Assembly: GCA_965207375.1 (NCBI GenBank)
Contig: OZ242274.1
Span: 1,088,001-1,152,000, forward strand
Reading direction: 5' to 3'
DNA length: 64,000 bases
Source: Nitrosopumilaceae archaeon
GTDB taxonomy: Archaea; Thermoproteota; Nitrososphaeria; Nitrososphaerales; Nitrosopumilaceae
A model generated the notes under the pieces. It was given only the letters and a program-made list of their open reading frames with translations, had not been told where the DNA came from and did not search any database. Shown one piece after another: positions 1-64,000 of this stretch (within the stretch, counting starts at the first letter, position 1; each line of letters begins with the position of its first letter). Position numbers and translations under genes: made by a program.

Positions 1-1561
1 TGCCGCATCTGATCTTGAGGTGTACCACTCACCATTTGGCTGGACAAAATCTTATAGTATCAAAGTAAAGGGGCATCCTTTGGCAGAAAGCTTCAAGGTA
101 ATAACTCGTGACGGTAAGGACGTAGATGACTCGTCTAATGCACTCAAGGGCGAATCTAAAATAAAGTCATATTGGAATATTTTATCTCCTGATGGAACAC
201 TGACCTTGATTGAAGACTATGATTTTGCAAATCATCCTAAATTGGAAATTCTATCAAAATACGAATCTGATAAAAAACGCAATGTGGATGAGCCTCCACC
301 ACATGTTGCATTGATGAAAAAAATGGCAATTGCAGATTATGAACCTGCTTCTGATTCTGGCAACATGAGATTTTATCCAAATGGACGACTGATCAAATCT
401 TTGATTGAACAATACGTGACAAACCGCATCAAAGCATATGGTGGATATGAGGTGGAGACTCCTATAATGTATGATTCACATCATCCAAGCATGAAAAGTT
501 ACTTTAATCGATTTCCTGCAAGACAGTACAGTATAGATTCTGAGGGAAAACAACTCTTTTTGCGTTTTGCTGCATGCTTTGGACAATTTCTCATGGCACA
601 TGACTTTCAAATGTCGTACAAGAATCTGCCTTATCGGCTGTACGAGCTTACCAGGTACAGCTTTCGACGAGAGCAATCAGGCGAACTAGTGGGATTGCGG
701 CGATTGCGTGCCTTTACAATGCCTGACTGTCATGCGTTTTGTGCAGATATGGACCAGGCATTAGATGAACTTAAAACTCGTTTTGATCTTTCAAAAAGTG
801 TAATTTCTGAGTTGGGCATCAAAGAAGACAATTATGAGATGGCAATTAGGTTTACTGAGGATTTTTACAATGAAAACAAGTCTTTGATTTTAGAGCTTGT
901 AAAAAAACACGGAAAACCTGTCCTAGTTGAAATGTGGAAGGAAAAATTCTTTTATTTTGTTTTAAAATGGGAGTTTAATTACATTGATAATCTTGGAAAG
1001 GCATCTGCTCTTTCTACTGATCAAATAGATATAGAAAACGGTAGTCGTTACGGAATAGACTTTGTTGATGAAAACAACATACGCAAACATCCTTTGATTT
1101 TACACAACTCGCCAAGTGGGGCAGTAGAACGTGTAATTTATGCACTGCTAGAAAATGCTGCCAAAGATGCCAAAAAAGGCATAAAGCCGCAGCTGCCCTT
1201 GTGGCTGTCTCCGACCCAGGTTAGAATAATACCACTAAAAGAAGAGTTTGCAGAATTTAGCAAAAATTTGGCAGACAAAATATCTGCAAACAATATACGG
1301 GTTGATATTGATGATAGAAACGAATCTATTGCAAAACGTGTCCGCGAGGCAGAAAAGGAATGGATTCATTACATTTTAGTCATTGGAGAAAAAGAGATCG
1401 ATTCTGCAATTCTTAACATGAGGGACAGACAAACAGGAGACCTGCGCCAGCTATCTCTTGAGGATCTTGTAGGTGAAATTAAACAAAAAACAAGGGACAA
1501 GCCCTTTTCAACTCTCAATCTTCCACAGTATCTATCTCGGCGCCCACAAATCATGGTATGA
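1..1561 (+). CDS. thrS: Threonyl-tRNA synthetase, archaeal type (5' truncated by window edge)
   Basis: Archaeal editing-domain motif SPFGWTK, class II motif 2 YSFRREQSGELVGLRRLRAFTMPDCH, and C-terminal anticodon-binding domain (PLWLSPTQVRIIP). Confidence 0.96.
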   Translation, partial: AASDLEVYHSPFGWTKSYSIKVKGHPLAESFKVITRDGKDVDDSSNALKGESKIKSYWNILSPDGTLTLIEDYDFANHPKLEILSKYESDKKRNVDEPPPHVALMKKMAIADYEPASDSGNMRFYPNGRLIKSLIEQYVTNRIKAYGGYEVETPIMYDSHHPSMKSYFNRFPARQYSIDSEGKQLFLRFAACFGQFLMAHDFQMSYKNLPYRLYELTRYSFRREQSGELVGLRRLRAFTMPDCHAFCADMDQALDELKTRFDLSKSVISELGIKEDNYEMAIRFTEDFYNENKSLILELVKKHGKPVLVEMWKEKFFYFVLKWEFNYIDNLGKASALSTDQIDIENGSRYGIDFVDENNIRKHPLILHNSPSGAVERVIYALLENAAKDAKKGIKPQLPLWLSPTQVRIIPLKEEFAEFSKNLADKISANNIRVDIDDRNESIAKRVREAEKEWIHYILVIGEKEIDSAILNMRDRQTGDLRQLSLEDLVGEIKQKTRDKPFSTLNLPQYLSRRPQIMV

Positions 1562-1567
1562 TGTGAG

Positions 1568-2437
1568 ATGAGTTTTTCAGAACTATACATGAGTCGCAAT
1601 CCTCTAATTACTGCATCCTGCGAGGGGGAACCTGTTGCTACTGTTTTTGGAATCCCATTTGATTCTACGCATTCATACAAGCCAGGATGCCGTTTTGGTC
1701 CAGATGCAATACGTGAGGCCTTTAACAATATCGAGATATTTCATCCACAACTACAAGTTGATCTTGAAACCGTAAATATTGAGGATCTTGGAAATATCAC
1801 CCACACTGTTGCCTCATCTGAAATGATTGAGATGGCAACAAAGGTAACCCAAGAACTAGCTCAAAAAAACTATCAGCTTTTTGTTTTGGGAGGAGAACAC
1901 TCTGTCACGTATGGCACATACATGGGCTTTCCAAAGCAAACAGGTTATATTGTATTTGATGCACATTATGATTTACGAGATCAGTATGCAGGCACAAAAC
2001 TGAGTCATGCATCGTATTTGAGAAGAATTGTAGAGCAACGAGGTGCAGACAATATCATTCATGTGGGTGCACGTGCATTTGTAAAAGAAGAACTTGCATT
2101 TTTAACACAACACAAAATCAAAACCATCTCTGATAAGGATATTCGCAACGGCAAAGGGCCACAACTAGTACGTGATGCAATTTCTGTTTTTGATAGAACC
2201 TATGCAAGCTTTGATTTGGATGTTTTAGATCCTGCATTTGCCCCAGGGGTTGGAAATCCCGAATCTGAAGGAATCACATCTCGGGAATTATTTGACATGA
2301 TTCGTTTTATGGCAGATGCCAAACTAGTAGGAATTGACATTGTGGAATTAAATCCCACATATGATACAGGAGCTACTGCAGTGTTGGCTGCCAAGATAAT
2401 ATCTACAATCATTGCAATGAATCTCTCAAAGATTTAG
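1568..2437 (+). CDS. speB: Agmatinase (ureohydrolase family)
   Basis: GIPFD, GCRFGP, GGEHS, DAHYD, SFDLDVLDPAFAPG and IVELNP motifs. Confidence 0.92.
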   Translation: MSFSELYMSRNPLITASCEGEPVATVFGIPFDSTHSYKPGCRFGPDAIREAFNNIEIFHPQLQVDLETVNIEDLGNITHTVASSEMIEMATKVTQELAQKNYQLFVLGGEHSVTYGTYMGFPKQTGYIVFDAHYDLRDQYAGTKLSHASYLRRIVEQRGADNIIHVGARAFVKEELAFLTQHKIKTISDKDIRNGKGPQLVRDAISVFDRTYASFDLDVLDPAFAPGVGNPESEGITSRELFDMIRFMADAKLVGIDIVELNPTYDTGATAVLAAKIISTIIAMNLSKI

Positions 2438-2458
2438 TTGTGTGGTTTTTGATAGTTG

Positions 2459-2596
2459 GTAATTGACAAATCTTGCCAAAATTTACACTTGCCACGATTT
2501 ACAATATGTGCTGACTTGTGTTTTATCAAATACTGGCAAAAAATGTTAGACAGTGATATTGTGTTTAATTTGTAGCCTCTATTTTCTTCAAGGTGT
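2459..2596 (-). pseudogene. 3' remnant (TLKKIEATN* plus ~105 bp downstream element) of a third copy of the variable surface-protein gene
   Basis: Aligns directly with 3810-3944 and 20543-20674. Stop codon at 2565-2567. Homology ends abruptly at 2596. Confidence 0.88.
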
Positions 2597-3000
2597 AAGT
2601 AGAGCCTGACAACAACTGAGTGGAGAGAATGAACCTGCGTTTTGTATCAATACGGAACGATGGAGGCGGGAATCACTCTGCTGCAGGCATGATGCCAATT
2701 CTATACTGTTTACCATACTGGCAACTAGCAAGATTCAAGATACTGTCTTTTATGACATTCTAAGAAATTCCTACAGCCCCAGATAGCATTATTTCATTTC
2801 TGTATATCATATCCTGAGGAATACCAAATTGCAATTATAGTGGATGTTGTGCATGACCATCTGAGAGATCTTCAAAAAGCGAAACAGTTACATTTTTTAA
2901 ACTGCATGATTTCTACTTGAATAATTTGTCATAAAAATCGTCTTTAGACCTGTTGGTGCATTTTGGGGATCTTAGAATAATTTGATCTGAGAACCATTTA

Positions 3001-3228
3001 TCATAATTTTTTTAAAAAATCTTCTTTTTTGATTTCTGCAAGAGATAAAATGCCAAAAATAGTCCCAACCTTCACCTCTTTGTGTAATGGAACTATTGTG
3101 ACTATTTTTCTATCTTTTAGAAATCTATGCAAAACAATATGACTTCCTCTCTGACGTGAGACTTGAAAATCAAAGTTGTCAACAAGAATTTTAACTATCT
3201 TATTTCCTTCAAGTCTAGGGAATTTCAA
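3001..3228 (-). CDS. hicA: HicA-family toxin (mRNA interferase)
   Basis: RQRGSHIVL and VPLHKEVKVGTIFGIL motifs. Likely TTG start at 3228 overlapping the hicB end. Confidence 0.88.
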   Translation of the reverse strand: MKFPRLEGNKIVKILVDNFDFQVSRQRGSHIVLHRFLKDRKIVTIVPLHKEVKVGTIFGILSLAEIKKEDFLKKL

Positions 3229-3424
3229 CGCTTGACATCCCAACAATATCTATATTCTGTATGGTATTTTTTACATCTGGCATTTCTTCAAGATAAAGAT
3301 TAACTGCTTCTTTGATATTTGTTAATGCTTCTTCTATTGTGGTGCCTTGTGTGGTCACCCCTGTAGATGCTTCCTTTATCACGTACGTGTCGCCTTCCCT
3401 CCAAAATATTGTCTGTAATTTCAT
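3215..3424 (-). CDS. hicB: HicB-family antitoxin
   Basis: GVTTQGTTIEEALTNIKEAVNLYLE signature, lying directly upstream of hicA. Confidence 0.9.
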   Translation of the reverse strand: MKLQTIFWREGDTYVIKEASTGVTTQGTTIEEALTNIKEAVNLYLEEMPDVKNTIQNIDIVGMSSVEIP

Positions 3425-3466
3425 GTCTTAATTGCAAGTCAAATGATTTTAATCTTTTTGGTTTGA

Positions 3467-3567
3467 CAGCTAAGCGAAATGTAATCCAAACTCTTACACT
3501 GACCATATTGTTCTGTTTACATTTCAGAGTAGATTTTGGCCTATTTTGCCCACATTTCGCTTAGCTG
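3467..3567. mobile_element. ~100-bp MITE, copy 1
   Basis: Perfect terminal inverted repeat CAGCTAAGCGAAATGT/ACATTTCGCTTAGCTG, flanking 5-bp direct repeat TTTGA, and a homologous copy at 37413-37512. Confidence 0.75.
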
Positions 3568-3912
3568 TTTGACTAGTTTGTGTTATAACCCTGCCTAGAA
3601 TTTTTCAAAATTTGCAGTTTTCAGGCCAGATTCCATCTGGGAGAGATCAACATGATGATACAATAGACAAAGTTTGACCTTTCAGATCCAAATAGCAGGA
3701 CTGCCCTACTCATCTCAGATTGAACATAAGAGATGGGCAAACAGTCCTGACACGATACGAAACAAGGAGACATAATCTTCGGCAACGCCTTGTACCTGAG
3801 AGGTGGTTCGTAATTGACAAATCTTGTCAAAATTTCTATTTGATTATGCAAGTTCCAAGCCTTTTGTGTTTTATGACACAATAACAGAAAATGTTAGACA
3901 GTGATATTGTGT

Positions 3913-5922
3913 TTAATTTGCAGTCTCTATTTTCTTCAAGGTGTCAGCTATTTGTTGCCATAATGGATTAGAATATTTTTGAGTGTTGTTTTGAGCCTCT
4001 GCTGCAGTCATAGGATTATCATGTTCTGTAATGTTAAATGCTGCCAAGACTCTATTCCATAAATCAGCTTGTTCTTTTACAGCTTCAATTAAAGTTGCAT
4101 TTATCGTGTATGGTGATTCTGGTACTGGTTCTACTGTAGGTGTTGGTTCTACTGGTTCAACCTGTGGTGTATCTTGAGCAATATTTGATGTGTGATTAAT
4201 CTGTGGTACGTGTATTTCCTGTGGCTCTTGTGGTGGTGTATTTTGTGTTGCATTTTGCTGTTGCTGCTGTTGTTGCTGCTGCTGCTGTTGTTGTTGCTGT
4301 GCAATTGCAGCCTCACGCTCTTGTAAGATATTTGCAATCTTGACCCATAATGGACTAGAGTATTTCTTTGTATTTGCCTGAGCCTCTGCTGCAGTAAGTG
4401 GATTATCATGTTGTATCACTCCAAATGCTGCAAGTGCTCTATTCCATCTGTCAACGTGTTGGTGACCGTGATGTACTTGACTTGCAAGGTACTTTATATC
4501 CTCAATTAGTTCTGGATCAGCTGTAGGTATTAGTATAGATTCTGGTACAATGTATGGTGTATCTTGTGCAATATTTGATGTATGATTAATCTGTGGTACA
4601 TGTATTTCCTGTGGTGAATCTTGAGGTTGCTGTGCGGCTGCATCCCTTGCAGCCTCTAATTTCTTTAATTCTTCATATACCAAATTCCAAAATGGCACGT
4701 TGCTGTATTTTTCTACATTGGCTAGAGCCTCTTCTGCAGTCATAGGATTAGAGTGTTCTATTTCTCCAAATGCTGCCAAGACCCTATTCCATAAATCAAC
4801 GTGTTCTGCACCAAGCTGCGTTTGTGTTGCCATTATCTTTGCACCGTCTATTACTGATGGATCAATTTCATCATACGGATTTTCTGGTATTGGAACGCCA
4901 GTTTTGATGGGGGTTAGGTCACCGCCAATATCATTGTCAGTTATATCAATTGTTATGCTAGAAGACCCAACTATTGTATAAGATGAGTGTGGGCGTATCG
5001 TAAACGTAACACTGCCGTCATTTTCGTTTGCATTATCATTGTTGGTAAATATACCGTAGGCTCTTGTATCTGGAGTTGTTATGTAATTACCTGGTGGTGT
5101 CAAAGAGTCAATGAAATCTCCAGTCTGTGAAATGGTGATATGTACTGCTATGTCCTGACTTGCATCCCACAATGCATTTACTGTTGTGCCTTCAACCACT
5201 GATGGATCCTGCGTATTCCACCTCAAATTACTTATTGTAGGTCCTGTAGGCTGTACAGTGGTAGTAGCACCAAACGAAGCCTCCCAATAATGTTGGCTGC
5301 TTTGTATTATATCTGATGGAGTGTGTGAATGTATCCAGTCATAGAGGTATGGGTTATCTACAGTGCGTTCTACTATTGGTGAAACCTGGACAAGTAGTGA
5401 TTCACCATTTACAACATTTCCTGCGTATGTAGTCCATGAGGCAGTACCTGTATTTGACCCTTCATTGATGGTTATCTTTTTGAAGAGCCAAGGATTGTTG
5501 CCTCTAAATGTTTCAGTGTCGCTGCCAGTGCCACCTACTGTGGCCATATTGAAATTATCACATCTATTTGCTGTACCGTGTGGCTTGGAACTGTGAGATA
5601 ATTGACAGTCATCAATTTGTACCCAAAATTCTATTTTCTCTCCTGTTTTGAGGCTCTCATCTAGAGTTACAGTTACTGTGAAGGGTTGGCCATGAGCTGT
5701 ATTACTGGTTGTGACTTGGGCCTTGTTTATCTTGCCATCATCTCTATAAAATTGAGGGGACATTGTAACGGATGAATCCTCTTGGTGACAGAATTGGTTA
5801 GTCAGTGATTTGGATCTAATGTCCCAACATAACTCATGTTCGGAGAATGCCTCTGGTGTTTGAACACCAAACAATAATGATACTGAAACTGCCATAATAA
5901 CTGCAAAGTATAATGTTTTCAC
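3913..5922 (-). CDS. Secreted variable surface protein, copy 1 (signal peptide, Cys-paired beta-rich N-domain, Calx-beta-like domain, 3 helical repeats, polyQ linker)
   Basis: Hydrophobic N-terminus ending PEAFS. Calx-beta-like SVVEG...NDNANENDGSVTFTI...YTIV...ITDND. Three WNRxLAAF..HxNPxTAxEA repeats. Paralogue at 20643-22778. Confidence 0.85.
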   Translation of the reverse strand: MKTLYFAVIMAVSVSLLFGVQTPEAFSEHELCWDIRSKSLTNQFCHQEDSSVTMSPQFYRDDGKINKAQVTTSNTAHGQPFTVTVTLDESLKTGEKIEFWVQIDDCQLSHSSKPHGTANRCDNFNMATVGGTGSDTETFRGNNPWLFKKITINEGSNTGTASWTTYAGNVVNGESLLVQVSPIVERTVDNPYLYDWIHSHTPSDIIQSSQHYWEASFGATTTVQPTGPTISNLRWNTQDPSVVEGTTVNALWDASQDIAVHITISQTGDFIDSLTPPGNYITTPDTRAYGIFTNNDNANENDGSVTFTIRPHSSYTIVGSSSITIDITDNDIGGDLTPIKTGVPIPENPYDEIDPSVIDGAKIMATQTQLGAEHVDLWNRVLAAFGEIEHSNPMTAEEALANVEKYSNVPFWNLVYEELKKLEAARDAAAQQPQDSPQEIHVPQINHTSNIAQDTPYIVPESILIPTADPELIEDIKYLASQVHHGHQHVDRWNRALAAFGVIQHDNPLTAAEAQANTKKYSSPLWVKIANILQEREAAIAQQQQQQQQQQQQQQQNATQNTPPQEPQEIHVPQINHTSNIAQDTPQVEPVEPTPTVEPVPESPYTINATLIEAVKEQADLWNRVLAAFNITEHDNPMTAAEAQNNTQKYSNPLWQQIADTLKKIETAN
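4255..4299 (-). repeat. CAG/CAA trinucleotide tract encoding Q15
   Basis: 15 consecutive Gln codons. The paralogue has 6 (21084-21101). Confidence 0.95.
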
Positions 5923-5963
5923 AAAATTAACGGGGGGGGGGTTCTAAAAATGTTGCGATTTGA
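5923..5963 (-). promoter_or_regulatory. Putative promoter of copy 1 with C10 homopolymer between TATA-like TTTTTAGAA and GTG start
   Basis: G10 at 5932-5941 on the + strand. The ~40-bp context is identical to that upstream of the paralogue except for tract length. Confidence 0.6.
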
Positions 5964-6038
5964 ACCAAGAGGTAAAATGAATCCATAATTGCCATCTGAG
6001 ACATGATTCATAATTAGATCTGGGCACGGATTTTTGCT

Positions 6039-6146
6039 CTTGTTAGGCGTGATTTTCTAATTACGACTCACCTCTTAGAGGAAACAGGAATATCCGTATG
6101 GACCCTAAACTTGTTAGGCGTGATTTTCTAATTACGACTCACCTCT
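6039..6146. repeat. Two perfect 37-bp direct repeats (CTTGTTAGGCGTGATTTTCTAATTACGACTCACCTCT) separated by 34 bp
   Basis: Copies at 6039-6075 and 6110-6146. Confidence 0.9.
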
Positions 6147-6404
6147 CTGGATTATTTTGACTGCATTTTACCTATACGTACAAACATCAAAAAATGTCTG
6201 TATCTGTTACCTTTGCTTTGAATTTATGGTAATTTTAGGCATCAAATTACCTTTTTAAAAATAGAACAAAAATCTAGGATGATGTTAACTGTTACAAATG
6301 TTTCATGTATCTAGATGAACAGTTATGCCTGTATGATTTTAGATGATCTGAGAAAACCACAGATCAGGCACAACATACAAAAACCAGATAATCGTTTCAC
6401 ATAT

Positions 6405-8000
6405 GTGCAGACAAAATTTATTTTTGTGACAGGCGGTGTTATGTCTGGCCTTGGAAAGGGTGTAACTACTTCCTCTATTGCCAAACTATTGCAACTGACC
6501 AATCAAAAAGTATCTTGTATCAAGATAGATCCATACCTAAACTATGATGCAGGTACGATGAATCCTGTAGCTCATGGGGAGGTCTTTGTCACAGAGGATG
6601 GAGGAGAATGTGATATGGATATTGGAAACTATGAGCGATTTCTAAATCAAAATATTCCAAAATCCCACAATATAACAACTGCCCAGGTTTATTCTAGTGT
6701 TATTGAGGCAGAAAGAAAGGGACAATATCTAGGTGCATGTGTTCAAATCATTCCCCATGTAACTGATGAAATTAAAAAAAGAATAAAGTTGGTTGCAGAA
6801 TCTGAAGAATTGGATATTCTAGTTGTAGAATGCGGCGGAACCGTAGGCGACATTGAAAGTCTACCATTTTTGGAGGCGTTAAGACAGATGAGAGTAGAGG
6901 CTGGATCAGAAAATGTATTGTTTGTACATGTTACACTAGCCCCATCACTAGAGGTGGTAGGGGAGCAAAAAACCAAACCCACACAGCACAGCGTTCAAGA
7001 ATTGCGCAGAATCGGTATTCAACCAGACCTGCTTGCAGTAAGATGTACACAACCGTTGGAGGAAAAGACAAAACAAAAGATTGCATTATTTACCAATGTG
7101 GGAACCAAAGACGTGTTTTCATGTCATGATGTAAAATCAATATTTATGGTTCCACAGATTCTATATGAGCAGGGAATCATTGATACTATATTCAAAAAAT
7201 TTGACAAAGTAGGATTGGTAAACACTGCAAAAAGCTGGGACAAATGGAGTGTCATAGTTCATAACATGACAAATCATGCAGGCAAGGTAAACATAGCAAT
7301 GGTTGGAAAATATGTAACACTAGCAGACAGCTATGTAAGTGTAAATCATGCACTCAAACATGCGGGAGCAAAAATTGGAAAATCGATTTTGATAGACTGG
7401 ATTGATTCTGAAGAGTTGGGAAATACCAGCAAACTGCAAAACTATGATGGAATTTTGGTGCCTGGAGGGTTTGGTACTAGGGGCGCTGAGGGAATCATTC
7501 AGGCAGCAAATCTTGCAAGAGAGAAAAATATTGCATATCTTGGAATTTGTTTTGGATTTCAGCTGGCAGCAGTTGCGTTTGGCCGCAATGTTTGCAATTA
7601 CAAAGAAGCAAACTCTACTGAAATCAATCCCGACACCGAAAATCCAATTATTGATCTGCTGCCAGAGCAAAAAAAGATCTCTGATATAGGGGGCTCACTG
7701 AGACTAGGAGCAAACGACATTCATATACAGGATAACACACTTGCAAGACGCATCTACAATTCAGATATTATTTCAAAAAGGCACCGTCACAGATATGAAA
7801 TAAACAAAGACTATATCCGTGAATTTGCAGACAAGGGATTAATTTTTACCGGACAAAGTGATAATGGTAAAAGAATGGAGATCTTGGAAATTCCAGATCA
7901 TAAATTTTTCCTAGGTGTGCAGTATCACCCAGAATTTAGCAGCAGGCCCGGTTTTCCTGAGGAATCTTTTGAGGCCTTTGTGAGTGCTGCAGCAGGCTAG
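6405..8000 (+). CDS. pyrG: CTP synthase
   Basis: [37 protein letters not shown] and QYHPEF motifs. GTG start at 6405 preferred over 6315. Confidence 0.97.
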
Positions 8001-8419
8001 CAGTATTGCTTTAACCTCTTGATAGAATCGTCAATTTTTGGCAGATCAGACTTAAAATCAGAATTGCCCTCTAAGAGTCTAGTATAATATACGTCAGCAT
8101 CATCTACTGCCTTTATGATGTCTGCCTTGTAGCAAATCATTGCCTTTTCAATAATTTCTGTATCCTTTTCTAATTCTGATAATGTGGATGTATCTGTCAG
8201 ACTTGTACGTAGTCTGTTTGCAATGGGTTTGAGTTTGGGTGTATTTTTTGTGGCTTCTGATTGCAAAATAGAGCCAAACATCGCACCTGTATCTGCAATT
8301 TCTGGACTGTCTGAAATTCGGTGCAATCGCCTGTTATAGTGATTTAATGCACGCATTATAATCTCAAACCCTCCCTCGTTTTTGATAAAAATAGAACCAA
8401 GCCATGTTTTTTCTGCCAA
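7997..8419 (-). CDS. Hypothetical protein
   Basis: 140-aa ORF with normal composition, packed between pyrG and the NAD kinase gene. Confidence 0.7.
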   Translation of the reverse strand: MAEKTWLGSIFIKNEGGFEIIMRALNHYNRRLHRISDSPEIADTGAMFGSILQSEATKNTPKLKPIANRLRTSLTDTSTLSELEKDTEIIEKAMICYKADIIKAVDDADVYYTRLLEGNSDFKSDLPKIDDSIKRLKQYC

Positions 8420-8446
8420 TATGACAATGGTATGTTGCTGTAGTAT

Positions 8447-9448
8447 TTATTCCAACTTGCAAATCTCATAAATTTTTTGCCGTGCATCGCGAATTGAGAT
8501 CTTCTTTTTTACATACCCTTTTTCTAAAAGATGACTCAGTGCCAATCTGACGGTTCTCTCAGGTAACAACGTTTTATTTGCAAGCTCCTTTTGAGTCATC
8601 TCGCCTTCGTACTCTAGCGTCTTTAAGAGCAATTTTGAGCTAGGTGGCATGCTTAATAGCTCCTTTGCAAGATTTACCTTTTTTGCAAGTGCAGAAATTG
8701 CAGTAGAATCTTGTTTTAATCTGATTATTTTGGCAGCAGGAGAGAATCTAGAACACTCTACTAGTTTTTTTACGTTATACCTGATAATGCCGTCTAAAAC
8801 AACCTCACAGTGCATTCTTGCAGAAATATCATCAATCTCGATGGTACTATCATTGGATACTATAAGGGGTCTGCGTGTAACATCAAGCGAATTGACAGAA
8901 ATAATTCCAAATACTGGAGATTCTTGAAAAATCACGGGTCCTCCTGCAGACATTGAATATGCCGATGAGCCTATGGGGGTGGAAATAATTATTCCGTCAC
9001 TGTTGTCATGCCAGACCTCCTGTCCGTTTACACGCAGGGTGTGCTCCATCAACATTGCACTTTTAGATGAAAAAACTGCAACATCATTTAAAATGGTGTA
9101 GGTATTTTTCCCGTCTATTTTCACACCAAGCCTTGGAACCTCCTCGACTTCGTATTTCTTCCTCTTTAGTTTAGATACATATGATACAAACTCTTTGTAA
9201 TCAATTTGTGCCAAAAATCCACTAGCTTCGCCCTCGCTGATTCCAATTACTGGAGTTGTGGCATCACGTGTGTGGTGAAAGTAATTTCGTACTCCCTTAT
9301 CTCCCCCTAAAACCAAAATACAATCTGCTGATTTTGCCTTGGATTTTGGGCCTATGGTAAAATTACCAATGTCTGCATCATCTAAAATTTTCTTAATTTT
9401 TTTAATCGATGATTCAGATACGTCTGTACTGTATATTCCAATCTGCAC
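8447..9448 (-). CDS. NAD(+) kinase with C-terminal winged-helix (MarR-like) domain
   Basis: LGGDKG, LND and DGIIISTPIGSSAYSMSAGGP motifs. C-terminal HTH MTQKELANKTLLPERTVRLAL. Confidence 0.88.
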   Translation of the reverse strand: MQIGIYSTDVSESSIKKIKKILDDADIGNFTIGPKSKAKSADCILVLGGDKGVRNYFHHTRDATTPVIGISEGEASGFLAQIDYKEFVSYVSKLKRKKYEVEEVPRLGVKIDGKNTYTILNDVAVFSSKSAMLMEHTLRVNGQEVWHDNSDGIIISTPIGSSAYSMSAGGPVIFQESPVFGIISVNSLDVTRRPLIVSNDSTIEIDDISARMHCEVVLDGIIRYNVKKLVECSRFSPAAKIIRLKQDSTAISALAKKVNLAKELLSMPPSSKLLLKTLEYEGEMTQKELANKTLLPERTVRLALSHLLEKGYVKKKISIRDARQKIYEICKLE

Positions 9449-9485
9449 ATGGAAATATCAAAATTGTATAATAAAAGCCTACAAA

Positions 9486-10358
9486 CTAGACCTGCTTGAA
9501 ATCAAGCATGTTATAAAAATACGATGCATTAGTAGAAACTGCACCCTTTTCTGGAATTTTTTGCAATCCTATCTGTTTAGTTTCTAATGCAGCCTGTACA
9601 GAACCACCTGCAAAGCACAATGCCCACAATGAATCTCTTTCTTTTAGTATAGTACAGGTAAATATGGCACCAAATATGTCTCCGATTCCTGTCGTATCAT
9701 AAACCTCTTTGTTTGGAATCTTCAAAGAGTACATCCTGTTACCGTCTAGCATCGATATTTGGGTTTTGTTGGTACAAAGCACGTATTTTACACCTAGTTT
9801 TTGTAATTTTTTCATACCCTCAATATCTGATCTGCCTACAAGTTTTTCCATCTCTTCGACATTTGCCTTGATTGCAGTTACGCCCAAAAGATCAATATCT
9901 GTTTTTTCTAAAAATATTCTTGACTCTGCATCTACCCTTCTCAAAAATCCTTGGGGATCCAAAAACACAAACTTTGAATTGCCTTTGATTTTATCAAAGG
10001 TCTCAGAAGATATCTCATCCATAACCGGATTAACAATTACTCCATCTGATTTTGATTCCGTATATGAAATGGGTTCGCACCTGTTTGCAATGTACAGCTG
10101 GCGCTCTGTCCCGTCTATGTTGATTTTAAATTGTGTGGTGGGAATACTTGCTAGTGAATCATCATGCTGAATTTTGTGTGCATCTAAATAGTCAGCACTT
10201 GAAAAATCATCTCCGAATTTTGTATGTAAATTTACATCAAACTTGAATTTTCTAGCCGCATGACTACAATAGCATGCAGAGCCTCCTACCTGTTGATATT
10301 TGGAATCGCCAATGTGTATGTCATCAATTGTACAGTGCGCATAAATGTCCAGCTTCAT
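9486..10358 (-). CDS. PfkB-family carbohydrate kinase
   Basis: GGSACY, LDPQG and DTTGIGDIF anion-hole motif. Confidence 0.85.
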   Translation of the reverse strand: MKLDIYAHCTIDDIHIGDSKYQQVGGSACYCSHAARKFKFDVNLHTKFGDDFSSADYLDAHKIQHDDSLASIPTTQFKINIDGTERQLYIANRCEPISYTESKSDGVIVNPVMDEISSETFDKIKGNSKFVFLDPQGFLRRVDAESRIFLEKTDIDLLGVTAIKANVEEMEKLVGRSDIEGMKKLQKLGVKYVLCTNKTQISMLDGNRMYSLKIPNKEVYDTTGIGDIFGAIFTCTILKERDSLWALCFAGGSVQAALETKQIGLQKIPEKGAVSTNASYFYNMLDFKQV

Positions 10359-10377
10359 TTGCTACAAATGATCCATC

Positions 10378-10485
10378 TCAAGATTTAGGGGTTTGCTTTT
10401 TCTTACAGCTTGCACACAATATTTGCCCCTTTCCTGTAATCAACTCGACATTGGAACTAAGACACATGTGACACAGTCCTTTCAT
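10378..10485 (-). CDS. Small Zn-finger protein, 35 aa (MKGLCHMCLSSNVELITGKGQILCASCKKKQTPKS)
   Basis: Read by hand, below the ORF-track cutoff. Two CxxC motifs, co-oriented upstream of the PfkB gene. Confidence 0.65.
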   Translation of the reverse strand: MKGLCHMCLSSNVELITGKGQILCASCKKKQTPKS

Positions 10486-10596
10486 GCTGTTATTTTATAC
10501 GATGATCTTCCATTAAAGAATAGAGGACAAAACGTCTAGTTTGGACTATAAGATATAAACTGCAAGATTATAAGTAGGAAAAAACCATGCCTACCT

Positions 10597-10884
10597 ATGC
10601 CATTAAAACGTGCTAGTAGGGGGCGCACAAAGGGAGGAAAAGGTTCAACAGGCGTTGTACAATGCTCCAACTGCGGTCAGACCGTTCCCAAGGACAAGGC
10701 AAAAAAGGTCACATCTAGATTAAACTTGGTAGAGCACACACTAGCAAAGGAGCTTCGCGCACAGGGCGCATATATTGCATCTCCCAAGGTACTTAACTGG
10801 TATTGTATTTCATGTGCTATTCATTTTAAGATTCTAAAAATTAGATCCGCAGATAATAGACGAAAGCGTGGCAGGCTGCGATAA
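10597..10884 (+). CDS. rps26e: 30S ribosomal protein S26e
   Basis: MPLKRASRGR...CSNCG..VPKDKAKK...YCISCAIH. Confidence 0.95.
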   Translation: MPLKRASRGRTKGGKGSTGVVQCSNCGQTVPKDKAKKVTSRLNLVEHTLAKELRAQGAYIASPKVLNWYCISCAIHFKILKIRSADNRRKRGRLR

Positions 10885-10885
10885 T

Positions 10886-11458
10886 TCAGTCTAACTTTTT
10901 GATAATAGTAACAATTCTTTGAATCAGGGTAATGCCTGCAATTATTATTACAATTATGACTGCAATTTCCATCATTGCAGGAATCATTCCAATTATTGCA
11001 ATTACTAACAACCTTTCTGCCCTTTCGCCAATTCCAATTCCTTGTAATTTTATATTCAGAGCATCTGCCTTTGAGCGAGCATAACTTACCAACAAAGACA
11101 GTGTGATTGCAAGTACAACTAGATGTGGTTCTGCATGACCTCCAACAAGAATTCCCAAAAAGATTGCAACCTCTGCAATCTTGTCAAACATTGAATCCAA
11201 AAATGAGCCCTTGGCCGATGTTTTTTTGGTGACCCTTGCAACCTGTCCATCAACAATATCAAAAAATCCTGAAATCAAAAGCAAAACCCCTCCTAAAATT
11301 AATGCATACTCAAAACCTATGCCGTAAACAATTGCAGAAATAAATGCAAATGCCAACCCGATTGTTGTCCAAAAATTTGGAGACATTCCTGTACCTGCAA
11401 AGATACGTCCTATGCCTTCTAGTGTTGGTTTGAGACGTTCTCTTAGGTTGTTTAGCAT
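10886..11458 (-). CDS. CDP-alcohol phosphatidyltransferase (archaetidylinositol-phosphate synthase-like)
   Basis: DIVDGQVAR...GSFLDSMFD motif and multiple transmembrane segments. Confidence 0.88.
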   Translation of the reverse strand: MLNNLRERLKPTLEGIGRIFAGTGMSPNFWTTIGLAFAFISAIVYGIGFEYALILGGVLLLISGFFDIVDGQVARVTKKTSAKGSFLDSMFDKIAEVAIFLGILVGGHAEPHLVVLAITLSLLVSYARSKADALNIKLQGIGIGERAERLLVIAIIGMIPAMMEIAVIIVIIIAGITLIQRIVTIIKKLD

Positions 11459-11723
11459 GGGATTTTACAAGTTTTGATGTATATATAAAATAGATCCGGC
11501 ATTTGTTCTGTTGGATTGTGTATATTGATTTGCCAAATGATGATGCAAGCCTCTTTACAATGAGACTTTCATTCGTACCCATACATAGGACAAGAGAATA
11601 GCTTTGCTGTGACAATACACTCCATTATAGAAACATCAGAAATTAGATTCAAAAATGCAATTCTTGATAAATGAATCTCACAGACGATTGATTTAATACC
11701 TTTTTAATCCATAATATTACAAT

Positions 11724-11967
11724 TTGGGAATATATGCACAATATCTTGAACAGTTAACCACCTTTGATGAGATCACCGAAGAAAGAAAGAAAATACTCTC
11801 AAAGATTTCTGAGATCAGGGGTAGAGATGTTCTCACATTTGCATCTGACATATCCAAAGGAAAGTCTCCAATAACAATCGAATACTCCGATCTTCTTCCG
11901 GTCCAAGATCAACTAGAAAACTTGTCCGGAAATGCAATCGATATAATACTTGAAACACCGGGAGGTA
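11724..11967 (+). pseudogene. ClpP-fold/S49 (SDH_sah-like) serine protease, truncated by IS630
   Basis: IDIILETPGG motif immediately followed by the IS630 left end. No remainder on the far side of the IS. Confidence 0.75.
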
Positions 11968-13404
11968 TAGCGATGCGCAAAAGTTCCTACCCAGCGATTC
12001 TACACAGGACTACGCCAGCACATACAAAATAATGAGAAATCACGCCTGATTTTTTCCAAACTGTACAAAAAAAATACACAAGGTAAGAAAATATCTGCAA
12101 GAACAGTAAAAGATCAGATCGATTTAATCCAAACATGAAAGAGGCCAAGCTCTTATCTGATATACGCAGAACCGAAAAGGAAGGACGTCGTGCCCGAAGA
12201 TTAAGTATGTTAATCGTACTTGCAAATATGGATTACATAGTCACAGCAGCTGCTGTCACATATAGATGCAACAGAAAAACAGTATCACTGTGGCGTGACA
12301 GAAGAATTCAATACGGAAACAACATAAGTAAAATACTCGAGGCACTTTCAGACAGACCTAGGTCAGGCAGACCTACAAAGATAAGCAAAAAACATCTAGA
12401 CAAAGCCAAATCATGGTGTGACATACGCACATTTACGCCAATAGAGATGCAAAATTATCTTGAAAAAATTTCAGGAGTCAAGTTGAGTCTATCACAGACA
12501 AGACGATACATCAAAAAGTGGGGACACTCTTGCAAAAAAACATCTCCCCTGCACATCAAAAGAGCATCACCTGAATCTGTAGCAAAATGGTATACAAGCA
12601 GCATGGGCAAAGTGAGATACTATGCAAAGCAAGGATATGCAATAGCTACCATGGATGAGTCCCACTTTAAGGACGCAGTGCTTTCTACAAAATACTGGGC
12701 AAAGAGAGGCCTTTGCATATTCATGCCATGGTCAGGCGGACACCACAGATTCTCAATGCTGTGTACTATAACTGATAATGGCAAGCACTTTTTCAATCAT
12801 ACAGACAAAGTAAACACTGACAGCTTTTTAGAGCACATTGAAAAAGTATACCAAAAGGTGGGCAAGATGGTATTGTTTTTGGATGAGGCACCCTGGCATG
12901 CATCTATTGGTGCACAAGAATTTTTCGAAAAACGAGACATTGTATTGATATGGTATCCTGTGGGTCATCCGTATCTTAATCCCGTAGAGGAGATCTGGAG
13001 TGTACTCAAGCGTACAATTGATTACTCTATACGATACTCAGACATCAAGACACATTTGACAGCAGTATACGGATTTATCAAAAAATATGAGTTTGATTAT
13101 GATTTAAAAAAACATTGGAAGAGAAAACCTCCTGCTGGTATAATGCGACCCTTTGTGCGCTCTGACACAAAACACAATGATAGGATCCAGGCATTACAGG
13201 TAAGCAGTAAGCCAAGAAATCGTAACTGAACTATACATGTATTGATGGTTTGTACAATTGTTGTATGTATTTACAAAATGATACCGTGTGGAATCATCAT
13301 GCTGTCTTTGCTTAATCTTGGTGTATTGTGTAAGTTGTGTAAGATTTTATTCCTGCGTCTAGTTTGCTGATTTTGTGCTGGGTACGAACTTTTGCGCATC
13401 GCTA
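11968..13404 (+). mobile_element. IS630-family insertion sequence
   Basis: 28-bp TIRs TAGCGATGCGCAAAAGTTC(C/G)TACCCAGC (11968-11995, 13377-13404), each flanked by TA. Confidence 0.92.
12135..13229 (+). CDS. IS630 transposase
   Basis: HTH with RSGRP. DDE triad MDES / FLDEAPWH / LNPVEEIW. Confidence 0.93.
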   Translation: MKEAKLLSDIRRTEKEGRRARRLSMLIVLANMDYIVTAAAVTYRCNRKTVSLWRDRRIQYGNNISKILEALSDRPRSGRPTKISKKHLDKAKSWCDIRTFTPIEMQNYLEKISGVKLSLSQTRRYIKKWGHSCKKTSPLHIKRASPESVAKWYTSSMGKVRYYAKQGYAIATMDESHFKDAVLSTKYWAKRGLCIFMPWSGGHHRFSMLCTITDNGKHFFNHTDKVNTDSFLEHIEKVYQKVGKMVLFLDEAPWHASIGAQEFFEKRDIVLIWYPVGHPYLNPVEEIWSVLKRTIDYSIRYSDIKTHLTAVYGFIKKYEFDYDLKKHWKRKPPAGIMRPFVRSDTKHNDRIQALQVSSKPRNRN

Positions 13405-14210
13405 TATGTCTTTTTTATGGTTTCTTTTTTCAGGCTTTTTGTAAATGATGCAACCTCTGTCTCTATTTTTGCCTGTGGTGTTTTTTCAATTAATTTTAAA
13501 AGTGCACTACCAACTATTACTGCGTCAGCTCCTGCTCGAACATATTTTTTTACATCTAGAGGAGTTGAGACTCCAAATCCGACTCCTACCGGAATCTTTC
13601 CACCTGTCTGCCTTTTGACATTCTTTATTGCCTGTATGGTATAATTTTTGATTCCTGTATTTGTCCCTGTTGTGCCATACACTGCCACAAGATACAAAAA
13701 TCCTGATGTCACCTTTGCAATTTTTCGTATTCTAGCGCTATCTGTATTTGGCGAAATTAGAAAAATCGTATCTGCATTGTCTTTTGCAGCCTTGAGATAT
13801 TGGGCCGACTCTTCAATTGACATGTCTGGCAAAATGAATCCGTCAATTCCTGCCTTTTTTGCCATGCTGATAAATTTACTATATCCCTTGTGATACAGTA
13901 TGTTTGTATATGTCATTAAAACTAGGGGGATATCTGTCTGCTTTCTGATTTTTTTAACAATTTCAAAAAACCTCCCAGTCGTAACTCCTCTTTTTAGTGA
14001 TATAGTACCTGCATTTTGAATAACCGGCCCGTCTGCCAAGGGATCTGAGAAAGGAAATCCCAACTCAATAATATCTGCTCCTCCTCTGATAAGACCATTG
14101 ACTGCTGACATTGTGACCCTCTCATTTGGAAATCCTACCATGGTATAGCAAATCAGAGCTCTTTGGTGCCTTGATTCTAATTCCTTGAATTTTTCTTCAA
14201 TTTTTGACAT
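13359..14210 (-). CDS. trpA: Tryptophan synthase alpha chain
   Basis: [22 protein letters not shown] and ADAVIVGSA motifs. The last ~15 codons lie inside the IS630 end. Confidence 0.96.
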
Positions 14211-15381
14211 TATCCAAGTACTCCTGTACTACCTCCACGTCCTTGTCCCCTCTGCCAGATAATGTAACCACTATTGACTCTGATTTTTTTGATTTTTTTG
14301 CAACATTGATTGCCTCTGCAATTGCATGTGATGATTCCAATGCAGGAATGATGCCTTCAGTTTGTGTCAATTTTAAAAACGCATCAACTACTTGCTTGTC
14401 TGTGGCACTGTGATATTTTACACGATTAATCTCCTTTAGATGCGCATGTTCAGGACCCACCCCTGGATAATCAAGTCCTGCTGAAATACTGTGCGTCTCC
14501 TTTATCTGACCTTGTTCATCCTGTAGCAGATAAGTCATCATTCCATGTAAAACCCCTCTGCTTCCTGCAGACAGCGTGGCTGAGTGATACTGTGTATTGA
14601 GTCCTTGACCTGCTGCCTCTACACCGATGATGTCTGCATCTGTATCTATCATTGGATAAAACGTACCTATCGCATTTGATCCTCCACCAACACATGCAAT
14701 TACGGTGTCTGGCACTGTTGAAATTGCTTTCATTTGCTGTTTGATCTCTTGGCCTATTATTGCCTGAAAATCTCGTACCATGACAGGATACGGATGCGGT
14801 CCTACGGCAGAACCTAGTAGATAGTATGTGGATTTTACGTTTGTAATCCAGTCTCTTATTGCCTCATTGATTGCATCCTTTAACGTCTGGGAACCTGCTT
14901 TTACGGGATGAACCTTTGAACCAAGCAGATTCATTCTAAACACGTTGAGTTTTTGCCGTATGGTGTCTTTGTAGCCCATGTATACCTCTGCCTTCATTCC
15001 AAGTGCTGCACACGCCATGGCAGTTGCCACTCCATGTTGGCCTGCCCCTGTTTCTGCAATGATTCTTTTTTTCTTCATTCTTTTGGCCAAAAGTGCCTGA
15101 CCTAGGGTATTGTTGATTTTGTGTGCCCCACCATGAAGCAAGTCTTCTCGCTTTAGGTATATTTTTGCCCCACCTATTTTCTCTGTCAGGTTTTTGGCAT
15201 AATACAAAGGCGTGGGTCTTCCTGCATATTCTCTAAGATAATGAGTCAACTCACTTTTGAATTCTTTGTCGTTTTTAATTTTAAGATAATTTTCCTCTAG
15301 TTCCTTGATTGCAGGTACTAGTGTTTCTGGTATGTATCTTCCACCAAACTCTCCAAACCTTCCATCCTTGGGATATCTCAA
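14197..15381 (-). CDS. trpB: Tryptophan synthase beta chain
   Basis: [37 protein letters not shown] and LSGRGDKD motifs. Confidence 0.97.
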
Positions 15382-16154
15382 TACGAATTCACCAATTTCC
15401 TCACATGCTCTTTGATATTATCGCTTTTCATTACGCTAGAGCCTACCAGAAATGCGTCTGCCCCGCATTTTTTCAGATATTGAATGTCTTTGGGCGTGTT
15501 TATGCCGCTTTCTGAGAGTATGGGTATAGTCTTTTCAAACCCGTCTAGTATGTGCCGTGTGGTGTTTAGATCTATTTTTAGCGTGTCTAGATCCCGATTG
15601 TTGATTCCAACCAAATCTGCATCCGTTTTTAACGCATTTTCTAATTCTATTCTTGTATGGGCCTCTACTAGTATTTTGAGTCCCTTTTTGTGACCGTATC
15701 GTATCAGCTCATCGATTCCGTCTAAATATCCCTTGTCAAATAACGACTGGATTAATAAAATATAGTCTGCTCCAATTTTTTGGCCTGCATCTATTTGTAT
15801 TTTATCAATTATGATATCCTTCATTAGCAATGGGACATTTACTGCATCTCTTACCTTGATAAAGTATTGAGGTGATCCACTGAAAAGATATGGCTGTGTC
15901 AAAACAGACAGTGCCTTTGAGCCTCCAGATACCATCTGCCTTGCAATTAGTGCGGGATCTGATGCCGTCCTGATTTTGCCTAGCGACGGAGATGCAAATT
16001 TTATCTCAGTAATTAGTGTGGCATGCGGATTTGTCCTGATGATACCTGTAAGATCTTGGGTAGATTTTTTCATATTTGCAGATACCTCGTATACTCCGTC
16101 ATCTATTGCAGCCTGAGAATTGTTAACTAGTTTTTTGAGAATATTTTCTGTCAA
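15378..16154 (-). CDS. trpC: Indole-3-glycerol phosphate synthase
   Basis: [21 protein letters not shown] and SESGI motifs. Confidence 0.95.
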
Positions 16155-17194
16155 TCTGTCACCTCTTTTAATTTTTTGAGATCTCCTGTATCTCGAACAA
16201 ACTCCTCTAATAGCCTGTATGCACGTCCGCTCTTTATTGTGTGTAGTGCAGTCTGTACTGCCTCCTTGAAATCATCTTCAACATTTGCTACAATCAACCC
16301 GCCTGCTGCATTGAGGGCCGTAGTTTCAATCATTGCCTGGTTGGCAGTGTTGTTTAGTACTGTAACAAATGATTTTATCGCATCCTGTTTTGTTTTAATT
16401 TGAATCTGACTCATTGATGACTTGTGCAATCCTACCGTTTCAGGATCCACAGAATCGGTCAAAATTTTACCGTCTTTTAGAATTGCTATTTTGTTTGCAG
16501 CACTAGTTGAGAATTCATCCATTCCATCATCTGATATGACCGTCATTATGTTTTGTGCCCCCTTTTGTCCTAGTATTGTAGGCAGTCTGCACAAAAAATC
16601 AGCCGAGGATACGCCGACTAGTTGGTTTTTTACCCCTGCTGGATTACACAGCGGACCTAATAGATTAAACGCCGTTCTTTTTGCAATCTGCTTTCTTGCA
16701 AAAGACACATGTTTCATTGCAGGGTGAAATTTTTGTGCAAACATAAAACAAATTCTATGTTTCTCTAGGATTTGTGCAATTGACGCAGGCCCCTGATTCA
16801 GATCATATCCAAAATATTCAAAAATATCTGCACTGCCTGATACTCCTGAACTTGAACGATTACCGTGCTTTGCAACAGTTCCGCCTGCTGCAGCAACTAC
16901 AAATGATGCCGTGGTAGATACATTAAATGTTTGAAGTCTGTCTCCTCCGGTACCGCACATGTCAATTATGGTGCTGTGATTTTTAGGCTCAATTTTGAGT
17001 GAATATTCTTGCATTTTGTCTAGCATTGCCAATAGTTCATCGTCAGTTTCCCCCTTTGTTGCAAGCTTTGACAAAAATTGGATATTTTCGTCATCACTTG
17101 TTTTTCCAGATAAAATCTCTGTCATGATTTGATTCATTTGATTATAGCTCAGACTGGTTTTTTCCTGTAGCATTGAGATCATATCTGATATCAT
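16151..17194 (-). CDS. trpD: Anthranilate phosphoribosyltransferase
   Basis: DMCGTGGD, NVST, KHGNRS and FNLLGPL motifs. Confidence 0.96.
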   Translation of the reverse strand: MISDMISMLQEKTSLSYNQMNQIMTEILSGKTSDDENIQFLSKLATKGETDDELLAMLDKMQEYSLKIEPKNHSTIIDMCGTGGDRLQTFNVSTTASFVVAAAGGTVAKHGNRSSSGVSGSADIFEYFGYDLNQGPASIAQILEKHRICFMFAQKFHPAMKHVSFARKQIAKRTAFNLLGPLCNPAGVKNQLVGVSSADFLCRLPTILGQKGAQNIMTVISDDGMDEFSTSAANKIAILKDGKILTDSVDPETVGLHKSSMSQIQIKTKQDAIKSFVTVLNNTANQAMIETTALNAAGGLIVANVEDDFKEAVQTALHTIKSGRAYRLLEEFVRDTGDLKKLKEVTD

Positions 17195-17778
17195 TGTTTT
17201 ACCTCCTCTATGAAATTGCTCAGGATTTTTTTGCCCTCTTGCGTCATAATTGATTCGGGATGAAACTGAACTCCCTCTATGAGATAGTTTCGGTGTCGTA
17301 TTGCCATGATTTCACCGTCATCTTCTGCAGTTGCAGTTACCTCCAAAATGTTTGGAATTACAGTCTTGTCTCCAACTAGTGAGTGATACCTTGTGGCTCT
17401 AAATGGATTCTTTACTCCTTTGAATAATTTTGAATTTTTGTGACGTACGGGACTGGTTTTTCCATGTCTTACACATCCTGCATTTGTGACCTTGCCTCCA
17501 AATGCGTGTATGATGCCCTGATGTCCTAGACACACTCCGAGTATTGGTTTTGTCGGCCCCATCTCTCTGATAACCTCACTACATACTCCAAAATATTTTT
17601 TATCTTCAGGTGTTCCGGGACCCGGTGAAATTATTATTGCATCATAATTTTTTACCTTGATATCTGTTAATGTTATTTTGTCGTTTCTTATGACATCTGA
17701 ATCCACTCCCAACTCACCTAGGTACTGTGCTATATTGTATACAAATGAGTCATAATTGTCAATGATTAAAAATCTCAT
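17191..17778 (-). CDS. trpG: Anthranilate synthase component II
   Basis: IDNYDSF, SPGPG, GVCLGHQ, RYHSL and QFHPES motifs. Confidence 0.95.
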   Translation of the reverse strand: MRFLIIDNYDSFVYNIAQYLGELGVDSDVIRNDKITLTDIKVKNYDAIIISPGPGTPEDKKYFGVCSEVIREMGPTKPILGVCLGHQGIIHAFGGKVTNAGCVRHGKTSPVRHKNSKLFKGVKNPFRATRYHSLVGDKTVIPNILEVTATAEDDGEIMAIRHRNYLIEGVQFHPESIMTQEGKKILSNFIEEVKQ

Positions 17779-19124
17779 GATGTCTCCTTTAATGACTGAA
17801 TCATTGCATCTGCCTTGTGTTGTGTCTCTTTGAACTCGCTTTCTGGAACCGAATCTGAAACAATGCCTGCCCCAGACTGGACAAATCCAGAATTTCCATC
17901 AATGAATATGCTTCTTATGGCTATTGCAAAATCACAGCATCCATTAAACGAAAAATATCCTACAGCCCCCGCATATGTGCCCCTTGCCTCTGATTCTAAC
18001 TCATCTATTATTTGCATGGCTCGAACCTTTGGAGCTCCTGATACAGTACCTGCCGGAAAAACTGCCTTGAATGCATCAAACATGTCCTTTTTGGAATCTA
18101 GTGTTCCAACAACGTGTGTAACTATGTGCTGAACATGACTGAATCGTTTGATTTTCATCAATTCCTCAGGATGTACAGTTCCGTATCTGCAAACTCTTCC
18201 AATGTCATTTCTTCCCAAATCTACAAGCATTGTGTGCTCTGCTAATTCCTTTTGGTCCGACAGCAGCTCGGCTGCTAGCTCTTGGTTTGTTTGCTCATCG
18301 TCTGTAACCTTTTTGGTTCCTGCAATTGGAAATGTTTCAACCTTGTTTTGCGTAACTCTTACTAGCATCTCAGGTGATGCTCCAATTATTGTTTTGGTGT
18401 TGTGTTTTAGATGATACATGTAAGGTGAAGGATTTAGACTTCTCAAGGTTTTATACAGTGTTAGATTGTCCCCATTTGCCTCAAAGTTGAATTTTCTAGA
18501 CAATACGACTTGAAAAATATCTCCATCGTGTATGTATTGTTTTGCCTTTTTGACAATAGTTGAAAATTTTTGTTCATCTGCGTTTGGAACAATCTCTGAT
18601 GCTCTAAACTCTTTGAATTCTCCTTGTGATATTTTGAACTGCTCAAATCTGTTTTGATCATAATAAAAATAAAATAATTTCTCATGTAAATTATCATACA
18701 ACAATCCATCGTCATAAATCCCAAATTCCATTAATGGTTCTATTGTATCATGTGAATCTGCAATGTCCTCTACTAGTCTAATGGCATCATAGTTTACAAC
18801 TCCTACTGCCCCACCTAGATATCTGTATGATTGTTCGTCGTTATTTCCCAACAGTTTTTTTAGCTCAGAAAATGGATCACTTGTTTTTACCGTCTTGATT
18901 TTACCTTCTTTGGAGATTATCTTGACTTTGTCAGAGTATCCCTTTAGAATTATTTTGGGATCAAATCCCATTACTGAGGTTTCTGCAAGCTTTTCTGGCC
19001 CTGTTAGTGATTCGAACAAAAACGAATGTGAATAGTTGCGAGAGATTTTATTGTAAATTTGAAACTGGTTTTCAGATAACTCTAGAGGTATTATTTTTGG
19101 TTGGGAATTTCCAAAGGTATCCAC
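17775..19124 (-). CDS. trpE: Anthranilate synthase component I
   Basis: GDIFQVVLSR, NPSPY, ASPE, EHTMLVDLGRND and PAGTVSGAPK motifs. Confidence 0.96.
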   Translation of the reverse strand: MDTFGNSQPKIIPLELSENQFQIYNKISRNYSHSFLFESLTGPEKLAETSVMGFDPKIILKGYSDKVKIISKEGKIKTVKTSDPFSELKKLLGNNDEQSYRYLGGAVGVVNYDAIRLVEDIADSHDTIEPLMEFGIYDDGLLYDNLHEKLFYFYYDQNRFEQFKISQGEFKEFRASEIVPNADEQKFSTIVKKAKQYIHDGDIFQVVLSRKFNFEANGDNLTLYKTLRSLNPSPYMYHLKHNTKTIIGASPEMLVRVTQNKVETFPIAGTKKVTDDEQTNQELAAELLSDQKELAEHTMLVDLGRNDIGRVCRYGTVHPEELMKIKRFSHVQHIVTHVVGTLDSKKDMFDAFKAVFPAGTVSGAPKVRAMQIIDELESEARGTYAGAVGYFSFNGCCDFAIAIRSIFIDGNSGFVQSGAGIVSDSVPESEFKETQHKADAMIQSLKETS

Positions 19125-19198
19125 CCATAAACAAAATTACAGTCAAATATTATTTAAGTTGTAGAGTTTTTTACCTCGATATTCTGCCTAGATTACGT

Positions 19199-19226
19199 TA
19201 CCGTACCGGTACGGTACCTTTATATC
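19199..19226 (+). promoter_or_regulatory. Perfect 18-bp palindrome TACCGTACCGGTACGGTA abutting TATA-like TTTATAT
   Basis: Palindrome at 19199-19216. The TATA-like box lies ~25 bp upstream of the ATG at 19248. Confidence 0.6.
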
Positions 19227-19247
19227 ATATTTGATCGCATGTATATC

Positions 19248-19409
19248 ATGCAGGTATTATCTATTTACAGGCCAACGTTGAGCAAATCCTCTGCTCATAG
19301 GGTAGGGTGTCATGTATGTGGAAAGGGATTAGAGGACGGCTTTTCTGTAACTGCTAAAACAATTCGCAATGATATTGTATTATTTTGTGATGCACACTAC
19401 AAAATCTAG
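19248..19409 (+). CDS. Small metal-binding protein, 53 aa (CHVC...CDAH)
   Basis: Read by hand: MQVLSIYRPTLSKSSAHRVGCHVCGKGLEDGFSVTAKTIRNDIVLFCDAHYKI. TATA box at a plausible distance. Confidence 0.7.
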   Translation: MQVLSIYRPTLSKSSAHRVGCHVCGKGLEDGFSVTAKTIRNDIVLFCDAHYKI

Positions 19410-19468
19410 TCTACGTCTTACTAATCACAAACAACTAGGATTATAATTGTAAAATATCTAAAATCTTT

Positions 19469-20539
19469 ATGGATGATCTTTATAGATTTTTACCAGAGGA
19501 GTTGGAAGATATAGTAATCCGATTGGGCCAGAAGCGATTCAGGGCTGATCAAATCTTACTTCCGTTATACTACAAATATCCCCAAAAAATTGACGACATA
19601 AGGCAGCTATCTAAAATATTTCGTCAATTGCTAAATGAAAAAAAATACACAATCGGTTCTACTACTGAGATACACCGTGTGGTAAGCGATGATGGCTGCA
19701 CTACAAAATTATTGCTAAATTTACCAGATGGTACTCCTGTTGAATCTGTACTTATGCAGTATGGGCCAACAAAAATACTTGGACATCCACGATCTACTGT
19801 ATGTGTGTCTACGCAGGTGGGCTGTGCAATGGGATGTGTTTTTTGTGCCACAGGACAGATGGGTTTTAAAAGACAGATGAGGGCAGAAGAAATTGTAGGT
19901 CAGGTAATTCACTTTTCCAAAATGCTAAAAGAAAAAGATCAACATATTACAAATATTGTCTTTATGGGAATGGGTGAGCCGCTTGCAAACTATGATGAAA
20001 CCATACGTGCGATTAGAATTCTAACCCATCCTAGGGGTTTTGGATTGGGACAGAGGCACATTACAGTTTCTACCATCGGAATCATTTCTGGAATTGACAG
20101 ACTTGCACAAGAGAATCTGCAAATAGGCCTTGCTATTTCTTTGCATGCTCCAAACGATAAACTACGCAGAAAATTAATTCCCACTGCAGGACCTACCTCT
20201 GTTGCCGATATTATTGCAGCAGGACGCAGATATTTTATGAAAACTGGTAGACGTGTTACTTTTGAATATGCCTTGATTTCAGGAATAAATGATACTGTTG
20301 AAGTGGCACATGAATTGGCCAGACTTTTACAAGGTAACGGCTCACATGTCAATTTGATTCCAATTAATGCAACAGATGGTGATTTTAACAGACCTGCAAG
20401 AAAGCAGGTCTTGGAATTTGAGAAAATTTTACTTCTTGCAGGCATAAATTGTACCGTTCGGGTTGAAAAGGGTGCAGAAATTGCTGCTGCCTGTGGTCAG
20501 CTGCGTACTGATGTTGTAAATAACCAAACTGTACATTAG
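19469..20539 (+). CDS. rlmN: Radical SAM RNA methyltransferase RlmN/Cfr family
   Basis: CVSTQVGCAMGCVFC, MGMGEP, ISLHA, NLIP and AACGQL motifs. Confidence 0.9.
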   Translation: MDDLYRFLPEELEDIVIRLGQKRFRADQILLPLYYKYPQKIDDIRQLSKIFRQLLNEKKYTIGSTTEIHRVVSDDGCTTKLLLNLPDGTPVESVLMQYGPTKILGHPRSTVCVSTQVGCAMGCVFCATGQMGFKRQMRAEEIVGQVIHFSKMLKEKDQHITNIVFMGMGEPLANYDETIRAIRILTHPRGFGLGQRHITVSTIGIISGIDRLAQENLQIGLAISLHAPNDKLRRKLIPTAGPTSVADIIAAGRRYFMKTGRRVTFEYALISGINDTVEVAHELARLLQGNGSHVNLIPINATDGDFNRPARKQVLEFEKILLLAGINCTVRVEKGAEIAAACGQLRTDVVNNQTVH

Positions 20540-20642
20540 AGTTAATTGGCAAATTCTGCCAAAATTTACTTAAGATTTGCAACATGTGCTGACTTGTGTT
20601 TTATCAAATACTGGCAACAAATGTTAGACCGTTAAGCCGTGT

Positions 20643-22778
20643 TTAATTTGTAGCCTCTATTTTCTTTAAGGTGTCAGCTATTTGTTGCCATAGTGGATTA
20701 GAATATTTTTGGGTATTGTTTTGGGCTTCGGCTGCAGTCATAGGATTATCATGTTCTGTAATGTTAAATGCTGCCAAGACTCTATTCCATAAATCAGCTT
20801 GTTCTTTTACAACTTCAATTAAAGTTGCATTTATCGTGTATGTTGGTTCAGGTACTGGTTCTACTATAGGTGTTGGTTCTACTATAGGTGTTGGTTCTAC
20901 TATAGGTGTTGGTTCTACTATAGGTGTTGGTTCTACTATAGGTGTTGGTTCTACTATAGGTGTTGGTTCTACTATAGGTGTTGGTTCTACCTGTGATGTA
21001 TCTTGAGCAACGGCTGATGTTTGGTTAACCTGTGGTACGTGTATTTCCTGTGGCTCTTGCTGTGGTGTATTTTGTGTTGCATTTTGCTGCTGCTGCTGTT
21101 GTTCAATTGCAGCCTCACGCTCTTGTAAGATATTTGCAATCTTGACCCATAATGGACTAGAATATTTCTTTGTATTTGCCTGTGCCTCTGCTGCAGTAAG
21201 TGGATTATCATGTTGTATCACTCCAAATGCTGCAAGTGCTCTATTCCATCTGTCAACATGTTGGTGACCGTGATGTACTTGACTTGCAAGGTACTTTATG
21301 TCCTCAATTAGTTCTGGGTCAGCTGTAGGTATTGGTATAGATTCTGGTACAATTATCGGTGTATCTTGTGCGATATTTGATGTGTGGTTAATTTGTGGTA
21401 CGTGTATTTCCTGTGGTTGCTGTGGTGAATCTTGAGGTTGCTGTGCGGCTGCATCCCTTGCAGCCTCTAATTTAGCCAGTTCTTGAGCAACTAAACCCCA
21501 AAATGCATTATTGTATTTTTTTACATTGGCCAGAGCCTCTGCTGCAGTCATAGGATTGTCATGTTGTATTTCTCCAAATGCTGCCAAGACCCTATTCCAT
21601 CTGTCAACGTGTTCTGCACCAAGATGAGTTTGTTGTGCCATTATCTTTGCACCGTCTATTACTGATGGATCAATTTCATCATACGGATTTTCTGGTATTG
21701 GAACACCGGTTGTGAGTCTGGGTTGTCCGTCACCGCCACCATCATCATCCTGTATTAAGATTACAGCACGCGATGGGTCACCTATAGTATATCCATTACC
21801 TGGAAGTAACGTAAATGTGACGCTTCCATCTGCTTCATCTGTGGAATCATCTAATGTAGCTAGACTGACAGTCCGGGCGTTTGATGTTAATATAATTGAC
21901 CTATCGTTCAGTTCAAAATTAAGCCGAGCATATTCTCCTACTTGGGAAGTTCGATAATTTACTGTTACAGGATTTATTGATGTGGCTGGAGGTGATATAG
22001 TTATTTCTGCTATAACGGTAGCACCTTCAATCACTGATACAGGATTAATTGTGGAAGGTAGAATTGTCACTACATTAGCTGTTCCAATCTGTGTCTCCCA
22101 AAAATGTTGGCTAGCATACCTTGCATCAGACGGATTATTTGGATGTATCCACTCATGGAGGTATGGGCTATCTACAGTGCGTTCTACTATAGGTGAAACC
22201 ATGACAAGTAGTGATTCGGGACTGCCACCATAATTGGCTACATTTGTAGACCATGAGGCACTACCTGTATTTGACCCTGCATTGATGGTTATCTTTTTGT
22301 AGGTGACAGGAAGGTAGGTGGGGTTGGTTCCTAAATCCCTGTCGGCCGTGCTACTGTAGGTTGCAAATGTTTCAGTGTCGCTGCTAGTGCCGCCGAGGGT
22401 GGCATGAGTGGTACTACTACATAGGTTTGCTGCACTTGACCTGACAGAAGCGTGAGATGCATGACAGTCATTAAGCTGTGCATAAAATTCTATTTTCTCT
22501 CCTGTTTTGAGGTGCTCATCTAGAGTTACAGTTACTGTGATGGGTTGACCAGAAGCGGGATTGTTTAGTGTGACTAGGGCTCTGTTTATCTCATTGTCAT
22601 CTGTATAAAATTGAGGGGCCATTGTAACGGATGGCACAATTGGGTGACAGGCAGTGTGGAAATTCGTTTCGCCGTTTATGCGGCAAAGCACATGGTCAGA
22701 AAATGCCTCTGGTGTTTGAACACCGAGCAATAATGATATAGAAACTGCCATAATAACTGCAAAGTATAATGTTTTCAC
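20643..22778 (-). CDS. Secreted variable surface protein, copy 2
   Basis: Same architecture as 3913-5922. Calx-beta-like VIEG...TLDDSTDEADGSVTFTLLPGNGYTIG...IQDDD. Confidence 0.85.
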   Translation of the reverse strand: MKTLYFAVIMAVSISLLLGVQTPEAFSDHVLCRINGETNFHTACHPIVPSVTMAPQFYTDDNEINRALVTLNNPASGQPITVTVTLDEHLKTGEKIEFYAQLNDCHASHASVRSSAANLCSSTTHATLGGTSSDTETFATYSSTADRDLGTNPTYLPVTYKKITINAGSNTGSASWSTNVANYGGSPESLLVMVSPIVERTVDSPYLHEWIHPNNPSDARYASQHFWETQIGTANVVTILPSTINPVSVIEGATVIAEITISPPATSINPVTVNYRTSQVGEYARLNFELNDRSIILTSNARTVSLATLDDSTDEADGSVTFTLLPGNGYTIGDPSRAVILIQDDDGGGDGQPRLTTGVPIPENPYDEIDPSVIDGAKIMAQQTHLGAEHVDRWNRVLAAFGEIQHDNPMTAAEALANVKKYNNAFWGLVAQELAKLEAARDAAAQQPQDSPQQPQEIHVPQINHTSNIAQDTPIIVPESIPIPTADPELIEDIKYLASQVHHGHQHVDRWNRALAAFGVIQHDNPLTAAEAQANTKKYSSPLWVKIANILQEREAAIEQQQQQQNATQNTPQQEPQEIHVPQVNQTSAVAQDTSQVEPTPIVEPTPIVEPTPIVEPTPIVEPTPIVEPTPIVEPTPIVEPVPEPTYTINATLIEVVKEQADLWNRVLAAFNITEHDNPMTAAEAQNNTQKYSNPLWQQIADTLKKIEATN
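20857..20990 (-). repeat. 18-bp VNTR, 7 perfect units plus a partial unit (GGTTCTACTATAGGTGTT), encoding VEPTPI
   Basis: Counted directly. Copy 1 has only ~2 degenerate units at 4126-4162. Confidence 0.95.
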
Positions 22779-22818
22779 AAAATTAACGGGGGGGGGTTCT
22801 AAAAATGTTGCGATTTGA
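22779..22818 (-). promoter_or_regulatory. Putative promoter of copy 2 with C9 homopolymer
   Basis: G9 at 22788-22796, otherwise identical to 5923-5963. Confidence 0.6.
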
Positions 22819-22897
22819 GCAAGTGTACCAGATCAGATCAAGCTCAAATCCGCACCTAATACAATAAATTGATTATTCATTATATTCCTACATAAAA

Positions 22898-24574
22898 TTA
22901 ATCTAATCTTGGCACGGTGATTGCTCCTTGTGCTGCAGATCCTACAAGTGATGCGTATTTTGCCAAAGCACCCAAAGTGTAATTTGGCTCAGGACGCCTC
23001 CATTGCTGCTTTCGCTTTGTCATCTCCTTCTCAGATACGTGAAGATCGATACCTGATGTTTTGATATCTATTGTGATTTTGTCATCATTTTTGATCAACG
23101 CAATTGGTCCTCCAACATATGCCTCTGGTGCAACATGACCTACCATAAAACCTCTAGTACCTCCTGAAAATCTCCCGTCTGTCACCATTGCAACCTTTTT
23201 GCCTAGGCCCTGACCTACAAGTGCTGCAGTAGTTGCAAGCATTTCTCGCATTCCTGGTCCGCCCCTTGGTCCCTCATATCTGATTACGACCACTTGACCT
23301 TCATCGATTTGACCCTTTGATACTGCCTCAAATGCATGTTCCTCCTTGTCATATACTCGTGCTCTTCCTGTAAACTGAGTCATCTCAACTCCTGCTGTTT
23401 TGATTACTGCCCCCTCTGGCGCAAGTGTTCCCTTGAGAATAACTGCTGTGCCTGTAGGATGTAACGGGTTATCTACAGGTCTAATAATTGACTGTTCAGG
23501 CTCTGGTATGTTTGCCGAATCTAGATTCTGTTGTATTGTCTTACCTGTTACCGTAATGCAGTCTCCATTTAGTAGTCCATTGTCTGCCAATTTTTTTAAA
23601 ACAAACGGTATACCTCCTATTTTATCAAGACTATTCATGACATAGCTTCCGCCTGGCTTCATATCTGCAATATGTGGAGTCTTTTTCCTGATTGCCTCAA
23701 AATCTTCATATGTTAGTTTGATTCTAGCCTCATTTGCCATTGATAGTAGGTGTAAAATTCCATTAGTTGAGCCACCTACTGCATTTAGCACCGTAATTGC
23801 ATTTTCAAATGCCTCCCAGGTCATAATGTCCCTTGGTCTGATATTTTGCTCAACTAGTTTTGCACATGCAGCACCTGTATCATATACCATTTTTTGGCGG
23901 CGTTTGTCTTCTGCAGGAGGACTAGCACTTCCAGGCAATGCCAATCCTATTGCTTCTGAAATTGATGCCATTGTATTTGCCGTAAACATACCTCCACAGG
24001 AGCCTGAGTTGGGACATGCAGTATTTTCGATATCTTTGAGCATCTCAAACGAGATCTGACCTGCATCATATGCTCCTACTGCCTCATACACGTCTACTAT
24101 TGTAAGCTCCTGTCCATCTAAAATACCTGGCATTATTGTTCCTCCGTACACAAAAACTGAAGGCAAGTTCAATCTAGCCATTGCCATCATGGTTCCAGGT
24201 AGGCTTTTATCGCATCCTGCTATTCCCACCAATGCATCATACTGATGTGCCCTCATCATTAATTCAATAGAGTCTGCAATTATCTCTCTTGAAACCAAAG
24301 ATGACTTCATCCCCTCGTGACCCATTGCAATTCCATCACTTACTGCAATTGTGGAAAATATTCTTGGTGTTGCCCCATTGTCGGTAACGCCTTTTTTTGC
24401 ATTTTCTGCAAGTGCTGGCAATAATATGTTGCAAGGTGTTGCCTCATTTCCGGTATGACAGACGCCTATCATTGATTTACTAAGATCATCATCATCTAGG
24501 CCCATGGCCTTGTACATTGCCCTGTGTGGTGCACGGGCAGTACCTTCTACCACATTTTTACTTGAAATTTCCAT
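22898..24574 (-). CDS. ilvD: Dihydroxy-acid dehydratase
   Basis: [34 protein letters not shown] and TDGRFSG motifs. Confidence 0.97.
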
Positions 24575-24615
24575 AACTAGTTAATCGCACATCTGTAATT
24601 TAATCTTGTTTTAGA

Positions 24616-25215
24616 TTATCGTATGTCTAGTATTATGTTGTCTAATTCCTGGAGTTGTTCTTGTACCTCTTCTGGTGTTTCTGAACCATATGAGATCAAT
24701 ATCCTGTCATCATCTTGTACCACATATTTCAAAATATCTGATACCTGTTCTCCGTTAATGAAAAACTTTAGTGAAAACGTATCATCTGTACAAAATTCTC
24801 TTCCGTCTGGGAAAATATAGCACTCATCTGTGACCTTGATTCCCATAGAATCAAACATGTATTCCAATTCTACTCCTATTGCATGTCTGTGAATTGTATC
24901 TCCATTTTGTCCTTCAAAGTGAATCCATGGTGTTTTTACCTGATACGCAGGTAGCGAGAAATCAAACTCTGTTCCAAATATTTTGACAAGCATTGCAGCA
25001 TGTATGTGTTCGCTGCCTAGTGGACCTGCATTTTCTGGTCCCCCCGGTGCATCTACTGTCAATGTTGTAAATTCATATGATGCATAGGCAATAATTGAGA
25101 TAACTACTGCACCTACTGCAGCTGCGATAAGCTTGTTTTTGTAACTTTGCTTTTGTTGCCGCGCTGCATATTTTTCACGTCTTTCTTCACGATCACGCTG
25201 ATGTTTTTTGCCCAT
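24616..25215 (-). CDS. Membrane-anchored conserved hypothetical protein (HxH-containing)
   Basis: Basic N-terminus, one TM helix, and EHIHA / IHFE / IHRH segments. Confidence 0.75.
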   Translation of the reverse strand: MGKKHQRDREERREKYAARQQKQSYKNKLIAAAVGAVVISIIAYASYEFTTLTVDAPGGPENAGPLGSEHIHAAMLVKIFGTEFDFSLPAYQVKTPWIHFEGQNGDTIHRHAIGVELEYMFDSMGIKVTDECYIFPDGREFCTDDTFSLKFFINGEQVSDILKYVVQDDDRILISYGSETPEEVQEQLQELDNIILDIR

Positions 25216-25539
25216 GAATGCAAAAATTTTGAAAAATTACCCTAATTAATGATTCGATAAGTTAACTCCAAGTCATCTATAACCTCAATCCTTTTTGTTC
25301 GCGTATTCCAAATTATATCAGACATCAAATTGTACTAGAGCATTCTGACTCAGAATCTTTTACAGATACGCCATACTGATAAATTCTAGATCGTATCCTA
25401 CACCGACCAACAGTGACACTTTGGAAGAATGTTGTATGGGCAATCATGATTCAGATCTAGGCATCAAAACACCATTCATGTGACAAAGACGGTATTTTTA
25501 ATAGCAGCGTTGAAATAAAATAACTGTCTTTGATATTTT

Positions 25540-25944
25540 ATGGATTGCATCTTTTGTGATATTTTAGATGGCAGACGCGCAGGCCACTTTGTATATGAGG
25601 ATGAAAAACACATTGCCTTTTTAGACAAGTATCCAATCGATCACGGTCACACCTTGGTAATACCGCGAAACCATCATGAACGAATTACCCAAATGAAGGC
25701 ACAAGATGTAGGCAATCTTTTCTCGCAAATTCCCAAAATTGCAAATGCGATAATTGCAGCTACGGGAGCTGTTGCATTTAGTCTGGGACAAAACAACGGC
25801 CGTGAGGCAAAACAAATTGTCCCACATGTACACGTTCATATCATTCCACGATACAAAGATCAAGAGACGGTGTGGACAAAAAGAAAGATTGCCCCAGACT
25901 CTGAACTCTTAGAATTGGCAAATAAAATAAAATCCCACATGTAA
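25540..25944 (+). CDS. HIT-family nucleotide hydrolase
   Basis: CIFC, GHTLVIP and HVHVHIIPR motifs. Confidence 0.93.
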   Translation: MDCIFCDILDGRRAGHFVYEDEKHIAFLDKYPIDHGHTLVIPRNHHERITQMKAQDVGNLFSQIPKIANAIIAATGAVAFSLGQNNGREAKQIVPHVHVHIIPRYKDQETVWTKRKIAPDSELLELANKIKSHM

Positions 25945-25945
25945 A

Positions 25946-27229
25946 TTAAGACCTGCTGTGGCCCGGATTGTATCTTAGAATGGCTCCAATTTTTCCTAAA
26001 CTAGACAGCATTGAGCCGTGTTCTGCACTGCCTGATATTACCTCAATTTTGGTTCCAGTCTTTGCAGACAACAACGCAAGATAATCTATAATGTCTTGCT
26101 CCTTTATTTCTGAATCCATTGTATTGCATTTTGAACATGATGCATTTGCAAACTCTGTTTTTTTTGGAATTACCTGCGGCCTCTCTATAATTGCCTCCTC
26201 GATATTTTGACACCTCTTACATTTGGACTCTATTCTGTGCAAATTTGTATCATCTGTAACTAGTATTGTCTCTACTACATTGTTTTTTAGCAGGTCAATT
26301 ACCTCATACAGTCCATATGCTCCCAATCCTGAATTTGAATTTATATGTCTGAATAACTGCTCTACAATCTTTTTTTCCTCGACCATTCTAAAATCTGATA
26401 AAATATCGCCGGATTTGACAAATGCCTCCCTTATTCCTTCTGCTCCGGCATATGATGAATCAATCGTTGAAATAATCATGTCTTGCAGTCGATATTCCAG
26501 ATAATTTCCATTAATGAAATCTTCTTTTGTGGGGCCTGGCCCTGACACTATTAATCCCTTAATTTTGTAAATATCTATAAAATATTCTCTAGTAGTTGTT
26601 GCAATTCGATTAAAATAATATGTCAGCTCCATCTCGCGCAACTTTTGGAATCTTTTTGCAGATTGGCCTCCCTGCCTATGCTTTCCTGCCACTCCTGATG
26701 AGGTACGTGTGAGCACCTCGATCTTGTCCCCGTGTAACAGTCCCCATCCTGCGTCTTTTGCATCAATTGCTAAAAACCCAATCAAATTGTCGTCTTTTAG
26801 CATGTCCTTTAGAATATCTACATGAAAATGATCATCACATCTGTACAGGTATTGTTTCAAATCTTTTGGAGGTTCAATCTCCCATACCTTTACCACTTCA
26901 CTGCCTAGCGGTCCGCCCCCCACAGGCGGCAATGCCCCACAAAACATGACTAGTCCGCGCTCTGGCGTCTTTTTGTAAAGCTTTAGTCTTTGTACTACCT
27001 TTCCCAAGGAATCTACAACGTGGCTTCTGGTAAGATCTGATTTGATATTATCTGCGGTCCCTTGTTCTTGTTGCAGTGTTCCAACTATTTCATGAAGCTG
27101 TTTTCCTTTTGGTATGTATACGCTGATTAGCTCAGTACCTCTACCTGATTTTTGGGACAACTCATCAAGTGTTTTTCTAATCTTGTAGAGCTGAACAGAA
27201 TCTTGTTTTTCTATTTTGATTTTGCCCAT
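25946..27229 (-). CDS. prf1: Peptide chain release factor aRF1
   Basis: GTELIS, NIKS, YRCD and GGQS motifs. Confidence 0.96.
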   Translation of the reverse strand: MGKIKIEKQDSVQLYKIRKTLDELSQKSGRGTELISVYIPKGKQLHEIVGTLQQEQGTADNIKSDLTRSHVVDSLGKVVQRLKLYKKTPERGLVMFCGALPPVGGGPLGSEVVKVWEIEPPKDLKQYLYRCDDHFHVDILKDMLKDDNLIGFLAIDAKDAGWGLLHGDKIEVLTRTSSGVAGKHRQGGQSAKRFQKLREMELTYYFNRIATTTREYFIDIYKIKGLIVSGPGPTKEDFINGNYLEYRLQDMIISTIDSSYAGAEGIREAFVKSGDILSDFRMVEEKKIVEQLFRHINSNSGLGAYGLYEVIDLLKNNVVETILVTDDTNLHRIESKCKRCQNIEEAIIERPQVIPKKTEFANASCSKCNTMDSEIKEQDIIDYLALLSAKTGTKIEVISGSAEHGSMLSSLGKIGAILRYNPGHSRS

Positions 27230-27271
27230 GTGAGAATCTCTCTATTTTATGCATATTAAGTTTGGTTGAAA

Positions 27272-27916
27272 TTACAACCCGTCAATTGTTTTGACAAAAA
27301 CTTCTAGTGGCTGATTGCCTCTTATTTTAACAATTTTTTCATCATTGAAAATTAAAAACGATGGCGTGGCATCTATTCCAATATCTTGGCCTGCTTTGTA
27401 CATGTCTAGTATCATCTGTCGATATGTTTGCTTATCCATGCATTTGTTAAACTCGTTTGCATTCAAATCAACTGCAATTGCAAATTTTGTCAATGAATCC
27501 CTTGTAACCCATCCTGTCCTTTCTCCACCCCAGTTATTGTACAGCTCATCATGATACCTCCAATATTTTCCTTGATCCTTTGCACAGTAAGATGCTTCTG
27601 CAGCAAGAACCGAATCTGGACCATTTAGGGCAAAATCCTTGAAGATTAGATTTACCCTGCCGGTATCTATGTAATCGGTTTTTAGCGCCTTCATAGTTGT
27701 TTGGTGAAATCTATAACAAAACGTACATTGATAGTCTCCATACTCTACAATAGTGATTGGTGCAGATGCCTCCCCCTCCACAGGCGAACCTCCTGCTTTG
27801 AGATTTTTCACGGTAAGTTTTGTAGAATCAAACCGAGTTGGATTGATCTGATCGTTGAACCCTACTAGAAACACCCCAACTACAATTCCTACAATTACAG
27901 GTATTGCCACTAGCAT
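27272..27916 (-). CDS. DsbA-family thioredoxin-fold protein
   Basis: EYGDYQCTFC and ATPSF cis-Pro loop, with an N-terminal TM anchor. Start uncertain. Confidence 0.88.
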   Translation of the reverse strand: MLVAIPVIVGIVVGVFLVGFNDQINPTRFDSTKLTVKNLKAGGSPVEGEASAPITIVEYGDYQCTFCYRFHQTTMKALKTDYIDTGRVNLIFKDFALNGPDSVLAAEASYCAKDQGKYWRYHDELYNNWGGERTGWVTRDSLTKFAIAVDLNANEFNKCMDKQTYRQMILDMYKAGQDIGIDATPSFLIFNDEKIVKIRGNQPLEVFVKTIDGL

Positions 27917-28000
27917 TGCCTTGTTCACAAAATACAAACAACCTCTTTGTCTGTAAATAGCTTGGGCTGCATTAATCCAAACCTGATTCAAACCTTAATG

Positions 28001-28639
28001 CTAACTTGCCGCTATGGTACACAGCGCCGAATTTTTTGCAGATACTTCTGCAACAAAGGGATCATCTGCAGATGTAATTATGACCACGTCATTTTCCTCA
28101 GGATTCATTGACATTAGACTGTCTAGTGTTTTTTTGTCTACTAGTACCTCTTCCTCACCCGGAAAAGAAAACCGGCCACTCTTATAGACTAGTGTTAGTG
28201 CAATTGTCGCACCGTACAATATTGCAAAATCCCTTTGCTCTAGTCCTGCCCTGATTGCCTTGGCTTGGTTTTTTATCAGTATTGCATGATTATACCTGCC
28301 GCTAAAAATGGTGGATTTTTTGATAGTACATTCATCTGGTATAGCATCAATTATCTCCTTTGCAAATTTTTTACCCTTTTCAGTAAGGTAGGTGCCTGCT
28401 CTTGCCGAATCTATTATCTTTTGTTCCTTCATGTGTAAAATCAGAGTTTTTACTGCACCTTCCCCGATATGTAACTGTCTACATAGAGTATTGCGACTTG
28501 TAAATCTGTCTTTGTACAACAATTGCAATGCCTTGAAAACATGCGGCATGCTAAATGTCAAAATTTTACTAGAGCCCTTTCATGATACGATATTTTGTAA
28601 GATCTGAATTTCCTTTTTCAGATCCCATTTTAGCCTCAT
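28001..28639 (-). pseudogene. Winged-helix regulator (DUF4443/DUF2111-like) with in-frame TGA at 28580-28582
   Basis: Frame reads MRLKWDLKKEIQILQNIVS*KGSSKILTFSMPHVFKAL. HTH follows (LHIGEGAVKTL), then GLEQRDFAILYGA. Confidence 0.65.
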
Positions 28640-28702
28640 CTAATATTTAAATTGGACAAATCATCCTAGTGTTTAAATATATTCGATATGGTCTAGCACT
28701 AT

Positions 28703-28918
28703 ATGTCCCAATCTCGACTCTTACACCTATCACAAAACAAGATCTCTGTACTGTCAATTGTTGCACTAGCCGTAATATTTGGCATGGGCCTTTTTGTAGT
28801 AGGATTTGACAATGGACAAATCATCCAAGCAGCATTTGCTGAATCTGGAATTGATCCGCTAATAATCCATGAACTAACTCATGACATGAGACATGCAGCA
28901 GGCTTTCCCTGTCACTAG
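28703..28918 (+). CDS. cbtB: Cobalt transporter subunit CbtB
   Basis: One TM helix plus C-terminal HELTHDMRHAAGFPCH signature. Confidence 0.92.
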   Translation: MSQSRLLHLSQNKISVLSIVALAVIFGMGLFVVGFDNGQIIQAAFAESGIDPLIIHELTHDMRHAAGFPCH

Positions 28919-28924
28919 TCTCTC

Positions 28925-29653
28925 ATGAAAACACTACTTTTTATCTTAATTGTCCTAGTTTCTGGTGCGCTTGCAGGCCTGCTTCATGGAGGCGTTAATC
29001 TTGGTTTAGTTGAACCATATCTAGATACTGCAATTGGGATTGAAAATCAAATGTTGTTTGCATCAGGTGAGCAAGAAGACAATGAAGAGTTTTGGAATTC
29101 TTACTATTCGTATAGATTGTGGCAAAAGGGTGGTCAAATACTAGCAGGTGTAATTTTAGGCGTTGCAATGGGATCGTTATTTGGCATTGTTTTTGCACTG
29201 TCTAGAAATGTATTGCCCGGAGAACATAATATCAAAAAGGCAGTTATTTTGGCAGCAATCATGTGGCTGGTGATCTTTTTTATTCCATTTTTAAAATATC
29301 CTGCTAATCCTCCTACAATAGGTGAAGCTCAAACACTTGAACTGAGAACGACACTGTATGTTTCATTTGTAGCAATTTCTGGAGCAGGTGCTGTGGGATT
29401 TTACCAAATAGCAAAACTTGTACACAAACATCAAAAATATGTGGCAATTGGAGGCTATGCTGGATTGATGATTGTAGCATTTGTGTTACTGCCTAGCAAT
29501 CCTGATGATGTGACTGTCTCAGCAGATTTAGTTGACGGTTTCCGGCTAGTATCAGTATTGGGTGTTTCAACGTTTTGGCTTTCTGTATCATTGCTTCTTG
29601 GTGCGTTTTGGCAAAAATTCAAGCCTGATGAATCTGTTTCCACCCAACTTTAG
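28925..29653 (+). CDS. cbtA: Cobalt transporter subunit CbtA
   Basis: PFLKYPANPPTIG motif, multiple TM helices, follows cbtB. Confidence 0.9.
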   Translation: MKTLLFILIVLVSGALAGLLHGGVNLGLVEPYLDTAIGIENQMLFASGEQEDNEEFWNSYYSYRLWQKGGQILAGVILGVAMGSLFGIVFALSRNVLPGEHNIKKAVILAAIMWLVIFFIPFLKYPANPPTIGEAQTLELRTTLYVSFVAISGAGAVGFYQIAKLVHKHQKYVAIGGYAGLMIVAFVLLPSNPDDVTVSADLVDGFRLVSVLGVSTFWLSVSLLLGAFWQKFKPDESVSTQL

Positions 29654-29656
29654 TGA

Positions 29657-29682
29657 TATTCTCATACTCTAGAATGAGAATA
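29657..29682. promoter_or_regulatory. Inverted repeat TATTCTCAT-N8-ATGAGAATA upstream of regulator pair
   Basis: Perfect 9-bp arms just upstream of a TTTAAATA box. A degenerate copy lies at 30391-30414. Confidence 0.55.
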
Positions 29683-29720
29683 ATACCCACGCGTTTAAAT
29701 AACTCTTCATACTATGTGCT

Positions 29721-30053
29721 TTGAAAATGACAAAAAGGCACACATTACCTCAGTTAAAAAAATATGATGTCAATCAAAAGGTAATCGAAGCACTTGCTGA
29801 TGCCGAATCTAGGGCAATACTGTTTTCAGTCATTAAAAAAGGAAAAACTGCTGCTGAATTATCTGAAAAACTAAGAATTCCCCTAAGTTCTGTATACAAA
29901 AAACTATCTGAATTAGAAGAGCTGACCTTGATTCAGATTGAAAAATTGTTATCTGATAAGGGACGCAAATTCAAGGTGTACCGCAGCCGAATCCGCAAGG
30001 CAGAAATATCCATAAAAAAGCCAGAACCCGTATTGAGCCTAATTCCGAACTGA
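29721..30053 (+). CDS. ArsR-like winged-helix regulator
   Basis: KTAAELSEKLRIPLSSVYKKLSELEE...GRKFKVYRS. Confidence 0.85.
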   Translation: MKMTKRHTLPQLKKYDVNQKVIEALADAESRAILFSVIKKGKTAAELSEKLRIPLSSVYKKLSELEELTLIQIEKLLSDKGRKFKVYRSRIRKAEISIKKPEPVLSLIPN

Positions 30054-30055
30054 TC

Positions 30056-30388
30056 ATGTCCAAAGCAAATATAATTCAGCTAAGTGAATTTGACATTACT
30101 CAAAAAATTATAGAGTCCTTGACTAATGTATGCACACGAGCCGTTTTGTTCTCTGTCAAAGAACAGTCAAAGGATGCGACACAAATTGCAAGCGAATTGA
30201 AAATTTCAATTTCAACTGTATACAAAACCCTTTCACATTTAGAGGATCTAGCACTAGTTGAAATTGAAAAATTTACAATAACTGATGAGGGCAAAAAAAT
30301 CAAACAGTACCGCAGCCGAATAGGCAAGGTGGAGATTACCCTAAAGGACATGGATCCCATCCTCAATCTTTATCCAAACAAAGAATAG
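30056..30388 (+). CDS. ArsR-like winged-helix regulator (paralogue of the preceding gene)
   Basis: KDATQIASELKISISTVYKTLSHLE...GKKIKQYRS. Confidence 0.85.
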   Translation: MSKANIIQLSEFDITQKIIESLTNVCTRAVLFSVKEQSKDATQIASELKISISTVYKTLSHLEDLALVEIEKFTITDEGKKIKQYRSRIGKVEITLKDMDPILNLYPNKE

Positions 30389-30459
30389 CCATTCTGAATC
30401 TTTAGAACGAGAATATAGAATTATACTACCGTTTAAATAATTAGCTTAAACTAATCCCA

Positions 30460-31566
30460 ATGTTTGGCATGAAACAAAATATGCAAATTACAATATTGGT
30501 TCTAGTTACTGCAACTACATTTACAGGTGTTGCAATATTGCCAGGTGTTGCAGCACAGGATGCATCTGTTCCTAGTTGGATTAAAAACACTGCAAAATTC
30601 TGGTCTACAGGAGACATATCTGATACTGAATTTCTCAACGCCATAAAATATCTTGTTGAAAACCAGATAATTCAGATAGATGAGGGCAGCTCAGATGCGC
30701 AATTAGACGTTGACGAATTGACAATTGGATTCATTCCTGTTGAAAAAGCAGACGAGCTAACTCCAAAAGCCAAAGCATTAGAGCTATTTCTTGAAGAAAG
30801 ACTTGGCATAGATGTAAAAATTGTCATTCCAACAAACTATGAGACAATAATTGAGGGAATGAGATTTGGACACATTGATGCTGCATTTATGGATACAGGT
30901 CCTGCATGGATAACGCACCAAAGAACCGGTGCACAGGCAGTTTTGGCAGAGGTAGTTGCAGGCAAAATCAATTATCAGGCAACTGTTTGGACTAGCGCAG
31001 ACAATGACTCGATTCATACTATTGAGGACACCCTAGGAAAGCGCGTTGCTTTTACTAGTATTACCGGTTCTTCTGGATTTGTACGACCCATGGGGACCTT
31101 GGTTACAAGTGGCGCAATAGATATTTCAGGTAGCGACATTGTTGCCTTGGAGGCAGCACTTGCTGATTCCTTTGATGAATATACCTTTGCTGGCGGCTAC
31201 AAGGCTGCCTTGCAATTGTTACTAAATGACAACGTAGATGTTGCATTTGGCTCTGATATCGCACCGCAAAAATACCTGCAATTATCTGATCAGCAAAAAC
31301 TTAGACCGGTAACGACTATAGGCCCTGTTCCGTCCCATGTGTTCATGGTTGCTCCAGAGGTATCTGATGGTACAAAGCAGGCACTAGTTGATGCACTAGT
31401 CCAACTCAATTATGATAAACACAACGAAATTCTTCAAAATCTGTATGGTGCAGAGGCATTACTTCCAACTACTACTGCACTGCACATTGGTGAATTTGGT
31501 ACCTTCATTGACGCACTGACTGGCCTTGATCAAAAAATACTTGATAAATACAACAAAAGCAAATAA
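30460..31566 (+). CDS. phnD: Phosphate/phosphite/phosphonate ABC transporter substrate-binding protein
   Basis: Signal peptide, thaumarchaeal VPSWIKNTAKFW domain, then TIGFIP, NYETIIEGMRFGHIDAA and SITGSSG segments. Confidence 0.85.
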   Translation: MFGMKQNMQITILVLVTATTFTGVAILPGVAAQDASVPSWIKNTAKFWSTGDISDTEFLNAIKYLVENQIIQIDEGSSDAQLDVDELTIGFIPVEKADELTPKAKALELFLEERLGIDVKIVIPTNYETIIEGMRFGHIDAAFMDTGPAWITHQRTGAQAVLAEVVAGKINYQATVWTSADNDSIHTIEDTLGKRVAFTSITGSSGFVRPMGTLVTSGAIDISGSDIVALEAALADSFDEYTFAGGYKAALQLLLNDNVDVAFGSDIAPQKYLQLSDQQKLRPVTTIGPVPSHVFMVAPEVSDGTKQALVDALVQLNYDKHNEILQNLYGAEALLPTTTALHIGEFGTFIDALTGLDQKILDKYNKSK

Positions 31567-31597
31567 AAAGCAAGAGTCAATATTGACAATACAACAA

Positions 31598-32398
31598 ATG
31601 TCCTCTGATTCTTTTTCTCTAATAAACACCACAACTATAATTCAAATGAATGATGTCTGGACATCTTATGACTCTAAAAATTATGCATTAAAAAGTATCA
31701 AAATGTCAATAGATAGGGGCACCAATTATGCAATTGTTGGTGTCTCAGGCTCTGGAAAATCTACACTTGTAAAATTACTCAACGGTATGATGAAACCAAG
31801 CAAGGGAATAATCAAGGTAGACTATCAGACCCCTGACATTGCTAGTCCACAATTTCGTAAATTAATGCACAAAATAGGTTATATTCCTCAAAATCTGGGT
31901 CTTGTAAAAAATTTAACGGTCAAAGAAAATATTTTGATTGGTTCCCTTCCGAGACTGGGAAAGGTCCAATCATTTTTCAAATCATTTCCCAAAGATGAAC
32001 TAGTCTACGCAGAACAGCTATTGGGCATGGTGGGACTGTCTGGAAAAGCAACGCGCAAGGCCTACATGCTAAGTGGTGGTGAAAAACGTCGTGTTGCAAT
32101 AGCACGTGCCCTAATGCAAAAACCTGACATATTGCTAGCAGATGAGATTGTTTCAGAATTAGATCATGTTACTGCGCATGAAATAATGGATCTAATTGTT
32201 GATGCACAAAAAAGACTAGGTCTCACTGCCATTATGGTTCATCATGATATGCAACTTGCATTAGAATATGCAAACAGAGTTGCAGTTATCAAAGAGGGAG
32301 AAAAAATATTGGAAATTGGAGTGGAAGGTGACCAAATTGTTGATTTTCAAACGGGTAATCTAACACAAGAAGAAATATTAGAGATGTATGCCAAATGA
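31598..32398 (+). CDS. phnC: Phosphonate-type ABC transporter ATPase
   Basis: Walker A GVSGSGKS, signature LSGGE, Walker B LLADE. Start uncertain. Confidence 0.87.
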   Translation: MSSDSFSLINTTTIIQMNDVWTSYDSKNYALKSIKMSIDRGTNYAIVGVSGSGKSTLVKLLNGMMKPSKGIIKVDYQTPDIASPQFRKLMHKIGYIPQNLGLVKNLTVKENILIGSLPRLGKVQSFFKSFPKDELVYAEQLLGMVGLSGKATRKAYMLSGGEKRRVAIARALMQKPDILLADEIVSELDHVTAHEIMDLIVDAQKRLGLTAIMVHHDMQLALEYANRVAVIKEGEKILEIGVEGDQIVDFQTGNLTQEEILEMYAK

Positions 32399-33183
32399 AT
32401 CAAAAAAGCAATCTCCTAGTTGGTATAATTATTGCAATTGTGATTGCAGCATCAATTAATGTCGATGCCAACCCTTTAGATTTTGCCCAGGGTCTGCCCA
32501 ATCTTGTAATTATTGCACAGGAAATTGCCTTGGGGATAACTGATTTGAGTCTGTTTCAAACCGCCTTTTTTGCAATGTTTGAAACAGTACAGATGGCCTT
32601 TATTGGAACAATTGTAGGTGTGGCAATTGCAATGCCTTTGAGCCTGCTTGCTGCTAGAAATCTTAACAGCAAATGGGTTTATGCTCCGATTCGTGCACTG
32701 CTTGCTGCCATCCGAACATTTCCGTCAATTCTGTGGGCAATCCTGTTTGTTATAATGGTGGGTTTAGGACCATTTGCTGGAGTGTTGGCAATTATCATGT
32801 ATACTATTGGGTTTGTTGCAAAACTACAGTATGAAGCAATTGAAACAATTGATTCAGATCCTATGGATGCAGTAACATCAATTGGTGTAAGCAAGGCTCA
32901 GCTTATACGTTATGTTGTAATTCCAGAATCTGCATCTCATCTGTTAAGTCAGGTACTTTACATGTTTGATTATAACGTACGTCAAACAAGCATTTTGGGA
33001 ATTGTAGGTGCAGGAGGTATCGGCTTTTATATTATTAATTATATAAAATTTTTCGAATATGGTAAAGCGGTAATTTTCATGCTGGTAGTTTTGGCTACTG
33101 TACTAGTAATTGATTTGATTAGCGTAAAGATTCGTGACAGATATATTATAAAATCACAACGCGGCATGCAGGTCAAAGCATAG
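32395..33183 (+). CDS. phnE: Phosphonate-type ABC transporter permease
   Basis: ETVQMAFIGT, IRTFP and NVRQTSILGIVGAGGIG motifs. Confidence 0.9.
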   Translation: MNQKSNLLVGIIIAIVIAASINVDANPLDFAQGLPNLVIIAQEIALGITDLSLFQTAFFAMFETVQMAFIGTIVGVAIAMPLSLLAARNLNSKWVYAPIRALLAAIRTFPSILWAILFVIMVGLGPFAGVLAIIMYTIGFVAKLQYEAIETIDSDPMDAVTSIGVSKAQLIRYVVIPESASHLLSQVLYMFDYNVRQTSILGIVGAGGIGFYIINYIKFFEYGKAVIFMLVVLATVLVIDLISVKIRDRYIIKSQRGMQVKA

Positions 33184-33412
33184 TTTGCAACCTTTTTGGC
33201 AAATTGATGCTTTTGTAAAAATCCACATGATTTAGCATCAGATGTTGATATGATTGTACAATTTGTTAAATCATAATTTGTCATACTTTAGAATACAACT
33301 GCACACGATCCTACAAAACTTTGGAAAATCTCTATCTGACTAAAAGATTGATCAAACATACTCAATATTTTTGTCTTATATTGGTCATTTAGAATCAAAA
33401 CATTTTTTGTTT

Positions 33413-35179
33413 TTATCGTGTTTCATCTACACAAAATGTTACCTCTGATGAGGATGCAGCACTTGAAGATACCAAAAAATTTAGTGCATTTGCAATTTTG
33501 TCATTATCTGGCTCTGCCCCTGTGACTGAACCCGGAAACACTGTAAATATTCTGACCTGTGATTTTAAAACATCACTTAATTCCTGATTGACAGTTGTAG
33601 TGTATGGTCTTAGTGCTCCTCTAAACACCTCAACTTGCATTCTTTTTATGCCTGGAATTTTTTTACCGGTTGGCAGATCAGGGCCAATAATTAGCATTGA
33701 ACCTGTTGCATTCTTGTACAGTCTGGGATCCTTTCTGCCTCCTGGAACAAAATGTTCCAATGTCTGTTGGGCAACAGTTGCAGGTGTTGTAATGAATTTT
33801 GCAACTAGCTGTTCCCAATCATTTCTTGCTAATTCTACAAGTTTTGCAAACTCTGGCAGTTTGCCGGTTATGTGAACTACTGCTAAGACCTTGCCCATGG
33901 TTTTTTCTACCGTATTTAGCCAACTTGACACCTCTTGAGGATTTGTAATGTCTATCACATGGGAGTGAAATTTTTCACTAATGGAATCTTGTAGTTTTTG
34001 TGGCGTACTGTTTGAAATAAAGCATGCAGTTTTGCCTCCATTTTTCTCCACATATGCTGCTAGGTGTTGCACTCTTGCAGCATCTGTTTGGTCTGTGGCA
34101 TCTACTGTAAACACTATGGTTTTGTCTGTAAAATCTATTTGGTGTACGTTGGGTGTTGCATTTCCAACATGTGCCTTGACTGGATAAAATACTCTGTCTC
34201 CTGGAATTACCTTTCCGTTGATGATCTGTGCTATTTTATCATCACACAAGTTAAGAACTGACTCTGCAACCTGTTCTTGCTTTAGAAATTCTTTATCTGC
34301 AATCATATGTGATGTATTGTTTTGGATTTTTCCTGCAAGTGTTCTGATTTGCTCCAAGAGTCTTGTAAATGTATCAGTTAATTTTGCAACATCTCTTCCG
34401 TTTGCTAACCTTTGTGCAGCTTTTGCAACTCCTTCCTTGTTTACTCCGTCTGCCTGTATGCATTCTAGCAAATCCTCTCTTGTCTCTTCGACTTGTACAG
34501 GACTTAGATCTTCAAACCCTCCGACTCTCATAAATTCAAAAGCAGCCTTTGGATATACTGTTTTGTAAATCCTATCAGAGTGTACTGGACCAGGGTTTGT
34601 AGCTATAGATATGATTCCCTTTTCTGCCAACTCCCATGACATTGCCTCTGCAAGTCTGTTTTTTGCTCCTTGTGCTGCAGTGTATGGAGTTCTGAACCTG
34701 TACGGTCTTTGCTCTAGCGGTCTCTCTTCTGTAAAAAATGTTGAAATTGTAATTATTTTACCTCCTTTTTTCATCACTTTGAGACCCTGAACCGATGTCC
34801 AAAACGTCCCTGTAAGGTGAATTCCTACTGCACTTTTGAACTCATCTAGTACTGCATTTGGAAAACATGTCACAGGACCTGAAACTCCGGCATTGTTAAT
34901 TATGTAATCTATTATAACATCTTCATTTTTTAATGACTCAAACATCTTGTTGATTCCATCAGCATCACTTACATCTACGCCATCAAAAATTTTCACAAAT
35001 GCATTACTTTGTTTTTCAACAATTATTTTTTCTAGTATTTTGGCAGTCTCTGCTAACGGTTCCCTGCGTCTGCCTAAAATTATGACGCTTGCCCCATTTT
35101 CAACAAATTTTTCAGCAATTGTTTTTCCAATGCCTGTTCCACTACCAGTAATTAGGGCTAGTTTGCCTTGAAATTTCAT
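33413..35179 (-). CDS. Large two-domain SDR oxidoreductase (malonyl-CoA reductase-like)
   Basis: TGSGTGIG, NNAG, RTPYTAAQ and PGPVHSDRI motifs, plus a degenerate second Rossmann domain. Confidence 0.8.
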   Translation of the reverse strand: MKFQGKLALITGSGTGIGKTIAEKFVENGASVIILGRRREPLAETAKILEKIIVEKQSNAFVKIFDGVDVSDADGINKMFESLKNEDVIIDYIINNAGVSGPVTCFPNAVLDEFKSAVGIHLTGTFWTSVQGLKVMKKGGKIITISTFFTEERPLEQRPYRFRTPYTAAQGAKNRLAEAMSWELAEKGIISIATNPGPVHSDRIYKTVYPKAAFEFMRVGGFEDLSPVQVEETREDLLECIQADGVNKEGVAKAAQRLANGRDVAKLTDTFTRLLEQIRTLAGKIQNNTSHMIADKEFLKQEQVAESVLNLCDDKIAQIINGKVIPGDRVFYPVKAHVGNATPNVHQIDFTDKTIVFTVDATDQTDAARVQHLAAYVEKNGGKTACFISNSTPQKLQDSISEKFHSHVIDITNPQEVSSWLNTVEKTMGKVLAVVHITGKLPEFAKLVELARNDWEQLVAKFITTPATVAQQTLEHFVPGGRKDPRLYKNATGSMLIIGPDLPTGKKIPGIKRMQVEVFRGALRPYTTTVNQELSDVLKSQVRIFTVFPGSVTGAEPDNDKIANALNFLVSSSAASSSEVTFCVDETR

Positions 35180-35435
35180 GGATAAAGTTTACTATAATCT
35201 GTGATATTTATTTGGATTGATCCCAAGGGTAAAGTTTGTATCTGTGCCTTGAATTATCTAGTATCAACAGTTTGTTACATACTACAGCCAAATCCAAACA
35301 ACTGATTTTACTGTGTTTTTTTGTGAACCTTGCCATGTGTATGAATTTGCACAGTCCTGTTGATCTCTAGAAAAACTTTAAGATCTTGTCTGATTTTTCT
35401 GATATGTTTATTTGTGGGTTTGATTTGTAAAAATT

Positions 35436-35672
35436 GTGCACGATTCTGAGCCTGACACCTTTGATCTAAAGACTATACCTGAAACTTATTCTGATCTGTT
35501 AAGGAAGATAGGAGTTGATTCTGTCGTTAAAGACATTGGAACCGACGATGTAGAAAAAGGCGACTATTACAGCAGACACTTTACCAACTCTCCAAGAATG
35601 ATTACCAACAAGGGATGCATTGACATATCAAACTCTAATATTGATATAGTTCATCTTATTCAAAAGGGATAG
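35436..35672 (+). CDS. Hypothetical protein
   Basis: 78-aa ORF 3 bp upstream of the next gene. Confidence 0.6.
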   Translation: MHDSEPDTFDLKTIPETYSDLLRKIGVDSVVKDIGTDDVEKGDYYSRHFTNSPRMITNKGCIDISNSNIDIVHLIQKG

Positions 35673-35675
35673 CAA

Positions 35676-36050
35676 ATGCAAGACACTGATCCATTACCAT
35701 GGGGAGCCCTAGACAGATTCCAGGCACATTTTATTGTAAAAAAAGAAACAGACTCTAATGTGATTGATTATCTTGCTCGGGCAGAACTAGACACCAATGG
35801 GCATTTTGGCAGAAAAAAAATCATCTCTATTAGCTGGAACGGTGGCAAATTGGCATCTGCCCTAAATGACGACTCTGAATTAAACCAAATGATTGCTCAT
35901 CAGCCAATTAACCAGGCAAGCATTGTTGTAGAACCCACCGATAATGTAGTTAGGATTTATAGTAAATGGCAAAACAGAGATGATCTTGGCATTTCAAAAG
36001 AGATGTTTGAAATCTATAACCGCATTGCAGGACACATAAAAAACCTCTAG
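35676..36050 (+). CDS. Hypothetical protein
   Basis: 124-aa ORF whose stop overlaps the endA stop. Confidence 0.7.
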   Translation: MQDTDPLPWGALDRFQAHFIVKKETDSNVIDYLARAELDTNGHFGRKKIISISWNGGKLASALNDDSELNQMIAHQPINQASIVVEPTDNVVRIYSKWQNRDDLGISKEMFEIYNRIAGHIKNL

Positions 36051-36580
36051 GCCCTCCACCAATCTAATGCAAGAAAATCCACATCATTGGTTCTAGGTAT
36101 TGCCAAAATGAATTGTTTTCTTACAGTAGTTGCAAGCCTTCCTGCAAGCACTACTCCTGTAGCCGTTATTGGTTCTCTGGAATTGCATACCTGTACCAGA
36201 TATGGCGCATGTTCTAGTCCGGGGCCTTTTTGATACACTGCAAAATCACATCCAAACTTTATGCCTGGATTTACAATGTATCCTCGGTCCCTGAAATTTT
36301 TATAAACTTGATATTTTTTGTCAAAATTATAATATTGTTGACTGCAAATCTTTTGCATTTTTTTAATTCCTATTTTGCTTTTTAAACTTGTGATTTTAAT
36401 TTTGCCTTTTTCTAACAGATAGCATCCTTCAATCAAATCTAAAATTAACGGTACGTTAATTTCTTCAGGTTTTGGCTTTGGCATTCCTATAGGCTTTCCA
36501 TAATATCCACTAGAAAATAATTTTTTGGAATCTGCAATGTTCCATACTATTATCCTGTTGTCTATTAGTTCAGCCTTCAC
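36047..36580 (-). CDS. endA: tRNA-splicing endonuclease
   Basis: GIKFGCDFAVYQKGPGLEHA and RLATTVRK (Tyr-His-Lys triad). Confidence 0.93.
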   Translation of the reverse strand: MKAELIDNRIIVWNIADSKKLFSSGYYGKPIGMPKPKPEEINVPLILDLIEGCYLLEKGKIKITSLKSKIGIKKMQKICSQQYYNFDKKYQVYKNFRDRGYIVNPGIKFGCDFAVYQKGPGLEHAPYLVQVCNSREPITATGVVLAGRLATTVRKQFILAIPRTNDVDFLALDWWRA

Positions 36581-36711
36581 ATTTGTTGGTACTGTTTAGA
36601 TCTATATGATGGTAGTCCTCTAGTCTCTACATATTGTTTTGTAAATCCTAGATTACAGGTATCTCAAACATGTATCTAGAATTTAAACAAACTAGAGAAA
36701 AATTGTATGTT

Positions 36712-37365
36712 CTACAGACTTAGTGCAAGCAATATGAACGAATCTGAAACCCGCTGACACTTGTCTGCCATCTCTTCGATTCCCTCAATTACATCCTTCA
36801 TCAGCAAGAGTTCCTTTGTGTTGGTAATCTCAGTTAGGAGTTTGAGCGTTGCCTGTCTGTACTTTGTATCTATCTCTCTTTCAATTTTTTGCGTTTCCTG
36901 TGCCAGCTCAATTGCACTAGCAGAGTTGTTGTTGAGATTTCTTATTATCTCATTGAGTTTGTAGACCTCGTCTACTACCAGCTCAATTAGTACCGTTAAA
37001 TCCTTGTCTAGTTTTGAATTTTTCAATGTTGCAGGCTTTACATTTGCCAGCTTGAATGAAATTCCGGTTATGTATCCTGCAATCTCATCCATGGTATATG
37101 CCGTATTTAGAAGGTTTTCTCTGTTCATGATGAGGCCTCCAACATCTGCAACCTCGCGCGTAATCTTGCGCCTCAATGTTTCTACCTCCTCTTCAATACT
37201 TGAGATCTGTTCTAGTGCATTTTTGATGCCTGTTTTATCCTTATTCATCATGAGGTTTGGTAGTGTTGCTAGCTCCCTTGATGCATTTAGAATGCGATTG
37301 ATTTCGTCTTGAAGAACTGCAATTGCCTTTCGTTTAGCTTGAACCTCAAGCTCGCCGCTATACAT
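36712..37365 (-). CDS. DUF47/PhoU-like phosphate transport regulator
   Basis: Helical repeats IEEEVETLRR / IEREIDTKYR and IEEMADKC. ATG at 37365 preferred because the longer ORF runs into the MITE. Confidence 0.8.
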   Translation of the reverse strand: MYSGELEVQAKRKAIAVLQDEINRILNASRELATLPNLMMNKDKTGIKNALEQISSIEEEVETLRRKITREVADVGGLIMNRENLLNTAYTMDEIAGYITGISFKLANVKPATLKNSKLDKDLTVLIELVVDEVYKLNEIIRNLNNNSASAIELAQETQKIEREIDTKYRQATLKLLTEITNTKELLLMKDVIEGIEEMADKCQRVSDSFILLALSL

Positions 37366-37412
37366 GTGAAAATTGATAATTTTAAGACTATAATTAAATC
37401 CTCTGATGTTTT

Positions 37413-37512
37413 CAGCTAAGCAAAATGTGACCCAAATTCTTGATCTACCTCCGTCTTTCTCTCCATTTTGGGATAGATTTTGGCCTGTTTTACCCATATT
37501 TCGCTTTAGCTG
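37413..37512. mobile_element. ~100-bp MITE, copy 2 (degenerate)
   Basis: CAGCTAAGCAAAATGT...ATATTTCGCTTTAGCTG ends. Internal TAGATTTTGGCCT shared with 3467-3567. Confidence 0.7.
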
Positions 37513-37625
37513 ATATTAGGCAGTTTTTGGGCTTGTAGGAAATGTGCATTGTACTATCATAAAGCAAGCAGGTTTTATTGTGTAACCTGATTTCATTTAT
37601 GAATAATTCTGATGACTGATTCGTA

Positions 37626-37943
37626 TTATGTTTCTAGTGGTTCTATCTCTTCTGCTTTTTGCATTGCCTTTTTACTCAACGCATTATCCATCGATATTAT
37701 CTGTTTTACAAACACACTGTCCTTGTTTAATGTATATAGTGTTGTGTTGCCATACTTTCTTTTTGGTATGACTATCTTTAGTCTCTCAAGCTCAGGCCAT
37801 ACCTTGTATAGTGTAGTCTTTGAGATGCCTGTGCCCTCTAGAATCTCTTTTTTAGAATAATCGCTTCTGTTGTCCAGAAAAAAGTCAACTATTCTCAGAT
37901 TTGGCGTATCACCAAGATATCTCATCAGCAGCGTTGTATCCAT
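37626..37943 (-). CDS. Winged-HTH DNA-binding protein
   Basis: DYSKKEILEGTGISKTTLYKVWPELE HTH with a wing. Confidence 0.8.
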   Translation of the reverse strand: MDTTLLMRYLGDTPNLRIVDFFLDNRSDYSKKEILEGTGISKTTLYKVWPELERLKIVIPKRKYGNTTLYTLNKDSVFVKQIISMDNALSKKAMQKAEEIEPLET

Positions 37944-37996
37944 GTTTCATATTGTGAGTAAAAAGTATTTAATTATGTCTACCAAAGGTACTAAAA

Positions 37997-38299
37997 GTGA
38001 ACCTGTCTGAATTCACAGATGAGCAGATAATGGCACGCCTGATACTAAAGTTGTACAGGCGTGGAAACTGGGGCAAAAGCCATACAAGCTTTGAGAACCT
38101 AAAGAAGGGATTTAGTCAAAGGGATCTGGGCAAAAAAGGCATCAAGCGGGTAGACAAGATATCTGAGAATATGATAAAATCAGGATTATTACACTCAAAA
38201 TCTACAGGCTATGGCTTTGAGGTAAGCCTAGAGTTTACAAGAAAAGACGAGCTTCTTGCAATAGCACGACGTGTCTTTCCTGATGAAGATCTTGCCTAG
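37997..38299 (+). CDS. Small basic hypothetical protein (possible toxin)
   Basis: 100-aa Lys/Arg-rich ORF, divergent from the HTH gene across 53 bp. Confidence 0.7.
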   Translation: MNLSEFTDEQIMARLILKLYRRGNWGKSHTSFENLKKGFSQRDLGKKGIKRVDKISENMIKSGLLHSKSTGYGFEVSLEFTRKDELLAIARRVFPDEDLA

Positions 38300-38451
38300 A
38301 ATGTTGATTCAGGTAATGCCATCTTCTTTGCATCTTTAAATTCATCATAATATTCAGCTGGAATGGTAAACTTTGCGTCTATTGTGGATGGTTTTGTCCC
38401 CCAAAAGAGTCATCACATTTCTTCCAATGGCAACTAGAGTGTTTTTGTGTT

Positions 38452-38859
38452 GTAACATTCCCACTTTCTAAAGTTCCTTATATAGTCAGGCAGTAAAGCA
38501 TAAGGATCACCACTATCAGAATAAAATTATGATGCCAGGATTTGATCTTGAGGAAATAGATTGGAGAAATTCTAATGTCAACAAGCTTTTCGAGGTTCTT
38601 ACTGAAAAATTTGATCAAATGGATAAACAAATGAAAGATCTGCAAAAAGACAATCATCTAAAAGATGTAAAAAGCGAACAAGTGCTTGCAGAAAACAAAC
38701 AAGTAATTACAGAAAATAAACAACTAAAAGAAGAAATTGTTCAACTAAAAAAAAACTCATAACAAAGCTGCAAAAGAAAAAAACAAGATCTAGTCATGTC
38801 AGTATCTATAACACCAGAGAGTACAAGGGATACCCAAAGATCAAAAAACAAAAGATGCA
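38452..38859 (+). mobile_element. Left part of an older, frameshifted IS66 copy (continues 40554-40578)
   Basis: Starts GTAACATTCCC and is highly similar to 38860-39240. A-run frameshift near 38746-38757. Confidence 0.88.
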
Positions 38860-40553
38860 GTAACATTCCCACTTTCTAAAGTTCCTTATATAGTCAGGCA
38901 GTAAAGCATAAGGATCACCACTATCAGCATAAAATATGCTGCCAGGATTTGATCTTGAGGGAATAGATTGGAAGAATCCCGATGTCAACAGGCTTTTCGA
39001 GGTTCTTACTGAAAAATTTGATCAAATGGATAAACAAATTAAAGATCTACAAAAAGACAATCATCTAAAAGATGTAAAAAGTGAACAAGTGATTGCAGAA
39101 AATAAACAGCTAAAAGAAGAAATGGTTCAACTAAAAAAACTCATAGCAAAGCTGCAAAAGAAAAAAACAAGATCCAGTCATGTCAGTAGCTATAACACCA
39201 GAGAGTACAAGGGATACCCAAAGATCAAAAAACAAAAGACACAGCCAAAATATACACAGCAAGAATCTGAGACTAACAATCTAACCATAGATCACAAGTT
39301 TTGTCCACAATGTGGTAATGCTCTTGCAGATTCATCAAGCAAATACACCAGAAACGGTGAATCAATAATAGACGGCAAATGGTCTAACGTCAATATGACC
39401 ATTGTAGGCAGATACTGCAAAAAATGTGCACAAATGCAATATGCAAAACCTGTTGACTTTTTGTCCAATGAAAAATTTAGCATCACTATAATGGCAAGAA
39501 TTTCTACAATGAGACACCTGACTATATCGTATGGCAAAATACAGAAACTCTTGCAGATGTTTTACGGCAAAAATATGGCAATCTCTACACTAGAAAGACT
39601 TGATGCGCAAGCCTCAAAATGCCTAGAACCGCTCTACTATTCGCTTCTTGATGAGATTACCAAGGCAAAAATCGTAGGAGGTGATGAAACAGGATGGTAT
39701 CTAAACGGCAAACTATGCTGGGCATGGGTGTTTCATTCGATATACACGGTAGTATATCACATCTCACAATCTAGAAGCAAAATGGTATCTGAGACGTTTC
39801 TAAAGGATTTTGAGGGCATACTAATGGGTGACTCTCATCCTGGATGGAGTGTTGCAGACATACTTCAAAAATGCCTGCTACACTATTTCAGGGACATGTA
39901 CAGAACGCTTGAAAAAAATGACAAAAAAGAATTTCAGAGCTTCTTTGATGAACTATACAAGATACTAAAATCTGCAATAAAGCTTGGCAAAAAACATGAC
40001 ACAGTACAGGACATTACAAAGGGCAGTATAACCAAACTGCAAAAAAGAATCAATGCACTTGCTACAGGAACATATGAGGATGAAGATTGTCTCAGATATG
40101 TAAAGCGACTAAAGCGTGAGGGTAACTCTTTGCTGACATTTCTAAAATATGATGGCGTGCCGTACCACAACAACGCAAGCGAGCAGGCAATGCGCATATT
40201 TGCCATAATGCGAAAAGTATTCTACGGTAGTCGCTCAGAGAAAGGCCTCAAAACCACAGAGATACGTCAAAGCATATTTGCCACATGTGAAAGGCGCGAT
40301 GTAAATCCGTATCCGTTTGTCAAGGAATATCTGCGTGGCAATATCAAAGAAATCCCCATTCCAAAAGTCACAGTTGCTGCATGATATAATCAAATGTACA
40401 GTGTATAATACACAAAATTTGATGCTGTATGATCATTTCTATAGTCTGGATATGTTCTGTGCCGGTTCATTGTCGTAAACTGCACTAGGGTTTTACATGC
40501 AGTTTCATGGATCATCTAAAAACCAGAGTAACTTCAGAAGGTCGATCTGTTAC
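38860..40553 (+). mobile_element. Complete IS66-family element (single-ORF type)
   Basis: Ends GTAACA.../...TGTTAC with 8-bp target duplication AAGATGCA (38852-38859, 40554-40561). Confidence 0.92.
38936..40384 (+). CDS. IS66 transposase (TnpC-like)
   Basis: Coiled coil, CPQCG/CKKC zinc finger, GDETGW, GDSH, QKCLLHYFR and HNNASEQAMR motifs. Confidence 0.92.
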   Translation: MLPGFDLEGIDWKNPDVNRLFEVLTEKFDQMDKQIKDLQKDNHLKDVKSEQVIAENKQLKEEMVQLKKLIAKLQKKKTRSSHVSSYNTREYKGYPKIKKQKTQPKYTQQESETNNLTIDHKFCPQCGNALADSSSKYTRNGESIIDGKWSNVNMTIVGRYCKKCAQMQYAKPVDFLSNEKFSITIMARISTMRHLTISYGKIQKLLQMFYGKNMAISTLERLDAQASKCLEPLYYSLLDEITKAKIVGGDETGWYLNGKLCWAWVFHSIYTVVYHISQSRSKMVSETFLKDFEGILMGDSHPGWSVADILQKCLLHYFRDMYRTLEKNDKKEFQSFFDELYKILKSAIKLGKKHDTVQDITKGSITKLQKRINALATGTYEDEDCLRYVKRLKREGNSLLTFLKYDGVPYHNNASEQAMRIFAIMRKVFYGSRSEKGLKTTEIRQSIFATCERRDVNPYPFVKEYLRGNIKEIPIPKVTVAA

Positions 40554-40660
40554 AAGATGCAGCCAAAATATGCGCAGCATATTGTGGCGGTTGAATCAGA
40601 TGGCCTGACTGAGGAAGGGTATCTGGATGGCAGTAGACACGCATAAAAAATAACTACGGA

Positions 40661-41019
40661 TCACCTCTCAGGGCTTCCGACAGGATTTTCACCCCGTCTC
40701 TCCTTGAATTTTTTGCGTTCCTGGTTGTATCGGGATGGTTTTGATGTGGGCATGTTGACACTATCATAAAACGCAAAAAGTTTTGTGTGCTCATCAATCC
40801 TTTTTGCCTGCGTCTGTATTGTTACTGCTTGTTCCTGCACTGTGCCTGTCAGAGCGTTCATTTTATCATGTAATTTGTTAATCTCTTTGTGTAGGATCAC
40901 AACCTCGGATTCGGTCATACGATACAGTGATACATGATATCATCAAAGAGCTTTGGCCTAGTTTTGTATACTTTTATCAAAATCATTTCAACCTTGATTT
41001 GGGCGACCTGAGTTTGTAC
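40661..41019 (-). mobile_element. Stub of a second IS66-type element (left end plus transposase N-terminus 40918-40661)
   Basis: Coiled-coil ORF ending in YDSVNMPTSKPS, resembling an IS66 N-terminus. Putative left end GTACAAACTCAGG at 41019. Confidence 0.55.
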
Positions 41020-41057
41020 AACTAAATCTACCAAATCCGTTTTAATCCGATATTAAT

Positions 41058-41192
41058 ATGAATAATATGTCAAAGGCAAGACAGATAGATGATCTCACTC
41101 CAGAGGAGATAAAAGATATTGAGGAGTATAGAAAATCAAATGACATCGAAAGGAAAACACTACAAGAGATTATAGAGGAACTCAATGGATAA
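41058..41192 (+). CDS. Small acidic antitoxin-like protein (44 aa)
   Basis: MNNMSKARQIDDLTPEEIKDIEEYRKSNDIERKTLQEIIEELNG. Its stop overlaps the toxin start (TAATG). Confidence 0.7.
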   Translation: MNNMSKARQIDDLTPEEIKDIEEYRKSNDIERKTLQEIIEELNG

Positions 41193-41455
41193 TGACGTGG
41201 GACTTTGCCCGCAGACACACGTTTCAAAAACAATTTAAAAATCTAGATAATCACATATAGATGCGTGTAAACAATGCACTAGAGGATCTTGCTAGATCTA
41301 AAAATCCCACAGATCTTGGAACGTACAAGCCTAATATGCAGGTGTTTGCATACGATATGGGGAAATATAGAATAATCTTCAGCGTAAGATATTCTGAAAA
41401 TCTAATAGACCTGATACGTGTCTGTGATCACAAGTCAGCATATGGCAAGGATTGA
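41192..41455 (+). pseudogene. RelE/ParE-family toxin with in-frame TAG at 41258-41260
   Basis: MTWDFARRHTFQKQFKNLDNHI*MRVNNALEDL...GKYRIIFSV...IRVCDHKSAYGKD. Confidence 0.75.
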
Positions 41456-41597
41456 GGTTTTTATTCCTAGGAAATCTAGATGAATCAATCACTAGGATCT
41501 AAACTCAGAATTATGCTATAACTGTGTGCAAAAATTTACACCGCAATTTTCCACATATACGCCACATTATATGAAAATAGAATCATGCTTTGTCTGT

Positions 41598-43346
41598 TTA
41601 AGCCACTTTGTTTTGTCCCTTGTACAGCGTTATGATCTCTTGGTTGGTAGAGGCATCCTCTGCAGCCTTTTCTAGCCTTATTTTTCCTGTAAACTTTGGA
41701 AATCGTAGTGCTAGACCACTGTCTTTTCTGATCGCATTTAATGCTGCCTTGTGTATTGGACTCAGTGTGATCTCAGATGCTACTATCTCAATTACTAGTT
41801 CGGGCTCAAACCAAACGTCTGGCTCCATCTCGCTTTGTATTCTGGGATTTTTTTTAATTGTTACCTTACCTGAGAGTATCTGATATAGCTGATCTAAATA
41901 TTCGTCTGTGAATCCTGTGCCTACCTTGCATGTGCTTGGAAACGTATCTGTTGTGTCATCATAGGCTGCTAAAAGCAGTGTTCCGTATTTTCCAGTTCTT
42001 CGACCTTTTCCAAAAAAGGCTCCAATTACTACTAGATCTAGACTATCTCCAAGCTCATTTCTATACTCTCGTTTTAACTTGAGCCAGTTGTTTCCCCTTG
42101 CACCTGCCTTGTATTTTGCATCGAGCTGTTTTAACATCAATCCTTCACATCCTGCATTGATGCTGTTTTCCAAAAACTCTTCAATTTCATTTTCGTTAGT
42201 CACTGTGGTCATAGTTACATGCTTTGCGTATGCATCCTCCGTAATTATATTTTCTAGAATCTTTCGCCTCTCCTGATATCCTAATTCCAAGCAACTTTTT
42301 CCATTTTGATACAGCACATCAAAGAAATTGACCGTAATTGGATATTGTGTCACTGCCTTTTCTATTCCGTACTTTCTTCTCCGATGCATTAGCTCCTGAA
42401 ACGGCAGAAATTTCCCATTGCTCTCATTTATGGCAACTGCCTCTGCCTCCAAAATCACACTGTCTGCCTTTAGAGCTTTTGGAATTTTTTCTACGATATC
42501 TGGATAGTAACTAGTTATGTTTTCCAAACTTCTTGAAAACAAAATCACCCTTTCTTTTTGTACGTGTATCTGCACCCTCTCACCATCTAGTTTGTATTCT
42601 GCAGCAAAATTGCTGCCCATTTTTTCAATTGCTTCAGATTCGCTTTTGACCCTTTCTGCCAACATCGGTCTGATTGGATTAAATACTGTTATTTGGAATT
42701 CCTGTAATCCTGCTAGTCCTTTCTCAGAAATTACCTCTGCAACTTTACCCAAATCACTTGACACGTTGTAGGCCTGTTCCAAAATATTCCTATTTGATTT
42801 TTCACCCGTATGTGCTATTGCTAATGCATCCATTACTGTATTTTCTGCAATGCCTAATCGTAGTGTTCCAAGAAGTAGTTTTAAAATGAATCGTGATTCT
42901 GTAGGTGTTGCATCGTTTAACAGGCTAGATATGTACTTGATTTTCATGTCTTGGGATTTGGCACCTTCAAGCTTTGCTATTTTGAGCAACGTCTCATAGA
43001 CTCGTTCTACTGTGATATCTTCGATGACAAATGTGGTCTGGGTTTTTTGTTCTAGTATTATTGCTGATGCGATTCCCAAATCCCCACTTTTTGCATATGT
43101 GTCATTTATTTTTTTTATGGGGATGCCAGATGATTTTGAGACTGCTTTGATAGCAAACCTTTCTGCTACTCCTAGTTCGACTCCTTCAAAATCTGGTCTT
43201 AGCTTTCCCTGTATCATGTATACTATCTTTGAAATCATTTGTGTGGGTGTCTTTTCAAATAATTCTACTAAGTACTGTGTAAGCTCTGTTCTTTTTTTAG
43301 TATTTTCCATCTTTTCAAATGTAATAGCAAGAACAGAAAACTCCAC
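41598..43346 (-). CDS. lig: ATP-dependent DNA ligase
   Basis: EYKLDGERVQIH, EGLMLK, WLKLKREY and ALRFPKF motifs. Confidence 0.96.
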   Translation of the reverse strand: MEFSVLAITFEKMENTKKRTELTQYLVELFEKTPTQMISKIVYMIQGKLRPDFEGVELGVAERFAIKAVSKSSGIPIKKINDTYAKSGDLGIASAIILEQKTQTTFVIEDITVERVYETLLKIAKLEGAKSQDMKIKYISSLLNDATPTESRFILKLLLGTLRLGIAENTVMDALAIAHTGEKSNRNILEQAYNVSSDLGKVAEVISEKGLAGLQEFQITVFNPIRPMLAERVKSESEAIEKMGSNFAAEYKLDGERVQIHVQKERVILFSRSLENITSYYPDIVEKIPKALKADSVILEAEAVAINESNGKFLPFQELMHRRRKYGIEKAVTQYPITVNFFDVLYQNGKSCLELGYQERRKILENIITEDAYAKHVTMTTVTNENEIEEFLENSINAGCEGLMLKQLDAKYKAGARGNNWLKLKREYRNELGDSLDLVVIGAFFGKGRRTGKYGTLLLAAYDDTTDTFPSTCKVGTGFTDEYLDQLYQILSGKVTIKKNPRIQSEMEPDVWFEPELVIEIVASEITLSPIHKAALNAIRKDSGLALRFPKFTGKIRLEKAAEDASTNQEIITLYKGQNKVA

Positions 43347-43383
43347 TTTGATTTTTTACCGTACCTTAAATAAAAGTCTGAAT

Positions 43384-43794
43384 CTATATGTATCTGAAAA
43401 TGGTTCTTTTTTCTGATTTTTTGTCGTCTGTTACTAGTGCAAAGTTGCATAGTGGATAGCTCTTTTTGTATTGTTTCATAAAGCTCCATGCTACATCGTG
43501 TGTTTTAAATTCGGTACGGATTCCATCGATTTTTGACTCTTTACCATATACATCAAATACTACTATTGCATACTTTTTAGGTCTATTGTGCGGTCTTGCC
43601 TTCAATAACCATGCCAATGCAAACACAAACACTGCAACTAGCACCACCGTCTCTCCTGCATATTTGAAAAATGACATTACAACATTTGGAATTGTCTGTC
43701 CAAACAGGTGACCTACCGAATATGAGAATGAAATCACTGCAACTACAGTAATCAGATATGTCTTGAGATCAAATAGCTGAGAAAACCAAACCAT
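43384..43794 (-). CDS. Membrane protein, hypothetical
   Basis: Two TM helices followed by a soluble C-terminal domain. Confidence 0.7.
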   Translation of the reverse strand: MVWFSQLFDLKTYLITVVAVISFSYSVGHLFGQTIPNVVMSFFKYAGETVVLVAVFVFALAWLLKARPHNRPKKYAIVVFDVYGKESKIDGIRTEFKTHDVAWSFMKQYKKSYPLCNFALVTDDKKSEKRTIFRYI

Positions 43795-44284
43795 GTATAA
43801 TCTGTATATCTGCTCTTCTTTTAACCTTTTTTTGTATTATCCTCTAATTTGTTCCAGAAATTACAGTACGCACCAGTCAAACAACGCCTGTTGATCTCAC
43901 CATGATGGACATGCCATGTCTGATTCTATTCAAACATAGATGTAGAATCCAAGTTTACCATAGGATCTAGCAACTTGTAATTTCATTGAGTTATAGTGTT
44001 GTAGGATCTGATGATGTGTGCCATATTTGTTGAGGCATCAAAACTGTCCGCCCACTATGCCAAATGGATCAAGTTTGTAAAGTGTAATGTCTGAATTAAA
44101 TCTCAGTTTTTGCATTTCTTTATGCCGAGTCTTTACAAGACAAACTATAATCTTGTAAATTGATTTTTTTACACACAAAACATCTGAAATTTTCCAATCA
44201 AATTATATGTGCAGTTTAATAGATTGGATTTTTATTCATATTCGAGCAGGGCAAGATTCTTGTGATTTTAAGGTATGGTGCAGT

Positions 44285-45421
44285 CTAGTCAGGATCTTCG
44301 TAATTTTGCTTTCTGTTTTCTGTGTCTTGCGCTCCCTCCACAGGCTTCATCTTTGATTTTAGCACGTCCATTCTTGCCTTGTAGCCTTCTGCATATTCTA
44401 GTTCGGATGGAACAAGAGTTGCCGGATGAATAAAACCCTGACTTCTAATTGAAAGTGCTTTCTTTGTAGCTATTTCTCTTATATAATCCCAGTCTGGAGT
44501 AGAAAATCCATCAAACGGTCCGGTAAGTTTTCCGTTGTGCATGCTAAACACAAGTGATTCCACAATTGGAATGCAAAAATCAATTGTAGCTGCCGAGTTT
44601 AGTTTTACTGGCATTAGTGGCATGTTATGACTTCCCCGTGTGTTACCTGCAACATAGTGTGGATTGTTAAACACACTTCCTGCCTCCTCGGTTGCAGGAA
44701 ATCTCTTTTGAGTTCTTACAATACAAATTGGATCATCTTTTCCAACGTATGTTCCTGCTATGTTGTGTAGTCTGTCAGTTGATGCTGCAACAATTGGTTC
44801 ACCGTCTTTGGTTGTAATTGTATCTACAACATATCTTCCCGGATACATCAACGCTGCCTCAATTGTAGGTTTGTCCTCCCATAACAACAGTTCTGCAACC
44901 TCTCCTTTTTCTACGTCCATGATGTTGATTTTGACTCCTTCTGCAAGTGATTTGTTTACAATTAATCCCGTGTTACTTAGTCCGTCAACGAACATTCTAT
45001 AAAATGGATAGTTAAACGCGCCAGGCTCTGTTTTATCTGCTGCAAATACTGTAAATGCTTCATTTGGTCTTTCTTCAAACTCCATTTCAGCCACACCTGG
45101 TCCCATACCCTTGATGTTTCCTGAGAATGAATCCTTTAGCAAATCCTGCCCTGCACCGTACAGTCCCTCCTCTTTTGCAACTTGGGTACCTGCCATGAAT
45201 GCATCCCATGCTAGTTTGTGTATTTGTTGGTTTTGTACCCCACTAGTATGTGTCAAAAGAATATGAACATCATCACCACAATATCCTATGTATCTGTCAA
45301 TCCACAACTCTGAGCTGCCATCAACGATTTTTTTTACTGCGTCTAATAGTCCGTCACTTGGCCTTGTATGGCCGCCGATTCCGCCCACATCTGCCTTGAT
45401 AACTGATACGGTAATTTTCAT
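44285..45421 (-). CDS. fbp: Fructose-1,6-bisphosphate aldolase/phosphatase (class V)
   Basis: SVIKADVG, GLYGAGQDLL, DKTEPGAFN, YVGKDDP and RGSH motifs. Confidence 0.96.
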   Translation of the reverse strand: MKITVSVIKADVGGIGGHTRPSDGLLDAVKKIVDGSSELWIDRYIGYCGDDVHILLTHTSGVQNQQIHKLAWDAFMAGTQVAKEEGLYGAGQDLLKDSFSGNIKGMGPGVAEMEFEERPNEAFTVFAADKTEPGAFNYPFYRMFVDGLSNTGLIVNKSLAEGVKINIMDVEKGEVAELLLWEDKPTIEAALMYPGRYVVDTITTKDGEPIVAASTDRLHNIAGTYVGKDDPICIVRTQKRFPATEEAGSVFNNPHYVAGNTRGSHNMPLMPVKLNSAATIDFCIPIVESLVFSMHNGKLTGPFDGFSTPDWDYIREIATKKALSIRSQGFIHPATLVPSELEYAEGYKARMDVLKSKMKPVEGAQDTENRKQNYEDPD

Positions 45422-45551
45422 GTAGTGACTAGTTTTCCCTTTGATTTATGTGTAAGTTCCGTTTTTTGCTGTACCACAAGAATTTCAAAATAATGGCGTT
45501 TTTATTGTAAAAATCGGAAAGGTAATAAATGCCTTCTAATACGAGGTGTGT

Positions 45552-46850
45552 ATGGCAGATAAAGACCACCTGAACTTGATAGTTACAGGACATATTGATA
45601 ATGGCAAGTCCACAACCATGGGACACTTTTTAATGGATCTCGGCGTTGTAGATGAGAGAACAATAGCAGCACATGCAACTGAATCCGAGAAGACCGGAAA
45701 AGGTGACACATTCAAGTACGCTTGGGTTATGGATAATATCAAAGATGAAAGGGAAAGAGGTATTACAATTGATCTTGCATTTCAAAAATTTGAAACTCCA
45801 AAATACTTTTTTACATTAATTGATGCTCCAGGTCACCGGGATTTCATCAAAAACATGATTACAGGCGCATCTGAGGCAGATGCTGCAGTATTGGTACTTT
45901 CTGCAAAAGAAGGAGAAACTGACACTGCAATTGCAGCAGGCGGTCAGGCAAGAGAGCACGCATTTCTGCTCAAGACTTTGGGTGTAAGCCAGATTATCGT
46001 TGCAATCAACAAGATGGATGATGGCAACTATTCTGAGGAATCATTCAAACTTGCCAAAGAAAAAGGCGAAAAGCTAGTAAAATCCGTAGGTTACAAACTA
46101 GATCAGGTACCGTTTATTCCAGTTTCTGGATGGAAAGGTGACAATTTGGTAAAAAAGTCAGAGAATATGTCGTGGTATACAGGTAAAACACTGTTAGAGG
46201 CATTTGATGACTTTACCGTTGCAGAAAAACCTGTAGGAAAGCCATTACGTGTTCCAATTCAAGACGTTTACACAATTACCGGTGTAGGAACAGTTCCAGT
46301 AGGAAGGGTTGAAACCGGCATCATGAAACCAAATGACAAAATTATCGTAATGCCATCTGGTGCAGTGGGTGAAATCAAATCTATAGAGACACATCATACA
46401 CAACTACCGTCTGCATCTGCTGGTGACAACATTGGTTTTAACCTTAGAGGTATCGAGAAAAAGGATATCAAAAGAGGTGATGTCATGGGAACTCCTGATA
46501 ATCCGCCAAAGGTAGCAAAAGAATTCAAAGCCCAGATTATAGTCATACATCATCCAACGGCAATTGCACCAGGATACACTCCTGTAATGCACTGTCATAC
46601 ATCTCAGGTGGCAGCAACTGTAACAGAGTTTCTTGCCAAGATTAATCCTGCAACCGGTGCAAGCGATGAAGAAAATCCAAAATTCCTCAAAGTTGGCGAC
46701 TCTGCAATCGTAAAGATTAGACCTGTAAGACCTACTCCGATTGAAACATTCCAAGAGTATCCGGAGATGGGCAGATTTGCTCTCAGAGACATGGGCGCAA
46801 CCATTGCAGCCGGAATTGTCAAGGAAGTTACCGAAGAGCACAAACCCTAG
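45552..46850 (+). CDS. tuf: Elongation factor 1-alpha
   Basis: GHIDNGKST, ERERGITID, DAPGHRDF and NKMD motifs. Confidence 0.98.
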   Translation: MADKDHLNLIVTGHIDNGKSTTMGHFLMDLGVVDERTIAAHATESEKTGKGDTFKYAWVMDNIKDERERGITIDLAFQKFETPKYFFTLIDAPGHRDFIKNMITGASEADAAVLVLSAKEGETDTAIAAGGQAREHAFLLKTLGVSQIIVAINKMDDGNYSEESFKLAKEKGEKLVKSVGYKLDQVPFIPVSGWKGDNLVKKSENMSWYTGKTLLEAFDDFTVAEKPVGKPLRVPIQDVYTITGVGTVPVGRVETGIMKPNDKIIVMPSGAVGEIKSIETHHTQLPSASAGDNIGFNLRGIEKKDIKRGDVMGTPDNPPKVAKEFKAQIIVIHHPTAIAPGYTPVMHCHTSQVAATVTEFLAKINPATGASDEENPKFLKVGDSAIVKIRPVRPTPIETFQEYPEMGRFALRDMGATIAAGIVKEVTEEHKP

Positions 46851-46860
46851 GTTGAGTTAG

Positions 46861-47169
46861 TTGCCTCAATCTGCCCGAATCAAACTCACAAGCACTAGTC
46901 TTCCTAAACTAGATGGTGTTTGTGGCGAGATTATGGGTATTGGTAAAAAAACCGGTGTCAAGGTCAAAGGTCCAACTCCGCTTCCTGTTAAAAAATTACA
47001 TGTGGCTACCAGAAAATCTCCCTGTGGCAGCGGTACTGAAACCTATGAAAAATGGGAAATGAGAATGCACAGAAGAATTATTGACATTAATGCAGATGAC
47101 AAAGCAATACGACAGTTAATGAGATTAAAAATACCTGATGACGTCTATATTGAACTGTCATTGACATAG
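46861..47169 (+). CDS. rpsJ: 30S ribosomal protein S10
   Basis: GPTPLP, RKSPCGSG and WEMRMHRR motifs, following tuf. Confidence 0.96.
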   Translation: MPQSARIKLTSTSLPKLDGVCGEIMGIGKKTGVKVKGPTPLPVKKLHVATRKSPCGSGTETYEKWEMRMHRRIIDINADDKAIRQLMRLKIPDDVYIELSLT

Positions 47170-47181
47170 GAGAGAAAAAAA

Positions 47182-47373
47182 ATGTCCGAAGAGTCTATTG
47201 AAACACAAGAGCCGCAAACTGAAACCTTTGATGTGATTTATTCGTGCCTGAGATGTGGTACAAATGTTTCTAATAACGAACTAAACAGACTACCTGAAAT
47301 CAAATGCATCTGTGGATTTAGGGTATTTACCAAAGTCAGGCCACCTGTTGTAAAGTCAGTCAAGGCAGTCTGA
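47182..47373 (+). CDS. rpoP: RNA polymerase subunit Rpo12 (P)
   Basis: YSCLRCG...KCICGFRVFTKVRP. Confidence 0.85.
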   Translation: MSEESIETQEPQTETFDVIYSCLRCGTNVSNNELNRLPEIKCICGFRVFTKVRPPVVKSVKAV

Positions 47374-47374
47374 G

Positions 47375-47578
47375 TTATCTGTCTTTTTTGTAACTGTGAT
47401 TTTTTTGTAAATGAGTTCTCATATCCTGCATATTTGAAAAATTTTTACCGCATTTTTTGCAATCATATGGATTGTTTTTGTAATGAACCACCTGCATATG
47501 TTGCATTAACTGCTCCTTTTGTGAAAATTTTAATTGGCACAGATTACATTGATGTTTTTTAAACGGCCACATGTTCAT
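47375..47578 (-). CDS. C2H2 zinc-finger protein (two fingers)
   Basis: CNLC..F..L..HMQVVH and CKKC..F..M..HLQKNH. Confidence 0.88.
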   Translation of the reverse strand: MNMWPFKKHQCNLCQLKFSQKEQLMQHMQVVHYKNNPYDCKKCGKNFSNMQDMRTHLQKNHSYKKDR

Positions 47579-47985
47579 CCGTGTTTTGCCTTTTGTTCAT
47601 CCCAACACGTCCTGCACATTTGGCCTTCTATCTTCCATTTTGGTTTTGGATTGTACCTGATCAATCCAATCTTGCCATTACACATTACGCAAAAGTTCTT
47701 TTTTTCATGATACATTGACTCTTTTTTATCAAAGCATTGCTTGCACAGTAGGCCGTCCATGTCCCACTGCCATCTAGGCTCCCACAACTCTGAAATTTTC
47801 TGTGTTGTACCGCACATCTTACACGGTTGTCTTACCTTTGCCTCGTAGAATTCCTTGGATTTGTCAACATGACAGTTGCCGCACAATTTGCCTTTGATAT
47901 TCCACTCTCTTTTTGGCTTGTGCTTGTGGGTCAATTCCTTTTTACAAATTGCACAGTACTCTACTTTTTTGCTAAAGAGGCCCAT
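47575..47985 (-). CDS. Triple-repeat CxxC zinc-binding protein
   Basis: Three CxxC-...PxxxW.I.G.LCxxC units. Confidence 0.85.
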   Translation of the reverse strand: MGLFSKKVEYCAICKKELTHKHKPKREWNIKGKLCGNCHVDKSKEFYEAKVRQPCKMCGTTQKISELWEPRWQWDMDGLLCKQCFDKKESMYHEKKNFCVMCNGKIGLIRYNPKPKWKIEGQMCRTCWDEQKAKHG

Positions 47986-48312
47986 AATATCACTTGTTTA
48001 CATCTGATTAAAAATGATTTTGGATTGGGGTTATGTAGATCTAAACTAAGTTTTCTTGATGCGGTGAGGCGTTTTGAATAAGTGTAAATTTACTTGTTCC
48101 TATTATCTGAGATGCACTGCCCTTTGTAGCTAGTATCTGTTTTGCTTTTTTGGTTCTTGCATTCATTGAACCATCACCTCACAAATTATAGTATAAAATA
48201 ACGAGGATTAAGGCGTGAAAATGCAAAGTATGAGTACATGTCAAAAATAATATATTTTCAGGTTTGTATATCACCAACAGAATCCTAGATTCAAAACAAA
48301 AAGAAACAACGA

Positions 48313-48438
48313 CTAGGAGTCGTCAAGAATTTTCTCAATTGCTTGGCTTGCATTTAGCATACCCTGCTGTTTTGCAAATTCTTCGATCATTTTGTATTGC
48401 TCATTTGTAAAGCAAATTGGCATCAAGCGTTTTACCAT
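48313..48438 (-). CDS. Small ribbon-helix-helix-like protein (41 aa)
   Basis: Read by hand: MVKRLMPICFTNEQYKMIEEFAKQQGMLNASQAIEKILDDS. Confidence 0.65.
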   Translation of the reverse strand: MVKRLMPICFTNEQYKMIEEFAKQQGMLNASQAIEKILDDS

Positions 48439-48608
48439 GTGTTGACTGGACCTCTTTATTTAATATGCTTTATGATTGCAATTTATGTATGAAAAAATCA
48501 GGTCTGTTTTGAATTTTTCTGATCTGCAAGTGTAATGTTCTGTACCAAAATGTGGCCCGAGTCTTTATTGCTTTGATAGAATTTTATACCTATGTTTAAC
48601 AGCCAAAA

Positions 48609-49850
48609 TTGTTGAGTAAAGTAAAGAATCCAAAGCTTGCAAAACAGGGGAGAATTTCATACGAATGGGCTCGCTCTCATATGCAAATATTGGATAATAC
48701 GATTAATCGGTTAAAAAAATCAAAGCCTCTAAAGGGTGTAACTGTGGGATTTTGTCTTCATATAACCAAAGAAACATCGGTTCTTCTTTTGGGTGCAAAG
48801 GAGCTAGGTGCAAACGTTGCAGCATGTGGTGGAAATCCGCTGACCACCCAGGATGATGTTGCTGCATTTTTGAGCTCACAAGGAATTCACGTTTATGCTT
48901 GGAACAATCAGACCGATGCAGAATATGATTGGTGTATAGGCCAAGTTCTAAATCACAAACCTGATATTCTTACAGATGACGGGGCAGACATGAATGTCAA
49001 GGCTCATTTTGATAAAAAATACAAGGATCTTAATATTTTGGGTGCAACTGAGGAAACCACTGCGGGTGTTACTAGAATCAATGCGATGGCAAATCAGGGA
49101 CGATTACAATATCCTGTAATTTTGGTAAATGATGCTCACACAAAACACATGTTTGATAATAGATACGGCACCGGTCAAAGTACCATTGATGGATATCTTC
49201 GTGCCATGAATTTACTGATTGCAACAAAGCGCGTGGTAATAGTTGGTTATGGGTGGGTAGGAAAAGGTGTTGCCTCTAGATTTGCTGGTATGGGCGGTAA
49301 GGTAATTGTTACCGAAGTTGATCCAGTAAAGGCATTAGAGGCCCACATGGATGGCTTTGAGGTTATGACAATGTCTGATGCTGCAAAAATTGGAGATATT
49401 TTTGTCACTTGTACGGGAATGACAAGTGTAATTCGCAAGGAGCACATTTTAAAAATGAAGGATGGTGCAATCATGGGAAATGTGGGACACTTTGATGTCG
49501 AAATTGATACCAAATTCCTTTTAACAAAATCCAAATCCGTAAAAGAAACAAGACCCAATCTTGATGAATGTGTGCTTTCCAATAAAAAACGTGTCTATCT
49601 TATTGGAAAAGGAAGGCTAGCAAACCTAGTTGCAGCCGAAGGCCATCCCCCCGAAGTCATGGCCCAATCATTTTCTAATCAAATACTATCCATACTGTAC
49701 ATTCTAAAAAATCACAAAAAGATGGAAAATAAGGTGATTAATGTGCCTCAAGAGATTGACGTCCAAGTTGCAAGGGATGCACTCAAAGCAATGAATGTAA
49801 AAATTGATAGACTGACCCCTGAACAGATAAAGTATGCCAATAGCTGGTAA
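48609..49850 (+). CDS. ahcY: Adenosylhomocysteinase
   Basis: CLHITKET, TEETTAG, KHMFDNRYGTGQS, GYGWVGKG and GRLANL motifs. Confidence 0.96.
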   Translation: MLSKVKNPKLAKQGRISYEWARSHMQILDNTINRLKKSKPLKGVTVGFCLHITKETSVLLLGAKELGANVAACGGNPLTTQDDVAAFLSSQGIHVYAWNNQTDAEYDWCIGQVLNHKPDILTDDGADMNVKAHFDKKYKDLNILGATEETTAGVTRINAMANQGRLQYPVILVNDAHTKHMFDNRYGTGQSTIDGYLRAMNLLIATKRVVIVGYGWVGKGVASRFAGMGGKVIVTEVDPVKALEAHMDGFEVMTMSDAAKIGDIFVTCTGMTSVIRKEHILKMKDGAIMGNVGHFDVEIDTKFLLTKSKSVKETRPNLDECVLSNKKRVYLIGKGRLANLVAAEGHPPEVMAQSFSNQILSILYILKNHKKMENKVINVPQEIDVQVARDALKAMNVKIDRLTPEQIKYANSW

Positions 49851-49939
49851 ATCTACCCATGCCTTTTCATGTGATGTCGTTATTGTCTAGTCGTGTAATT
49901 GTGCTTTGAATTTACCTGATAATGCCCTGTACTGTCAAA

Positions 49940-50980
49940 TCATTTTTCTGCCTGATCTTTGTAGTTTATGCTGTCAGTGACTATTCTATATGCCTCATGT
50001 GCAGCAGCTTTAATTTTTTCTAAATCTAATTCCTTGTCACAAAACTGCCCACTTTTAACAGGAAAAAACACGTCATATTCTTTTTCGACATTTGTGTTTT
50101 GTATACATTGAATCTTTATGTCTCCGCTAGTTAATCCAACGTAACATTTTGCTTTTTGATCATACTCTGATATTGTTGCTGCATCCTCAAATGCCTGTAC
50201 CAGTCGAGTCCTGCCTGTTTCATGTTGGAATTTACCGTATTGTTTTGTTCTATATGCAATTGCTTCATACAGCATATACATTGGATTTGTAACTCCGCCT
50301 TGTTCAGACCTTTTATATACGTCTGGGGCATCTATGATACATTGGTAATGTCCTACCATGTATGAACACGTACTGGAAATATTCCAAAAACCTGATTTGC
50401 TGATTATGCAAGAAAGTGGTGCCACAAATTGTGATTTTTCTGATGCAGGTGCAATCATTATTCCTCTCTTTTTACTCATTCCTACAATGTATGGAGTTTG
50501 GTACATTTCTGACATCTTTTTAGCATCCTCTAATACGCCTACAAGTTGAAATCTACCTTCACTGAGAAATCCTATTTCTCCATAGTCTATTATGCCGTGT
50601 ATCAGGGCATCTTGTACCTTTGCAATCATTTCATGTATCGTGTAACGTGCATAAGCAACATTGTCCCCAAATTCTTTTTCAGTGTTTGAATGTTTTTTAG
50701 AATCTTTGACAGGATGTACACTACACACAAATACAGAACTTGGGCGTTTTCTTGAATCAAATACGATTACCTTCTGATCATGACTTATTCCTATACAGTA
50801 CGTTGTATTGTCCTGTATGGCCAAATTTGCCGTATCCTCAAGCACATCTTTGATTTTATCGTATGTCCATGAAGAATCAAGTCTACCGTATGTTTTCATG
50901 ATGTCGTATGTGTTGTGTCTTATTTTATAGTGTATTGGTACGTACCCCATTACAAGGATACTTGCATTCATACAAGTCAA
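49940..50980 (-). CDS. Hypothetical protein with three internal ~105-aa repeats
   Basis: Recurring (L/F)ED(T/A)..(A/S)....(Y/C).(I/V)G motif. Start may be at 50899. Confidence 0.7.
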   Translation of the reverse strand: MTCMNASILVMGYVPIHYKIRHNTYDIMKTYGRLDSSWTYDKIKDVLEDTANLAIQDNTTYCIGISHDQKVIVFDSRKRPSSVFVCSVHPVKDSKKHSNTEKEFGDNVAYARYTIHEMIAKVQDALIHGIIDYGEIGFLSEGRFQLVGVLEDAKKMSEMYQTPYIVGMSKKRGIMIAPASEKSQFVAPLSCIISKSGFWNISSTCSYMVGHYQCIIDAPDVYKRSEQGGVTNPMYMLYEAIAYRTKQYGKFQHETGRTRLVQAFEDAATISEYDQKAKCYVGLTSGDIKIQCIQNTNVEKEYDVFFPVKSGQFCDKELDLEKIKAAAHEAYRIVTDSINYKDQAEK

Positions 50981-51319
50981 TACGGGGGAGAAAACTCATG
51001 GTAAAAAGCAAGTTTATTCCAGGACCAAAGGGGTAATTCGTATAGATCTCACACATGAAATTGAAAACGAATTGAAGAAATCATTTCTAAATAAAAAAGA
51101 CATCCGTATCCACATCAGCCCATGATTCCCCATTCAAAGAATGGTCAAAGGGGTTCGAATACAGATGTTAATAGTACGTTGAGATGGTATATTTGTTTAT
51201 TGGTGGATGTGGCACTGCCCACATTTTTTTCAACAAAGGTACAAACTCTGGTAGTAAATTTTTCATGTATGTTCAAAAACTAAATAGAATCATATGAGAC
51301 CTGAATGTGTACCTACTTT

Positions 51320-51505
51320 CTATTGCCGTCCGTTTTTTGAATAAAACAAGTAAAAACTCCACAAAAACACGCCAATCATGGCAGCGCCTGTAATGTATGC
51401 AAAATTGAATCCATCATCGAGACTATCCTCGTTGTATGTGTTGATTACAAATGTAAGAATCAACAACATTGCCCCAATTAGCATTAACCTCCTGTGGGCT
51501 TGCAT
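51320..51505 (-). CDS. Small two-TM membrane protein
   Basis: 61 aa with two hydrophobic helices. Confidence 0.65.
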   Translation of the reverse strand: MQAHRRLMLIGAMLLILTFVINTYNEDSLDDGFNFAYITGAAMIGVFLWSFYLFYSKNGRQ

Positions 51506-51654
51506 ATGTGACTAGTTACTTGTTTGTATATTAATTAAACAAAATTTGGCGTGTATGTGGTACCAAAATCATTTAACATTCCTGTCAGGATGCAAATTAC
51601 TTGAAACTATCAACAAAACAAACTTCTTAACCCTAAATTTTCTGCAAGATACAG

Positions 51655-53310
51655 ATGAGAAAAAAGGCAATCATTACAAGTGCACTTCCGTATGCTAATG
51701 GGGAGATACATCTAGGACACGTTGCATCCACATATCTGCCTGCAGATGTGACTACGCGATATCTTAAACAAAACGGTGTAGAGGCGTATTATGTATGTGC
51801 ATCTGATGATTTTGGAACACCAATCCTGATACAATCAGAAAAAGAGGACAAGACACCTGCACAGTACGTTGCCCATTGGAACAAGCGTGACTATGAGGAT
51901 TTTAAATCACTTGATATCTGTTTTGATTATTTTTACAACACAAGCTCACAGGAAAACATTGAATTTGTACAGAATGTTTTCAAAAAGTTAAACGATGCAG
52001 GACACATTTATGAATCTGAAATAATTCAGTTTTTTTGTCAAAACGATGACAAATTTTTGCCTGACAGATATGTCAAGGGAACCTGTCCTTACTGTCATAC
52101 AAAAGATCAATACTCGGATTTGTGTGAAAGCTGCGGAAGGGTTCCTGAAGAAATTGACAATCCCAAGTGTTCAATTTGCGGGCAGACTCCAATCAAGAAA
52201 AAAACCACGCATTATTTTTTTAAACTCAAAAATTTTGGCGACTCTCTTACTGCCTGGCTGGAACAAAACGACAATCTGCAAAAAGACGTAAAAAAATACG
52301 TTCAAAACTGGATTAAAACGGGACTAATCGACTGGGACATCACCCGTGACATATCTTGGGGCGTTCCGATTCCTAATACTCGACAAAATCAAGTTTTCTA
52401 CGGTTGGTTTGACAATCATCTGGCATACATCTCAACTGCAATAAAATTTCTAAACGACAAAGGCATCAACGGAAAAGAATTTTGGAATTCTGCTGATATT
52501 TACCACTTTATTGGAAAAGACATTGTATATCATCATTATTTGTTTTTACCTGCAATGCGATTGGGTATGAACAAAGAGTACAAACTACCTGACTTTATTC
52601 CGACTCGAGGTCATCTTACTTTGGAATCTAAAAAAATCTCAAAGAGCAGAAATTGGTATATTGGCCTAAAAGAGTTTCTAAACTATTATCGTGCTGACTA
52701 TCTTAGATACTATTTGATTTCAATTAATCCGTATTCTCAAGATGACTTGAATTTTGATTGGGACGAGTTTGCAACCCGAATCAACTCTGAACTTATTGGA
52801 AACTTGGGAAACTTTGTAAATAGGGCACTAGGGTTTGCTGCAAAGAGCTTTGATGGCACCGTTCCAAAACCTACTCAATATGATGACAAAGACAAAAAGG
52901 CAGAGGAAAAAATCCGAAATTTGTCATCTGATGTGGGTGCATTAATGCAGCAAAATCATCTTGATCGTGCACTAAAAAAGATACTAGACTTTACCGGTCA
53001 CTTTAATCAGTATTTTCAGCACAAAGAGCCTTGGAAGAAAGGGCCTGGAACTGAGACCTGTGTATTTTTATCCGTAAATGCAACTAAGAGTCTATCTGTT
53101 ATACTGAGCTCATTTTTACCTGAATCTTCACAAAAAATTTGGACGCAGTTGGGATTAAATGGAAAATCTACAGATCAATCTTGGGATTCTATATCTGAGA
53201 TAACCATTATGCCTGGCCATACTTTGGGTGACCCTGCACCCCTGTTTGCAAAGGTTGAGGATGAAGACATTAAAAGACACAAGGAAAAATTGGGTACCCG
53301 AGCAAATTGA
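51655..53310 (+). CDS. metG: Methionyl-tRNA synthetase
   Basis: ALPYANGEIHLGH, zinc knuckles, FIGKDI and KISKS motifs. Confidence 0.97.
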   Translation: MRKKAIITSALPYANGEIHLGHVASTYLPADVTTRYLKQNGVEAYYVCASDDFGTPILIQSEKEDKTPAQYVAHWNKRDYEDFKSLDICFDYFYNTSSQENIEFVQNVFKKLNDAGHIYESEIIQFFCQNDDKFLPDRYVKGTCPYCHTKDQYSDLCESCGRVPEEIDNPKCSICGQTPIKKKTTHYFFKLKNFGDSLTAWLEQNDNLQKDVKKYVQNWIKTGLIDWDITRDISWGVPIPNTRQNQVFYGWFDNHLAYISTAIKFLNDKGINGKEFWNSADIYHFIGKDIVYHHYLFLPAMRLGMNKEYKLPDFIPTRGHLTLESKKISKSRNWYIGLKEFLNYYRADYLRYYLISINPYSQDDLNFDWDEFATRINSELIGNLGNFVNRALGFAAKSFDGTVPKPTQYDDKDKKAEEKIRNLSSDVGALMQQNHLDRALKKILDFTGHFNQYFQHKEPWKKGPGTETCVFLSVNATKSLSVILSSFLPESSQKIWTQLGLNGKSTDQSWDSISEITIMPGHTLGDPAPLFAKVEDEDIKRHKEKLGTRAN

Positions 53311-54059
53311 GAAAACCATTTCCGAGAATATCAACTAGAGGATATTATGATTTAGGTACGGGTAATACTTTAAAGACAAATCCTTACTTTTTATATCCAA
53401 AATTCTTTTTTGATCATATACGTGGTACAAAGGAGCTAACAATTATGATGCATGGGCTAAGAAATGACAGGACAGGTGCATTAAACAAGTTTGTCATTGC
53501 CAAGAAAAAACTACACCAAATAGGTTATTGCTATCCTGTAGTTGGATTCAGCTATGATTCAAACACCAGAGGAGCACATCTTGCAAAATCTGCCCTCAAA
53601 GCATTGCACGTAGGACAAAAAATAGCAAAGAAAAATGGCAAAAATTTAGCAAAATTTATTGTAGATTTTAAAAACTCTAGTCCTGATACTCGAATTCGAT
53701 TAATGGGTCATTCTCTTGGCTCTCAGGTTATCTTGCACACAGTTGAGAATTTGGCCAAAAATCCAAAAAATACATCCATGATAGAGTCTGTTTACTTTTT
53801 TGGCAGCTCCATAACTATACAAGAGTTCTCTTGTGCAGTGCGCTCCAAAATACTTCAAAAAATTATCAGGCACAAAATTGTCAATTATTTTAGTCCTGCA
53901 GATGAGACCCTCAAATACGCTCATGAGCATGGAGATGTATTGAATCCTATAGGGTATTTTGGATGTAGCCCAAATCTGTCAAAATATACTCAAAAAAAGG
54001 TATGGCCAAAAAACCACCGATTCGCAAGCTATGCTGATGTTCTCAAGTCGTTTCCATAG
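53307..54059 (+). CDS. Alpha/beta hydrolase
   Basis: HG oxyanion motif, GHSLG nucleophile elbow and C-terminal His. Confidence 0.8.
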   Translation: MRKPFPRISTRGYYDLGTGNTLKTNPYFLYPKFFFDHIRGTKELTIMMHGLRNDRTGALNKFVIAKKKLHQIGYCYPVVGFSYDSNTRGAHLAKSALKALHVGQKIAKKNGKNLAKFIVDFKNSSPDTRIRLMGHSLGSQVILHTVENLAKNPKNTSMIESVYFFGSSITIQEFSCAVRSKILQKIIRHKIVNYFSPADETLKYAHEHGDVLNPIGYFGCSPNLSKYTQKKVWPKNHRFASYADVLKSFP

Positions 54060-54090
54060 TTTAAATTTCAATGATGCCTGAATTTTTGAT

Positions 54091-55005
54091 ATGAACTCGG
54101 CAAACTTTGTGGTTTTAGGTGATCAAAGTATTGCAAAAAATTTTGGCAAAAAGGGAACTCAAACGGATCTTACCTTATATGATAAAAAAGAGTCCGATGT
54201 TATAAGAACCTGGATTGTACCTAGTGGATTTCCTGAAAAAATTCAACCACTTCTTCAGGCAATTAACCTGTCAGAATTTGTAGTCTTGTATGTTACTGCA
54301 CTAGATAAATTTACAGGAGAACAAATTGTGGCACTAGATATTTTGGATAAAAAAATTGGTATAATTGCACATTCCTTTGATGTAGATGAATCCACATTAA
54401 ATGCCATGATTAAAGGGACTGTGGTACAAAACTATACTGTAACTGAATATGACCGGCTCTGGGAAGAGATTGCAAAAGTCAAACCCTTATCCAAAGAGGG
54501 AAAGACCAAAATTGTAATTGATCATTGCTTTGATGTCAGAGGTGTGGGTACTGTAGTTTTAGGCAAAGTCACCTCTGGTATAGTAAAGCAGTATGATGAC
54601 CTCAAACTTTTGCCTGCAGATGCAGATGTGATGATAAAATCAATTCAAATGCACGACGATCCTGTAAATGAGGCAGCATACCCTGCCCGTGTAGGGCTGT
54701 CTGTCAAGGGCGTAAAACCAGAAGATGTGAATCGTGGAGATATTTTGTGTGTTGACTCTATGAAGGTAACTGATGAATTAGACATTGATTTTGTAAAAAC
54801 CCCATACTACAAGGGAGATATTTCCAAAAATCATATGTGTCTTGTTAATGTGGGACTAAAAATCATGGCAGGCAAATTCTCATCTGTGCATCCAGTCAAG
54901 ATTCATCTTGACAAGCCTATTGTATATGATGATGGTGATATTGCAGTTGTTTTAAAACCTGAATCTACAGGAATTCGAATTTTAGGCAGCGGAAAAATCA
55001 AATGA
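54091..55005 (+). CDS. SelB-like / EF-Tu domain 2 protein with degenerate G domain
   Basis: IDHCFDVRGVGTVVLG, IKSIQMHD and RVGLSVKG motifs. No intact P-loop. Confidence 0.8.
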   Translation: MNSANFVVLGDQSIAKNFGKKGTQTDLTLYDKKESDVIRTWIVPSGFPEKIQPLLQAINLSEFVVLYVTALDKFTGEQIVALDILDKKIGIIAHSFDVDESTLNAMIKGTVVQNYTVTEYDRLWEEIAKVKPLSKEGKTKIVIDHCFDVRGVGTVVLGKVTSGIVKQYDDLKLLPADADVMIKSIQMHDDPVNEAAYPARVGLSVKGVKPEDVNRGDILCVDSMKVTDELDIDFVKTPYYKGDISKNHMCLVNVGLKIMAGKFSSVHPVKIHLDKPIVYDDGDIAVVLKPESTGIRILGSGKIK

Positions 55006-55250
55006 TTATTGTACCTGCGAGCCGGTTTGTTTTTTGTTGATAAAATTTACTGTTTTTTTATTTCCATTTTCATGCGCAACATGTGGGCATTGAGGCGATA
55101 TGATGATGTTTCACATTCCAGCATTACAGTGAGACAGATGCAGTTATGGTGTGTGCTTTAGAATACATTATAATTATGGGAAATATCGTATGATGCAGGT
55201 GCAAGATAGTGGGTGAATTTCCATCTACTGATGTAACTGTGCTTGAGAAA

Positions 55251-55805
55251 TTACTCCATCATTTTCAATGTGTCTGATGCAGTTATAATTCCAACAATTT
55301 TGGTTTGTTTTGATACCAGTATGCACTTTGAATATCTAATCAAAGGCACTAGTACGTTTACAGGCGTTTCAAAGTCAACTATTGGAGGTGTTGAATCCAT
55401 CGTATTTGATATCTTGGCCTTTTTGAGTTCTGTCTCTCCTGTATCTGATAGATGTTTTACAATTCCGTCCTCTGTTATTACGCCTACTACCTCAATTTTG
55501 TCAAAAATTGGAATTTGGCTGATGGATAACTGGTGCATTTTTTTTATTGCGTCATGTAGCGTATCTGTTGGTTTTAATCTGATTATATCCTTACTGCAAA
55601 AATCCCCTGCAATATGTGGTGATTTTCCTTCCAATGTTACCAAATTGTCAAAAATCTTTTTAGCAGTATCGTAGCTTGGTTGACTACGCCCTGATTCGAT
55701 TTGATTTATCATTGATGTGCTGACACCTGTCATGTGTGCAAGTTTTTTTTGTGTAATTCCTATCTTGAGTCTGATTTGCTTTATAGAATCAATTCTTGGC
55801 AGCAT
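55251..55805 (-). CDS. XRE-HTH plus CBS-pair transcriptional regulator
   Basis: GITQKKLAHMTGVSTSMINQIESG, and CBS motifs ISQIPI / VGIITASD. Confidence 0.9.
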   Translation of the reverse strand: MLPRIDSIKQIRLKIGITQKKLAHMTGVSTSMINQIESGRSQPSYDTAKKIFDNLVTLEGKSPHIAGDFCSKDIIRLKPTDTLHDAIKKMHQLSISQIPIFDKIEVVGVITEDGIVKHLSDTGETELKKAKISNTMDSTPPIVDFETPVNVLVPLIRYSKCILVSKQTKIVGIITASDTLKMME

Positions 55806-55833
55806 AAAGTTATTTAGTTGTGGCCGATTTAAA

Positions 55834-58476
55834 CTATTTTGGTTTTTCAATTGCGGCCTGAGCTGCGGCAACAATTGCTATTGGTATCCTGTGTGGTGAT
55901 GCGCTGACATAGCTTAGTCCTGCACTGTGACAAAACTTTATAGAGTTGGGATCTCCTCCGTGTTCTCCACAGATGCCAACCTCCATGTTGTGTTTAATTT
56001 TACGTCCGCCTGAAATTCCGATTTTAATTAGGCGGCCTACGCCATTTGCATCAATTGTTTGGAAAGGATTTCTCTCTAGCAGCTCCTTTTCCATATATTC
56101 TGGAAGGAATTTACCTTCCACATCTTCTCTGCTAAAACTAAAGGTTCCCTGTGTCAAATCATTGGTGCCAAAGCTGAAAAACTCTGCCGTATTTGCAAGC
56201 TCATCTGCAGTTAACGCTGCCCTTACAACCTCTATCATTGTTCCAAAGTTTACTGTCAGCTTCATTTTGTTTTTGGCTTCGACCTCCTTTTTGATATCAT
56301 CATAAATTTTCTTGATGTGATTTAATTCTGCAATACTGCTTATTTGTGGAATCATGATTTGTGGATGTGCCTTTATTTTTTTCTTTGTCAACTCCGCTAG
56401 GGCCTCAAAGACTGCCCGAATCTGCATCTGATAAATTTCAGGATATGTCACGCCCACCCTGACTCCTCTATGACCCATCATTGGGTTTACCTCTGCTAGC
56501 TGTCTGGCCCTTTTCAAAACAATTTCTGCTTTTTTGATCTCCTCTTTTGCCTCTAGTCTGTGAATTTTTTCTGCTAGCTCCTCAGGATTTGGCAGGAACT
56601 CGTGTAGTGGCGGATCAAGCAACCTGATTGTTACCTCATAGCCCTCCATCGCCTTTAGAATTGCAATAAAGTCACTTTTTTGCAATCGTCCCAATTTTTT
56701 AAGAACCTGGGAGCGCTCTTTGGTGTTTTGTGCCATTATCATATCTACAAACAAGCCTATCCTGTCACTTGCGTTGAACATTCTCTCTGTTCTGCAAAGG
56801 CCTATTCCTTTTGCGCCAAACCTTCTTGCTAGTCTTGCAGCTTCGGGCGTATCTGCATTTGCCCTGATTCCAAGTACCTTTGTTTTTTGCGCCCATGCAA
56901 GGATTTGTTCAAAGTCCTTTGTCACCTTTGGCTCTACTGTTGGAACCTCTCCTAGAAAAACCGTTCCTGTACTGCCATCAATAGATACTGTCTGACCTTC
57001 CTTTAGGATATTTCCATTTGCAATACATTGGTTGTTATTATAATCAATCTTTAATTGTGCGCATCCTACAATGCATGGCTTTCCCATGCCTCTTGAAACA
57101 ATTGCTGCATGAGATGACTTTCCTCCCAAGCTAGTCAGTATTCCTTGTGATGAAAAAAATGCAGGAACGTCTTCGGGTTTTGTTTCTTTTCTGATTAAGA
57201 TGACCTTTTTGCCTGCATCTCCTAACTCCATTGCCTTTTTTACATCAAAGACTGCAATTCCGCTAGCAGCTCCCGGAGATGCTGCAATGCCACGCACAAA
57301 TTGTTTAAAATTCATGCATTTTGACTCGTCAACTGTTCTGTGCAACAATGCCTCTAATTGCTGTGCAGGAATTCTTACAAGTGCTCGTTTTTTGTCAACT
57401 AGTCTTTCTTTTACCATGTCTACAGATGTCTTTACTAGTGCCATGGCGCTCATTTTTGCAGTTCTTGTCTGCAACAGGTAGAATCGTCCCTGCTCTATGG
57501 TAAATTCAATATCTTGTGGTTCTTTAAAGTGTCTTTCAAGCTTTGTACATGCATTGTATAGCTCACTGTATGATTTTGACATCTCTTTTTTGAGCAAGGC
57601 AACATTTTTTCCGGTTCTAACTCCTGCAACAACGTCCTCTCCTTGCGCGTTGATCAGATATTCTCCCTCCAACTCCTTTTTGCCGTTGTGTCCGTTTCTG
57701 GTAAATACTACCCCCGTTGCACTATCTGCACCCATGTTTCCAAACACCATTGCAACAACGTTGACTGCGGTTCCATCTGCAATGTCTTTTGTTATGTTAT
57801 TTTTGTCACGATAAATTACTGCCCTTTCTCCCATCCAGCTTTTAAAGACTGCCTCAATTGACAGGCTCAGCTGTTCATTAGGAGAATCTGGAAATTTTTT
57901 CTTTGTGTGTTTTTCACATATTTTTTTATATTCAGACACGATCTTTTTTAACGATTCCACACTTAGATTGCTGTCATCTTTTACGCCCTGTCTGGATTTT
58001 GCAGAATCTAGTATATCATCAAACTTTTCATCATGTATTCCAAATACTACCTTGCCGAACAGCTGAATGAATCGCCTGTACGAATCCCAAGCAAAGCGTG
58101 GGTTTTTTGTTTGCTCAGCTAGGCCATCTACTGTTTTTTCATTTAATCCCAGATTCAAAATTGTATCCATCATGCCCGGCATCGATATTGCAGCACCGGA
58201 ACGAACAGAAACCAACAGTGGATTTTTTGTAGAATTCCATTTCTTTTTGGTTTTTTGCTCTATTTTTGCAATGTTTTTCATTACCATGGGCATGACATCT
58301 TTGGGCAGTTTCTGATGGTTTGCATAATATTTCTTACAAACCTCAGTTGTGATGATAAATCCAGGTGGTACAGGAAGCTTTAATCTAGTCATTTCACTTA
58401 GACCTGCACCTTTTCCACCCAAAAGCATCCTGTTTTTACTGTCTGCCTCCTCAAATGCATATACTGGCTTTGCCAT
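55834..58476 (-). CDS. ppdK: Pyruvate, phosphate dikinase
   Basis: LGGKGAGL, SVRSGA, GGKSSHAA, GLCRTE, SFGTNDL and GICGEHGG motifs. Confidence 0.96.
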   Translation of the reverse strand: MAKPVYAFEEADSKNRMLLGGKGAGLSEMTRLKLPVPPGFIITTEVCKKYYANHQKLPKDVMPMVMKNIAKIEQKTKKKWNSTKNPLLVSVRSGAAISMPGMMDTILNLGLNEKTVDGLAEQTKNPRFAWDSYRRFIQLFGKVVFGIHDEKFDDILDSAKSRQGVKDDSNLSVESLKKIVSEYKKICEKHTKKKFPDSPNEQLSLSIEAVFKSWMGERAVIYRDKNNITKDIADGTAVNVVAMVFGNMGADSATGVVFTRNGHNGKKELEGEYLINAQGEDVVAGVRTGKNVALLKKEMSKSYSELYNACTKLERHFKEPQDIEFTIEQGRFYLLQTRTAKMSAMALVKTSVDMVKERLVDKKRALVRIPAQQLEALLHRTVDESKCMNFKQFVRGIAASPGAASGIAVFDVKKAMELGDAGKKVILIRKETKPEDVPAFFSSQGILTSLGGKSSHAAIVSRGMGKPCIVGCAQLKIDYNNNQCIANGNILKEGQTVSIDGSTGTVFLGEVPTVEPKVTKDFEQILAWAQKTKVLGIRANADTPEAARLARRFGAKGIGLCRTERMFNASDRIGLFVDMIMAQNTKERSQVLKKLGRLQKSDFIAILKAMEGYEVTIRLLDPPLHEFLPNPEELAEKIHRLEAKEEIKKAEIVLKRARQLAEVNPMMGHRGVRVGVTYPEIYQMQIRAVFEALAELTKKKIKAHPQIMIPQISSIAELNHIKKIYDDIKKEVEAKNKMKLTVNFGTMIEVVRAALTADELANTAEFFSFGTNDLTQGTFSFSREDVEGKFLPEYMEKELLERNPFQTIDANGVGRLIKIGISGGRKIKHNMEVGICGEHGGDPNSIKFCHSAGLSYVSASPHRIPIAIVAAAQAAIEKPK

Positions 58477-58503
58477 GCAAAATGTCGTAAATTTTTTGGC
58501 TTT

Positions 58504-59160
58504 TTAAACTAATGCCTTTGCAAATTCAGAAATTGTTTTTTCCCAGTTGTTTGCTTTGATGATTCCGCTTGCAACTAAAATTCCTACAGAGCCTAACTCG
58601 GTTGCCTTGATTACATCATCTCCAGAAACAATTCCCGCACCACAAAGAAGTTTGGTTTTATTTTTTGCAGATTTTACTGTGTTTGCTGCTTTTATAATCA
58701 AGTCTGGTTGCTCCTTTGAAACTGCCTTTGCAGAGCCGATTAGCTCTGGTGGCTCAATTGCTATATAGTCTGGGTTTAATTTTACATATTTTTTGACCTC
58801 TGCAACATCTTTTACGCACAGAACCGATGTCATTTTGAGCTCTTTTAATTTTGAAATTATGTTTTTGATCTCATTTGGGGAAATCCTGTGCTCGCTGTGA
58901 TTAACTAAAGAGCCTGATATCTTTGATTTTTTTAACAGCTCTGGTACCATAAAGCCTGTAGTACTACCAACTAAAGAATCATCAACATGTTGTGCAAGTA
59001 TCTGGATGTTGTTTTGTGCAATTTGTCCCAACAGGTGTTGCGGGGGCGCTATGACAATTTTTACCTTGTATTTTTTTGCTACTCTTTGTACTGTTTTTAC
59101 AAATTTGATAATTTGCCTGCCTGATACTTCCTCATAGTTTTTACAGTTGATAATAAACAA
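58504..59160 (-). CDS. tpiA: Triosephosphate isomerase (archaeal type)
   Basis: NCKNY, NHSEHR, EPPELIG and LCGAGI motifs. Confidence 0.95.
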   Translation of the reverse strand: MFIINCKNYEEVSGRQIIKFVKTVQRVAKKYKVKIVIAPPQHLLGQIAQNNIQILAQHVDDSLVGSTTGFMVPELLKKSKISGSLVNHSEHRISPNEIKNIISKLKELKMTSVLCVKDVAEVKKYVKLNPDYIAIEPPELIGSAKAVSKEQPDLIIKAANTVKSAKNKTKLLCGAGIVSGDDVIKATELGSVGILVASGIIKANNWEKTISEFAKALV

Positions 59161-59188
59161 GATTGCTTCAAGGTGTTTTGTTTAGTAT

Positions 59189-59476
59189 TTAATCCTTAAT
59201 TTGAGCAATACTGTCATATTTGCGTTTCATGCAAAGCACTATCATCATCAAGATGATGGCTGCAAGGTTTGTACCTATAATGTATATGTCATTTACCTCT
59301 ATTCCATAAATTAGCCACAGCAGTGCGCCTGCCGAAATCAACAACATCAGGTATCTTGAAATGTCTTTGAGACTCTTTGTTCTGTATCCTTTGATTATTT
59401 GCTGAACCCATCCTGATAAAATCAAGATTCCTGCCAATGTGCCAATAATTACAAGCAGGTTTTCATCTAAAAGCAT
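59189..59476 (-). CDS. SemiSWEET/PQ-loop family small transporter
   Basis: Three TM helices with QIIKGYRTKSLKDIS and LWLIYG..IIGTN. Confidence 0.8.
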   Translation of the reverse strand: MLLDENLLVIIGTLAGILILSGWVQQIIKGYRTKSLKDISRYLMLLISAGALLWLIYGIEVNDIYIIGTNLAAIILMMIVLCMKRKYDSIAQIKD

Positions 59477-59483
59477 AAAGATC

Positions 59484-62024
59484 CTAATTCCAGAAAAACT
59501 GATCTAGGCCAGTTTGCTTTGGTTTTCCCAGCATTACATCAAAGTCTAAATCCATAGATGACGTAATCTGATCAAGTGTTGACTCCATAAATTCAAGATA
59601 TTTTTTTGGATCAATTTCGGTCTGCTTTGCCAATTCGATTGGTTTTACACCCTGCTTGTTTCGTGTCTTGATATATGAAATAATATCTCCTTTTTTGATC
59701 TCTCTTGTAGATCCTAACATTTTTGCAGCCCTTATGTGTTGAGGAACCGTTTTTACATATTCTGATGGGGCCTTGCTTATCATTACATTATATGCCAAAT
59801 CTTCTATTGGGATTTGTGTGTCTTGTACCTTTTTGGCACAATCTGAAATTTTAACACTGATTTGTTTTTTTGCATTTTCAAAATCTTTAATGTTTTGAAC
59901 CTCTGCAAGTACATCAAGCAGCTCATAAAACAGATTTTTAATAAATTTGGGAGTATGTGATTTTTTCCCCGTCAATCCCTTTACGTCTACCTTGCCTGAT
60001 TTTGTAACTCCCAGATAGTTCTTTTTTCTATTGCTTAATACCACGTATCTGTACTCTTTGTCAATCTCAAGATCTACTTTGTGATCGTTTTTAGCTTGTT
60101 CAATTACTAAATCAATCTGTGCCTGTGTTGGGTTTTTGATAAATAGTGAATCTGTATCTCCGTACAGTACCTCTATACCTGCTGTATCGCACTTTTTTAT
60201 GGTTTCTAAAATTGTATGTCTTCCGATTGCAGTGGTGGCTTCTGCTGCAGGCAAAAAGTATAGTGGGAATATTTCTGCACCCATCACGCCATAGCTTGCA
60301 TTTAAAATGACCTTAAGTGCCTGGCTGACTACTGTATATTGTTGCCTTTGCTCATCTGTGATATTTTGTTTTTTTGAGAGGCTCTTGTAATAGTTTACCC
60401 TCAAATCACGAAGCGAACCTATTAGCATGGCAGTCATGCCGTTTCTCTTTGTGCATACCCAGTGATTGGTTTGTGGTATTGTGCTTGTTTGACATTCTTT
60501 GTGTGGACATCGTACCGTTTCATATGAGAGATTTCTGACCTTGATGATACTAGGATACAGGCTTGCAAAGTCCATCACGGTGACATTGAAGTGAATGCCT
60601 TCCTTGGGATCTATAACTAACCCTCCACGGTATTTTTTATCTTTGATGACTGCATTTGAGGAGGCAGTTGTGAAATGCTTTTGCAACTCCTCTCGTTTTG
60701 GAATGAGTGCATTTCTTTGACGGTGTTCATAGTATAGCAGGCTTTTAATCCATTGTGAAACGCCTAGTCTTGCAATATCATCAATTGGCATTCTTGCAAT
60801 CCTTGCAATTACAATTAACAGGTCCATTAACAGATTATTGTTAAAACTTGTCAGTTCATAAGTAAGCAATGCATCATTGTAACAATAATTTGCAGTCTGG
60901 TACAGCGTTTGATCATTGAACGCTACGCCATAGTCTATCTTTTGCTTTCCTAGTAGTGCCTTTGAGACGCTGTTTAATGAAAAATCAGTATATTTGTGGC
61001 TAAACGCATAGATTTGAAACGAGCGATTTGATAACGTCCTGTACAAATCAATGTGAACACCATGTTTTAGCGTTGCAGAGTCTCTCATCATGTATAATGG
61101 ATTGTCCTGATTTTGTATTCCTAGCCGCTCTGCACGATTATACAGGTATGGTAGATCAAATTCGTCGCCGTTATAGGTTAAAACAAATGCAAATTCCTCC
61201 AACAACTTGAATGCATCAAGAATCATCTGTTTTTCATTTTCTTGCTCGTAGAATTTTGGTTCAAAATCCAAGTCGTTGGTGCCAAGCTGCGTTTCTTTTT
61301 TCTTTAAGATAAAAATCTCCCTAAATCCATCTGTGCCTGAGAATCCAATTGCCGTAATTCTTTTTTCTGCAAGTTTTGGATCAGGAATACGGTCGATTTC
61401 TGCCTCAATCTCAATGTCTACGCTTACCCTCCTCATTTTCGGAATTGGTTGGTTTAGCAAGTCAGCCCAATCAGAAATGTATTCTTCAAACTGTTTAGAG
61501 TCTATCATTTTTTCATCTGATATATTCTCCCAGAGTAAAGTATTGAGGGCGTCTTTGATCTGTTGTGGGATTTCCAAATCATGTGGTACTACTTTTGAAT
61601 CTTTTATTTCATAATATTTTCCTATAATTAATGATCTGTCGTACAAATAATTTTCATAATATTTGATATCAGACTCCCATGTTTCAATCACATTTCTCAG
61701 GCTCTTATCCGTTGTCGTACCTCCTATTGCCAACGGATCTTCTACTGTTATTTTTGACAAGGATACTTGCTCGTCTTTTAAAAGATCATTTCGCTTGACA
61801 TCTTCTATTTTTATCACGTCCTTTCTGTCTGCAATAAATCCCAATTCGTCTGGATTTAATCTTGAATAGCAGTATGGTTTGTGACCAATCTCGTCTTGCC
61901 ACAGGATGATTTTTTGTGTTTTTGGTTCGTAAAATTTAAGAACTACCGATTTTTTTTTGTTGTCATATGTTGCAGACACCAGCATAGATGGTGGAAGCTG
62001 TTTGATCTGTGTTTGTTGTGTCAT
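59484..62024 (-). CDS. polB: DNA polymerase family B (PolB1)
   Basis: VDIE, YNGDEFD, DFASLYPS, KVILNASYG and YGDTDS motifs. Confidence 0.96.
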   Translation of the reverse strand: MTQQTQIKQLPPSMLVSATYDNKKKSVVLKFYEPKTQKIILWQDEIGHKPYCYSRLNPDELGFIADRKDVIKIEDVKRNDLLKDEQVSLSKITVEDPLAIGGTTTDKSLRNVIETWESDIKYYENYLYDRSLIIGKYYEIKDSKVVPHDLEIPQQIKDALNTLLWENISDEKMIDSKQFEEYISDWADLLNQPIPKMRRVSVDIEIEAEIDRIPDPKLAEKRITAIGFSGTDGFREIFILKKKETQLGTNDLDFEPKFYEQENEKQMILDAFKLLEEFAFVLTYNGDEFDLPYLYNRAERLGIQNQDNPLYMMRDSATLKHGVHIDLYRTLSNRSFQIYAFSHKYTDFSLNSVSKALLGKQKIDYGVAFNDQTLYQTANYCYNDALLTYELTSFNNNLLMDLLIVIARIARMPIDDIARLGVSQWIKSLLYYEHRQRNALIPKREELQKHFTTASSNAVIKDKKYRGGLVIDPKEGIHFNVTVMDFASLYPSIIKVRNLSYETVRCPHKECQTSTIPQTNHWVCTKRNGMTAMLIGSLRDLRVNYYKSLSKKQNITDEQRQQYTVVSQALKVILNASYGVMGAEIFPLYFLPAAEATTAIGRHTILETIKKCDTAGIEVLYGDTDSLFIKNPTQAQIDLVIEQAKNDHKVDLEIDKEYRYVVLSNRKKNYLGVTKSGKVDVKGLTGKKSHTPKFIKNLFYELLDVLAEVQNIKDFENAKKQISVKISDCAKKVQDTQIPIEDLAYNVMISKAPSEYVKTVPQHIRAAKMLGSTREIKKGDIISYIKTRNKQGVKPIELAKQTEIDPKKYLEFMESTLDQITSSMDLDFDVMLGKPKQTGLDQFFWN

Positions 62025-62026
62025 GG

Positions 62027-62557
62027 TTAGTTTGTATAGTCACCGGTTAACTGCTTTGCCCATCTTTGGATTTTATCTTTTTGTAGCGTAATTACTTTTA
62101 TTTGAGCCTGTTTTAATAAATCATAATCTGTTTCAGGATAAGAGTCAAGACAAATTATTTTTTTAATACCAATTGTAATTGCCATTTTTGTACATTCCAA
62201 ACATGGCACAAATGTGGTGTACAATATGGCACCCTTGACTCCTGCCTCTATTCCTAGTATGGCACAATGCATGATTGCGTTTGCTTCTGCATGAGTGCAA
62301 AGGCATCTATCTAGTGATTGACCTGGTTCAATTTTTCCATCCATTCTTAACTGGCATCGTTTACAGCCTCCTTCAAAACAGTTTTTTATGCCCGGAGGTG
62401 TTCCGTTGTATCCTGTAGCTATTTGGCGATTGTTTCTGACAATTACTGCACCAACCTTTCTTGTTATGCAGTTTGAGCGAAGCTTTGCAAGCTCTGCTTG
62501 AAGCATAAAATATTCATCCCAATTTGGTCTATCAAAAGTCATACACACACTTGCCAT
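62027..62557 (-). CDS. dCMP deaminase family protein
   Basis: TGYNG, HAEANA and PCLEC motifs. Confidence 0.92.
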   Translation of the reverse strand: MASVCMTFDRPNWDEYFMLQAELAKLRSNCITRKVGAVIVRNNRQIATGYNGTPPGIKNCFEGGCKRCQLRMDGKIEPGQSLDRCLCTHAEANAIMHCAILGIEAGVKGAILYTTFVPCLECTKMAITIGIKKIICLDSYPETDYDLLKQAQIKVITLQKDKIQRWAKQLTGDYTN

Positions 62558-62601
62558 TGCTGCAATATATGAATTTGAATCAAAAAGATCATCTAAAATT
62601 A

Positions 62602-62691
62602 TTATGAATATACTGAATAGAATCCCCAGATGATACCCAAAGCCATTATTCCAATCAGCGAATAACCAAGTGCCTTAAAGTCACTATTCAT
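62602..62691 (-). CDS. Possible single-TM micropeptide (29 aa)
   Basis: MNSDFKALGYSLIGIMALGIIWGFYSVYS, co-oriented upstream of the deaminase gene. Confidence 0.4.
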   Translation of the reverse strand: MNSDFKALGYSLIGIMALGIIWGFYSVYS

Positions 62692-62978
62692 ATTTTCCAA
62701 ATTAAATTACTCCTTATTTAATATTCAGTGCACTTCAGATTGTAGCGTAACTCAAATTTTAGACACAAATTTATCACACTTTTAACTAGTTTAGAGAGTT
62801 ACGTGATTATACGTACATTTGGAATTAGGCCTGTTTTGATGTTCTCTAGTTGAGACTTGGGATTTTCAGACCCATCAGACATCTATCTTTTTGAATTCAA
62901 AATTGACAAATAATTGAGCACAAGCTTGTTTTGTTGTATACTAAAAGAATAATATCAAACCATACAAGAAATATTTGA

Positions 62979-64000
62979 TTGGAATATTTTGAAAATAAAT
63001 TTGTCAGACAAAATGCCATCGAAAAAAGAGATTATCAAACAAGTTTGGCAAAGCAGGCAATTGCAGAAAACTGCATAATAGTCCTGCCTACAGGATTGGG
63101 AAAAACAACTGTGGCCTTGCAGGTAATTTGTGACTGTTTGCAAAAAGGAACCGGAGGAATTTTGTTTCTTGCCCCTACTAAAGTCCTAGTTAATCAACAC
63201 TATGAATTTTTAAAAAAAAATATTCTGCTTGATGATATTGGTATAATCACAGGAGATGATGCGATTTTAAAACGCAAAAAGCTCTGGAGCAACAGCATTA
63301 TTTGTGCCACCCCTGAAGTTACTAGAAATGATCTAATTCGTAAAATAGTAGAACCGAGGCAGTTTTCTTTGGTGATTTTTGATGAGGCACACAGGACAAT
63401 AGGTGATTATGCATATTCTGGAATTGCTCAAAGTTTTGCCGATTGTAATGCTAGAATTATTGGAATGACTGCTACTTTACCTAGTGAGAAAGAAAAGGCC
63501 ACTGAAATTTTAATGACGTTGCGTATTGCAAGTGTTGCCCAAAGAACAGAGAACAGCCAAGATGTAAAACCATATGTACAAGAAACAGACACTCACTGGA
63601 TCAAAGTAAAACTCCCAGACGAACTAAGGTCAATCCAAACTTTGATCAAATTAGCATTAAATGAAAGATACGACACGCTACAAAAAAACGGAATTGACAC
63701 TAGTCAAAAATCATTGTCTGCATTGTTGCGCGCCAGACCGTTTGTTCTAACTCAGAATAGAAGATCTGCCAAACCTCTCTTTACTGCAATACGAATTCAT
63801 TATGCATTAAACATGCTAGAGGCTCACGGAATTACATCCTTTCTCAAATTTTGTGAAAGGGCCAAGGCAAAAAAGGGAGCAGGAGTCAAAGAGTTATTTG
63901 AGGTAGATCCAAATTTCACCCGTGCAATTCAATTGGCCCGTGCGGCACAACAGAGAGGAGTTGAGCATTCCAAAATTCCCAAACTTCGGGAAATTTTGAA
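62979..64000 (+). CDS. Hef/FANCM-like DEAH helicase (3' truncated by window edge)
   Basis: Read by hand: RDYQ, LPTGLGKT, LAPTK, FDEAHR and GMTAT motifs. Confidence 0.9.
   Translation, partial: MEYFENKFVRQNAIEKRDYQTSLAKQAIAENCIIVLPTGLGKTTVALQVICDCLQKGTGGILFLAPTKVLVNQHYEFLKKNILLDDIGIITGDDAILKRKKLWSNSIICATPEVTRNDLIRKIVEPRQFSLVIFDEAHRTIGDYAYSGIAQSFADCNARIIGMTATLPSEKEKATEILMTLRIASVAQRTENSQDVKPYVQETDTHWIKVKLPDELRSIQTLIKLALNERYDTLQKNGIDTSQKSLSALLRARPFVLTQNRRSAKPLFTAIRIHYALNMLEAHGITSFLKFCERAKAKKGAGVKELFEVDPNFTRAIQLARAAQQRGVEHSKIPKLREIL

Follow-up and report, generated by a model that had tools for sequence, protein, structure and literature searches.

Stochastic variation of surface proteins by homopolymeric tracts and recombining paralogues is a textbook strategy of host-associated bacteria and eukaryotic parasites. 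In Neisseria, Haemophilus, Campylobacter and Helicobacter, poly-G/C tracts lie in the promoters or 5' coding regions of surface-protein genes, and the opa genes constitute a paralogous family that recombines. The Vlp lipoproteins of Mycoplasma hyorhinis are encoded by full-length paralogues with a conserved 5' region and signal peptide and divergent external parts; the length of a poly-A tract located between the -35 and -10 boxes of the sigma-70 promoter sets the ON/OFF state of each gene, and the external region differs in length through in-frame tandem repeats. Mosaic surface proteins also arise in Plasmodium (var), Trypanosoma (VSG) and Borrelia (vlsE), by segmental gene conversion among paralogues.

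Surface variation of these kinds is essentially undocumented in archaea, with hardly any literature. For archaeal tracts, only a general survey was found, which covers poly-A/T tracts in the coding regions of 18 archaeal genomes, and a passage of a 2025 review leaves archaeal phase-variation loci to future surveys. The general concept of contingency loci is outlined in two articles (PMC2831843; PMC11868660).

A family of modular proteins with a four-Cys head

The window, which is the whole 64,000-nucleotide stretch of DNA analysed here, includes two related minus-strand ORFs, P0001 and P0002, which are present as the first-pass annotation had described them (Table 1). The region from 3913 to 22778 had also been described as a surface-protein 'system', a term that does not hold, because what separates the two copies is a set of housekeeping genes, namely CTP synthase, NAD kinase, a transposase, the trp operon and an RlmN-like radical-SAM gene. 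Also, the two ORFs are genuine family members but are not the only pair: nine full-length paralogues, including P0001 and P0002, are scattered over one 2.16-Mb archaeal chromosome, which also bears amoA. The start codon is GTG in eight paralogues and TTG in one. The best reading of the sequences is a lineage-specific multigene family of modular secreted proteins in an ammonia-oxidising Nitrosopumilaceae-type archaeon, which bears out the placement in Thaumarchaeota implied by the first-pass annotation.

Table 1. Positions of the two family genes, their protein-coding parts and their upstream elements within the window.
Feature	Position	Strand
Paralogue G = P0001, 669 aa	3913..5922	-
P0001 C-terminal part: three four-helix repeats and linkers	3913-4917	-
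P0001 Calx-beta-fold middle domain	about 4918-5268	-
P0001 four-Cys beta-sandwich head	about 5269-5841	-
P0001 signal peptide	5842-5922	-
P0001 spacer, 9 nt, GTTAATTTT on the gene strand, from poly-C tract to GTG start codon	5923..5931	-
P0001 homopolymeric tract, C10 on the gene strand (G10 on +), candidate slipped-strand switch	5932..5941	-
P0001 conserved upstream element CAAATCGCAACATTTTTAGAA including the TATA-like box, common to 9/9 paralogues	5942..5962	-
Paralogue A = P0002, 711 aa	20643..22778	-
P0002 C-terminal repeats and linkers	20643-21743	-
P0002 perfect tandem repeat, 18 nt x 7.5 copies, coding for the (EPTPIV)n linker	20856..20990	-
P0002 Calx-beta-fold middle domain	about 21744-22082	-
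P0002 head	about 22083-22697	-
P0002 signal peptide	22698-22778	-
P0002 spacer, 9 nt, from poly-C tract to GTG start codon	22779..22787	-
P0002 homopolymeric tract, C9 on the gene strand (G9 on +)	22788..22796	-
P0002 upstream element with TATA-like box, same as the P0001 element	22797..22817	-

Each paralogue consists of a signal-peptide-like N-terminus, a four-Cys beta-sandwich head, a domain of Calx-beta fold and three four-helix-bundle repeats. The linkers between the helical repeats are disordered and of low complexity, polyQ or Pro/Thr-rich (pLDDT in the predicted model: <50 for the linkers, 85-95 for the helical repeats). The N-terminus (MKTLYFAVIMAVSISLLLGVQTPEAFS) has, as judged by eye, the look of a Sec signal peptide, and the sequences suggest that the paralogues are secreted or surface proteins; neither a recognisable membrane or cell-wall anchor nor a lipobox was found in them.

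The C-terminal helical module (hereafter C-repeat) is also present on 11 further ORFs with different heads (Ig-like, coiled-coil or unknown; one comprises three PF16403 Ig-like domains), which brings the number of C-repeat ORFs to 20. The first-pass annotation had passed over the nine-copy count, these 11 ORFs and the poly-C promoter-like element on every copy.

A Pfam search of P0001 and P0002 gave no match, including for the four-Cys head, and no characterised family was matched, in agreement with the initial failure to recognise a described one. The predicted middle domain (model residues 206-319) superimposes on CALX-CBD1 (3ead_A; Z 11.7, rmsd 2.2, 102 residues aligned), with further structural matches to 3gin_A (Z 11.4) and 3fq4_A (Z 11.2), and none of ten middle domains matches PF03160 by sequence at E <= 0.1. 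According to the model, the middle domain is a very divergent beta-sandwich of Calx-beta type. Calx-beta repeat adhesin-like proteins of bacterial symbionts (hits P0006-P0021), which bear PF03160, align with it by sequence; they have the same middle-domain fold and some also bear one helical C-repeat motif. P0001 and P0002 differ from these proteins in their single Calx-like domain, which the Pfam model does not recognise, and in having three helical repeats and a family-less head. Two uncharacterised protein modules are defined here, the four-Cys head and the four-helix C-repeat.

Mosaic ancestry of the paralogues

P0001 and P0002 are 72% identical over their full length, 59-61% in the head alone and 48% in the head plus middle domain. 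The near-identity noted at first between their signal peptides and C-terminal halves amounts to 25 of 27 residues and 90%, respectively. Their alignment also contains all of the quoted conserved blocks, the two unrelated Cys-closed loops, the insertion after SDTETF and four invariant Cys residues (C32, C45, C106 and C121 in P0001 numbering). The (EPTPIV)n repeat of P0002 is absent from P0001 in the pairwise alignment. A quoted 26-mer occurs exactly twice in the window without mismatch (5656-5681 and 22515-22540; chance expectation 0). Matching of the blocks at third codon positions was likewise reproduced: in 20-codon windows, pS is 0.00-0.10 in the blocks versus 0.5-0.7 in the loops and middle domain.

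Among the nine copies, the nearest paralogue switches from one part of the gene to another (identity is 95-100% in some windows of 90 nt but <50% in others), and synonymous divergence ranges from 0 to 0.7, jumping from about 0 to saturation. In the PHI test, z was -24.4 for the head and -15.1 for the C-terminal part, and in both cases none of 1000 permutations reached the observed value; the saturated middle domain gave no significant signal (125/1000 permutations). These switches, the range of synonymous divergence and the permutation results support gene conversion between paralogues. Segment clusters defined at 90% nucleotide identity are mutually incompatible between segments: in Cys-loop 1, paralogue A clusters with B, and G with F and I, yet in the b2/b3 loop A and G cluster together. 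Every variable segment comes in a few discrete types, which are combined differently from copy to copy. Several full-length paralogues of statistically supported mosaic ancestry are present, as in a recombining family.

Diversifying selection or segmental gene conversion had been offered as explanations of the pattern. Conversion on a conserved framework is supported by the PHI test, the incompatible clusters and the switching neighbours. Diversifying selection was not demonstrated because dN/dS in the head is about 0.75-0.8 (about 0.8, and hence <1, for the head as a whole). With strands and loops set from an AF2 model, dN/dS is 0.77 in strands and 0.74 in loops; loops exceed strands about 1.8-fold in both pS and pN, and only 3 of 36 pairs have a loop pN greater than pS. 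Values of dN/dS >1 occur in only two short segments of closely related pairs, where counts are small and non-independent. From the strand order, we infer that the variable loops are located at the pole of the head that is most distant from the stalk.

A dN/dS <1 would also be expected of ordinary old paralogues, in which loops are unconstrained and strands are under purifying selection with neither gene conversion nor any special mechanism of variation, and conservation of strands over loops is generic in beta-sandwiches. This explanation is very improbable, as the blocks are conserved at synonymous sites too, dN/dS is alike in strands and loops, and the PHI results, the incompatible segment clusters and the switching nearest neighbours all speak against it.

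Programmed antigenic variation of the classical type, using an expression site with silent partial cassettes (pilE/pilS, vlsE, VSG) or a diversity-generating retroelement, would account for a framework with hypervariable loops, but is extremely unlikely here. A relaxed tblastn search with all nine heads as queries gave no head fragments outside the nine loci; its off-locus matches were the Calx-like middle domains of three other family genes and one short pseudogene fragment. All nine copies are full-length, each with its own promoter-like element. In addition, all 40 reverse-transcriptase (RVT_1) matches are on contigs C2-C4 and none is on the archaeal chromosome (contig C1), and the differences between copies are whole cassettes, not adenine-targeted substitutions. 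The family resembles var, VSG and vlsE in its mosaic proteins derived from paralogue gene conversion, whereas neither an archive of silent cassettes nor a single expression site was found, and each copy looks expressible on its own.

The length of the shared segments could mislead assemblers, and short-read contigs break inside these genes, with many cross-paralogue joints. Even so, the mosaic is very unlikely to be an artefact in which near-identical paralogues were joined into chimeras. P0002 head pieces recur with 0 differences in independent contigs of two runs (21787-22280 in X1; 22273-22685 in X1 and X3), all nine ORFs are intact with no frame breaks, and the same type of family with tracts is found in other genomes. 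Contigs of the second sample include a 413-nt P0002 head piece with 0 differences; the two samples thus showed no loop variation in this comparison, in which contigs hide rare variants.

Homopolymeric tracts at the 5' ends

All nine paralogues have a C9-12 tract 8-9 nt upstream of the start codon and downstream of a TATA-like box; a long mononucleotide repeat is thus placed in the promoter/5' coding region, as in contingency loci. The TATA-like box of the family begins about -27 to -29 from the start codon, and TATA-like motifs over 957 ORFs peak at -31 to -28. The family genes probably have leaderless mRNAs. On the whole chromosome, 15 of the 19 C/G runs of at least 9 nt are at 5' ends of the C-repeat superfamily, where about 0.03 would be expected by chance. 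Five of the 20 C-repeat ORFs are without such a tract; the 15 that bear one reduce to about three independent sequence contexts in the genome because the copies are related. In two C-repeat relatives, the tract is inside the signal-peptide codons, in frame in one and out of frame in the other: an intragenic C11 leaves the signal peptide open, and C10 in the sister gene leads to a stop after 18 codons.

Similar runs are present in four other thaumarchaeal genomes. Genome G115 has C11 located 7 nt upstream of an ATG, and genome G099 has G10 within signal-peptide codons, out of frame. In G099, a duplicate (2 x 7001 nt) has 0 mismatches, and its sole difference is C13 versus C9 upstream of a C-repeat gene, for which an assembly error is possible; tract-length differences between copies or duplicates may partly be homopolymer errors of long-read assembly. 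In two named thaumarchaeal MAGs, all five C-repeat genes with the 5' end present bear 10-15 nt runs there, and one MAG gene is a homologue of the head family (TTTAAAAA-CA-C13-6 nt-ATG). None of three bacterial homologues has a 5' run of this kind.

The tract has the same length (C10) in six of the nine head-family copies, its flanks are strongly conserved, and it is conserved across genera, as expected of a regulatory element. In a recombining mosaic family, poly-C might therefore be a promoter element with a fixed cis-regulatory or structural function, inherited along with the genes, and not a stochastic switch. It might act as a spacer, bind a protein or RNA, or form an i-motif or G-quadruplex. 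This explanation is on balance unlikely. Against it are the C13/C9 difference between otherwise identical 7001-nt copies, the occurrence of intragenic tracts both in frame and out of frame, the spread of lengths from 9 to 15 nt over genes and genomes with either C or G as the coding-strand base, and searches for MutS_V and NucS_C domains, in which no MutS or NucS gene that would stabilise the runs was found.

A candidate phase-variable repertoire and its implications

The explanation that we favour, at somewhat better than even chances, is a phase-variable and recombining repertoire of surface proteins, with the tract as a candidate switch read from the sequence. Poly-C tracts would change in length through replication slippage. 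In an upstream tract, such a change would move the TATA box nearer to or further from the start codon of an mRNA that is probably leaderless, and in an intragenic tract it would shift the reading frame, with the result that each copy would be turned on or off stochastically. Recurrent gene conversion among the paralogues would homogenise the C-terminal module and the framework, and the same process would reshuffle the loop cassettes of the head among paralogues. Slippage and gene conversion together would generate a variable repertoire of extracellular binding proteins.

A close parallel is the Vlp system, with which the family shares several full-length paralogues, a conserved 5' region and signal peptide, divergent external parts, a homopolymer at the promoter and in-frame tandem repeats. 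The Vlp proteins are bacterial lipoproteins with sigma-70 promoters and poly-A tracts, whereas the promoters here are of the archaeal TATA type, poly-C is located between box and start codon, and there is no lipobox. In addition, the C-terminal helical module is conserved and the N-terminal beta-sandwich is variable in this family of candidate switching genes. The likeness to bacterial contingency loci lies in long G/C homopolymers at the 5' ends of secreted or surface-protein genes, both upstream and intragenic, in in-frame and out-of-frame alleles, and in paralogous families that recombine, as for opa; the differences are the archaeal host, the unrelated protein domains and the candidate status of switching here.

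Relatives of these genes are found in the MAGs of both other thaumarchaea and co-occurring bacterial lineages, which suggests that the likely role is to attach to a host or phage, to be recognised by it or to evade it. The C-repeat is present in thaumarchaeal as well as bacterial MAGs and is therefore a candidate for mediating interaction with a partner common to both. It is conceivable, at somewhat less than even chances, that Archaea have here their first clear example of bacterial-style contingency loci. A thaumarchaeal symbiont lineage would then switch individual family members through slippage-prone poly-C/G tracts, located either between TATA box and start codon of leaderless genes or within signal-peptide codons, and inter-paralogue conversion would reshuffle the loop cassettes of a previously undescribed four-Cys head; the two would make up an archaeal system of antigenic and adhesive variation directed at a host or viruses. 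If the tracts really switch, host-associated ammonia-oxidising archaea would share both the recognition-evasion problem of bacterial symbionts and pathogens and its solution. The solution would here use archaeal promoter architecture, with the tract setting the spacing between TATA box and start codon, and would offer a natural way to examine how that spacing affects the selection of transcription starts and leaderless translation.

Two window genes and their relatives

Both ORFs flagged by the first-pass annotation, P0001 and P0002 (paralogues G and A), are real, and their alignment bears out the described alternation of conserved blocks with unrelated segments. The proteins are identical at 25 of 27 residues of the signal-peptide-like N-terminus, at 90% of the C-terminal half and at 59–61% of the head, where the differing segments include two unlike Cys-closed loops and an indel after SDTETF. 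The 26-mer quoted in that annotation occurs exactly twice in the window. Conserved blocks do match at third codon positions, as had been claimed: over windows of 20 codons, synonymous differences reach a proportion of 0.00–0.10 in these blocks versus 0.5–0.7 in the loops and the middle domain.

The genome-wide collection of paralogues yields nine full-length copies of the same architecture (A–I; signal peptide, four-Cys head, Calx-beta-fold middle domain and C-terminal half), two of them in the window, all on the archaeal chromosome contig C1 of this genome (G000) and scattered from 70 kb to 1.43 Mb. Eleven further G000 ORFs have only the C-terminal module in common with these nine, giving a superfamily of 20 ORFs with the four-helix C-repeat, which is present three times per paralogue. 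Pfam analysis of eight of the 11 products found three PF16403 Ig-like domains in one, a coiled coil in another and no family in the rest. Two degraded family members are also present (see table); one is a fragment with stops that runs from the end of the middle domain through the first C-repeat, and the other is broken over multiple frames with a C10 tract kept. The linkers of both window genes also hold slippage-prone repeats, and polyQ runs in the linkers of the nine paralogues range from about 6 to >40 residues. Pfam and NCBIfam scans of P0001 and P0002 gave nothing meaningful and the literature search found no description of this protein family, in line with the initial statement that no described family with this architecture was recognised in Thaumarchaeota.

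The head appears to be rare outside G000. Its relatives there are one ENA protein (P0005), a DUF642-bearing group (P0013, P0064, P0074), P0046 from a named Thaumarchaeota MAG and a protein in genome G021 (29% identical). A profile of 630 positions, including two full-length rows, gave 150 listed matches in the representative library, the majority of them Calx-beta or C-repeat proteins; P0064, P0074 and P0046 alone among these 150 match the head, a count that is no measure of head rarity. Of 301 genomes sampled from the taxonomic family, three have the C-repeat: G000 and a pair from another genus. The module is also found in many proteins encoded on a small number of long ENA/NCBI contigs, and in five MAGs, two of them thaumarchaeal and three bacterial (Binatia, Tepidiformaceae, Acidimicrobiia). 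Neither head nor C-repeat was found in four same-genus genomes, apart from one weak Calx-like match. Large bacterial proteins rich in Calx-beta domains contain the four-helix motif as well (MAGs of Binatia, Tepidiformaceae, Acidimicrobiia and Chloroflexi; loci L076–L078; proteins P0007, P0008, P0020), suggesting that the C-repeat module has been exchanged between co-occurring lineages.

C1 is 2,156,695 bp long with 38% GC and holds the window. Archaeal amoA in the genome of the assembly, archaeal housekeeping genes as window neighbours (ThrRS with archaeal editing domain, arginase, CTP synthase, NAD kinase, trp operon, IlvD and aRF1), and relatives in 'Thaumarchaeota archaeon' and 'Nitrosopumilaceae archaeon' MAGs together identify the organism as an ammonia-oxidising thaumarchaeon, as first proposed. 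The further proposal of a functional system spanning 3913–22778 is rejected because the intervening genes are housekeeping genes unrelated to the two flagged ORFs. Contigs C2, C3 and C4 of the same assembly have an ORF coverage of 9–17% versus 75% on C1, carry all 40 of the 40 reverse-transcriptase matches of G000, and contain dinucleotide microsatellites and retrotransposon pol-like ORFs. Roughly half of the 4.30-Mb 'genome' is eukaryotic-looking, probably because host DNA was binned together with that of the archaeon; the real chromosome is therefore taken to be C1, at 2.16 Mb.

Coordinates of the paralogues, repeats, tracts and neighbouring features
Sequence	Position	Strand	Feature
Window	3913–5922	-	P0001, paralogue G, 669 aa
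Window	4255–4299		linker with slippage-prone repeat
Window	12135–13229	+	IS630-like transposase gene (DDE_3/HTH_32) between the two paralogues, adjoining trp operon
Window	20643–22778	-	P0002, paralogue A, 711 aa
Window	20856–20990		perfect 18-nt repeat, 7.5 copies, encoding (EPTPIV)n linker of P0002; absent from P0001
G000 C1	1254045–1254428		degraded family member
G000 C1	1778011–1795404		5793-aa ORF; run of 11 G (gene strand) 1 nt upstream
G000 C1	2021174–2024770		degraded family member
G099 C1 (L065, L069)	838500–845500; 1631226–1638226		exact duplication, at least 7 kb, two C-repeat genes inside
MAG RHO2_bin_25 (L071)	1–49		contig end, run of 49 C
MAG RHO2_bin_25 (L071)	2954–3169		seven C/G runs of 9–15 nt within about 270 nt upstream of C-repeat gene

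Domain structure and mosaic heads

In an AlphaFold2 model of residues 27–345 (12-row alignment, mean pLDDT 74), the head is a seven-stranded beta-sandwich in which low confidence coincides exactly with Cys-loop 1, Cys-loop 2 and the b6–b7 loop. Residues 206–319 adopt a Calx-beta fold by model comparison (3ead_A, Z 11.7, rmsd 2.2 over 102 residues; 3gin_A, Z 11.4; 3fq4_A, Z 11.2) despite the lack of a match to the Calx-beta Pfam model, and this domain dominates the structure-comparison rows for the whole model. From the strand order in the model, Cys-loop 1 and the b2–b3, b4–b5 and b6–b7 connections would sit at the pole farther from the Calx-like domain and Cys-loop 2 (b3–b4) at the proximal pole, placing four of the five variable segments distal to the stalk. 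The head profile has no detectable relative among PDB sequences, the best hit (OspA, E 0.024) being judged compositional, and no relation to the middle-domain profile (hhalign probability 0.7%). The C-terminal half is modelled as three separate four-helix units (pLDDT 85–95) with disordered linkers between them. Foldseek gave no match for it at E <= 0.001, and VIA reached a Z of at most 6.2, with generic four-helix bundles; searches of the ESM Atlas returned nothing usable for the C-repeat and head scores all <0.8. In these comparisons the four-helix units have no specific structural relative, and no function is drawn from the structure.

In a nine-way codon alignment, the most similar paralogue switches every few tens of codons, and identity between paralogues is 95–100% in some 90-nt windows and <50% in others. 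Each variable segment comes in a small number of discrete types, of which Cys-loop 1, for example, has four ({C,D,E}, {F,G,I}, {A,B} and {H}). The groupings by type conflict between segments: SLKTGEK is found only in the window copies A and G, which differ in Cys-loop 1 type. In a PHI test (own implementation, 1000 permutations), the observed value is 0.453 versus a permuted mean of 0.640 for the head and 0.420 versus 0.578 for the C-terminal part, with none of the 1000 permutations as low in either case; the saturated middle domain is not significant (125/1000). The switching nearest paralogue, the incompatible segment types and the PHI result point to repeated gene conversion between paralogues, which would also explain the identity of framework blocks at third codon positions. 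Plain divergence of paralogues is rejected on the synonymous conservation of the blocks together with the switches and the PHI result.

The first-pass annotation had offered diversifying selection or segmental gene conversion on a ligand-binding head; gene conversion is upheld and diversifying selection is not. With strands and loops taken from the AlphaFold2 model to avoid circularity, mean head pN/pS over 36 paralogue pairs is 0.80 in loops, much like the 0.79 in strands, and loop pN exceeds pS in only three pairs; the three C-repeats have values of 0.25–0.48. Ratios above 1 are seen only in closely related segment pairs, which are few and not independent: 20 non-synonymous versus 3 synonymous differences in Cys-loop 1 (ratio 1.56) and 30 versus 4 in the b5–b7 segment (ratio 2.60). 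These values indicate relaxed or mixed selection, positive selection on head segments being only hinted at. A silent-cassette archive and a diversity-generating retroelement (DGR) were rejected as sources of the variation, given that no silent head cassettes were found in G000 and no reverse transcriptase on C1; the family thus belongs neither to cassette-type antigenic variation nor to DGR systems. The sequencing runs are assembled contigs broken inside the paralogues, and their many cross-paralogue joints are uninterpretable.

C/G tracts at the 5' ends of C-repeat genes

Alignment of the upstream regions shows that homology of the nine paralogues reaches about 45 nt beyond the start codon, with the common sequence CAAATCGCAACATTTTTAGAA, then C9–12, then GT(T)AATTT(T/C), then GTG (TTG in one copy). 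The tract is 9 nt long in P0002, 10 nt in six copies including P0001, and 11 and 12 nt in the others. C1 has only 19 C/G runs of at least 9 nt, and 15 of them each sit at the 5' end of a different C-repeat ORF (15 of the 20), where about 0.03 would be expected with random placement, although these represent only about three independent contexts in G000 because the copies share ancestry. In type 1 (ten genes), the layout is TATA box, tract, 8–9 nt and start codon. In type 2 (two sister genes), the tract is inside signal-peptide codons: the frame is open in the sister with C11 (MKTLHFTVTPPPVNYIIFLAVV...), and in that with C10 the frame runs into a stop after 18 codons, and the restarted long ORF lacks the N-terminal portion of the signal peptide. 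Type 3 (three genes) has C9 located 23 nt upstream of ATG, and a fourth tract of this layout precedes a degraded copy. One of the remaining three long runs is directly upstream of the 5793-aa ORF, which may encode another tract-controlled giant surface protein.

Tracts are also found at C-repeat gene 5' ends of other thaumarchaea, in unrelated sequence contexts at 46–65% GC. Genome G115 has C11 located 7 nt upstream of ATG; its orthologue in genome G099 has G10 inside signal-peptide codons, which is out of frame, and by count on the sequence one more G (G11) would restore the frame. In another two G099 genes, C13/C9 and C10 closely precede the start. In MAG RHO2_bin_25, a head-family homologue has TTTAAAAA-CA-C13-TGTGCC-ATG and two more genes have runs of 10–15 nt at the 5' end; in MAG p16x60bins.31, G12 and G15 occur at two 5' ends. 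In these two MAGs, a run is present in all five genes whose 5' end is on the contig, and bacterial homologues have one at the predicted start in none of three. Metagenome pattern scans for the promoter-tract element gave no matches. The best evidence that the tract may be hypermutable is the G099 duplicate, whose two 7001-nt copies have no mismatches and differ solely in the tract preceding a C-repeat gene (C13 in one, C9 in the other), with the caveat that homopolymer lengths are the weakest point of long-read assemblies.

Tract-based switching as a candidate mechanism

Upstream of 957 long ORFs on C1, TATA-like heptamers show a sharp maximum at -31 to -28 relative to the start codon (78 summed over these four positions, versus a background of few per position), suggesting that many transcripts of this archaeon are leaderless or nearly so. 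In the paralogue family, the T-run of the box starts between -27 and -29 according to the lengths of tract and spacer, so that lengthening or shortening the tract would shift the transcription start with respect to the start codon. In an intragenic tract, it would cause a plain frameshift. Searches of the G000 genome gave no match to MutS_V (PF00488) or NucS_C (PF01939), with controls giving matches; because no such homologue was found, mismatch or indel repair may be lacking and slippage loops may go unrepaired.

The closest functional analogues would be bacterial contingency loci and promoter-tract families, the latter including Mycoplasma Vlp and the neisserial opa/opc/porA genes; all of these differ from the archaeal family in having no homology to it. 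A survey of 18 archaeal genomes concerns, in the part consulted, mainly poly-A/T tracts in coding regions (PMC2831843), and archaeal phase-variation loci are named as future work in a passage of another paper (PMC11868660). An excerpt of a 2025 preprint states that contingency loci have already received study in archaea (10.1101/2025.10.21.683753). The main text of a study of sponge Thaumarchaeota lists eukaryote-like and surface domains, this family not among them (PMC7848895). The literature search found no description of poly-C/G tracts at thaumarchaeal surface-protein genes. In five of the genomes compared, all thaumarchaeal, tracts cluster at superfamily 5' ends, and both on-like and off-like alleles occur; this added finding raises the interest of the family and would be consistent with tract-based switching of its members.
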